From an uncultured virus (IMG/VR IMGVR_UViG_3300030376_005322) (lineage: Duplodnaviria > Heunggongvirae > Uroviricota > Caudoviricetes): a stretch of 20,000 nucleotides of DNA. The stretch lies in IMG/VR virus record IMGVR_UViG_3300030376_005322; one strand, written 5' to 3'. Both the position numbers and the translations under genes were made by a program. Numbering within the stretch: the first letter of the stretch is position 1; each line of letters opens with the position of its first letter. Shown here one piece after another: positions 1 to 20,000 of the stretch. The notes below the pieces were generated by a model. The model was not told where the DNA came from and ran no database searches. It worked only from the letters and a program-made list of their open reading frames with translations.

Positions 1-466
1 TCACATCGCCTCCGGCAACGCTTTCTTCTAAGTTGCGTAAATAAGTTCTGATCTTGTATATGTCGTGGCGATGCCATGCCGCCGAAACATGTATTTGTTG
101 TTGGTTCCCCAATTTTTCCATTTCGTCATACGGCAATTCTGCCAACCAATCCAAGAACTCTATGGTCCGGGTGAGGTCATTATCTTTGCGGTCTACTTTT
201 TCCTCGCGGACTTCCGGCATAGGTTTTAGAGAGAAGAGTATTTCATCGTCGCCGTCTTTTTCCCAATCACCGTTTTCGCTAACGATCATGTAAACATCAA
301 CATGTTTATTCTCGCTCCGGGCCTTATAGACTTTGTAGGCCTCACGGATTGCAGTATCCGAGAAAGCATAAGAGCGTTGAAACTCGCCATCTACCCACAT
401 TGTGTACCTATGATCTCCGGTCGAATGAGGTGGCTTATGTTCTCTGTAGTCTTTCCAACTAGTCAT
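1..466 (-). CDS. Hypothetical phage protein, 3' end runs off the window (MTSWKDYREHKPPHSTGDHRYTMWVDGEFQ...)
   Basis: Translated by hand: ATG at 466 overlaps the end of the upstream ORF and the frame is open to the window edge. Absent from the ORF track because it has no stop. Confidence 0.8.
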   Translation of the reverse strand, partial: MTSWKDYREHKPPHSTGDHRYTMWVDGEFQRSYAFSDTAIREAYKVYKARSENKHVDVYMIVSENGDWEKDGDDEILFSLKPMPEVREEKVDRKDNDLTRTIEFLDWLAELPYDEMEKLGNQQQIHVSAAWHRHDIYKIRTYLRNLEESVAGGDV

Positions 467-578
467 TGCTTTCTTCTTCCTTAATAGAGAAATGGCTCAT
501 GATATTGTCAAATGCTTCGAGCAAGTTTTTAGCGTGGGCCATCTCTGGGTTTTCGGTATTTTCTGTTTCTTTATCCAT
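459..578 (-). CDS. Small hypothetical protein (39 aa, MDKETENTENPEMAHAK...), leaderless
   Basis: Hand translation. ATG lies 7 nt after the TATCCT -10 box, and the ORF overlaps the next gene start. Confidence 0.7.
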   Translation of the reverse strand: MDKETENTENPEMAHAKNLLEAFDNIMSHFSIKEEESND

Positions 579-585
579 ACCTTTC

Positions 586-649
586 AGGATAAGGGGTAAA
601 TCTGGGAATTACTCATTATTCCTTGAATTGTTTTGTGACCCATGTCACA
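586..649 (-). promoter_or_regulatory. Cassette promoter 1: TGTGA-N6-TCACA box (634-649), core GAGTAATTCCCAGATTTACCCC, -10 TATCCT (586-591)
   Basis: Core is near-identical at ~1030-1052 and ~2655-2677. The palindrome matches the CRP/GlxR consensus. Confidence 0.85.
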
Positions 650-719
650 CGCCCTCCGGTCAATAGAATGACAGCGGGCTCCCGGTTACCCGGGCTTGCA
701 GTAACTTAATGCAGCAAGC

Positions 720-740
720 GTGTGAATCTTGCGTGTGAAT
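720..740 (+). repeat. Two GTGTGAAT direct repeats (720, 733) at the end of an operon
   Basis: Seen directly. The second copy overlaps the TGA stop at 740-742. Confidence 0.85.
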
Positions 741-871
741 CATTGTAAAGATTTCAACACGTTAATTTCAGACTGCCAATCATCTCCGTACTGCTCATTC
801 TCTTCTAAGAAGTTTATGATCGTAGCCAGCACCCGGCTGTTGTATTGTTTATCTGTTTCTTGATAAGTCAT
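740..871 (-). CDS. Small hypothetical protein (43 aa, MTYQETDKQYNSRVLATIINF...)
   Basis: Hand translation, with an AAGGAAG RBS upstream of the ATG. Confidence 0.7.
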   Translation of the reverse strand: MTYQETDKQYNSRVLATIINFLEENEQYGDDWQSEINVLKSLQ

Positions 872-878
872 GGCTTCC

Positions 879-1016
879 TTATATCTTCTCTAGGATCGCG
901 GCGACCTTTTTTAAGGTCTCTAAATCCATATTGTTAATAGCATCTTCGTTGATGAGTTTTGGGCTCCTCCACATGTCTGCTAATTCTTCTGATGGGTCTT
1001 TCTCTGTGTTTGTCAT
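879..1016 (-). CDS. Small hypothetical protein (45 aa, MTNTEKDPSEELADMWRSPK...), leaderless
   Basis: Hand translation. ATG lies 7 nt after the TATCAT -10 box. Confidence 0.7.
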   Translation of the reverse strand: MTNTEKDPSEELADMWRSPKLINEDAINNMDLETLKKVAAILEKI

Positions 1017-1023
1017 ATATTTA

Positions 1024-1073
1024 ATGATAGAGGGTAAATCTGGGAATTACTCTATAATGTGACAGGAGTCACA
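1024..1073 (-). promoter_or_regulatory. Cassette promoter 2: TGTGA-N6-TCACA box (1058-1073), conserved core, -10 TATCAT (1024-1029)
   Basis: Same core as promoters 1 and 3. The palindrome overlaps the stop of the upstream gene. Confidence 0.85.
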
Positions 1074-1386
1074 CATTTATTACCCTTAAGTGCATTCTCC
1101 CATCGTTAGTGATCTGCCCGGTAGGCAAAGCCTCTACCCGAACAACTTCCGCTCTAGGGAAATATTTATCCCGATAAGTCTCAGCCGCCTTCCGGTAACG
1201 CCAGACCGAAGCCGTAGCCATATCCGGGCTGGCATAGAACCGTTCGTGGACGCTGTAATATCTTCCGGTATGTAGTGGTAGGTCCGAGTCGCGTAACGCA
1301 TACATTGAGTGGACAGACTTCTTGTTCCACCCGTGAATCATCTCTATAGGGCCGCGCAGAACATACCCGGTTGGGTGCTTGCTCAT
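1069..1386 (-). CDS. Hypothetical protein (105 aa)
   Basis: ORF track. Co-oriented and tightly packed, with GAGGAGG upstream. Confidence 0.7.
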   Translation of the reverse strand: MSKHPTGYVLRGPIEMIHGWNKKSVHSMYALRDSDLPLHTGRYYSVHERFYASPDMATASVWRYRKAAETYRDKYFPRAEVVRVEALPTGQITNDGRMHLRVINV

Positions 1387-1388
1387 AT

Positions 1389-1532
1389 TTAAGCCTCCTC
1401 AACATATACTTCTTGAAGTTTCCCCATCGGGACTATTTCAGCATCGTTATATGCTTGCTCAGGGTCTCCGGCTTCGATGGTGTATACCATTTGTCCGTAT
1501 TCGTGTACAAATGAAACGTTGTATAAGGTCAT
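1389..1532 (-). CDS. Small acidic protein (47 aa, MTLYNVSFVHEYGQMVYTIEAGDPEQA...), DpnD/PcfM-like pattern
   Basis: Start re-called at the ATGA overlap with the upstream stop. Y-x-V-x-F...EA-x3-E-x-A pattern. Confidence 0.65.
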   Translation of the reverse strand: MTLYNVSFVHEYGQMVYTIEAGDPEQAYNDAEIVPMGKLQEVYVEEA

Positions 1533-2272
1533 GCGTGCACCCCATTCTGTATGTCGTGAATAGTTACTTTCTTCAAACTTTCTAAAGAAATCTCCCATTC
1601 AGGAACAAGACGTTTGGTGTCTCCGCACATCGCTTCAACAACACTTTCACAATTCTCGTAGAACACTCCCCACGCTATTTCTCGTTGATTATCAGTGAGT
1701 GTGTCGCCACGTTCCGGCATCTGGTCAATAAGGTTTTCAGTCTCATCAACTATCTGAACACCGTTATCCCATACGCCGTGATAGCGCCATTCAGGTGCTT
1801 CCATAATTGACAGCACAGTTATGCGGCAACGATATCGTCTAGAAATAGTTTCTAGAGCCTTCTCCGGTGGGCACCACGCACTTGTAAAAGCGTAAGCGTG
1901 AACGAATAGTTCATCAGCGACAGAGCGAACTTTATTTATATCCAATTCGCCATAGTCGGTACTGAACCCTGCGGTACTGTCAATTTTGCGGAAATCGTAG
2001 TCTCCCCACTTGGAACCCCAATTCAGATCAGCCCATAGGCGACCGTCAATAGTCCCGGCTTCATCATCTTGGTCAGTGAACGCACTGCCGATAACTTCCC
2101 CATCTATAACGATGTCTTTACGACCATTTTCAGGGAAGGGAATCAAATGACTAATAAAAGAGTCAATTTCTCCGGCGGCGGTATCTTCCAACACAAGATT
2201 TAGAATCTTCCGTTGGGCAGGTGGTGTGTCTGTGAAATCCACAAACATTTTGTTAAATACGTGATTAGGCAT
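1529..2272 (-). CDS. DUF1281/YubB-like ferredoxin-fold protein
   Basis: Family motifs MPNH..N, W...NWGSKW and FTSAWCPP. Confidence 0.75.
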   Translation of the reverse strand: MPNHVFNKMFVDFTDTPPAQRKILNLVLEDTAAGEIDSFISHLIPFPENGRKDIVIDGEVIGSAFTDQDDEAGTIDGRLWADLNWGSKWGDYDFRKIDSTAGFSTDYGELDINKVRSVADELFVHAYAFTSAWCPPEKALETISRRYRCRITVLSIMEAPEWRYHGVWDNGVQIVDETENLIDQMPERGDTLTDNQREIAWGVFYENCESVVEAMCGDTKRLVPEWEISLESLKKVTIHDIQNGVHA

Positions 2273-2292
2273 TTTTTAATCTTTCTTGTAAG

Positions 2293-2341
2293 GGTAACCC
2301 TTAACCGAGTCCCCGAAGGGACCCGGTTGGGTGGGTTTACC
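2293..2341 (-). other. Long intergenic RNA hairpin capped by a C(UUCG)G tetraloop
   Basis: Minus strand reads GGTAAACCC..AACCGGGTCCC TTCG GGGACTCGGTT..GGGTTACC, with no U tail. Confidence 0.7.
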
Positions 2342-2344
2342 GAA

Positions 2345-2605
2345 TTAGTAAACTGATATTGTGGTTTCTGCTTCTAAAGTGATAGTTCCACTAGCGAGAG
2401 ATTCTTTAATTTGATCTGTAATCAAATCAGAGAAATCGAACTCGTCTATTTCAGCGCTGACGTAATCAGAGAAATCTACATCTCCAATAGCGTTTTCAAC
2501 AGCAGTTTCAATAGTTCCCTGCATATCTTCGTCTACTTCAGTAGAGGGCAGATAAGGAACTAATGCTTCTGCTAATGCTTTAAGCAATTTTTCTATTGTG
2601 TCCAT
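2345..2605 (-). CDS. Highly acidic hypothetical protein (86 aa)
   Basis: ORF track, AGGAAG RBS, first gene after promoter 3. Confidence 0.8.
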   Translation of the reverse strand: MDTIEKLLKALAEALVPYLPSTEVDEDMQGTIETAVENAIGDVDFSDYVSAEIDEFDFSDLITDQIKESLASGTITLEAETTISVY

Positions 2606-2648
2606 TATTTCTTCCTAACTATATTTCGGTGGTATATCCACATATATT

Positions 2649-2712
2649 ACGATAGGGGGTAAATCTGGGAATTACTCAAAAAAGACGTGTTTGTTTTGTG
2701 ACGTGTGTCACA
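2649..2712 (-). promoter_or_regulatory. Cassette promoter 3: TGTGA-N6-TCACA box (2697-2712), conserved core, -10 TATCGT (2649-2654)
   Basis: Same core, and the same 42-nt box-to--10 spacing as promoter 1. Confidence 0.85.
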
Positions 2713-2750
2713 TGCTAAAACAGCGCCTCCTCCGGTCTTCCCGGGCTACT

Positions 2751-2803
2751 GAAAAAAGAAAATACCGCCCGGGGAGCGAAAGAAGTAACAACCCGGGCGG
2801 TAT
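2751..2803 (-). terminator. Rho-independent terminator
   Basis: 12-bp inverted repeat ATACCGCCCGGG/CCCGGGCGGTAT followed on the minus strand by TTTCTTTTTT. Confidence 0.7.
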
Positions 2804-2807
2804 AGGA

Positions 2808-2862
2808 AATCTGGGAATGCAAATCTGGGATTGCAGCCACGTGTGAATTTTAGCGTGTGAAT
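2808..2862 (+). repeat. AATCTGGGAATGCAAATCTGGGA block plus two GTGTGAAT copies
   Basis: The 23-nt block is identical at 4098-4120. GTGTGAAT at 2841 and 2855 flank the stop codon at 2850-2852. Confidence 0.85.
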
Positions 2863-3044
2863 TCCTCCGGATAGTGTATTTTAGTGATCCGGTTACATTC
2901 TTCTGCCCAGAACTTTGCTTTTTTTATGTCCTCTAATGTGATGTCATCTTCGTCATTCACATAGTTTTCCATATTGTGAGCCTGTGTTTCGTAGAGTAAA
3001 TCCAACGCTTCGATTACGATGTCTTTAGGGGTGAAGTCGCTCAT
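2850..3044 (-). CDS. Hypothetical protein (64 aa)
   Basis: ORF track, ATGA coupling. Confidence 0.75.
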   Translation of the reverse strand: MSDFTPKDIVIEALDLLYETQAHNMENYVNDEDDITLEDIKKAKFWAEECNRITKIHYPEEFTR

Positions 3045-3505
3045 TTCTCCCCCAGTCCTTCGGGAAAGTTTTTCTCTAGGTATGTCCGAAAGAATCTTAA
3101 GTCTCGTAAAATGGAATGAAGTCCTTCGTCGTACTGCTCGTGTTCTTCATTAGACATCTCTAATAGGTTCTTTGAATAAGGCTTTAAGCATTCCAAGAAC
3201 CTTATGGCTTTACCGACACTTTCTGACCAGCAGCCTCTGTCCGGTGACGGTGTATCCCAGTCAATGTCGAACTTGTCGATATTTCCTAAGTGGACATAGA
3301 TGTCTGCTGGTACTCCGGCACCTACATGGTCGCCTTCTTCTACCACGGTAATCAAAAGCCCATGATCGTCATGCCCTTCCTTGACCCCAATTACTTTTGC
3401 GCGAAGCCAAGGCATGGCTACCGTGTCTCCGAATGTTCGGGCTCCTCCCCAGTAATTGAATTCAGTTCCGACAGTTGTTAATTTGTCTAATTCTGATTGG
3501 CTCAT
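3041..3505 (-). CDS. Hypothetical protein (154 aa)
   Basis: ORF track, ATGA coupling, GAGGA RBS. Confidence 0.8.
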   Translation of the reverse strand: MSQSELDKLTTVGTEFNYWGGARTFGDTVAMPWLRAKVIGVKEGHDDHGLLITVVEEGDHVGAGVPADIYVHLGNIDKFDIDWDTPSPDRGCWSESVGKAIRFLECLKPYSKNLLEMSNEEHEQYDEGLHSILRDLRFFRTYLEKNFPEGLGEK

Positions 3506-3699
3506 TGTTCCTCAACTCCTACTATTGTGCCGTCCGCCGCTGGGTCCTCAACGTATGCTGGTTCCCAGTTCCCGGTGTTCCGTAATGTGTTCCAGTTCGC
3601 TTCGTCATCAACGAACTTTTGCATTGCTTCCTGTTCACTGTCGGCATCAACCATGACAGCGAACTCTGCTTCTGCAGTGAATGTAACTTGGTATTCCAT
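3502..3699 (-). CDS. Small acidic protein, DpnD/PcfM-like pattern
   Basis: MEYQVTF...VDADSEQEAMQK pattern, TAATG coupling. Confidence 0.7.
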   Translation of the reverse strand: MEYQVTFTAEAEFAVMVDADSEQEAMQKFVDDEANWNTLRNTGNWEPAYVEDPAADGTIVGVEEQ

Positions 3700-3935
3700 T
3701 ATTGCCCTTTCTTAACGTTGAACCGTGCGAGAGTTTCCTCATCAAGGTGTGGTGCGATTACGTCCATGAACCATAGGTAACGGTCAATATCTTTGATGCC
3801 AGTCAAAAATTCTGTGACTGCTTCCTTGCGGTCTTTACGAGCCGCTTCGATTACTTGTTGTTCAAACATTGCTAAAATGTTTTTATAACCCTCATCACTT
3901 GGGGTCATATCTACTGTCATTACTTCTTCGCTCAT
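3699..3935 (-). CDS. Hypothetical protein (78 aa)
   Basis: ORF track, first gene after promoter 4. Confidence 0.75.
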   Translation of the reverse strand: MSEEVMTVDMTPSDEGYKNILAMFEQQVIEAARKDRKEAVTEFLTGIKDIDRYLWFMDVIAPHLDEETLARFNVKKGQ

Positions 3936-3980
3936 TGTTTTCTTTCTGTCAATAAATGTTGTGGAACTTCCACATATCTA

Positions 3981-4044
3981 ATGGTACACCTTTGGTTGAC
4001 TTTTACCTCATTATTTAAGGGTTAATTTTGTGACGCATGTCACA
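3981..4044 (-). promoter_or_regulatory. Cassette promoter 4: TGTGA-N6-TCACA box (4029-4044) and -10 TACCAT (3981-3986), with a divergent core
   Basis: Box-to--10 spacing is again 42 nt although the intervening sequence differs. Confidence 0.75.
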
Positions 4045-4097
4045 TGCCCGTCCGGTCCCTTCCGGGCTAACCAATCCACACCGCCCGGTCCCTCCCG

Positions 4098-4165
4098 AAT
4101 CTGGGAATGCAAATCTGGGAGTACACCGGCGTGTGAATCTGGGCGTGTGAATTTCACGTGTGAAT
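4098..4165 (+). repeat. AATCTGGGA pair plus three GTGTGAAT copies (4131, 4145, 4158)
   Basis: Seen directly. The last copy overlaps the TAA stop at 4165-4167. Confidence 0.85.
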
Positions 4166-4335
4166 TACCAGTCTCTAACCTCGTCTGTAGTGATTTCCAC
4201 CAAAGGTCCAGCCTCTGCTAAAAGATCAGGGATATGAACAGTTTCGGCATAATGCTCTGCCTCGTCTCTGTCCATTTCAACAGTTGTGATTAGTATGACA
4301 TTTTCGTAAACAAACGAAATATTATATTTTCCCAT
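4165..4335 (-). CDS. Small acidic protein (56 aa, MGKYNISFVYENVILITTVEMDRDEA...)
   Basis: Hand translation, TAATG coupling. N-terminus resembles that of 1389-1532. Confidence 0.7.
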   Translation of the reverse strand: MGKYNISFVYENVILITTVEMDRDEAEHYAETVHIPDLLAEAGPLVEITTDEVRDW

Positions 4336-4481
4336 TAGATTATCTCATGCCTTCCGTTCTCGTTCTTCTCGGTGAACTTATCTGCACAACAAACATCTCC
4401 ACCTGTGCTATCAAAGAACATGCCTTCATGTTCGTAAATCCGATCCCCACACCAGTCGCATTCTCCGCCTGAATCGCTCAT
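4335..4481 (-). CDS. Small Cys-containing protein (48 aa, MSDSGGECDWCGDRIY...VCCAD), possible zinc ribbon
   Basis: Hand translation, ATGA coupling, CxxC...CC motif. Confidence 0.65.
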   Translation of the reverse strand: MSDSGGECDWCGDRIYEHEGMFFDSTGGDVCCADKFTEKNENGRHEII

Positions 4482-4906
4482 TGGTTTATGTACCATTCAT
4501 CTACGAAGTGCTCCGCTATTTCACGCCATTGAACTCGCCAGAAGGAACCGATGTCGTCACGAACGTCTGAAAAACCGTAGCCCTTACCTTGGACGATTTC
4601 CGACAGTTGGCAATAATCACCAACAAAGAATTCTTCTAACGCACCAGCAACGTCGTTATGTAAAATATTCCAGCCTGCATTAGTTATCGCAGTAGAGCCA
4701 AATGCTTCGCCTTCGTCAGGGTCCTCGCTATTCCAATGACCAGCCATTTCAAAAACATGGTCAAATATGCCCAGTTCTTTAACCTGTAATTCGCCAGCCC
4801 AAAGGTTTACTGCCCATGTCTCGCGATTAGTCCAGCCGTTGTAATCTTCAAAACCCTCGTGACTTCTCCAATCTATGCGCCGCATTACTTCCTGCTTTTC
4901 TTTCAT
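4478..4906 (-). CDS. Conserved phage hypothetical protein with a YNGWTNRETWAVNLW motif
   Basis: Start re-called to the ATG at 4906 (GGAGGTGA RBS, ATGA overlap). The motif is typical of a widespread phage family of unknown function. Confidence 0.8.
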   Translation of the reverse strand: MKEKQEVMRRIDWRSHEGFEDYNGWTNRETWAVNLWAGELQVKELGIFDHVFEMAGHWNSEDPDEGEAFGSTAITNAGWNILHNDVAGALEEFFVGDYCQLSEIVQGKGYGFSDVRDDIGSFWRVQWREIAEHFVDEWYINQ

Positions 4907-5157
4907 TGCGTCACCTCCACGCCAATAATACGCATGCTGTGTATCTCCATATTGAAACGAGTGAGAGAGTCCCAGCATTCATTGGGCATCGCATACGATC
5001 CTTCGGATAGTTGTGACCATGCCACCGCTCGGGCTTGTAACTCGTTTTGAATTTCGTGACTGAAAGAATCTAATTCGACTTCCACAGTTAGCGCTTCGTT
5101 TAGTAATATTTTGACAAAATAGTTTGTCACTGTTTTCTGTTTTACTACCATTACCAT
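4903..5157 (-). CDS. Hypothetical protein (84 aa)
   Basis: ORF track, TAAGGA upstream, first gene after promoter 5. Confidence 0.7.
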   Translation of the reverse strand: MVMVVKQKTVTNYFVKILLNEALTVEVELDSFSHEIQNELQARAVAWSQLSEGSYAMPNECWDSLTRFNMEIHSMRIIGVEVTQ

Positions 5158-5187
5158 TCCTTAATGTTGTAAATATGTACACCATCT

Positions 5188-5231
5188 ATGGTAGGGGGTA
5201 AATCTGTAATTGACAAGTGACATGTGTCACA
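5188..5231 (-). promoter_or_regulatory. Cassette promoter 5: AGTGA-N6-TCACA box (5216-5231), CAGATTTACCCCC core, -10 TACCAT (5188-5193)
   Basis: Core partly conserved. Box-to--10 spacing is 22 nt. Confidence 0.8.
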
Positions 5232-5280
5232 CCCAAACAAGCGCCCTCCCGGGTCACCTCCCGGCCTTACCCGGTCTCGA

Positions 5281-5508
5281 AATCTGGGGATACAGCGCCC
5301 GGTGTCAATCTACGTGTGAATCTTGCCCGGTGCGGTTACGCAAGTGTGAATTTTGCCCGGTGTGAATCTGGGAATACAGAATCGGGGATACTTTCATGTG
5401 TGAATTTTCATGTGTGAATCTGGGCACACAAACCCACGTGTGAATCCATGTGTGAATCCCCACCCGCATCAGGGAGATGCAGGCAGGAACCCAACCACAT
5501 GTGTGAAT
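5281..5508 (+). repeat. Dense non-coding cluster of oriented GTGTGAAT (8 copies) and AATCTGGG repeats
   Basis: GTGTGAAT at 5314, 5344, 5360, 5398, 5412, 5438, 5450 and 5501. AATCTGGG at 5281, 5365 and 5417. Confidence 0.9.
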
Positions 5509-5718
5509 TTAATCGACGAGAGAAGCGGAACCTCTAGTTCCAGCCAAACGAGAAGCCGCAGCACCCTTCACTACAGAAAGGGCAGCAGACACGCCAGCCA
5601 TAACAATCATCTTCCACTGATCAACACCAAGGTCCATGACACTATTAGTTGACATAGCGCCAATAGCCGCTTGGCAAAAAGTCGCCAACGTCCTCTCAGC
5701 GAGGTCTTTATAATTCAT
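5509..5718 (-). CDS. Holin, r1t-like family
   Basis: LAERTLATFCQA..., two hydrophobic segments, C-terminal SASLVD, AGGAG RBS. Confidence 0.8.
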   Translation of the reverse strand: MNYKDLAERTLATFCQAAIGAMSTNSVMDLGVDQWKMIVMAGVSAALSVVKGAAASRLAGTRGSASLVD

Positions 5719-5771
5719 TACTACTCCTAACTAAAAAAAAACAATCCACGCCAGCAGGGGCGCATTTCGCC

Positions 5772-5884
5772 TTTTTTGTTGTTTTTGGTTTGTTGTTTGT
5801 TTGTTTCTGGGGGTTTGGGGGTTTGTGGTTAGTTTTTCTATACTATTGGTCGTGTGTTGGTTTACTTGTTGGGGTGTGTGTTTT
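5772..5884 (+). other. G/T-skewed low-complexity non-coding tract
   Basis: The plus strand is almost entirely G and T (ttgtttttggtttgttgtttg...). Confidence 0.8.
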
Positions 5885-6104
5885 ACAGGCTTTCTGCCAA
5901 AGTTATCGCTGCAGCAATGATGGCTGTCAGCAACGACGCTGGTACTGCGTAAATCCATTTCTCTACAGTACGTACCCTTTGTTCAAGGTCTGTTATTTGA
6001 CGATGCTGATTTAACGTTAGATCATCTATTTTCTGTTCAATAGATTCAAGTCTTTCCGCTAACACCGCCAACGCAACATCGACGCTTTGCTGACTATTAG
6101 CCAT
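5883..6104 (-). CDS. Coiled-coil protein with a C-terminal TM helix (XhlA-like membrane protein)
   Basis: Heptad pattern followed by WIYAVPASLLTAIIAAAITL. Start re-called to MANSQQ. Confidence 0.65.
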   Translation of the reverse strand: MANSQQSVDVALAVLAERLESIEQKIDDLTLNQHRQITDLEQRVRTVEKWIYAVPASLLTAIIAAAITLAESL

Positions 6105-6651
6105 CTTCAGGTTCACAGTCACAAGCATCTACAGGGCATACACACCCAATGTGACATTGACACAACTCTACTTCTTCGGATACTTCGACATCTTCAGCAT
6201 CTACTACTTCCTCTACTATTGGTGTTACTTCCTCTATAGGGATTTCAGAAGGTTGCTCTTGAGGAGACGCCTGCGGCGGGCTTACGCTTGGCCACTTAGC
6301 GCCTGAAGATAACCCCATACTTGCCTCAAATTTTGCTTTCGAGTCATCAGCCCAGCAGCGTAAATAAAACATGTAAGGAGCGAACTCCTCAGAAGCGTGG
6401 GCTGTCGGATACTGAATGCCTTGACCGCATCTAGCGGCTAAGCAGCCATCTTCGACGAGGCTTGCTATTAGTTCACGGATAGCGTCTGCTTGTTTCCGTG
6501 ACATCACACCTTTAGGTGTTTCGACTTGAACATTCAAAACGTTCCCTACCGGGTTCACTTTTGGTTCGTTTACTTTTCCACTGGCCTTAACTACCCAAGC
6601 ATTTTTAGCGGGGGAGACAGGACCAATCCATATTTCGTTTGGTGTAGTCAT
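6097..6651 (-). CDS. Hypothetical protein with an acidic, Cys-rich C-terminal tail; leaderless
   Basis: ORF track. TAAACT -10 lies 6 nt before the ATG. Confidence 0.75.
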   Translation of the reverse strand: MTTPNEIWIGPVSPAKNAWVVKASGKVNEPKVNPVGNVLNVQVETPKGVMSRKQADAIRELIASLVEDGCLAARCGQGIQYPTAHASEEFAPYMFYLRCWADDSKAKFEASMGLSSGAKWPSVSPPQASPQEQPSEIPIEEVTPIVEEVVDAEDVEVSEEVELCQCHIGCVCPVDACDCEPEDG

Positions 6652-6692
6652 ATCTAGAGTTTAGGGCACCACACTTACGAGGCGTTGCAGGG

Positions 6693-6899
6693 TCAGGCCA
6701 CTCGGCTCTTAAAAACTGGGGTTTTCTTTAATAACTGGGTGGAAGGAGTAAGCACTGGTTTCACCGATGTTTCCCGTGTTTTTTCAAGATTTCTTATTTT
6801 TTTTTCGGCTTCTTGTATTAGGTCTGCGAATGCTTTGAATGCTGCTTCTGCAGAGGCCGAAAATTGTGTGTTTTCAGGGGTTTTTTCTCTTTTTTCCAT
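6693..6899 (-). CDS. Small hypothetical coiled-coil protein (MEKREKTPENTQF...)
   Basis: GGAAGGA RBS before the ATG at 6899. Confidence 0.5.
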   Translation of the reverse strand: MEKREKTPENTQFSASAEAAFKAFADLIQEAEKKIRNLEKTRETSVKPVLTPSTQLLKKTPVFKSRVA

Positions 6900-7025
6900 C
6901 TCTGTTCCTTCCGTGGGTCTACCATCTTTACACATAAAATCGGATAGGGAGACCTACCCTGCACCTTTTTTCTAAGAAATTCTATTAAAGTCGTGTACAG
7001 GACATCTATATGTTCGGAGGTCACT

Positions 7026-7385
7026 ATGCGGTATACATTGGACAGACCAGAGAATTCTATAACAGCCTTTGGTTTACAGGACAGGCTTAAAGGGCCTGCC
7101 GTTGTTGGGGTTCTTATTCCCCTCCCCGAGTCATCGAAATCAACTGCTTCTAAGTTCGGCAGGTACACGTTAGGTAATTGGGAAACTCCCCCACCTTATG
7201 CTTGCTTTAGCACTAAAGAAGGTTCTATGGTTATCCGTTGGAACCCTAACGCTTATTCCATTGACATTGTTGAAGATTCTTTAGACCGGATTTTGCAAGG
7301 TTACCTATCTGAAACGAAGGTACTTGGCGAGTTCGGAGGTAATGGTAGAGTGTGGGTTGTGAGAAAAGAGAGAGTTAATGCCTGA
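7026..7385 (+). CDS. Hypothetical protein (119 aa)
   Basis: GGAGGT RBS at 7016-7021. First of three plus-strand genes. Confidence 0.7.
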   Translation: MRYTLDRPENSITAFGLQDRLKGPAVVGVLIPLPESSKSTASKFGRYTLGNWETPPPYACFSTKEGSMVIRWNPNAYSIDIVEDSLDRILQGYLSETKVLGEFGGNGRVWVVRKERVNA

Positions 7386-7659
7386 TAGCCAAAAGTATAG
7401 ACACAACGTCTTTCATCCCGACAATTATCAAGGGGCTATGCATGACGATGTTCTGCAGCGTTCTTCTGGAGATAGAATGAGTTTACCGGGGTACATGCGT
7501 ACACCTGAGCCGGAAGTTCCCTCTGTTACACGTGAGGTTTCGATAGAAACTGTTACCGCAGTGCGTTCTTTGCTAGAGGATATGGCAGAAACTTTCCGAG
7601 TGTGTGGTATGTTTGATCTTGCCGAACAAGCCGATGTAGTTGTCGAACTGCTCGCTTAA
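7378..7659 (+). CDS. Hypothetical protein (93 aa)
   Basis: ORF track, overlaps the upstream stop. Confidence 0.7.
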   Translation: MPDSQKYRHNVFHPDNYQGAMHDDVLQRSSGDRMSLPGYMRTPEPEVPSVTREVSIETVTAVRSLLEDMAETFRVCGMFDLAEQADVVVELLA

Positions 7660-7681
7660 CCTTCTACCCCTTTAAGGAACC

Positions 7682-7918
7682 ATGCCAGAGAACAAATGTA
7701 CAGGCACTGAAGCATCTTATGTCAGAGGATGTCGCTGTGACGAGTGTAAGACATCACGGAGTCTCGCCGTAAAGAGGCGCAGTCTCGAGAAACGCGCAGT
7801 CGAGCGGCCAGCGCCTCCAAAACCAGAGAAAAAAGAAAAAGTATTCCGACTACCACGACTGGACTCCTACGACGACTGTTTAACGCGTGGACAAGTGTAC
7901 AAGTTCCGCGGGTACTAG
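7682..7918 (+). CDS. Small basic Cys-rich protein (GT..SY..GCRCDEC), probable zinc-binding
   Basis: Motif recurrent in actinophage small proteins, TAAGGA RBS. Confidence 0.7.
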   Translation: MPENKCTGTEASYVRGCRCDECKTSRSLAVKRRSLEKRAVERPAPPKPEKKEKVFRLPRLDSYDDCLTRGQVYKFRGY

Positions 7919-8457
7919 CGGAAGAGTGGGCCTAAGACCCAACCAACAGCACACCATCTCTCCCCGTCAGTAACGGGATTAACGCTGTGCAAAGACCAAG
8001 AAGGCCACATAGTGCCTACGCCTTGTTCTTTTGAAACTTCAATATCTTCTGGACCTACAAGGAGATTAACCTCTCCACCTTCATAATCATCTGGTGACGA
8101 CAACTGAATGGAAGTAGATATCTTCCTTTGTGTATAAGTCCCACCCCAGTCTGTGTGCTTTGTGTAAAAGTCTGCAGGCCTGTACCTAAGAACTTCTATA
8201 GAGGGCAACTGGTTGATGTCGAAACCCCAAATGTTGTACCGTCTGCACGCATTCCAAACATCTCCAACTATTTCAGGGTATATAACGCTATCTATAAAGT
8301 AACGAGAGCAGGAGCGTATATCTAACCGTTCGCCTTTAATCCCGTCTTGCTCTACCGTTCCGCTGTGTTCTTTCTGCGATAATGCTGCCCCGATAACAGT
8401 CCCGCACATTTCAGGAGTCCATACTTGGTTTTCTGCATAAACTGACGAGGAATTCAT
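7915..8457 (-). CDS. 2OG-Fe(II) oxygenase (prolyl-4-hydroxylase/PKHD-like)
   Basis: HTD, RKISTSIQLS..DDYEGG, distal H (LHSVNPVT) and ERW motifs. Confidence 0.9.
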   Translation of the reverse strand: MNSSSVYAENQVWTPEMCGTVIGAALSQKEHSGTVEQDGIKGERLDIRSCSRYFIDSVIYPEIVGDVWNACRRYNIWGFDINQLPSIEVLRYRPADFYTKHTDWGGTYTQRKISTSIQLSSPDDYEGGEVNLLVGPEDIEVSKEQGVGTMWPSWSLHSVNPVTDGERWCAVGWVLGPLFR

Positions 8458-8906
8458 TTAACGCCTTTCATCCTGTGGTCTTCACGGAATTGCATAAACC
8501 GTGACGCTAGATCAAAGACAAGGTTATCGTCGTTTACTTTCGCTAACCTCGCTGCTCTTCTTTTTTCCACCCTAGACATGCTGGTCATATCTGTAGAATC
8601 GACGTTGTGGTGAGTGAGAGTTTCAGTCATACGGACAGCCATAGACGCTAACTGTTGAACTACACGTGGATCGTCAAGCCCTCCATCTCCTATGTAACGC
8701 TCCCTTTCAGAAAGAAGGTTCACTGCCATGTCCCATGTTTCTTTCGACGCTGGTTTCATGTCGTAGGCTTCAGCCCACTCTTTTCGTTTAGGCCATTCAG
8801 TCGCTAAATGTTTAGCCGACATTTTTAATCCCTCAGCGATGTCAGCAATCTTTGTTGCCTTATCCATACGGCGCTGTACCTCGTATGGATTACGTTCCTC
8901 AGACAA
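8454..8906 (-). CDS. Hypothetical protein (150 aa)
   Basis: ORF track, overlaps the TerL stop. Confidence 0.75.
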   Translation of the reverse strand: MSEERNPYEVQRRMDKATKIADIAEGLKMSAKHLATEWPKRKEWAEAYDMKPASKETWDMAVNLLSERERYIGDGGLDDPRVVQQLASMAVRMTETLTHHNVDSTDMTSMSRVEKRRAARLAKVNDDNLVFDLASRFMQFREDHRMKGVK

Positions 8907-10227
8907 TTATTCTTACCTTCCGTCTGTTATTCACAAGACTATTCACTGCCCCTGATAAAGCATCTACTTGGTCGTCGTGAGAGCCTTTAGGGAATTGAAC
9001 CAACTCATCTACAAATGTCTTGTTCCATCTTCCTCTTAAAAGTTTTACGTTACCCATCTCTGCTGCTGCAGATGCTACACGGGCACGCTCGACCTTGTTT
9101 CCTGTAGGTCTAACGCCTTTGAAAGCATAGCCAGCCAAAACGTTACGGGCGTAATGGTCGATTGTGTTAACTCCTCCCGAACCGGGTTCTTGCTCCATAA
9201 CTATATCGACACTAGAGCCATCAGCGTCTGCTGTTCTCTTAACAAGATTTTGGACTTCACCGGGAGTGCCTCTCATTCTTTGTATGTCGAAAACGTAATA
9301 CCGGCCTTCGCTTATACCAATGAGAGCGCCTACCGTATAATCGGGGTCTTTCCCTTTCGCTGGCGCTGTTGCTGCTAAGTCCCAGTATCTAACCTTTTTT
9401 ACATCGCTAGGTGGGGTGTCGATCACGTCGAACCAGTCTTGCTCGAACATTCCGCCCGTTTCTGCTACTTCCCAGTTTCCTTCTAAAAGTCTTGCCCTTT
9501 CGACAGCATCTAACTCTTGGAGGCTTCTCACATATTCATCATGGTCCAAAGAAGGGTTATCTGTTATCAGCGACGGCATGAATTTACGATCCTCGGCTTT
9601 GCCTAAAATGAATCTTTCATACACCCAGTCGTTTCCGCGACCACCGGGGTTTGTCGCTGCTCTGACTCTTAAAGGGACATCAGCAACAGACATGCCGCAT
9701 GAAGGGCATCGAGGGATAGTGTCGTGTGCTGTTATTTTACGAACGCGAGAGAAACCCACATATAGATAAACTTTGTCGGAGCCCCACTGTGTTAATTCGT
9801 CTACCCCTACAAACTGGTAAGCAAACGACTGAAAGTTGTAACGATCTTCTTCTCTTTCGCAGTGTCCGAGAGTTACTGTCGCTCCAGAATCAAACGTGAA
9901 CCTTTTATTAGTTACGTTGTAGTCAACATTCTGCCCACTGAACCATTCTTGGCATCTATCTATAAAGCCGTCAGGGCCAGATAACTGCGGGTAGGTCTGA
10001 CGTAAAAGAAGCGCTGAGTAACCGGGAACGCAAACATATTGGAGAGCAGCCATTAAAAGAGTGTCGGATTTACCTCCACCAGCAGCCCCGCCGAATAATG
10101 CTTCTCTAGTCGAGTTCCAAGTTAAGTAAGCCTGTTGTTTCGGGTGAGGCTCATGCGGGATTTTCAGGTTGCATGGTTTCTTCCACGACATCAGCGTCGA
10201 TAATGCTTCCCTCGTCTTCTGATCCAT
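8899..10227 (-). CDS. terL: Terminase large subunit
   Basis: Walker A GGAAGGGKS, Walker B FVGVDEL, ATNP coupling motif, nuclease motifs RYWDLA..DYT and HDDQVDA. Confidence 0.95.
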   Translation of the reverse strand: MDQKTREALSTLMSWKKPCNLKIPHEPHPKQQAYLTWNSTREALFGGAAGGGKSDTLLMAALQYVCVPGYSALLLRQTYPQLSGPDGFIDRCQEWFSGQNVDYNVTNKRFTFDSGATVTLGHCEREEDRYNFQSFAYQFVGVDELTQWGSDKVYLYVGFSRVRKITAHDTIPRCPSCGMSVADVPLRVRAATNPGGRGNDWVYERFILGKAEDRKFMPSLITDNPSLDHDEYVRSLQELDAVERARLLEGNWEVAETGGMFEQDWFDVIDTPPSDVKKVRYWDLAATAPAKGKDPDYTVGALIGISEGRYYVFDIQRMRGTPGEVQNLVKRTADADGSSVDIVMEQEPGSGGVNTIDHYARNVLAGYAFKGVRPTGNKVERARVASAAAEMGNVKLLRGRWNKTFVDELVQFPKGSHDDQVDALSGAVNSLVNNRRKVRIIV

Positions 10228-10825
10228 CTTCGTCTCCGTCCCATGCGTCTAAGACTTCTTTCGGTAAGTCTCCCGCATCAATAAGTGCTTCTAGTACTTT
10301 TCTCTGTCTCTTTGAGTCTATCTCTTCTACCACATGTACATGGGCTGTTAATTGAGTCATAGGACCGCCTTGTGGACCTGTAACTTCTAAACGTGTTGCT
10401 GGGTCTGACCAGCGCTGTGGGTATGCCTTAGCAAGGAACCTCTCTGCTGCCCTCCAGTCGCCATCTACGGCCTCTGTGTACCAACGTGTTACCAGAGCCG
10501 CCTCAGCCTTCCCTGTTGCCTTCTCAAGTTCATTTACGAACCATAGGCAGTCTTCATCAGTGGCGTCCAAAGCCTCTCTTCTAAGTAGTTTCTCTCTTGC
10601 TTCTTCACCTATTTGAATCCACTTATAGAAAGATTGTTTCGTTACTCCGTAAGCCTCATAAGCGGTCTTTTTATAGTTGCCAGCCCCTATGAGTTTTACT
10701 ATTCCTTCGAGCGTTTGCTTCGAGGTATAAAGCCCAGTTCGTCTTACCTTATTTTTTTCAGGGGGAGAGTACTCTGGTTCCATATTTTGTTTATACCTGT
10801 TCTTAGGTTCCTTGTTTGCGGTCAT
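10151..10825 (-). CDS. terS: Terminase small subunit-like protein
   Basis: HTH (GVTKQSFYKW), DWRAAERFL..YPQRW and LEVTGPQGGP. Lies directly upstream of TerL. Confidence 0.8.
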   Translation of the reverse strand: MTANKEPKNRYKQNMEPEYSPPEKNKVRRTGLYTSKQTLEGIVKLIGAGNYKKTAYEAYGVTKQSFYKWIQIGEEAREKLLRREALDATDEDCLWFVNELEKATGKAEAALVTRWYTEAVDGDWRAAERFLAKAYPQRWSDPATRLEVTGPQGGPMTQLTAHVHVVEEIDSKRQRKVLEALIDAGDLPKEVLDAWDGDEDGSEDEGSIIDADVVEETMQPENPA

Positions 10826-11601
10826 TTAATTCCTACCCACCCAGCGAAGTTCATCCATCTCCAGAAACATTCTCTGTGGGTGAATCCGCTGTGCTCTAAT
10901 AGATATTCGTTCCATTCTTCAGTAATAGGGGTCATAACCCCTTCAAGGCTAAGTCTTTTACGTTCGATTTGTTCCTCTGAATAGCCCATACTCCGTTTAT
11001 GGTTATGGTAAATGTGGATCATCTCTTCGTTGAGTTGTTGTGTATCGCCTTCAAGTTTTTCGACCAGAACAAGCCTGCCTTGCGGCTTAAGAACTCTATA
11101 TAACTCATCAAGAATCCTAAGCCTGTGAACAACAGGAGTGAACTGAAGCGTCAATACACACAGTACCACATCAAACGACTCATCTTCAAAGGCTAGATGG
11201 TCTCTTAGGTCATGGAAATAGAATCGGTAACGGTCATCATTCTCCCCCAACTCTAAAGCCCTGTTAAGCATCGGCTCCGAAATATCAGTGCCTACCAGTC
11301 TCGTGATCGTGTGATTATTTGCTTTAGCGTAATCATCTAAGCCTTTAAGGGCTAAACCGTTCGAGCAGCCAACATCTAAAACATCTTGAATATGAACATC
11401 AGGGCCGTGAAATGCTTTTTCGGAATCAATATAGAAAGCATTTTCATTCTGGTAGTTCACAACCCAAGGAGCCGCTATAGCGTTTACTGCTTCCCTCATT
11501 TTTCTGTAATCAGGGATGCTGCGTTCAAGCATATTGTCGAAGACAGCCGCTACTTCTTCATCGAACTCCCAGTTATCTTCTGGGATAACTTCATCACGCA
11601 T
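10822..11601 (-). CDS. cmoA: CmoA-like carboxy-S-adenosylmethionine synthase
   Basis: WEFDEEVAAVFDNMLERSIPDY, LDVGCSNG, TLQF, LVLVEK, HKRSMGYSEEQIERKRLSLEGVM (Arg equivalent to CmoA R199) and FWRWMNF. Confidence 0.85.
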   Translation of the reverse strand: MRDEVIPEDNWEFDEEVAAVFDNMLERSIPDYRKMREAVNAIAAPWVVNYQNENAFYIDSEKAFHGPDVHIQDVLDVGCSNGLALKGLDDYAKANNHTITRLVGTDISEPMLNRALELGENDDRYRFYFHDLRDHLAFEDESFDVVLCVLTLQFTPVVHRLRILDELYRVLKPQGRLVLVEKLEGDTQQLNEEMIHIYHNHKRSMGYSEEQIERKRLSLEGVMTPITEEWNEYLLEHSGFTHRECFWRWMNFAGWVGIK

Positions 11602-11640
11602 ATACCCAGCGTACAGTAATTGAAAACTCAGGGGCGGTTT

Positions 11641-12129
11641 TTATGGCAAAAGTGTTTTCCAAGGGCTTTCGTCGTCACGGTTAGCGTCACGACATTCAAC
11701 GCCATTAGCCCGATACATAGACCTAGAATATTTATTCGACTCGATAGCGAAATACATTGCAGGGTCGTCGCCATGACGAGGCATAATTACCTCATTCAAG
11801 TAACGCTCTTTAGCCCTATGCGCTCTTAAAGCACCCTTGCCTGAAGGATCAGGCCACGGGTTAAAGCAAACCTCGTTTGGCTGCCAATCTGTGAGAGATT
11901 TGATTCTGTCAAGGGTTATTTCTTCATACATCACAGAGCGTGCTGTGCAAAGAATAACGTATTCGTTTTTAAGAAGTTCGACCATCCATTTACGGTATTC
12001 TTCGACTTCAGAAACAAATTTCGACATTGGTCGATGCTTAGGCATTTCCTTAAAGTTGCTGGATAAAGCCACATTTAAGTCTTGTAAAATTATCCGCCCA
12101 GAAGGACCGAATGCTATATCACTTGCCAT
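11641..12129 (-). CDS. Degenerate HAD-superfamily (PNKP-phosphatase-like) protein
   Basis: ILQDLN (motif I), ILCTAR (motif II), a conserved K and FAIESN (motif IV-like). Confidence 0.6.
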   Translation of the reverse strand: MASDIAFGPSGRIILQDLNVALSSNFKEMPKHRPMSKFVSEVEEYRKWMVELLKNEYVILCTARSVMYEEITLDRIKSLTDWQPNEVCFNPWPDPSGKGALRAHRAKERYLNEVIMPRHGDDPAMYFAIESNKYSRSMYRANGVECRDANRDDESPWKTLLP

Positions 12130-12486
12130 TTAACGTTTGCCTCCGTCATATACAGTTGCGTGTCCTTCTTCTATAAGGACATCGTTTAAGGAAACTCCTT
12201 CAGAATTTTTTATGATTCCGAGCACCCTGCCGAACTTGCCTTTTTTATCTAATTTGGTTTCGATTATTGGTTCCATTCCTGCTTCGTGGAGGAGCCAGTT
12301 AGCAACGAAATCTTTCGCTGCAAGGCCTCGCTCTTTCTCTTCCAAGTCTCTGGTTCTCGATTCTGGAGTATTGATGCCCACAAAACGAACCCGAGCACTA
12401 TAAGAAATATCGAAGCCGAGGTCAATAACCACATCAATAGTGTCACCATCAACCACCCTTGTAACTGTTGCTTTATATTCATACAT
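12130..12486 (-). CDS. Thermonuclease (SNase-like)
   Basis: RVVDGDTIDV, RVRFVGINTPE, KFGRVLG and LIEEGHA. Confidence 0.92.
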   Translation of the reverse strand: MYEYKATVTRVVDGDTIDVVIDLGFDISYSARVRFVGINTPESRTRDLEEKERGLAAKDFVANWLLHEAGMEPIIETKLDKKGKFGRVLGIIKNSEGVSLNDVLIEEGHATVYDGGKR

Positions 12487-12495
12487 GAATACATC

Positions 12496-14076
12496 TTAGA
12501 GCGCCATGCCTAGTCGCCGTGCGAAGGCATCTAACGCCTGTTCAGCCCTATCTAGGCTTCCCTCTGGATAGGGAAGATCAAATTCAAAGCGTATTGCTTC
12601 GGCTAAAGCCACCGGGTTTATCTCTACCGGGTCGCCCGCTATGCACTGGACGAGGCTGTTAGGGCTGTAAAGATAGGCACGAACGTCACGGAAACCAACT
12701 CTCCAAAGTTTCTCCCATTCATTAGTAGAGAAATACTTTTGGACTTTTGGCCTTTTTATTAAATCAGAAACAACAACTCCTTCTTCATATCCAGCCGAGA
12801 ATGAGGAGTCGAATTGTGTTTCGTGATTAGAGATATTGTCTTTCTGGCCTGTAGCCGCCAAATACCTATCTGCTGTTCTAGAAATAGCGCCAGCGTAAAC
12901 AGTTGTAGATGGAGAAGATAACGCTGAAATAATACGAACGATGTGTAAACGATCACTATGGAAAGGGACACTATTAAGCACAGAGGCTAAGAAAATCGAA
13001 TCAAATTCTGTCCCGTCAGCAACACGGGCAAGAAACATGTCAGTTATGTAACGAGCGCCTTCTATATCGAAACCTGAATCTTTACCGCCTGTGTAATAAG
13101 GCTCAAAGGCTACACAGTCGATCCCCATTACATCTTGCATAGTGTGAGACTTGTCGAGAAGACCAGCCCCAAAATCTAAAACTGTCGTTCCATACCATTT
13201 CTTCCATGCATCAACATGGACAGGGTTTTCGACATCAAACATAGATGCGGCTCTTTGAGTTTTACCTGTCCGAGATAAGGCAGATATTAAATCACAACAC
13301 ATAGTTGGCATTAAAAAATTTTGCCTGTTGCTAGCCCTACGGAAAGAGTTGTACCGGAGAACGTCTGCATACTTATCCTCTAAATCGAAATCCATAGATA
13401 AATGGTTGAGCATTATCTGGGCCAAATTTGCTTTGCTTTTCGAGACTGTGATCGTTTGGACTTCTGGTATCCCTACTTCTGTGGCGTGCTGTAACCTCCC
13501 GATACCATTAACAACATCGCCTTTATGAGTGACGACAAGAGGGATACTTGTTTTCCCCCAATGGTAAAGACTCTCTGCTTGTCGAATTGTGTGGTATTTG
13601 AACTGCTGAATATTTTTAGTTGCAAGTTCCCTAGTATCTTCTTTCTTAATACCCATACATGGATACCATTCGTCTGAATTGACTTCTATATCAGGCAAAC
13701 CTTCTGAGGCCCCAAGAACAACTGATAAAGGCAAGCGTTCCGAGAGGGACTCTCCAGTATCTTGTTTGTCCATATCGTTAGTTGCTCGATTAAAAACTAT
13801 ATTTACGCCTTTACGACGTTGAAGATCAAGCCCATCAAGAAACACAACCGGGACCTTAGAAGCGCCCAATTCTCTAGCAGCATCTAAACGTTGATGCCCT
13901 GATAAAACCTCTCCTGCTGGAGTTGCATACATGGGTAAAAGCCAACCAAGTTTTTTAAGGCTGGTTTTAACCATCTCGAAACGGTGAGGATCAGACCTAC
14001 GAGGGTTGTAAGCGGCTTTCTCTAAAGAGTCAATATCCACTAATTTGATTTGGACAAACTTCGGGTTCCTACTCAT
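12496..14076 (-). CDS. ParB/Srx-domain protein fused to a class I SAM-dependent transferase domain
   Basis: N-terminal YNPR...VLSGHQRL and a second VVNGIGRL. C-terminal VLDFGAG, AFEPYY and FDSIFLASVLNSVP. Confidence 0.8.
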   Translation of the reverse strand: MSRNPKFVQIKLVDIDSLEKAAYNPRRSDPHRFEMVKTSLKKLGWLLPMYATPAGEVLSGHQRLDAARELGASKVPVVFLDGLDLQRRKGVNIVFNRATNDMDKQDTGESLSERLPLSVVLGASEGLPDIEVNSDEWYPCMGIKKEDTRELATKNIQQFKYHTIRQAESLYHWGKTSIPLVVTHKGDVVNGIGRLQHATEVGIPEVQTITVSKSKANLAQIMLNHLSMDFDLEDKYADVLRYNSFRRASNRQNFLMPTMCCDLISALSRTGKTQRAASMFDVENPVHVDAWKKWYGTTVLDFGAGLLDKSHTMQDVMGIDCVAFEPYYTGGKDSGFDIEGARYITDMFLARVADGTEFDSIFLASVLNSVPFHSDRLHIVRIISALSSPSTTVYAGAISRTADRYLAATGQKDNISNHETQFDSSFSAGYEEGVVVSDLIKRPKVQKYFSTNEWEKLWRVGFRDVRAYLYSPNSLVQCIAGDPVEINPVALAEAIRFEFDLPYPEGSLDRAEQALDAFARRLGMAL

Positions 14077-15401
14077 CTCTTAAATTCGTTATGTCCAGTT
14101 GTAGGATCAGCAACCGAAGCCCACACTGAGAAAGAGGACGTATCAAGTTTGAGTAACTGCCCTATCCTGTACCCTCTTTCCTCTTTAGATAAATACCCAT
14201 CAGTAATCATTTTGTGTTCCCATTCTGAATATTGTCTACCGCAAACTTGAACGCTAGTGCTCCCAAACTTTAAGGTTGCTACGCGTCGGACATCCGCCGG
14301 AGCGTCGATAATTGCTGCTGGGTCTCTCTCTTGAGGAAGGTCTTTAAGTACTTCCTCAATGTCTGCTGGCTGAAAGCCTGTACCATCAAGGCTGTCTAAG
14401 TCCATTAACACATTCGCTAAGGACGAATTGTAGTAACCGGCTTTATCTGCCAACCGATTATCAGCAAGCATTATCCTTGTGGCCTCATCGTCATCTAAAT
14501 CCATAAAGACAACAGGAACCTCATCCCAGCCAAGAGATTTAGCAGCCTGCCAAGTATTGTTACCTTTAAGTATCAGGCCGCTTGATTCCTGAATTAGTAA
14601 AGGCCTATAAACGCCATTCACCCTTAAAGATTCACTAATAGCCCCAATGTCGCCTTGCCGAGCGTTCTCTGGGTGAGGAGAAACTGAATCTATAGGAACC
14701 CAATTCAATGGGTCTAGCCCAACATGTTTAGGAGTCTCCCCAGAAATCGTTTTCCATTTTTTAGATTTAATATTTGGTTTAGGGTCAGGGTCCTCGGTTA
14801 GCCCTAACATTCCTCTTATGTGATGAACCGCTTCCTTAGCCCCACCGCAGGAATCAGATATGTTACCGAACCACTCTTTATAGTATTCGGCTTCGACAAG
14901 TAAAAGATTTTTGCCTATAGAAATCTTTGCAGTAGTTGCTTCATCTTGACTATTGGGACCATCGCCTCCTGAGAAGATATCTTCAAAGTCGCTAAATTCT
15001 TCCATCTGGTAAAGTCGTTCGAGTGAGCGTTTATCCCACCCTGAACCTTCTAAGTCAGGTGAAAGTCGTTCAATTAGTTCTATGAGATTCTGTCGGTCAT
15101 AAGTCGCTAAATCAGAAGTGCGATTATCTGCTAACAGAATTCTTTTTGCCTGCTGGTCATCAACTTCCACATGGACAACAGCAATCTCTTTCCACCCGAG
15201 AGATTTTGCTGCTTTCCATGTGTGGTTGCCTGCAAGGATATTTCCGTTGCGTAGGTCTACGACAATGGGCGCGTACTGACCATTGACATCTAAAGACTCT
15301 GCTATACCGGGCACGTCACCCTGTCTAGGATTAGCAGGGTGAGACTGAACTGAGTCAATCCCCACTATGAGTTCTTCTAAGTCGTCAGCAATATTTCCCA
15401 T
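14073..15401 (-). CDS. Tandem ParB/Srx N-terminal-domain protein
   Basis: Two homologous halves: HPANPRQGD..ILAGNHTWKAAKSLGW..LLADNR and HPENARQGD..ILKGNNTWQAAKSLGW..MLADNR. Confidence 0.9.
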   Translation of the reverse strand: MGNIADDLEELIVGIDSVQSHPANPRQGDVPGIAESLDVNGQYAPIVVDLRNGNILAGNHTWKAAKSLGWKEIAVVHVEVDDQQAKRILLADNRTSDLATYDRQNLIELIERLSPDLEGSGWDKRSLERLYQMEEFSDFEDIFSGGDGPNSQDEATTAKISIGKNLLLVEAEYYKEWFGNISDSCGGAKEAVHHIRGMLGLTEDPDPKPNIKSKKWKTISGETPKHVGLDPLNWVPIDSVSPHPENARQGDIGAISESLRVNGVYRPLLIQESSGLILKGNNTWQAAKSLGWDEVPVVFMDLDDDEATRIMLADNRLADKAGYYNSSLANVLMDLDSLDGTGFQPADIEEVLKDLPQERDPAAIIDAPADVRRVATLKFGSTSVQVCGRQYSEWEHKMITDGYLSKEERGYRIGQLLKLDTSSFSVWASVADPTTGHNEFKR

Positions 15402-15417
15402 TACCTAACCTTACTAT

Positions 15418-15681
15418 TTATACGGTTTCTAAGGGAACCTTAATGTATGCGCTGTTATGGTCGTGACCATAAGAAGTCCAACGATGAATCCACTGTTTCG
15501 TGCAACGAAGAGTGTCTGCAAGGTTGTCTAAAGTTTCACCATTATCACGTGCCCAACGAAGTGTCTTTAACAAATCGTTTTGTGCCTCCTGATAAGCGGC
15601 TTTCGCTTCTGCTACTGCGTCATTAGCCTGCTCTACCTTGTCAATAACTTTAGGTATTGCAGGTGTTCTTGATTTTGGCAT
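15418..15681 (-). CDS. Small HTH DNA-binding protein
   Basis: ARDNGETLDNLADTLRCTKQWIHRW. Confidence 0.65.
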   Translation of the reverse strand: MPKSRTPAIPKVIDKVEQANDAVAEAKAAYQEAQNDLLKTLRWARDNGETLDNLADTLRCTKQWIHRWTSYGHDHNSAYIKVPLETV

Positions 15682-15683
15682 AT

Positions 15684-15911
15684 CTATTTACCTCTCTTGA
15701 TATCGGCTCCATCTAGGAGCGTTTTTAATAAGTGAAACAACTTGTTCCACTTTAGATCATCTCTATGAAATGGTTTTACTTGTTTTTCAGATTCTCTTTG
15801 GTAGTCGTCGGCAGATTTACCAGACAACATCTCAAGTTCTAAAGATTCAACGGTACTTCCGTTGGCCATTTCTACAAGCAACTGTTCTTCTTTATTCGTT
15901 ATCTTCTTCAC
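15684..15911 (-). CDS. Hypothetical protein (75 aa)
   Basis: ORF track, operonic packing. Confidence 0.6.
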   Translation of the reverse strand: MKKITNKEEQLLVEMANGSTVESLELEMLSGKSADDYQRESEKQVKPFHRDDLKWNKLFHLLKTLLDGADIKRGK

Positions 15912-16302
15912 CCCAGTCGATTTCTATTTTCCAAATTTTCTCATAATGTGCAACTACCCAAACTATTGCAGAAGGCTTTACGTCTTGATTGAAAGGAGCA
16001 AGCACTAAGCATGTCTCCGATCTATCTGTAACAGCCGCATCAGCAAGGATTAAACCTTCATGGGATTCGGTCATCACTGAACTTTCGTCCATGACTTCCC
16101 AGCCGTGATATACCCGGACAGGACGTTTCATCTCTTTAGCCACTGCCGCTATTTGGGAAATCGCTGTGTACCTAACCAACTGTTCCGTTAAAGCAGGTTC
16201 AGCCTGATCGCTGTCATTACGAGCGTGAGATAAAGCAAATTCCCATTGGTCTTCTGCCTCTCTACACAATCTGGCGTAACGTATTTTTTCGTTCCTATTC
16301 AT
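15892..16302 (-). CDS. Hypothetical protein (136 aa)
   Basis: ORF track, GGAGAGG RBS. Confidence 0.75.
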   Translation of the reverse strand: MNRNEKIRYARLCREAEDQWEFALSHARNDSDQAEPALTEQLVRYTAISQIAAVAKEMKRPVRVYHGWEVMDESSVMTESHEGLILADAAVTDRSETCLVLAPFNQDVKPSAIVWVVAHYEKIWKIEIDWGEEDNE

Positions 16303-16309
16303 ACCTCTC

Positions 16310-18505
16310 CTATTGAGTCCTAGCGATCAAACGCTTAACTAGATCATTAAGGACAGTATTGGAATCTGGTTCCTCACCATCAGTGACGCTATCTACGATT
16401 ACTCGCTTCGCTTCAATGAGTTCATAGATGTCATCATCGATAGTCCCATCAGCAAGAAGGTACCATGCAGAAACATTGTCATCCTGACCGATACGATGGC
16501 AACGATCTTCTGCCTGATCGTGCTCTGCCGGAGTCCAACCTTGTTCCACGAAAAGAACATCAGAAGCCGCAGTAAGAGTAAGCCCTACACCGCCAGCCTT
16601 CATATTTAGAACGATAACCCGAGCATCAGGATCATTCTGGAATGAATCCACTGCTTCTTGGCGAGCCTCGGCAGAGTCTTTACCAGCGACTCTAAGCCCA
16701 CCGAAACGACTGGCTATTTCGTCTACCACAGCAACGTGATGGGCGAATACAACTAATTTACGATCAGTGCTATCAAGGAAAGTGTCTATCCATTCGCAAG
16801 CCGCTTCAATTTTGCCTTCGCCAGCGAGACGCTTAAGCGTAGTGATGTTTGACAATGTGTTAGCAGAGTCTTGACCAGAGCCACCAAAGTAGGAGAGAGC
16901 ATCAAGTTCTGCCCTACGGTATGCCGCCATTGCTGGACCATTAAGATCAACATTAACTTGGTAACGTGCCTTGTCTGGGAGTTCCTTAAGAACTTCTGAT
17001 TTATTGCGACGTACATAGCAGGTACGACGGAGAAGGTCATTTAATTCTTCTGAATTAGCGGAACCAGAAAAGTCCCAACCAAACCGTGTTTTATTCGCAT
17101 TGCAGTAGCGTTTACGGAAGTTCCAAGAACCACCGAATTCGTCGATACGGTCAATAATCTCTAATTGGGAAACCAACTCAATCGGACGATTAAGAACAGG
17201 AGTACCAGTAAGAGCCAGCACCATGCCTTCTGCAGGAATAGCAGACGCTATGTTTTTAAGAGCCTGCGTTCTTTTAGCAGTTGGATTCTTAGCATAATGA
17301 CTTTCATCAAATACAAGCGCTTGGAAACCTAACGCAATAAGAGCATCTTCGTGCTTAGTTAAAATGTCGTAATTGATGATGACAATATCAGCGTTTTTGA
17401 CGCCTGATTTACTATCAACTATGTGGACGTTCTTACCGGGAAGCCATTTACGTGCTTCTCTTTCCCAGTTTGTCTTCAAAGACGCTGGGCAAACAACCAA
17501 TGTCGGGAAAGTGTTTTCTGCTAATACAGAAGCAAGAGCCTGAACAGTTTTACCAAGACCCATCTGGTCAGCGATAAAGCAACGACGTGTATTGGTCGCA
17601 TAGAGAACGCCTGCACGCTGGAATGGACGTAATGTCCCACCAAGGTTAGGAATGTCGAACTCTGCATCAGTGGCTTCTGATTGCATACCACGACGATCGG
17701 AGCCTTCGATATGGTCGCTTAATGCTTCTCTAGTCTCATCGCTTATTTCAACATCATGGAAAGCGGCCAATGTAACAGCCGTATCTGCAGACGACATAGG
17801 AACTACCCAAACTTTACGCTTAGTGTCCCAGCGACGACCAGTTAAACCCTTAACAGCCTCAACAAGGTCAGCGTCATAATCGAAATCAAAAATAAGGTCA
17901 CGGCCCTCAATGTAAAGTGCGCGTTTTTTAGCAACTTCTTCTGGAACTACTGCTTCGTGATCCATTAAAATTTGCAAGGCTTCATCTGTGCATTCAAATC
18001 CGTTCTGTTCAGCGAAAGAACGTAGAAGACCAGCACCGTCAGCCTCAACTACCCAACGGTAATTTGTGCCATCCCATTCAGACCCCATAATGTTACGAAC
18101 TTTGCTAACAAGGTCAGCAGAGTACTTGAAGTAGATATGAAATTCGTTGTTTACGAACTCGATCCTACTTTTACCACGACGTAAGTAATCTGCTTGACGT
18201 GCATCATCACGCCCATCAGCGCCAAAAACTTCAATAGGTGCTGAAAGGTCATCGTAATCAAAACATAAACTTTCGAGTTGGTTGCTGTATTTTTTAAGCA
18301 TCTTGTAGCACTCGGAAGCCATAGCATCAGTCCAGTTTTCTGGAAGAGTATCTGCACAGCGTTGACCAAATTTTGTATCAGAACCGTTAAAGCCCACGCC
18401 GTCTTGTGCCTCGGCACCATCACAGTTCGCCGCTATAAGGCTTACTGCTTCCCAGAGATCATTAATTACATCTTTAGTGTTATGTTGCAAAGTTTCTGTT
18501 TTCAT
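16310..18505 (-). CDS. SNF2-family helicase, SMARCAL1/HARP-like
   Basis: DQMGLGKT, DESH, LTGTP and QAEDRCHRIGQ, plus two N-terminal HARP-like repeats. Confidence 0.92.
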   Translation of the reverse strand: MKTETLQHNTKDVINDLWEAVSLIAANCDGAEAQDGVGFNGSDTKFGQRCADTLPENWTDAMASECYKMLKKYSNQLESLCFDYDDLSAPIEVFGADGRDDARQADYLRRGKSRIEFVNNEFHIYFKYSADLVSKVRNIMGSEWDGTNYRWVVEADGAGLLRSFAEQNGFECTDEALQILMDHEAVVPEEVAKKRALYIEGRDLIFDFDYDADLVEAVKGLTGRRWDTKRKVWVVPMSSADTAVTLAAFHDVEISDETREALSDHIEGSDRRGMQSEATDAEFDIPNLGGTLRPFQRAGVLYATNTRRCFIADQMGLGKTVQALASVLAENTFPTLVVCPASLKTNWEREARKWLPGKNVHIVDSKSGVKNADIVIINYDILTKHEDALIALGFQALVFDESHYAKNPTAKRTQALKNIASAIPAEGMVLALTGTPVLNRPIELVSQLEIIDRIDEFGGSWNFRKRYCNANKTRFGWDFSGSANSEELNDLLRRTCYVRRNKSEVLKELPDKARYQVNVDLNGPAMAAYRRAELDALSYFGGSGQDSANTLSNITTLKRLAGEGKIEAACEWIDTFLDSTDRKLVVFAHHVAVVDEIASRFGGLRVAGKDSAEARQEAVDSFQNDPDARVIVLNMKAGGVGLTLTAASDVLFVEQGWTPAEHDQAEDRCHRIGQDDNVSAWYLLADGTIDDDIYELIEAKRVIVDSVTDGEEPDSNTVLNDLVKRLIARTQ

Positions 18506-18548
18506 GTCTTTTTTCCTTATGTGTTTTTGTAAAGTAATGCGTCCTTTA

Positions 18549-18566
18549 AGTATAGGGGGAATTGAC
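18549..18566 (-). promoter_or_regulatory. Probable promoter for the helicase (GTCAATTCCCCC-TATACT)
   Basis: -10 TATACT preceded by a C run, as in the cassette promoters. Confidence 0.5.
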
Positions 18567-18571
18567 CTATA

Positions 18572-18865
18572 TCACAACTTGCGTCTATTCAACATTTTCT
18601 GTTCCTGAATACTCCTAGCCAAAGCAACCATCTGCTGAACTAAAGGCTTAGAAACTCCCATTTCTTTAGCGATCTGGGAGTAAGTAAACCCATCTCCTCC
18701 GTTACCGAAATCGCTTGCTTCTTTAACTGATAAAGCACGCTCGGCAATAGCAGAACGCCTAAACGCATCTGCCGCAGGCAGCACCCTCTCATTAAGAAGC
18801 CTCGCTCTTTCCATTGGGTCTTCTACATCTTTTACTTGTTCAAATAACTCTATTAAATTGTCCAT
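18572..18865 (-). CDS. HTH DNA-binding protein
   Basis: FTYSQIAKEMGVSKPLVQQMV. Confidence 0.75.
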   Translation of the reverse strand: MDNLIELFEQVKDVEDPMERARLLNERVLPAADAFRRSAIAERALSVKEASDFGNGGDGFTYSQIAKEMGVSKPLVQQMVALARSIQEQKMLNRRKL

Positions 18866-18881
18866 ACTTTGTTCCTGTTCT

Positions 18882-19247
18882 CTATGTCTCGTTTATCATC
18901 AGTAGCGCCCTATCGTCTCCCCCATCAACTCTGGGAGCCCTAAACGTTAACGACGTTACAAACTTCGGGCCATCATCAGGTATTACCCCTGCATCTACTA
19001 AACCATCTATGCAAGCCTTCGCTACCGGGAAGTGCCCTCCAGTATCAGCCATGTGTCGTCGATCTTTTCTACAAGGAATAAATACAACTTCGATTGCATT
19101 CATCGGTGGCACTTCTGCTTCTATCGCCGCTTCGCAAGCCGCTTCTCGCCATGACTTAACAAACTTTGCCCTCTTGTGATAATGCATTCCGCGCTCACCA
19201 TTCAGAGTAAACAATTTGCCTTCAATAGATAACGACCAAGACTTCAC
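18882..19247 (-). CDS. RusA-like Holliday junction resolvase
   Basis: D.......KACIDGLVDAGVIPDD motif. Confidence 0.8.
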   Translation of the reverse strand: MKSWSLSIEGKLFTLNGERGMHYHKRAKFVKSWREAACEAAIEAEVPPMNAIEVVFIPCRKDRRHMADTGGHFPVAKACIDGLVDAGVIPDDGPKFVTSLTFRAPRVDGGDDRALLMINET

Positions 19248-19265
19248 ATACCTATCCTATACCCT

Positions 19266-19580
19266 CTAAAGTTTATTAGTCAGCCTTTCCTTGATTTCTT
19301 GTATCTTCTCTAAAGTTTCTTCTCTGCTTAAACAAGTATCAGGTTCTTCAAGTTCAAGAACTTCATGCGAACGAGAAGCGACAAGCACTTCTCTAAACTC
19401 TGCCCATGAAGGCCAAAATTTACAGTTATCTATAACTGTGTCTAAAGCCTGCACTGCTATTTGGAAATCAAAAGGAGCAAGTTTCCTCGCCCATAAAGAA
19501 ACCTCTGGGACGCTAAGTTTTTTAGTCGGGTAAGCAACGCTGAGTTGCGCCAAAATGTAATCTGATTCATCTTCGTTCAT
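19266..19580 (-). CDS. G39P-like replicative helicase loader/inhibitor
   Basis: ILAQLSVAYP...W...L...KFWPSWAEFRE pattern, in a replication context. Confidence 0.65.
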   Translation of the reverse strand: MNEDESDYILAQLSVAYPTKKLSVPEVSLWARKLAPFDFQIAVQALDTVIDNCKFWPSWAEFREVLVASRSHEVLELEEPDTCLSREETLEKIQEIKERLTNKL

Positions 19581-19607
19581 GTTTAGTCCTTAAGTCTTAA
19601 TAATAAA

Positions 19608-19745
19608 AGAGTGGGGCCAGAATTCTTAAACAACAGCGAATTGGTCGCAGGCCAGAAACAAAAAAAGAGCCTGAAACGAATTACTTGCTAGTCGCAGAAT
19701 CCGTCCAACAGGTTAGAAAGAATAACAACCTGTAGACCCCACTCT
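19608..19745 (-). ncRNA. Candidate structured non-coding element (multi-stem)
   Basis: Closing stem AGAGTGGGG/CCCCACTCT encloses several internal stems. Confidence 0.45.
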
Positions 19746-19751
19746 AAATTT

Positions 19752-19880
19752 TTACCTATTAGATTTTCTAGAAACTCTGTAGGAGCGTGGGGCTTTTTTA
19801 TTTTTCATATCTTTAGCCCTCGCCTCTTCGAGTTCCTTCTTTGTAATAGCGTCTGATCTAGGTATTTGTGATAATCCCAT
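19752..19880 (-). CDS. Small basic protein (42 aa, MGLSQIPRSDAITKK...)
   Basis: Hand translation, GAGGA RBS. Confidence 0.5.
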   Translation of the reverse strand: MGLSQIPRSDAITKKELEEARAKDMKNKKAPRSYRVSRKSNR

Positions 19881-20000
19881 TTCGTTCCTCTCTTGCTTGT
19901 TGAATCGCATCAAACCCTTTAGGGAAATTTGTTACGTCTTGTACAGGAACCTTTGCTGGGTCCAATTCGGACCAATGGTTCGCTATAGCGATTGGGGTGA
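19858..20000 (-). CDS. C-terminus of a gene entering from the right, possibly a replication initiator (...TPIAIANHWSELD...)
   Basis: Open frame to TAG at 19858-19860, upstream of the G39P-like gene. The product call is weak. Confidence 0.45.
   Translation of the reverse strand, partial: TPIAIANHWSELDPAKVPVQDVTNFPKGFDAIQQAREERNGIITNT

Follow-up and report, generated by a model that had tools for sequence, protein, structure and literature searches.

Genomic Context and Question

Why should a four-base sequence carry one set of flanking bases in one part of a phage genome and the reverse set in the rest, while the genes keep their direction? This question was raised by the window, a 20,000-nucleotide stretch of DNA from an uncultured marine phage, in which an automated count found 59 CCGG sites. 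Between positions 1 and 5400 there were 39, and C or T preceded 38 of them on the plus strand (YCCGG), the sole other site being aCCGGc at 4126. Positions 5401–20000 held the remaining 20, of which 19 were preceded by A or G (RCCGG; exception, cCCGGa at 16114) and 18 were followed by A or G (CCGGR; exceptions at 9301 and 14437). Base composition predicted 13 sites on the left and 35.5 on the right, and the region was strongly associated with the 5′ flank of CCGG (Fisher p=2.8e-13). The original prediction had put forward this flank inversion from approximate counts, together with an about 5-fold higher CCGG density on the left, and the automated count bore out both (7.2 versus 1.4 per kb). Its description of genes as mostly minus-stranded on both sides also held, three small plus-strand ORFs at 6993–7918 being the exception.

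A Polar Word Is Enriched in One Region and Purged from the Other

When read on the minus strand, which is the sense strand of the early module, the preference could be refined to the word V-CCGG-R, with 37 copies in 1–5400 and none in 5401–20000, where 18 copies occurred on the plus strand. Twenty of the 37 copies lay within ORFs and 17 between genes, all of them on the early-module sense strand, and the flank rule was obeyed in all three codon frames. Among all 5-mers and 6-mers of the genome, the word was the most strongly localised (log-likelihood ratio, 127; best word of T7, 14). CCCGGG, which spells the word on both strands, occurred five times in the window and made up most sites of L073; its tolerance inside the field fits a reader that works in one direction only.

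The contribution of codon usage was assessed with 1000 synonymous-codon shuffles in which non-coding DNA was kept fixed. Sense CCGGR numbered 32 in the left part versus 19.7 ± 2.2 in the shuffles, none of which reached as high, and 1 in the right part versus 8.8 ± 2.7, with no shuffle as low. The asymmetry was thus left intact in both regions, in line with the earlier remark that codon usage was no obvious explanation.

Using the terminase genes as an anchor for finding relatives, we found the same switch in all eight related contigs that reached far enough, 2.7–5.7 kb downstream of the large terminase gene; in the window, the terminase genes lie 3.4 kb upstream of it. The window junction was also spanned by an independent IMG/VR contig (L001) and by a Logan contig of run X6 (3521–6444), so that an assembly chimera, which the original prediction had asked to be excluded, does not account for it. 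Beyond the left edge of the window the field runs on for 1.7 kb or more, as seen in contig L076, where each of the 11 CCGG sites lying before window position 1 was plus-strand YCCGG.

The wider layout was read from the 86-kb circular map of a relative. The dense orientation filled a single island about 10 kb long, or 12% of the map, which covers early genes including an ArdC-type anti-restriction gene. Its near edge was sharp, falling after the lysis genes at the repeat array and first early promoter, and its far edge faded; the same orientation was purged from the other 75 kb. Compared with within-gene synonymous shuffles (n=300), the early-module genes carried 44 sense copies versus 13.7 ± 3.0 (highest shuffle, 23), and all other forward genes carried 6 versus 44.5 ± 6.1 (lowest shuffle, 26). 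The antisense orientation in the non-island forward genes stood at the codon null, with 32 copies versus 36.7 ± 5.5. Selection therefore acts on one orientation only, for it within the island and against it in the rest of the map, and what looked like a flip on the right side of the window is background that survives a one-sided purge.

These data bear on the proposal that the signal is polarised and symmetric about an origin or terminus. It is real, polar, and selected, but it is not symmetric, as there is a single 10-kb island with one selected orientation. A two-arm inversion about an origin or terminus was rejected on the grounds that the opposite orientation is neutral and the far edge gradual. 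GC skew turned at neither edge of the field, and no primase gene was seen, which leaves a lagging-strand priming site, another of the proposed functions, without support.

The Word Is Conserved and Follows the Absolute Strand

Conservation of the pattern was evident in 241 kb from 39 other loci, comprising the large terminase gene and upstream DNA, where sense CCGG was followed by A or G at 17 of 567 sites, and CCGGA occurred 3 times versus 198 for TCCGG. In a 38-kb relative, A followed CCGG at none of 174 sites. The core word was identical across relatives of 43 to 62% G+C, and this constancy points to a phage-encoded, or very conserved, reader. Individual copies were not conserved in place. 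The ArdC orthologues of two relatives held 14 and 11 sense copies with one shared column only, and two unrelated ArdC genes gave 8 against 7 and 5 against 6 copies. Copy positions thus turn over while density is retained and all codon frames are used, as expected of many weak sites. In the 86-kb map, CCGGAG occurred 47 times in the field versus 0 outside and CCGGAC 16 versus 0, and the weak variants CCGGAA, CCGGGA, and CCGGGG lingered 12–38 kb into the presumed late block. These variants were confined to the first 44% of the map after the field, with none in the last 48 kb.

Genes on the reverse strand showed which direction the rule follows. In the three plus-strand ORFs of the window, the word was found on their own sense strand, and the reverse-strand genes of relatives kept the absolute-strand rule at 23 of 24 CCGG sites, giving 26 of 27 sites overall and 9 of 9 in one 1276-aa reverse gene. 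The CCGG rule tracks the absolute strand, even within reverse genes.

The Field Begins at a Transcription-Unit Edge and Is Tied to Early Promoter Modules

Table 1. Coordinates of the CCGG field, the purged zone, and neighbouring features in the window
Feature	Position	Strand	Details
Early-module field	1..5357	-	37 V-CCGG-R copies, in ORFs (all three frames) and intergenic clusters; automated count, frame check
Promoter-like element, 21 bases, conserved	2651..2671	-	Readable as TTCCCA, 16-base spacer, TAATAT
Intrinsic-terminator-like hairpin with U run	2750..2803	-	Two CCGGG copies in stem; -25.1 kcal/mol, z = -4.8
Operator-like palindrome GTGACA-N2-TGTCAC	5217..5230	.	Further copies at 4030-4043, 2698-2711, 1059-1072, 635-648
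Boundary array	5249..5357	-	Six CCGG-R words in 110 bases, between last late gene and first early promoter
ATTCACAC array	5314..5508	-	Eight repeats, single orientation
Purged zone	5401..20000	-	0 minus-strand V-CCGG-R, 18 plus-strand; counts, shuffles
Holin-like gene	5509..5718	-	Last of long co-directional block before switch; phrog_443, E = 1.7e-11
G/T tract (C/A-rich on sense strand)	5730..5880	.	Small GC hairpin between A and T runs
Three reverse-strand ORFs	6993..7918	+	CCGG sites 7286, 7486, 7510 keep the absolute-strand rule
Large terminase gene	8899-10227	-	Part of terminase pair, 8899..10825
Small terminase gene	10151-10825	-	Part of terminase pair, 8899..10825

The small acidic ORFs of the early module lie on the minus strand and are separated by intergenic modules, each of which combines ATTCACAC repeats, a CCGG-R cluster, the palindrome, and the promoter-like element (Table 1). 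Seven ATTCACAC copies besides the array were found in the modules at 720–740, 2841–2862, and 4131–4165, which brings the total to 15, against 0.67 expected; every copy is on the minus strand, and the region above 5510 has none. The array is kept in relatives. The five palindrome sites compared with 0.27 expected, and none lay above 5400. Other copies of the promoter-like element were present at 1026–1046 and 588–608, with a diverged copy near 5185–5212, and a relative carried a clearer sigma-70-type sequence, TTGACT-17-TAGAAT, downstream of its array. One CCGG cluster contributes to the terminator-like hairpin; three others folded no better than shuffles.

At the start of the field, the order is the holin gene, the ATTCACAC array, the CCGG-R array, and the sigma-70-like promoter, and a matching boundary array in the relative held 9 copies in 130 bases. 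The field begins exactly at a transcription-unit edge. The switch sits at 5.2–5.5 kb, at the repeat cluster near which the original prediction had put a terminus or origin; it falls after the last of the lysis genes and ahead of the first early promoter. The G/T tract lies upstream of the holin-like gene, outside the CCGG field, and a similar C/A-rich spacer was seen in a relative.

Hardly any intergenic space is left in the purged zone, a co-directional gene block that is tightly packed and contains replication, ParB-like, nuclease, methyltransferase, terminase, and lysis genes. Its replication genes are purged as strictly as the structural genes. Replication genes of phages are usually early.

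A Tentative Model: A One-Way Signal Marking the Early Class

Our best explanation, which we offer tentatively, is that each sense copy of V-CCGG-R contributes weakly and additively to a one-way signal by which the early class is tagged for shut-off, and which the late genes must do without. The early class would be the 7 to 11 kb module of host-promoter-driven anti-defence genes that starts right after the lysis genes. A putative phage-encoded factor may act on the transcription complex or the transcript moving in the sense direction, attenuating or cutting at each copy of the word; candidates are a polar roadblock, a non-template-strand reader riding RNA polymerase, and a sequence-specific RNase. 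With many copies per transcription unit, the early module would be shut at the switch to late development, and the array at its start would block late transcription from entering. The DNA crossed by late transcription would be cleared of the word in that orientation, and the opposite orientation, being without effect, would drift at the background level. Host genes could possibly be shut off too, because so short a word is common in any genome.

As such a signal should be, the word is asymmetric and co-oriented with early-module transcription, both inside and between genes, and it is absent in that orientation from the genes that must escape (0 in 14.6 kb of the window). The constraint does not track each gene's own direction of transcription, as the reverse-gene sites show, and the purge inside reverse genes fits the model only by assuming that late transcripts cross them antisense. 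Such late read-through is plausible given that the endolysin genes of a relative lie upstream of its reverse block and that the purged zone is tightly packed; the convergent end of one reverse block was scanned and showed no clear terminator. Other points count against a transcription signal as well. Five to six bases are short for a DNA-binding protein, weak variants persist in the late block, and replication genes are purged like structural genes.

A more speculative proposal, to which we give rather little credence, is that strand-specific wording gives the phage self-immunity, with the word as the address label. A putative one-way factor would act on any DNA or transcript containing V-CCGG-R; its targets would be the genome of the host and, in the phage itself, the early anti-defence module, and the 75 kb of later genes would have been rewritten without the word on the strand that is read. 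If this were true, one short word would provide host shut-off, the early-to-late switch, and self-protection without DNA modification.

Alternative Explanations

It is possible, though in our view doubtful, that the word signals a DNA end or packaging to a machine moving one way along the duplex. Such a signal would account directly for an absolute-strand rule that is independent of gene direction and for the dense array exactly at the switch, and the T7-like gene order (terminase and lysis genes, then anti-restriction early genes) makes a physical end at this point plausible. In one variant, a Chi-like field would tame a host helicase-nuclease whose entry point, the first-injected or exposed left end, would be at the switch. 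There is a precedent in the lambdoid phages LLS and MD8, which lack a recombination module and have Chi clustered terminally in one orientation (20 versus 3 and 32 versus 0, respectively; PMC12315714). Co-orientation and concentration of the word were likewise seen here, from contigs only, but this variant predicts neutrality beyond the field, where distant copies were instead purged 7-fold in the 86-kb map (6 versus 44.5 ± 6.1) and CCGGA was missing from all 174 sites of the 38-kb relative. Moreover, the enteric Chi octamer GCTGGTGG was itself enriched about 4-fold on the sense strand of seven sequences (23 versus about 6 expected). The sole hint at the host is a 0.9-Mb bacterial bin that holds a related contig; the bin is gammaproteobacterial and gave no RecC match. 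The octamer's enrichment and the bin's affiliation suggest that our word is probably not the host's Chi. The Chi-like end-protection site of the original prediction thus stays among the rivals, but it fails to explain the purge and leaves GCTGGTGG as a separately enriched word.

In the other variant, the word would be a terminase stop or cut signal that does no harm at the beginning of head filling; the motor would read it on reaching the early module's next copy along the concatemer, for which reason the word must be absent elsewhere. The restriction of weak variants to the first 44% of the map after the field fits such a head-filling gate. This variant has no known precedent, however, and leaves unexplained why clusters recur in each promoter module and why the word is still found 8 kb inside the module. 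In part of the early module, contigs were 1.3 to 1.45 times as deep as in the rest, not 2 times, so that a long terminal repeat was not supported.

The purge is unlikely to stem from evasion of an orientation-dependent restriction system for which sites must occur as inverted pairs (Type III, Type ISP, or MANTIS/BREX-like). Under this explanation, the early field would act as a sink or decoy of co-oriented sites that stands alone in the cell before anti-restriction proteins are expressed, and its module does encode an ArdC-type anti-restriction protein. The loss of a short asymmetric word from one strand, with the other at background, was observed here and matches the signature described in two reports (10.64898/2026.09.23.753747; PMC3874151), the former of which gives 36 EcoP15I sites in T7, all in direct repeat. 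Evasion should also leave no inverted pairs on the molecule, but the field makes many with the background copies (37 versus 18 in the window; 94 versus about 50 in the 86-kb map). This is the worst layout for such evasion. By the same logic, the field should have purged the opposite orientation rather than its own. In addition, a host specificity is unlikely to be fixed across phages of 43 to 62% G+C, and nothing in evasion requires the word to exceed the codon null 3-fold.

Still less probable is a strand-specific nick or hemi-modification site of a phage enzyme, such as an HNH or ParB-like nuclease, that would mark one strand in the early module and the other strand elsewhere, in the manner of the interruptions of T5, tf, and phiKMV-type phages. 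The nick consensus of phiKMV ends in CTCCGG. In favour are the brevity, asymmetry, and strand exclusivity of the word and the presence of several nuclease genes; the annotation of the T5 record places a major interruption next to the injection stop signal, and T5 and BF23 are nicked in one strand only (PMC10644984). Against this, nicking at the palindromic CCCGGG sites common in the field would cut both strands and sever the molecule, the opposite orientation shows no selection, being at the codon null, and 5 to 15 sites per kb are far above known nick systems.

An artefact of codon usage, amino-acid composition, repeat amplification, or misassembly was rejected as having almost no chance of being correct: early proteins are acidic, Pro-Glu and Gly codons can spell the word, and repeated intergenic modules account for 17 of the 37 copies in the window, but the codon-preserving shuffles reject it in both directions, three frames are used, the localisation far exceeds that of the best T7 word, and independent contigs and eight relatives have the junction in common.

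Comparison with Known Systems

No described phage signal fully accounts for the CCGG pattern. Depletion by Type III, Type ISP, or MANTIS systems is similar in that a short asymmetric word is gone from one strand over most of the genome while the other is untouched, but here 40 to 100 copies in the purged orientation sit on the same molecule and defeat inverted-pair avoidance. The pac site of P1 type is a local hexamer array at the start of packaging; our short-word array is not confined to such a place, as more than 30 further copies lie outside 5249–5357, in genes and in four more clusters.

The KOPS and SRS words of 8 bases steer FtsK and SpoIIIE towards dif. Like them, the present word is polar, changes orientation sharply at one point of the map, and is selected against in the wrong orientation. 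Unlike them, it has 5 to 6 bases and does not form two selected arms converging on a target, since the second orientation is neutral, at the codon null, and the far edge is gradual. A translocase of the FtsK/SpoIIIE type was absent from the subset of ORFs scanned, and a host enzyme could serve. With the Chi clusters of LLS and MD8, the field shares many copies of one orientation by a probable genome end, written through genes; it differs in that the same orientation is selected against outside the cluster, and in that the word is shorter than and unlike known Chi, with GCTGGTGG separately enriched.

Among one-way signals of transcription or RNA are the stoperators of mycobacteriophage L5, the class II stop word of T7 RNA polymerase, and the targets of T4 Alc and of T4 RegB, which cuts GGAG in early mRNAs. 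The CCGG word resembles these in being asymmetric, in having what would be one active orientation relative to transcription, in running through and between the genes of the putatively regulated class, and in that the genes that escape are without the word or otherwise immune. It departs from the stoperators, which have 13 bases, in its length of 5 to 6 bases, in its density of 5 to 15 copies per kb, and in its purge from about 75 kb, including the antisense strand of reverse genes.

CCGG flanks reverse at the switch, and the asymmetry survives synonymous shuffling

Automated counting detected 59 CCGG sites in the window and reproduced almost exactly the figures of the original prediction, in which YCCGG on the left gives way to RCCGG and CCGGR on the right. 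A plus-strand pyrimidine preceded 38 of the 39 sites in 1-5400, whereas among the 20 sites in 5401-20000 a purine stood before 19 and after 18. Site density was 7.2 per kb on the left versus 1.4 per kb on the right, compared with 13 and 35.5 sites expected from base composition, and flank depended on region (Fisher's test, p = 2.8e-13). The flank rule was present in all three codon frames. As had also been claimed, gene direction is the same on both sides of the flip, since ORF lists and family scans place genes on the minus strand left and right. The left-side genes encode small acidic proteins of unassigned function; those on the right include a helicase loader, RusA, an SNF2 helicase, two ParB-N proteins, a nuclease, a methyltransferase, the small and large terminase subunits, a 2OG-Fe oxygenase and a holin-like gene.

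The asymmetry persisted when synonymous codons of the window were shuffled 1,000 times, the control that the original prediction had proposed. On the sense strand, which is the minus strand of the window, CCGGR occurred 32 times on the left versus 19.7 ± 2.2 after shuffling, and once on the right versus 8.8 ± 2.7; 0 of 1,000 shuffles reached either observed value. On this strand, the word under selection reads V-CCGG-R, with T barred at the 5′ side and a purine at the 3′ side. The minus strand carries it 37 times in 1-5400 and 0 times in 5401-20000. The plus strand carries it 18 times on the right and 5 times on the left, and all five left copies are palindromic CCCGGG, counted on both strands. 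Such both-strand copies are tolerated within the field, as we call the dense word copies of the early module (1..5357), in the window as in relatives. The field extends at least 1.7 kb past the left end of the window, where all 11 CCGG sites of a near-identical metagenome contig are YCCGG. No comparable field was found in T7, the control.

The word forms one island, with selection on a single orientation

Two IMG/VR contigs of one related phage, overlapping at both ends at 99.99% identity, gave a circular map of 86,117 bases. In the sense direction, the map starts with the early module, carrying an ArdC-type anti-restriction gene and a GP88-like gene, and continues with an HNH gene, endolysins and SSB, a 6-kb reverse-strand block, portal, protease and capsid genes, tail genes, and finally replication, terminase and lysis genes in that order. 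In a relative, the 6-kb reverse block holds a 1276-aa ORF without Pfam or PHROG match, a FabG-like reductase and a staphylococcal-nuclease homologue.

Counted in 4-kb bins, sense CCGG-R made up 93 of 102 CCGG sites in the first 12 kb, where the early module lies, 12 of 53 over the following 36 kb, all of them weak variants, and 0 of 35 in the last 38 kb. The word thus forms an island, sharp at its near edge and tapering off at its far one, rather than a pair of mirrored arms. The lineage-preferred forms CCGGAG and CCGGAC occurred 47 and 16 times in the field, respectively, versus 0 outside for both, and the field occupies 12% of the map. A GC-skew turn was found at neither field edge. A signal symmetric about a terminus or origin, as originally proposed, was therefore not borne out, because there is one island and only one orientation is selected. 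Replication-arm asymmetry was likewise rejected by the missing skew turn, the 12% island and the unpurged opposite orientation on the other side.

Within-gene synonymous shuffles of the same map separated the two orientations. Early-module genes contained 44 sense copies versus 13.7 ± 3.0 in shuffles, and all other forward genes only 6 versus 44.5 ± 6.1; in the latter genes the opposite orientation remained at the null (32 versus 36.7 ± 5.5). Therefore, the right half of the apparent flip is background left by a one-sided purge, and selection acts on one orientation alone, for the word in the early module and against it elsewhere. An artefactual origin of the pattern was rejected by the codon shuffles of both window and map and by the genome-wide word statistic. 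The neutral opposite orientation and the tolerated both-strand CCCGGG copies also argue against models of symmetric logic, namely colliding nucleases needing inverted pairs, paired-nick avoidance and two-armed steering words.

Two relatives carry 14 and 11 sense copies in their ArdC genes, against 1 and 0 antisense copies, and the protein alignment placed the copies in only one shared column; two unrelated ArdC genes had 8 against 7 and 5 against 6 copies. Two genes each reached about 15 copies per kb versus about 4 expected from their own codons. Word density is thus conserved while word positions turn over. Reverse-strand genes in the purged zone (5401-20000 and its counterpart on the map) avoided the word on the main sense strand at 26 of 27 CCGG sites, and many of their CCGG sites showed it on the gene's own sense strand. 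The simplest reading of this absolute-strand rule is a constraint at the DNA level; alternatively, the constraint would come from a process that traverses everything one way.

The switch is inherited across the lineage

A search with the large terminase retrieved 39 IMG/VR loci (72 to 100% identity, G+C 43 to 62%), one being the window's own, and one contig in a gammaproteobacterial bin. Over 241 kb comprising the large terminase gene and the sequence upstream of it, from 39 loci other than the window's own, a sense-strand purine followed CCGG at 17 of 567 sites, and CCGGA occurred 3 times versus 198 times for its complement TCCGG. In a 38-kb relative with 59% G+C, CCGG was followed by A at 0 and by G at 2 of 174 sites. 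When strand asymmetry was tested against base composition, CCGG-containing 5-mers ranked first or second in all six sequences.

The opposite rule began 2.7 to 5.7 kb downstream of the terminase gene in 8 of 8 related contigs, these being all relatives that reach at least 5.6 kb beyond it. Therefore, the feature is inherited throughout the lineage and does not stem from assembly; moreover, the chimera check suggested by the original prediction showed the junction spanned by an independent contig and by a Logan contig of the window's own phage. No near match was found among cultured phages, and the closest large-terminase and portal sequences, those of Methanothermobacter psiM100 and Gordonia phages, shared less than 50% identity, so that there is no cultured model.

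Four relatives of about 45% G+C (L020, L022, L026 and L031) nearly lack CCGG, with, for example, 0 sites in 8.9 kb and 1 in 5 kb, which suggests that part of the lineage is under an additional pressure against CCGG irrespective of orientation. Separately, paralogous 2OG-Fe(II) oxygenase genes, six to eight in each genome, lie scattered among tail and terminase genes in related loci (L040-L042, L063-L064).

Elements of the switch and the early module

The start of the field is flanked by the holin-like gene on one side and by the first early gene on the other. At this switch (about 5.2-5.5 kb), eight ATTCACAC repeats are followed in the sense direction by six CCGG-R, a GTGACA-N2-TGTCAC palindrome and a promoter-like element. 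The same set occurs in four more intergenic gaps on the left of the window and in none on the right. Relatives conserve the set too, and in them the array is followed by a clear TTGACT-17-TAGAAT. The left region is therefore an early module with many promoters that host polymerase drives. The palindromes are probably the operator of a putative dimeric regulator.

Coordinates of features in the window and, where indicated, in a relative
Feature	Position	Strand	Remarks
ATTCACAC repeats, 15, co-oriented	720-740, 2841-2862, 4131-4165, 5314-5508	minus	Confined to early module; conserved in relatives
GTGACA-N2-4-TGTCAC palindromes, 5	635-648, 1059-1072, 2698-2711, 4030-4043, 5217-5230		Upstream of each early promoter-like element
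G/T tract	5730-5880		Upstream of holin-like gene; C/A-rich on sense strand; small GC hairpin between A and T runs
Three small ORFs	6993-7918	plus	Only plus-strand ORFs in the window (ORF lists)
2OG-Fe(II) oxygenase	7915-8457		Member of the paralogue set
GCTGGTGG	10076-10083	minus	Enteric Chi octamer
1276-aa ORF, contig of a relative	L068:2587-6417	minus	Reverse ORF

The ATTCACAC core resembles relaxed DnaA-box forms. DnaA boxes are also a feature of the injection-stop region of T5; the region itself is annotated in the T5 record. A C/A-rich spacer similar to the G/T tract was found in one relative. One CCGG cluster lies within the stem of a strong terminator-like hairpin, but the other three clusters tested did not fold beyond shuffles; with one of four clusters beating shuffles, a hairpin role of the clusters was rejected. 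Searches for known RNA families and tRNAs found none.

Contigs of all 24 listed runs reported no point at which molecules start or stop. Unitigs break at 5258/5356, within the repeats. In the Logan contigs of three runs (X1, X2 and X3), depth over 2540-5258 was 1.3 to 1.45 times that of the rest and dropped back near 1-2125. This rise falls short of demonstrating a terminal repeat, and its cause could be either shared strains or partial terminal redundancy.

As for the host, a relative at 75% large-terminase identity (L073), whose field uses chiefly CCCGGG and CCCGGA, lies in a 0.9-Mb gammaproteobacterial metagenome bin; as the sole hit, in an incomplete bin, it is a weak hint of a gammaproteobacterial host. 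Across related loci G002-G006, the 86-kb map and the window, the enteric Chi octamer GCTGGTGG occurred 23 times on the sense strand versus about 6 expected from composition, and 5 times versus about 4.4 on the other strand. The sense-strand excess may stem from codon usage or from real Chi use by a RecBCD host.

Discussion

Any explanation has to account for a word that is selected in the early module and strongly counter-selected elsewhere in the same orientation, with the opposite orientation neutral, and also for the sharp start at a transcription-unit edge, the turnover of positions and a core that stays constant although G+C varies widely. The best fit is a weak, additive signal that is read one way only, in the sense direction: a strong effect would need many copies, and a single copy would already be costly within a long late block. 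We favour, with low confidence, a reading coupled to transcription, with a putative phage factor that would attenuate or cut wherever the word occurs. The early module, and possibly host genes, would thereby be shut off, and late genes would be immune because they lack the word. The main weakness is that the reverse-gene result then requires late read-through, which is plausible from gene order because endolysin genes lie upstream of the reverse block. Reading at the mRNA level, as an RNase or codon effect, fits poorly, since reverse genes obey the absolute-strand rule and show the word on their own sense strand; we keep it as a sub-form of the transcription-coupled reading with read-through assumed.

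Slightly less probable is that the word is a DNA-end or packaging signal, which would explain the absolute-strand rule directly and suits a gene order in which the early module directly follows the terminase and lysis genes, like T7 early genes in a concatemer. A Chi-like field predicts neutrality beyond the field, where a purge is seen, and the word is probably not Chi, because GCTGGTGG itself is separately enriched about 4-fold on the sense strand. A terminase stop word would be without precedent, and contig depth gave no sign of a long terminal repeat. Restriction evasion through strand bias accounts for the purge but is improbable, since the field contradicts it by creating dozens of inverted pairs. 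The palindromic copies are hard to reconcile with nick or modification sites, which are very improbable.

A 5-base word erased over tens of kb, with up to 15 copies per kb nearby, implies a one-way reader with a large fitness effect, in a widespread, uncultured marine lineage of 43 to 62% G+C. If found, the reader could reveal a new way in which phages time expression or discriminate their own from host DNA, and in genomes of uncultured phages the word could mark the early, anti-defence module from sequence alone.

Each of the nearest described systems matches the pattern in part only, and Chi, KOPS, restriction-site strand bias, stoperators and nick or pac words all depart from it at one point or more. 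Near comparisons are the L5 stoperators, with other polar transcription or RNA words, and KOPS. Near comparisons are also the terminal Chi clusters of phages LLS and MD8 (PMC12315714) and the one-strand depletion of Type III-like sites (10.64898/2026.09.23.753747). The literature searched described no word enriched in an early module and purged elsewhere in the same orientation. We regard the pattern as a variant of the polar signals already described, although there is a real chance of its being a new kind.

Follow-up and report, generated by a model that had tools for sequence, protein, structure and literature searches.

Short direct repeats of a single word, all in one orientation, follow the ends of operons in an uncultured virus, and arrays of this kind are shared by its entire clade. 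We tentatively propose, at a probability of roughly 40%, that the arrays represent oriented protein-binding boundary sites (roadblocks or insulators) at operon ends and that recombination at these sites is a by-product. The stretch of DNA analyzed here, referred to as the window, comprises 20,000 nucleotides of a siphovirus-like phage. Relatives of this phage carry WhiB genes, which indicates an actinobacterial host, and the phage is an uncultured marine actinophage. Its accessory cassette region, of the early or host-takeover type, is divided into five transcription units with intergenic modules as their boundaries (Table 1).

Table 1. Position of the repeat arrays and of the accompanying elements in the window.
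Feature	Position	Strand	Description
Array 1	720..740	-	two sense copies of ATTCACAC, 13 bp apart
Array 2	2841..2862	-	two copies, 14 bp apart
Array 3	4131..4165	-	three copies, spacings 13 and 14
Array 4	5314..5508	-	eight copies, directly after the holin-like gene 5509..5718
Second oriented word ATTCCCAGATTT	2808..2829	-	two sense copies, 14 bp apart (word scan)
GC-rich hairpin ATACCGCCCGGG/CCCGGGCGGTAT	2747..2803	-	downstream of array 2; followed by a T-run in sense
Palindrome TGTGAC-N4-GTCACA, module M1	634..649	.	center ~62 bp upstream of presumed start (7 nt past TATCCT, 586-591)
Palindrome, module M2	1058..1073	.	promoter-only module; homologous -10 gives a distance of 48.5
Palindrome, module M3	2697..2712	.	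center ~62 bp upstream of presumed start (-10 TATCGT, 2649-2654)
Palindrome, module M4	4029..4044	.	center ~62 bp upstream of presumed start (-10 TACCAT, 3981-3986)
Imperfect palindrome TGTGACACATGTCACT, module M5	5216..5231	.	center ~42 bp upstream of presumed start (-10 TACCAT, 5188-5193)
Promoter-proximal conserved box GAGTAATTCCCAGATTTACCCC	2655..2680	-	followed by TAYCNT; box also at 590-615 and 1030-1055, variant form at 5195-5215
Accessory cassette region	1..5157	-	small ORFan genes, almost no family hits

Results

The repeat is sharp and locked to one strand

A whole-window scan for GTGTGAAT returned exactly the 15 exact copies that the original prediction had counted by hand, all on the plus strand and all within 720-5508. 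None was found on the minus strand and, as had been claimed, none past 5508. The chance expectation was 0.66 copies (sd 0.75, maximum 3 in 200 shuffles), and the observation is confirmed. The prediction had missed that the genes lie on the minus strand here, so that, read in sense, the word becomes ATTCACAC.

Among 96 copies from eight lineages the full sense-strand unit reads A-R-ATTCACAC-G, with A at position -2 in 78 copies, G or A at position -1 in 95 and G directly after the word in 50. One-mismatch variants remain at background, with sense/antisense counts of 5/12, 28/26, 39/25 and 12/13. Copies most often lie 12-14 bp apart (26 of 57 gaps). The distances fall mainly into the ranges 12-14 and 36-40, which are approximately multiples of 13, and helical phase is not kept.

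Arrays follow the ends of genes

Arrays are present in four of the six intergenic gaps of positions 1-5718 and absent from two short ones (1017-1068 and 2273-2344); the prediction had assigned them to each operon, which is true of those four gaps only. It had also placed copies at or over the stop codons at 740-742, 2850-2852, 4165-4167 and 5509-5511, and these are indeed the true ends of minus-strand ORFs (740..871, 2850..3044, 4165..4335 and 5509..5718). Array 1 overlaps the TGA stop of the first ORF. The two copies of array 2 flank the TAA stop of the second, one of them (2855-2862) sitting within its last codons, and array 3 begins within the TAA stop of the third. Read in the sense orientation, the junctions of stop codon and array are TGATTCACAC, TAAAATTCACAC, TAATTCACAC and TAAATTCACAC. 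Array 4 is the largest array in every relative.

Opening of the array at a stop codon was seen in all four window cases and in two cases of the relative G005. In the relatives the first copy lies 1 to ~110 nt past the stop, often behind a hairpin. The claim that repeats begin exactly at the stop thus describes the window, and abutment is a trait of its sublineage only.

Arrays are one part of a larger intergenic module

The original prediction had not noticed that the arrays belong to a larger module. Its order is array, other oriented words (CCCAGATT, ACCGGR), GC-rich hairpins, the palindrome TGTGAC-N4-GTCACA and a promoter. The other words are strand-locked as well (CCGGAG 47:2, ACCGGA 33:1, CCCAGAT 11:0). 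AATCTGGG occurs 11 times on the plus strand of the window and never on the minus strand, and its pairs at 2808/2822 and 4098/4112 were present as described; in sense this is ATTCCCAGATTT, with further sites at 4098-4119, 4136-4143, 5281-5288, 5365-5372 and 5417-5424. The hairpin at 2747..2803 looks like an intrinsic terminator. Module M2 consists of palindrome and promoter without array or hairpin.

-10-like elements were found upstream of the start codons in cassette modules. The promoters carry the palindrome and a ATTCCCAGATTTACCCC box and lack ATTCACAC. The TCACA core of the arrays is the half-site of the palindromes in the same modules, which bears out the TGTGA half-site noted earlier; the prediction had overlooked that full CRP-type palindromes contain this core and lie at distances suited to promoter activation. 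CRP/FNR sites have the form TGTGA-N6-TCACA, with class I sites at -61.5 and class II sites at -41.5. Placing the presumed start 7 nt after TAnnnT, and thus resting on predicted starts, the palindromes lie 42.5 or 62.5 (72.5) bp away in four of the five window modules as well as in G002, G004 (3) and G005 (7), which are CRP-like class I/II distances. Perfect or 1-2-mismatch TGTGA-N6-TCACA at activator distances is a feature of the palindromes and not of the arrays. An actinobacterial Crp/GlxR probably binds the palindromes. In three cases the first copy of an array supplies the TCACA half of a full TGTGA-N6-TCACA site.

Arrays are conserved throughout the clade

Arrays were present in all eight TerL relatives whose sequence extends past the holin gene, at 43-62% G+C. 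At 80 holin-anchored loci the word downstream of the holin gene was found 68 times in sense and never in antisense, and orientation counts per record were 15:0 (window), 0:10, 0:21, 0:20, 17:1, 20:1 and 21:0, the last five from larger records. Orientation thus hardly varies. The word matches the direction of most genes. In a relative of ~86 kb all arrays fall within ~13 kb. Gene blocks are inverted in G002 relative to G005 and G004, with the arrays kept un-inverted. The G002 arrays at 47915, 51781 and 54567 end plus-strand operons and have no plus-strand promoter after them, and another at 48374 lies between two leftward genes. Conserved genes of these phages share only 65-72% DNA identity, yet the exact 8-mer is kept, and spacers and cassettes share nothing.

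The first copy after the holin gene lies within a conserved stem-loop of 15 pairs, three with compensatory changes, in five of five lineages. In several relatives strong hairpins precede the arrays, two of them with T-runs (G002 46036, G004 47359), whereas hairpins follow the arrays in the window.

Arrays coincide with recombination junctions

Close relatives differ in array copy number: array 4 has eight copies in the window versus six in G001, a unit-sized indel maps to 5344, and the arrays gain or lose whole units. A junction at 4152-4154 inside array 3 is common to one replacement and one deletion in different relatives and was recovered from three sources (G001, L035/36 and run X4). Variant contigs also join at 1073 in the M2 palindrome, part at 4026 and 4034 in module M4, and have a further junction at 5359. 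Junctions at 3043, 3445 and 4907 fall within genes. The proposed role as a cassette recombination boundary is supported by the junction within array 3 and by the turnover of units. Unrelated cassettes have no conserved sequence between them other than the arrays, which would thus be suited as joints for adding, removing and swapping genes.

Discussion

Arrays as proposed oriented boundaries at operon ends

Our preferred reading is that a sequence-specific protein reads the A-R-ATTCACAC-G repeats on the sense strand and that the arrays are the first element, proximal to the upstream gene, of an oriented intergenic control module that would end one rightward operon and start the next. Most likely acting on DNA as close-packed sites of ~13-14 bp each, they might form a directional boundary to rightward transcription that backs weak, U-less hairpin terminators, with the strongest array behind the late/lysis operon, and might double as recombination joints for cassettes. 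The arrays follow the ends of rightward operons and not promoters, as module M2 without an array and the G002 arrays without a promoter illustrate. A link to sites at the DNA level comes from the TCACA core in common with the palindromes, from the distances of these palindromes to presumed starts and from the three full sites that include a first array copy. In the structure solved for a cluster A repressor, as far as the available text tells, one monomer covers an asymmetric site of 13 bp (PMC9283540), and the spacing of 12-14 bp matches this footprint. Both the roadblock and the RNA 3'-end readings of the original prediction are compatible with our data.

Several observations sit less easily with a boundary on DNA. 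The 12-14 and 36-40 bp spacings do not follow the helical repeat, which suits a single-stranded reader just as well as independent monomers, and the stem-loop around the first post-holin copy hints at an RNA context. The array at 48374 in G002 offers a rightward roadblock no obvious client. Uniform orientation could derive from duplication of modules rather than from selection.

No repressor-family, integrase or CRP-family protein was found as a binder. A repressor-family protein was absent from the PHROGs and Pfam scans of these records, which are incomplete and in which a novel repressor would escape recognition, and none of five records encodes a CRP-family protein above cut-off. The relatives' genes were called with a simple ORF script. 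A candidate for the binder is a 97-aa HTH protein of the clade core (18572-18865); others are the winged-helix initiator of lambda-O type and the products of three conserved small genes on the opposite strand (6993-7918).

Alternative explanations

As the main rival, the repeats could be recognized in the transcript or on the non-template strand in the course of Rho-type termination or antitermination, which we regard as possible although unlikely. Arrays upstream of hairpins, as in the window, lie inside 3' UTRs. Tracks of AGAUUCACAC, exposed as the ribosome leaves at the stop, could load Rho or a phage RNA-binding protein; alternatively, an antiterminator on these tracks could compete with the hairpins and set the read-through between cassettes. 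Each Rho subunit binds ~13 nt, and in rut sites, which are rich in C, a C recurs every ~12 nt; a Rho-dependent terminator has an unstructured, C-rich and G-poor stretch of ~80 nt past the stop, with pause sites after it. The near-absolute orientation (68:0 after holin genes, 21:0 or similar per genome), the start of arrays at stop codons, the non-helical spacing, the GC-rich hairpins after the window arrays, the position of the first post-holin copy at the apex of a conserved stem-loop and the equally strand-locked neighboring words would all be expected of such a signal. C exceeds G in 21 of 26 arrays, although the sense strand as a whole is rich in G; with the motif itself left out of the count, this holds for just 13 of the 26. 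Furthermore, Rho does not need an exact 10-mer, most transcripts would stop before those arrays of the relatives that lie behind strong hairpins, and sharing of the TCACA core with DNA palindromes would be a coincidence of ~1% by a rough estimate. No Rfam family matched, and contigs from RNA libraries were too thin to reveal transcript ends.

We consider it improbable that the arrays supply upstream half-sites to the CRP-type activator of the palindrome, be it host Crp/GlxR or a phage dimer, and tune the next promoter or titrate the host factor in the manner of an antenna, reservoir or decoy. The common TCACA core, the three hybrid sites with TGTGAC before the first copy, the palindromes at class I/II distances and the location of arrays 150-300 bp upstream of a promoter in most modules are consistent with this idea. 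However, arrays occur without a following rightward promoter in G002 and a promoter occurs without an array in M2. All 96 array copies have T before TCACA where nearly all palindrome halves have G, and arrays and palindromes may have different readers. The additional conserved bases of the arrays are asymmetric (A-R-A-T upstream, C downstream), and direct repeats of 13-14 bp do not suit a symmetric dimer.

There is little chance that the arrays are iteron-like sites at which the clade-core lambda-O-like initiator binds direct repeats as monomers and palindromes as dimers for replication control or handcuffing. Rep/iteron plasmids likewise pair direct repeats with a related inverted repeat, no iterons lie in or around the initiator gene of G002, and the HTH of the initiator weakly resembles HTH_Crp_2 in four of five records, although at 13.9-19.5 bits and thus below the cut-off of 27 bits. 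Against this, the arrays number seven to ten and are scattered over operon ends instead of forming one origin, their units measure 13-14 bp where iterons typically have 17-22 bp, no AT-rich unwinding region was noted, and the recognition helix is nearly identical in G010, whose word is ATTCACCC.

The prospects are equally poor for arrays that no factor reads; these would be duplicated filler that recombination between modules keeps alike and that provides only microhomology for shuffling. The junctions and unit-sized indels at arrays and palindromes, the unstable copy number and a layout that parallels the PeSL-bounded ORFan regions of T4-type phages, as far as the available text portrays them (PMC2839356, PMC4122927), would agree with this explanation. 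In contrast, survival of the exact 8-mer at such gene divergence and range of G+C, between spacers and cassettes that share nothing, together with the lack of enrichment of one-mismatch copies, suggests that each position is under selection.

It is very improbable that the word is a polar signal to a machine that processes DNA, whether Chi-like and addressed to a host nuclease of end resection or serving to orient a translocase or packaging motor. Such a signal would account for an exact, strand-locked tandem 8-mer whose orientation is independent of inverted neighbor genes, but the word is limited to 13 kb of ~86 kb and to the starts of intergenic modules, where further oriented words and regulatory elements surround it, no genome end could be located, a contig scan gave unrelated tandem repeats only and a host genome showed no enrichment.

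Comparison with known systems

The arrays are not integron attC boundaries, which are imperfect palindromes with a GTTRRRY core at cassette 3' ends and are used by an integron integrase: the repeats here are direct and not of attC type, and no Phage_integrase or other tyrosine recombinase was found in five records. A ParB/parS centromere, which needs a ParB with an HTH DNA-binding domain and cognate sites, was rejected as well, as the matches of the two ParB-like proteins are confined to the N-terminal NTPase domain and no ParA was seen. Compared with CRP/FNR sites, the palindromes match the consensus at 42.5 or 62.5 bp from presumed starts, whereas the arrays directly repeat a single half-site, and its flanks differ.

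The start-associated sequences (SAS/ESAS) of cluster K mycobacteriophages, as the available text describes them, resemble the arrays as asymmetric repeats of the 13-bp class, in one orientation and in the non-structural half, with an inverted repeat nearby that is paired with the direct repeat (PMC3203893). SAS are placed there 3-7 bp before start codons and have an AGGAG core, whereas the repeats described here are stop-sided and far from starts (PMC3203893).

PeSLs (promoter-early/stem-loop cassettes) of T4-type phages are, in the available text, small composites of terminator and promoter that flank ORFan genes in a hyperplastic region where insertions, deletions and replacements join at the modules (PMC2839356, PMC4122927). 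The window likewise has terminator-like stem-loops and presumed promoters between ORFan genes, and indels and replacements join at its cassettes (4152-4154, 1073, 4026/4034, 5359, 5344). According to the same text, however, PeSLs combine a stem-loop with a sigma-70 early promoter in a Gram-negative host and have neither arrays of an oriented word nor an activator palindrome (PMC2839356, PMC4122927). Our modules belong to an unrelated siphovirus-like phage with WhiB-bearing relatives and consist of different sequence elements, and we do not count them as PeSLs.

The closest description of how the arrays might work is still the one that the original prediction drew from mycobacteriophage L5. As far as the accessible text tells, cluster A stoperators (L5 gp71; structure of the TipsytheTRex repressor) also belong to actinophages and are short, asymmetric, sharp words in many copies, intergenic at gene ends, oriented with transcription and with a unit of ~13 bp that is the footprint of a monomer (PMC9283540). 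Our word follows the direction of transcription too, save for the G002 array between leftward genes. Membership in this class is rejected: stoperators are more than 20 single 13-bp sites dispersed over the short intergenic gaps of the genome and are reused as the operator of the early lytic promoter, whereas here the promoters lack the word, and a 10-bp core is repeated in tandem arrays of 1-8 copies confined to ~13 kb. Stoperators are also bound by the two-domain monomeric immunity repressor of a temperate phage; no repressor homologue or integrase was found in our incomplete records, in which a novel repressor would escape recognition. As an account of how oriented sites at gene ends might act, the stoperator analogy stands.

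Strand-locked arrays at gene ends

The original prediction had counted, by hand, 15 oriented copies of GTGTGAAT beginning at the stop codon of the last gene of each operon. All 15 exact copies were recovered on the plus strand and none past 5508; dinucleotide-preserving shuffles averaged 0.66 copies and, over 200 of them, never gave more than 3. Since the minus strand carries nearly all genes of the window, the word reads ATTCACAC in the direction of transcription. The four stops named in that prediction are true ORF ends (740..871, 2850..3044, 4165..4335 and 5509..5718), where the sense strand runs from stop to array as TGATTCACAC, TAAAATTCACAC, TAATTCACAC and TAAATTCACAC. Extending the rule to every operon went too far: arrays occupy four of the six intergenic gaps of 1-5718 but are absent from the short gaps 1017-1068 and 2273-2344. 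One copy (2855-2862) lies within the end of a gene and not between genes. A second word, AATCTGGG, proved to be strand-locked too (11 copies on the plus strand, 0 on the minus strand), and its pairs at 14 bp spacing were confirmed.

Elements of the intergenic control modules in sense order (long gaps of the window), window features and IMG/VR relatives
Feature	Position or length	Details
Module elements 1-3		stop codon, ATTCACAC array, ATTCCCAGATT(T) repeats
Module element 4	2747-2803 (the one with a T-run)	GC-rich hairpins of CCGG words
Module elements 5-6		palindrome TGTGAC-N4-GTCACA, box GAGTAATTCCCAGATTTACCCC
Module elements 7-8		TAYCNT -10-like hexamer, leader and start codon
Palindromes of modules M1-M5	634-649, 1058-1073, 2697-2712, 4029-4044, 5216-5231
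Holin-like protein	5509-5718	PHROGs/Pfam
G001	11.7 kb	86-98% identical to the window
G002	64 kb	relative
G003	genome of G002/G003 ~86 kb	permuted near-identical copy of G002 with ~22 kb extra
G004	48.7 kb	relative
G005	38.6 kb	relative, 56.6% G+C
G010	29.6 kb	relative, 58% G+C

Of 96 copies gathered across eight members of the lineage, 78 have A at position -2, 65 have G and 30 have A at position -1, and 50 have G directly after the word. The unit is therefore A-R-ATTCACAC-G, and the A-R preference allows TAA or TAG to fuse with it. In the window, in G001 and in two cases of G005 the first copy comes 0-2 nt after the stop; elsewhere it comes 13 to ~110 nt after it. Words with one mismatch stayed at background (sense/antisense 5/12 in the window, 28/26 in G002, 39/25 in G004, 12/13 in G005), with ATTCACCC as the sole exception (7 copies in G004). 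This word is the main form in G010 (loci L470/L471; 18 copies plus 3 of ATTCACAC, orientation 21:0), a natural specificity variant that is useful for finding the reader.

Neighboring copies no more than 60 bp apart (n = 57) are separated by 12-14 bp in 26 cases, by 36-40 bp in 17 and by other distances in 14; these spacings are not in step with the DNA helical repeat. A single spacing lattice was rejected, as a period of ~12.8 nt gives no more than a partial fit to the window cluster and G002 fits ~18.3 instead.

Distribution across the clade

Genes of the relatives, whose records are fragments, were called with a longest-ORF script. Sense:antisense copies, taken from forward:reverse tallies of GTGTGAAT, were 10:0 in G001, 21:0 in G002, 20:0 in G003, 17:1 in G004 and 20:1 in G005, and reversed-word controls gave 0-1 copies. 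In G002 and G003 a region of ~13 kb holds all copies except two, both of which lie inside coding sequence.

Using the holin as anchor we retrieved 80 loci, 77 of them with at least 300 bp downstream. Copies totaled 68/0 (sense/antisense) downstream of the holin and 0/1 upstream. At least two copies within 400 bp downstream were found in only 8 of the 77 loci, and the holin family was discarded as clade marker because unrelated phages share it; four such phages (G006-G009) carry 2-3 scattered copies each. TerL is the better definition of the clade. Of 39 TerL loci (72-100% identity), eight reach the post-holin region, and every one of these has arrays in it (G+C 43-62%); the remaining 31 end earlier, three of them ~4 kb downstream, where they reach neither holin nor array. 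This makes the arrays a conserved trait of the TerL-defined clade. DNA identity among its members is just 65-72% in conserved genes, and their cassette regions have only the modules in common.

Module anatomy and promoters

The relatives keep the module order with altered secondary words, which are likewise oriented (CCGGAG 47:2 in G002; ACCGGA 33:1 and ACCGCAT 16:0 in G004; CACCGGG 12:2 in G005). With transcription presumed to start 7 nt past the hexamer, on which all palindrome distances rest, the palindrome center lies 62.5 bp upstream of the start in M1, M3 and M4 and 42.5 bp in M5, while M2 gives 48.5 bp with the hexamer homologous to the others and 41.5 bp with another hexamer. G002 has the palindrome at 62.5 bp, and three modules of G004 have it at 42.5 bp. 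Of the G005 modules, four show 42.5 bp, one 62.5 bp and two 72.5 bp. CRP-family activators have the consensus TGTGA-N6-TCACA and act at class II (~42 bp) or class I (~62 bp) distances. The cassette promoters thus look wired to a CRP/GlxR-type activator. None of five records holds a CRP-family gene above cut-off, which makes host Crp/GlxR the likeliest candidate for reading the palindromes. A simple terminator/promoter scan returned counts close to shuffle expectation.

The start codon of ORF 879..1016 lies 7 nt past a TATCAT -10-like hexamer (1014-1036), and its message is probably leaderless. Cassette intergenic regions of G002 carry tandem CGAACGTTTGTTCGA boxes and a CGAACATATGTTTG box, which are LexA/SOS-box-like (L141:8520-8560 and ~11900), and G002 also has a gene (L142:406-720) for a small protein that contains the DNA-binding domain of LexA. 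A conserved extended -10 near L141:8320 (TGGTATAGT / TGGTAGTAT), with equivalents in G004 and G005, serves the leftward gene directly left of an array (L141:8041-8283, minus strand), a layout like that of a divergent switch.

Window genes and host

PHROGs and Pfam searches of the window identified a helicase, two ParB-N-domain proteins, a nuclease, a CmoA-like methyltransferase, small and large terminase, a 2OG-Fe(II) oxygenase and a RusA-like resolvase, and gave nearly no family match for the genes of 1-5157. Blastn of 1-6000 against the phages collection yielded zero matches and the best tblastn matches of TerL (psiM2/psiM100 and Gordonia phages) stayed below 48% identity, so that the window is without a cultured relative to lend annotation. 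No Rfam family was found at E<=1 within 1-7000, and no tRNA was found.

The two adjacent ParB-N-domain proteins (12496-15401, minus strand), one of which carries two such domains, belong to the clade core; ParA was not detected. We rejected ParB as array reader since the match is limited to the N-terminal domain and no HTH was found. The CmoA-like carboxy-S-adenosylmethionine synthase homolog (10822-11601, minus strand; E 1.8e-41, below the family cut-off) adjoins the small terminase, and the relatives encode five or more 2OG-Fe(II) oxygenases plus a TauD-like gene; these may form a nucleic-acid or tRNA modification set. Three small opposite-strand genes (6993-7918, plus strand) are kept in all four larger relatives and are possible regulators. 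Their 78-aa product has a zinc-ribbon-like motif (C..GCRCxxC), and an Atlas look-up of the 130-aa opposite-strand protein gave no usable match. A long GT-rich low-complexity tract (5720-5880; CA-rich in sense) lies upstream of the holin-like gene, with a similar one in locus L328.

Several features point to an actinobacterial host: two WhiB-like genes amid the head genes of G003; CGAAC-N4-GTTCG boxes, the consensus of the Gram-positive LexA type, in G002; gene starts (ATG) 6 nt past a TAGTAT -10 element in G005, which imply leaderless messages; and a small 97-aa HTH protein (18572-18865) whose nearest Atlas clusters are mostly Actinomycetota. The stretch is present in marine metagenomes of 15 studies. 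A triple-motif scan of genome_contigs (120 loci) found neither host nor prophage, and the loci inspected were discarded as regular tandem repeats unrelated to this phage. An Acidimicrobiales MAG (L205:2153-2209, 71% G+C) holds three intergenic ATTCACAC copies at spacings of 13 and 36 bp, which may be there by chance as they belong to a local CACACCATC repeat.

What might read the arrays

The word is sharp, kept across a wide range of G+C and divergence, confined to the accessory region and near-absolutely polar, and for these reasons the arrays look like a selected signal with a specific factor as its reader. We favor the reading that they are DNA-level sites of a putative binding protein, at a probability of roughly 40%, because the array core is the half-site of the palindromes in the same modules (chance overlap estimated at ~1%), which almost certainly act on DNA, because three first copies complete full palindromes, and because packing at 13-14 bp suits monomers on asymmetric sites. 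The cluster A repressor complex was solved with a monomer on a 13-bp asymmetric site (PMC9283540). The tie to operon ends suggests that the arrays would act as a directional boundary for rightward transcription, the strongest lying behind the lysis operon.

Reading at the RNA level is rather unlikely, although it would suit spacings that fall close to multiples of 13 and are not helical, array placement at stop codons, the equal strand-locking of the secondary words and the stem-loop context. Arrays of the window come before the hairpins, which places them within 3' UTRs. Those of G002, G004 and other relatives frequently come after a hairpin, and two of these hairpins have T-runs. The first post-holin copy lies in the upper part of a stem-loop conserved in five lineages outside the sublineage of the window (15 pairs, three with compensatory changes). 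C/G exceeds 1 in 21 of 26 arrays, but in only 13 of 26 once the motif itself is removed. Two RNA runs, which gave no more than 2 and 5 short contigs for this stretch, were too thin, and their contig ends coincide with haplotype branch points and are thus uninformative on RNA ends. At 2370-2371, RNA-library contigs of two studies end without a loose end where a DNA contig continues, a weak hint of an RNA end within the 3' part of ORF 2345..2605.

The arrays could also form a ~13-nt-periodic single-strand loading track, on nascent RNA or the non-template strand, for a ring-shaped or oligomeric termination factor such as Rho or a phage adaptor. We hold this to be unlikely. A Rho subunit covers ~13 nt, and the track would sit exactly where the ribosome leaves the message. 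If this holds, a 'rut-like' element would for the first time have a sharply defined consensus, and the phage would possess a device that insulates gene cassettes in a directional, factor-dependent manner.

Improbable, too, is an activator antenna or decoy.

M2 of the window has palindrome and promoter and lacks array and hairpin, and the G002 arrays at 47915 and 51781 close rightward operons facing leftward genes, with no rightward promoter beyond; arrays therefore track the ends of rightward operons, not promoters. A single G002 copy (54567) lies 13 nt past a gene.

That the arrays are iterons for an O-like initiator is very unlikely; the recognition helix of this protein is nearly unchanged in G010, which uses ATTCACCC, though this comparison of four sequences is too small to weigh either way.

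We give equally little credence to the arrays being a recombination linker only.

Turnover and junctions were nevertheless observed at the arrays. The window differs from G001 by replacement of 4155-4330 and by loss of one copy. This joint recurs in a contig of run X4, which passes from 4154 to 4344 through 208 unrelated letters; a loose end of run X5 falls at 4154, and a relative (L035/L036/L278) lacks 4153-4475 entirely, with its joint at 4152. Thus, two different events, replacement and deletion, share the junction between the second and third copy. At 5344, X4 lacks 16 nt, and G001 has a 16-nt deletion in the same part of this array (6 copies, 8 in the window). Variant contigs also part at palindrome edges (1073, 4026, 4034), and the remaining breakpoints (3043, 3445, 4907, 5122) lie inside genes; an enrichment at modules is suggestive.

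Chi-like or translocase signals are the least probable reading of all.

Three minus-strand genes of G002 (48639-49028, 49709-50119, 52371-52817) have plus-strand homologs in G005 and G004 (E-values 1e-41, 1e-40, 6e-28), the adjoining arrays are not inverted, and the array at 48374 lies between two leftward genes. Either orientation is selected relative to the main direction of the genome, or the inversions are recent and spared the modules.

Comparison with known systems

If the favored DNA-level sites are directional boundaries, they would offer compact, portable insulators for actinobacterial genetics and account for a lytic phage's independent expression of dozens of ORFan cassettes; if read as RNA, they could open a well-defined way into the study of factor-dependent termination in Actinobacteria. 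By itself, the CRP-type wiring suggests that early gene expression of marine actinophages is tied to the host cAMP state.

Oriented intergenic words of actinophages (stoperators, SAS) are known and their biology is partly understood. In the literature searched we found no description of the motif or the clade, and a query of full texts with the 8-mer gave primer-type matches only. The proposed analogy to the stoperators of mycobacteriophage L5 holds in so far as both concern actinophage words that are asymmetric, oriented and placed at gene ends; it does not extend to membership. T4-type PeSLs are similar in being terminator-promoter cassettes that bound ORFans and mediate shuffling. Cluster K SAS/ESAS likewise pair an oriented word with an inverted repeat close by, within the non-structural half of the genome; unlike the arrays of the window, they sit at start codons (PMC3203893). 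The array system works most like L5-type stoperators and T4-type PeSLs and is a member of neither. To these the clade adds a different design, in which strand-locked tandem arrays stand at operon ends, promoters appear wired to a CRP-type activator at class I/II distances, and the modules double as joints for cassette exchange.

Follow-up and report, generated by a model that had tools for sequence, protein, structure and literature searches.

A CmoA-family gene, predicted to encode a carboxy-SAM synthase, adjoins the gene for a phage protein in which ParB-like domains are fused to a SAM-binding fold (ParB-X) in 72 of the 73 loci with enough downstream sequence, drawn from three cultured phages and the best 80 of 331 IMG/VR stretches. 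This near-constant pairing suggests a second, undescribed class of enzyme that carboxymethylates phage DNA. To our knowledge, the first report of DNA carboxymethylation in nature dates from December 2025, and a single type of enzyme, the C5-cytosine enzyme CmoX, is known to carry it out. The general idea that a phage CmoA leads to DNA carboxymethylation is already published; the transferase described here is a different one. If the reading below is correct, it would add to the natural DNA modifications one that has so far gone unseen, along with new base chemistry and a new scaffold for binding carboxy-SAM, and would at last offer a possible role for ParB domains fused to modification enzymes. 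A widespread second partner of CmoA would also alter the one-enzyme picture; the hosts associated with ParB-X include Actinobacteria, Gammaproteobacteria and marine ones.

The gene module upstream of the terminase

The locus is from a marine phage (IMG/VR record IMGVR_UViG_3300030376_005322), of which a stretch of 20,000 nucleotides, the window, was analysed. A first-pass annotation had described a co-oriented block of five genes, and all five were found on the minus strand, with coordinates in agreement, directly upstream of the terminase genes.

14073..15401, minus strand: tandem ParB protein, 442 aa (Pfam ParB_N in two stretches, E 5.5e-17; ParB-like phrog_8071/723, E 1e-76 to 1e-79)
12496..14076, minus strand: ParB-X, 526 aa, candidate carboxy-SAM-dependent transferase (matches phrog_5475, a family without assigned function, over its full length, E 1.8e-90)
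12130..12486, minus strand: SNase, Staphylococcal-nuclease-like endonuclease, 118 aa (Pfam SNase, E 1.2e-8; phrog_452, E 7.6e-41)
11641..12129, minus strand: p162, capless HAD-fold protein (nearest to the T4 polynucleotide kinase 3'-phosphatase domain)
10822..11601, minus strand: CmoA-family protein, 259 aa, probable carboxy-SAM synthase (TIGR00740; PDB 1im8, 4gek)
10151..10825, minus strand: terminase small subunit, terS (phrog_4102, E 4.9e-19)
8899..10227, minus strand: terminase large subunit (phrog_979, E 6.1e-110; Pfam Terminase_6C, E 1.2e-15)

The overlap of cmoA with terS noted earlier was read at the junction as 4 nt, ATGA, formed by the cmoA stop and the terS start. ARAGORN found no tRNA gene in the window, and a Pfam scan of its 34 ORFs gave no methyltransferase domain beyond that of the CmoA-like ORF; the window therefore contains no CmoB, as had also been claimed.

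The tandem ParB protein contains two ParB/Srx-type N-terminal domains, in which GNHT and GNNT replace GERR, and a homologue lies upstream of ParB-X in most related loci (tblastn; best 80 of 331 IMG/VR stretches). SNase is present in just 4 of 83 related loci (three cultured phages and the best 80 of 331 from IMG/VR) and is an accessory gene outside the conserved module. That module consists of ParB-X, CmoA and at least one ParB protein, and in many cases also includes the HAD-like p162.

The two putative enzymes

The top NCBIfam match of the CmoA-family protein is CmoA itself (TIGR00740, 142.4 bits, E 1.8e-41, model positions 13–239 of 239). This falls short of the 193.3 bits set for equivalogs; SpCmoA, a phage enzyme of demonstrated activity that served as a control, scores lower still (115.6 bits), and the cut-off therefore separates bacterial tRNA-pathway equivalogs rather than activity. 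The protein shares 30% identity with E. coli CmoA in a 253-column alignment (E 6e-32) and matches the PDB sequences 1im8 (E 2.7e-27) and 4gek (E 3e-25). The arginine of a KR..LE.VM motif, singled out in the first-pass annotation, is present within KRLSLEGVM, where R216 aligns with E. coli CmoA Arg199, described as forming a salt bridge to the carboxymethyl carboxylate (PMC3663124), and K215 aligns with Lys198. The Arg199 equivalent is retained in just 29 of 61 non-redundant linked CmoA-like proteins, the position otherwise holding Glu (23), Lys (4), Ala (3) or Asn (1), and active SpCmoA has Glu here; the Lys198 equivalent is invariant across the 61. In an alignment with E. coli CmoA and SpCmoA, all of the 20 sequences share F20, F28, D62, G64, G68, F137, G158, K165, K198 and L202 (numbered as in E. 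coli). The CmoA-like protein thus bears the hallmarks of its family and, on sequence grounds, is a probable carboxy-SAM synthase.

Among 1.84 billion representatives, the ParB-X family accounts for 247 clusters (50% identity), and it occurs in 331 IMG/VR stretches. In the AlphaFold model (pLDDT 88.4) the N-terminal region (~8–103) has the ParB/sulfiredoxin fold, and a weak Pfam match to ParB_N covers residues 9–79; profile and fold together identify a ParB/Srx N-terminal domain. A second, degenerate ParB-like segment follows at ~145–225, and residues ~285–485 together with the C-terminal helices form a divergent class I (Methyltransf_23-like) SAM-binding fold. This part shows the features by which class I SAM-dependent methyltransferases were recognized (a Rossmann-like fold, a D/E-x-G-x-G motif I and an acidic residue after strand 2), and the cofactor site is intact (D301-x-G303-x-G305 and E325).

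CmoX enzymes were recognized by a PF00145 domain with an SPPC catalytic cysteine and by an arginine, R350 in SpCmoX, in contact with the carboxymethyl group. ParB-X has no Pfam match to PF00145, and its family has no invariant cysteine, in either 31 or 108 homologues, which rules it out as a CmoX-type C5-cytosine enzyme. The earlier statement that the PC motif is missing holds for the methyltransferase fold, but a Pro-Cys dipeptide does occur at residues 139–140, in the linker between the ParB domains; its Cys is retained in 85% of 108 family representatives and is Val or Ile in one entire CmoA-linked clade. Two arginines are near-invariant, R241 (105/108) and R376 (107/108). The amino DNA methyltransferases carry a motif IV tetrapeptide, (D/N/S)-P-P-(Y/F/W). 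After strand 4 ParB-X instead has a conserved N368-S-V-P371-F372, one residue longer, and with no Pfam match to PF01555 or PF02086 it does not belong to the N6-adenine or N4-cytosine DNA methyltransferase families. Nor is it CmoB: a search of NCBIfam, including TIGR00452, gave no match, CmoB is absent among the 50 matches listed for ParB-X by VIA-align, and hhalign against E. coli CmoB gives a probability of 18.8% over 79 columns. The CmoB carboxylate triad is given as Lys91, Tyr200 and Arg315 (PMC4482062); hhalign pairs N368 with Tyr200 (and W291-K292 with W109-K110), while Lys91 and Arg315 lie outside the aligned stretch. ParB-X is thus without specific similarity to either known carboxy-SAM user.

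Comparison of the ParB-X model with known structures, in which rows differing by about 1 Z or less are ties, shows a resemblance to small-molecule and tRNA methyltransferases, not DNA methyltransferases, so that the case for DNA as the target comes entirely from the ParB fusion and the gene context. ParB-X might use carboxy-SAM on a nucleotide or some other small molecule, or on a packaging protein, with its ParB/Srx domains acting as nucleotide-binding or kinase-like modules rather than DNA clamps. We regard this as unlikely. In phages, ParB domains are often found fused to DNA methyltransferases (e.g. phrog_498), many of the ParB matches obtained are annotated as DNA or adenine methyltransferases, ParB proteins are also found in the published CmoA/CmoX systems, and the module adjoins the terminase in diverse phages.

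Linkage of ParB-X and CmoA

ParB-X homologues in the 83 loci (three cultured phages and the best 80 of 331 from IMG/VR) show 31–98% identity. A CmoA-family ORF lies just downstream in 72 of them, counts that are not independent events since the loci share ancestry. In 10 of the 11 others the sequence ends 0–715 nt past ParB-X or inside it; the exception, L083, has ParB-X and p162 followed directly by terS. Of 15 proteins scanned, 13 have TIGR00740 as their best NCBIfam match, namely the 11 most divergent of these ORFs and those of HJ05 and SM1. The first-pass annotation had proposed to abandon its reading if the two genes did not co-occur in other phages; they do, in six diverged clades. In one clade the ParB-X stop and cmoA start overlap by 4 nt (L038, L039, L041, L043–L049 and L053). 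The window-type large terminase gene is found in just 26 of the 83 loci, and the linkage thus persists despite wide divergence and changing neighbours. Carriers are already in culture, namely Gordonia phage Evaa (37%), Aeromonas phage HJ05 (35%) and the Pseudomonas SM1/PaMx31 group (12 records, 31.5%), and several marine clades are likewise linked.

None of 10 ParB-X records, all of them complete or long and among them the full genomes of Evaa, HJ05 and SM1, contains PF00145, which was found in 3/4 CmoA phages lacking ParB-X (S-B43, Y3 and TurkishDelight); ParB-X and the C5-methyltransferase therefore show a complementary distribution. In five ParB-X records PF01555 and PF02086 were each absent (0/5), and TIGR00452 (CmoB) gave a single match, which at 14.3 bits stays below its 275-bit cut-off and falls on the gene of the CmoA-like protein. 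Apart from that protein, ParB-X is therefore the one methyltransferase-fold protein in the searched records to which carboxy-SAM could pass.

ParB-X could alternatively be an ordinary SAM-dependent (DNA) methyltransferase, the CmoA-like protein having a separate job, such as draining SAM to weaken SAM-dependent defences of the host or changing host tRNA. ParB-X has no demonstrated carboxylate-binding residue, the variable Arg199 position is in keeping with such a division, and SAM depletion by CmoA is raised as an open question by Yang et al. (PMC12783734). L083, too, retains ParB-X without cmoA, although a host enzyme could supply it, because SpCmoX worked in vivo with no CmoA other than that of E. 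coli (PMC12783734). However, a separate job would predict neither the near-constant adjacency across clades, nor the overlapping ParB-X and cmoA genes, nor the complementarity with CmoX, and the searched records hold no CmoB to use carboxy-SAM for tRNA. We therefore consider this explanation improbable.

The motifs of p162 are atypical (D17-L-N19, T62-A-R64, K107 and E130-S131-N132) and depart from the HAD motif I, D-x-D-x-T. Compared with the T4 polynucleotide kinase/phosphatase, motif I is D-x-N rather than D-x-D, motif IV is E-S-N rather than D-D, and there is no kinase domain. That the module acts on RNA, carboxymethylating or repairing host tRNA against anticodon nucleases in a Pnkp/Hen1-type manner, is very doubtful, as rows of the structure comparison within about 1 Z count as ties, genes for a kinase, a ligase or a tRNA are absent from the window, motif I of p162 is without the acid/base Asp, and four ParB-type domains beside a terminase suit DNA better.

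Proposed reaction and known systems

In the reading that we prefer, the CmoA-family enzyme would make carboxy-SAM from SAM and prephenate, as homology indicates. Gene linkage and fold suggest that the C-terminal class I domain of ParB-X would bind carboxy-SAM and carboxymethylate the DNA of the phage itself, to which the ParB/sulfiredoxin-type domains may bring it. Since the ParB-X family has neither an invariant cysteine nor a C5-methyltransferase domain, nitrogen or oxygen is the expected acceptor rather than a pyrimidine C5. More speculatively, p162 might process a polynucleotide end or an intermediate bearing a phosphate. Modification would go hand in hand with the packaging genes, either ahead of packaging or while it proceeds, and could shield the DNA from host nucleases. 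The chances that ParB-X acts on DNA as a new carboxy-SAM-dependent transferase, with nitrogen or oxygen as the acceptor, seem to us about even. Only tentatively do we put forward the whole: that ParB-X founds a second, non-homologous class of natural DNA carboxymethyltransferases beside CmoX, placing the carboxymethyl group on a base nitrogen (ring or exocyclic) or oxygen, with ParB/Srx loading beside the packaging machinery and a further step added by the HAD protein. On this combined evidence the earlier interpretation is partly supported.

The closest precedent is the CmoA/CmoX/CmoY system of Synechococcus phage S-B43, with 5-carboxymethylcytosine and 5-glycylcarboxymethylcytosine, in which phage CmoA was shown to give carboxy-SAM to CmoX, a C5-cytosine methyltransferase homologue that produces the 5-carboxymethylcytosine, with ParB-domain proteins accompanying such systems (Yang et al., 2025, Nat Commun; PMC12783734). 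The earlier proposal that a phage CmoA feeds DNA carboxymethylation has since been demonstrated by experiment, albeit with CmoX as transferase. In a preliminary search the same authors found no CmoA-linked candidates for carboxymethyltransferases of the N6-adenine or N4-cytosine type (PMC12783734). In both cases a phage CmoA homologue adjoins a methyltransferase-fold gene with ParB-domain proteins nearby, in a phage without CmoB, and the proposed logic is carboxy-SAM made for DNA modification. Unlike CmoX, ParB-X lacks PF00145, the SPPC motif and an invariant Cys, and carries two ParB-like domains as fusions; CmoY-type amide ligases are no general feature (PF00733 in 1/5 records, weak and ~8 kb away), and an HAD-like gene usually travels with the module.

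With the bacterial CmoA/CmoB tRNA cmo5U pathway the module shares a CmoA family member, and ParB-X and CmoB both have a small-molecule-type class I fold. In contrast, ParB-X has ParB domains in place of the CmoB N-terminal extension, and the window carries no tRNA genes. The ParB-fused DNA methyltransferases of phages and plasmids (phrog_498) similarly combine an N-terminal ParB with a SAM-binding domain, often beside the terminase, and the annotation of SM1 includes the CDD label 'ParB_N_like_MT'. As annotated, those proteins contain adenine or other DNA methyltransferase domains, whereas the domain of ParB-X is Methyltransf_23-like and forms a narrow family of its own.

The gene block and the linkage of ParB-X to CmoA

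The gene block lies entirely on the minus strand of this phage DNA and is tightly packed. In 5' to 3' order it contains the following features.

Features of the gene block
16310–18505, minus strand: SNF2 helicase, followed by three small ORFs
14073–15401, minus strand: tandem ParB protein of 442 aa, with two stretches matching Pfam ParB_N
12496–14076, minus strand: ParB-X, 526 aa, with a weak N-terminal ParB_N match and a full-length match to a function-unassigned PHROG
12130–12486, minus strand: SNase-type nuclease (Pfam, E 1.2e-8)
11641–12129, minus strand: p162, a 162-aa protein, HAD-like by fold search
10822–11601, minus strand: CmoA-like protein of 259 aa (TIGR00740)
10151–10825, minus strand: terS, whose start shares an ATGA with the stop of the CmoA-like gene
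8899–10227, minus strand: terL, following terS
within 7915–8906, minus strand: 150-aa ORF, family unassigned, following terL
7915–8457, minus strand: 2OG-Fe(II) oxygenase (PF13640), following terL and the 150-aa ORF

The first-pass annotation had described co-oriented genes, the overlap of cmoA with terS, and a window free of tRNA and CmoB genes; this description is correct, and a search of the window for tRNA genes found none. Neither promoter-like sites (7 against 16.2 expected) nor terminator-like sites (10 against 9.1) are in excess in the scan. Apart from the CmoA-like gene, none of the 33 window ORFs scanned with Pfam contains a methyltransferase domain, and positions 10000–16000 gave no megablast match to cultured phages. 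The terS and terL ORFs share 77 nt (10151–10227) in differing frames, and the terL ORF aligns with the phrog_979 profile only from its position 144 (of 642) onward.

Gordonia phage Evaa, Aeromonas phage HJ05 and the SM1/PaMx31 group of Pseudomonas phages (12 records) encode full-length homologues of ParB-X, and all of them share the order ParB, ParB-X, (phosphatase), CmoA-type methyltransferase, terminase region. In IMG/VR, 331 stretches were found to encode ParB-X relatives; the best 80 of these 331, together with three cultured phages, make up the 83 loci analysed. A CmoA-family ORF lies downstream of ParB-X in 72 of the 83 (jackhmmer, tblastn), and TIGR00740 is the best match for the 13 divergent linked ORFs checked. 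Ten of the 11 loci without cmoA end inside ParB-X or 0–715 nt past it. The first-pass annotation had made co-occurrence in other phages a test of its proposal, and the pairing held: where there is room downstream, cmoA is present in 72 of 73 loci, a near-obligate linkage, although these counts are not independent events, as the loci share ancestry and are a best-scoring subset. The sole exception, L083 (3409–4400), lacks the gene because a terS-like gene directly adjoins its p162 homologue; here the cofactor might be supplied by the host's own CmoA. The pairing persists at 31–43% ParB-X identity, in unrelated hosts and beside different terminases. In one clade (L038, L039, L041, L043–L049 and L053) the ParB-X and cmoA genes overlap by 4 nt.

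The neighbouring genes are less constant. A p162 homologue is found in 67 of the 83 loci and the window-type terL in 26, while the SNase (4/83) and the 2OG-Fe(II) oxygenase (22/83) were rejected as core parts of the module. From these counts the conserved core is ParB-X and CmoA, usually together with p162 and a separate ParB. The ParB-X/CmoA system is widespread and also occurs in cultured phages. The 150-aa ORF recurs in 28 of the 83 related loci, and Erwinia phage Y3 has an 'oxygenase' two genes away from its CmoA; a connection with the modification is possible. The gap between p162 and cmoA is 39 nt in the window (11601–11641) and about 320 nt in two close relatives (L005, 2411–2733, and L006, 2703–3025; ParB-X identity 94–98%), which points to the gain or loss of about 280 nt.

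The CmoA-like protein and p162

The window protein belongs to the CmoA family. Its best NCBIfam match, covering the model in full, is CmoA TIGR00740 (142.4 bits, E 1.8e-41), under the equivalog cut-off of 193.3 bits; its identity to E. coli CmoA is 30% (E 6e-32), and crystal structures of CmoA (1im8 and 4gek) are among its sequence matches. The CmoA mechanism is taken here from PMC3663124 and a review (PMC10491745). In the former, Arg199 of E. coli CmoA forms a salt bridge to the carboxymethyl carboxylate, and by alignment R216 is the retained equivalent in the window protein. SpCmoA of Synechococcus phage S-B43, shown in PMC12783734 to be a fast carboxy-SAM synthase, scores 115.6 bits against TIGR00740, with Glu in place of Arg199; therefore neither the cut-off nor this arginine decides activity. 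Lys198 and nine further residues are invariant in 20 of 20 aligned sequences, both characterised enzymes included.

The HAD-like assignment of p162, already made in the first-pass annotation, is borne out by the fold search, which settled it, and by the invariance of the nucleophile Asp17, T62-A-R64 and K107. The p162 profile had no significant match in the PDB, and Pfam returned only a weak NIF match, shared by 4 of the 20 members and reaching E 0.075 at best. The second Asp of motif I is replaced by Asn19 and motif IV reads E-S-N, so that the protein is HAD-like yet probably not a standard phosphatase. In L028 (2465–4273) and L019 (7585–8349) the p162 homologue makes up the C-terminal portion of an extended ORF (602 or 254 aa) with DUF3721 and DUF5824. 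Any role of p162 is speculative, as are a coupling to packaging and a protective effect against restriction.

ParB-X as a candidate carboxy-SAM-dependent transferase

As a single sequence ParB-X has no match among PDB sequences; its profile retrieves ParB proteins and a marginal UbiG (E 0.063), and nothing else. The AlphaFold model, built with 31 homologues (pLDDT 88.4), predicts a second ParB-like segment and, at the C-terminus, a class I methyltransferase fold. The motifs of the cofactor site, D301-x-G303-x-G305 and E325, are kept, N368, P371, F372, D375 and R376 are conserved after strand 4, and R241, E431 and Q446 are also conserved. The linker between the ParB-like segments contains a Pro-Cys dipeptide, P139-C140 (window 13657–13662). 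Of 108 representatives of the family, 85% retain its cysteine, whereas one clade linked to CmoA has Val or Ile instead. No cysteine is invariant in the family.

In the proposed scheme the CmoA-like enzyme would make carboxy-SAM, ParB-X would consume it and DNA would be the substrate; the acceptor would be a heteroatom, since ParB-X is without a catalytic cysteine. That ParB-X is a carboxy-SAM-dependent transferase acting on DNA is, in our estimate, an evenly balanced proposition. The observations of the first-pass annotation are confirmed, and its interpretation is partly supported.

The methyltransferase domain stands apart as a narrow family: 1.84 billion representatives searched gave 247 clusters at 50% identity, and nearly all members have a length of about 500 aa and the same domain fusion. 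A non-DNA target for ParB-X appears unlikely. The exhaustive search, giving one tight family, yielded no cmoA-free sister clade of the domain with which carboxy-SAM determinants could be contrasted. Plain SAM methylation, with an unrelated role for CmoA, sits poorly with the near-obligate linkage and seems about as unlikely as a non-DNA target. ParB-X has no match to PF00145, PF01555, PF02086 or CmoB. Comparison of the family by hhalign with E. coli CmoB, the tRNA carboxymethyltransferase, gave a probability of 18.8%, and with E. coli CmoA 1.4%, both against single-sequence templates of low power; the weak CmoB alignment places N368 on CmoB Tyr200. Neither CmoB nor CmoX is among the 50 matches listed by VIA-align for the model, which is not evidence of differing folds. 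An RNA target is improbable.

The nearest record to the window virus (G001) is an 11.7-kb fragment, and whole-genome absence of CmoB and CmoX was assessed in relatives. The C5-methyltransferase family PF00145 is absent from 10 of 10 ParB-X records, including the complete Evaa, HJ05 and SM1. In five ParB-X records CmoB TIGR00452 gave a single match below threshold (14.3 bits), which falls on the CmoA-like gene, PF01555 and PF02086 gave none, and a CmoY-type ligase (PF00733) was found in one, weak and distant. Among the families searched, these relatives have no other candidate user of carboxy-SAM.

Comparison with the CmoA/CmoX system

Yang et al. (Nat Commun 2025, PMC12783734) showed that phage CmoA produces carboxy-SAM, that CmoX, a homologue of C5-cytosine methyltransferases carrying an SPPC motif and Arg350, forms 5-carboxymethylcytosine at GC sites, and that glycine is subsequently ligated by CmoY. 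Many CmoA/CmoX contigs are noted there to encode ParB-domain proteins, and a preliminary search reported in the same paper gave no CmoA-associated candidates for N6-adenine or N4-cytosine carboxymethyltransferases. In our literature search this was the only report on phage carboxy-SAM DNA modification, and its supplement may list CmoA contexts free of CmoX; no description of the ParB-X family was found, nor, among the papers listed on the SM1/PaMx31 group, any with a title or abstract on DNA modification. The general idea put forward in the first-pass annotation, that phage CmoA feeds DNA carboxymethylation, is therefore established by that work, but with a transferase of another family.

In a reverse control, three of four CmoA phages without ParB-X (S-B43, Y3 and TurkishDelight) encode PF00145, against none of the ten ParB-X records. 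This distribution suggests that ParB-X and CmoX stand in for each other as partners of CmoA. Alcaligenes phage Afa-NA1 (L088, PV550095.1; loci 4971–5723 and 8196–9515) has a CmoA homologue (TIGR00740, 131 bits), no C5-methyltransferase and no full-length ParB-X match. About 2.5 kb downstream of its CmoA lies a 439-aa D12-class N6-adenine DNA methyltransferase with an N-terminal extension of about 190 aa, which may be a third kind of partner.

Streptomyces phage TurkishDelight (L090, 671–5699) has the published type of arrangement: ParB, ParB, a C5-methyltransferase (PF00145, 183 bits), a glutamine-amidotransferase/asparagine-synthase-like gene and CmoA. Separate ParB genes thus precede both kinds of CmoA system.
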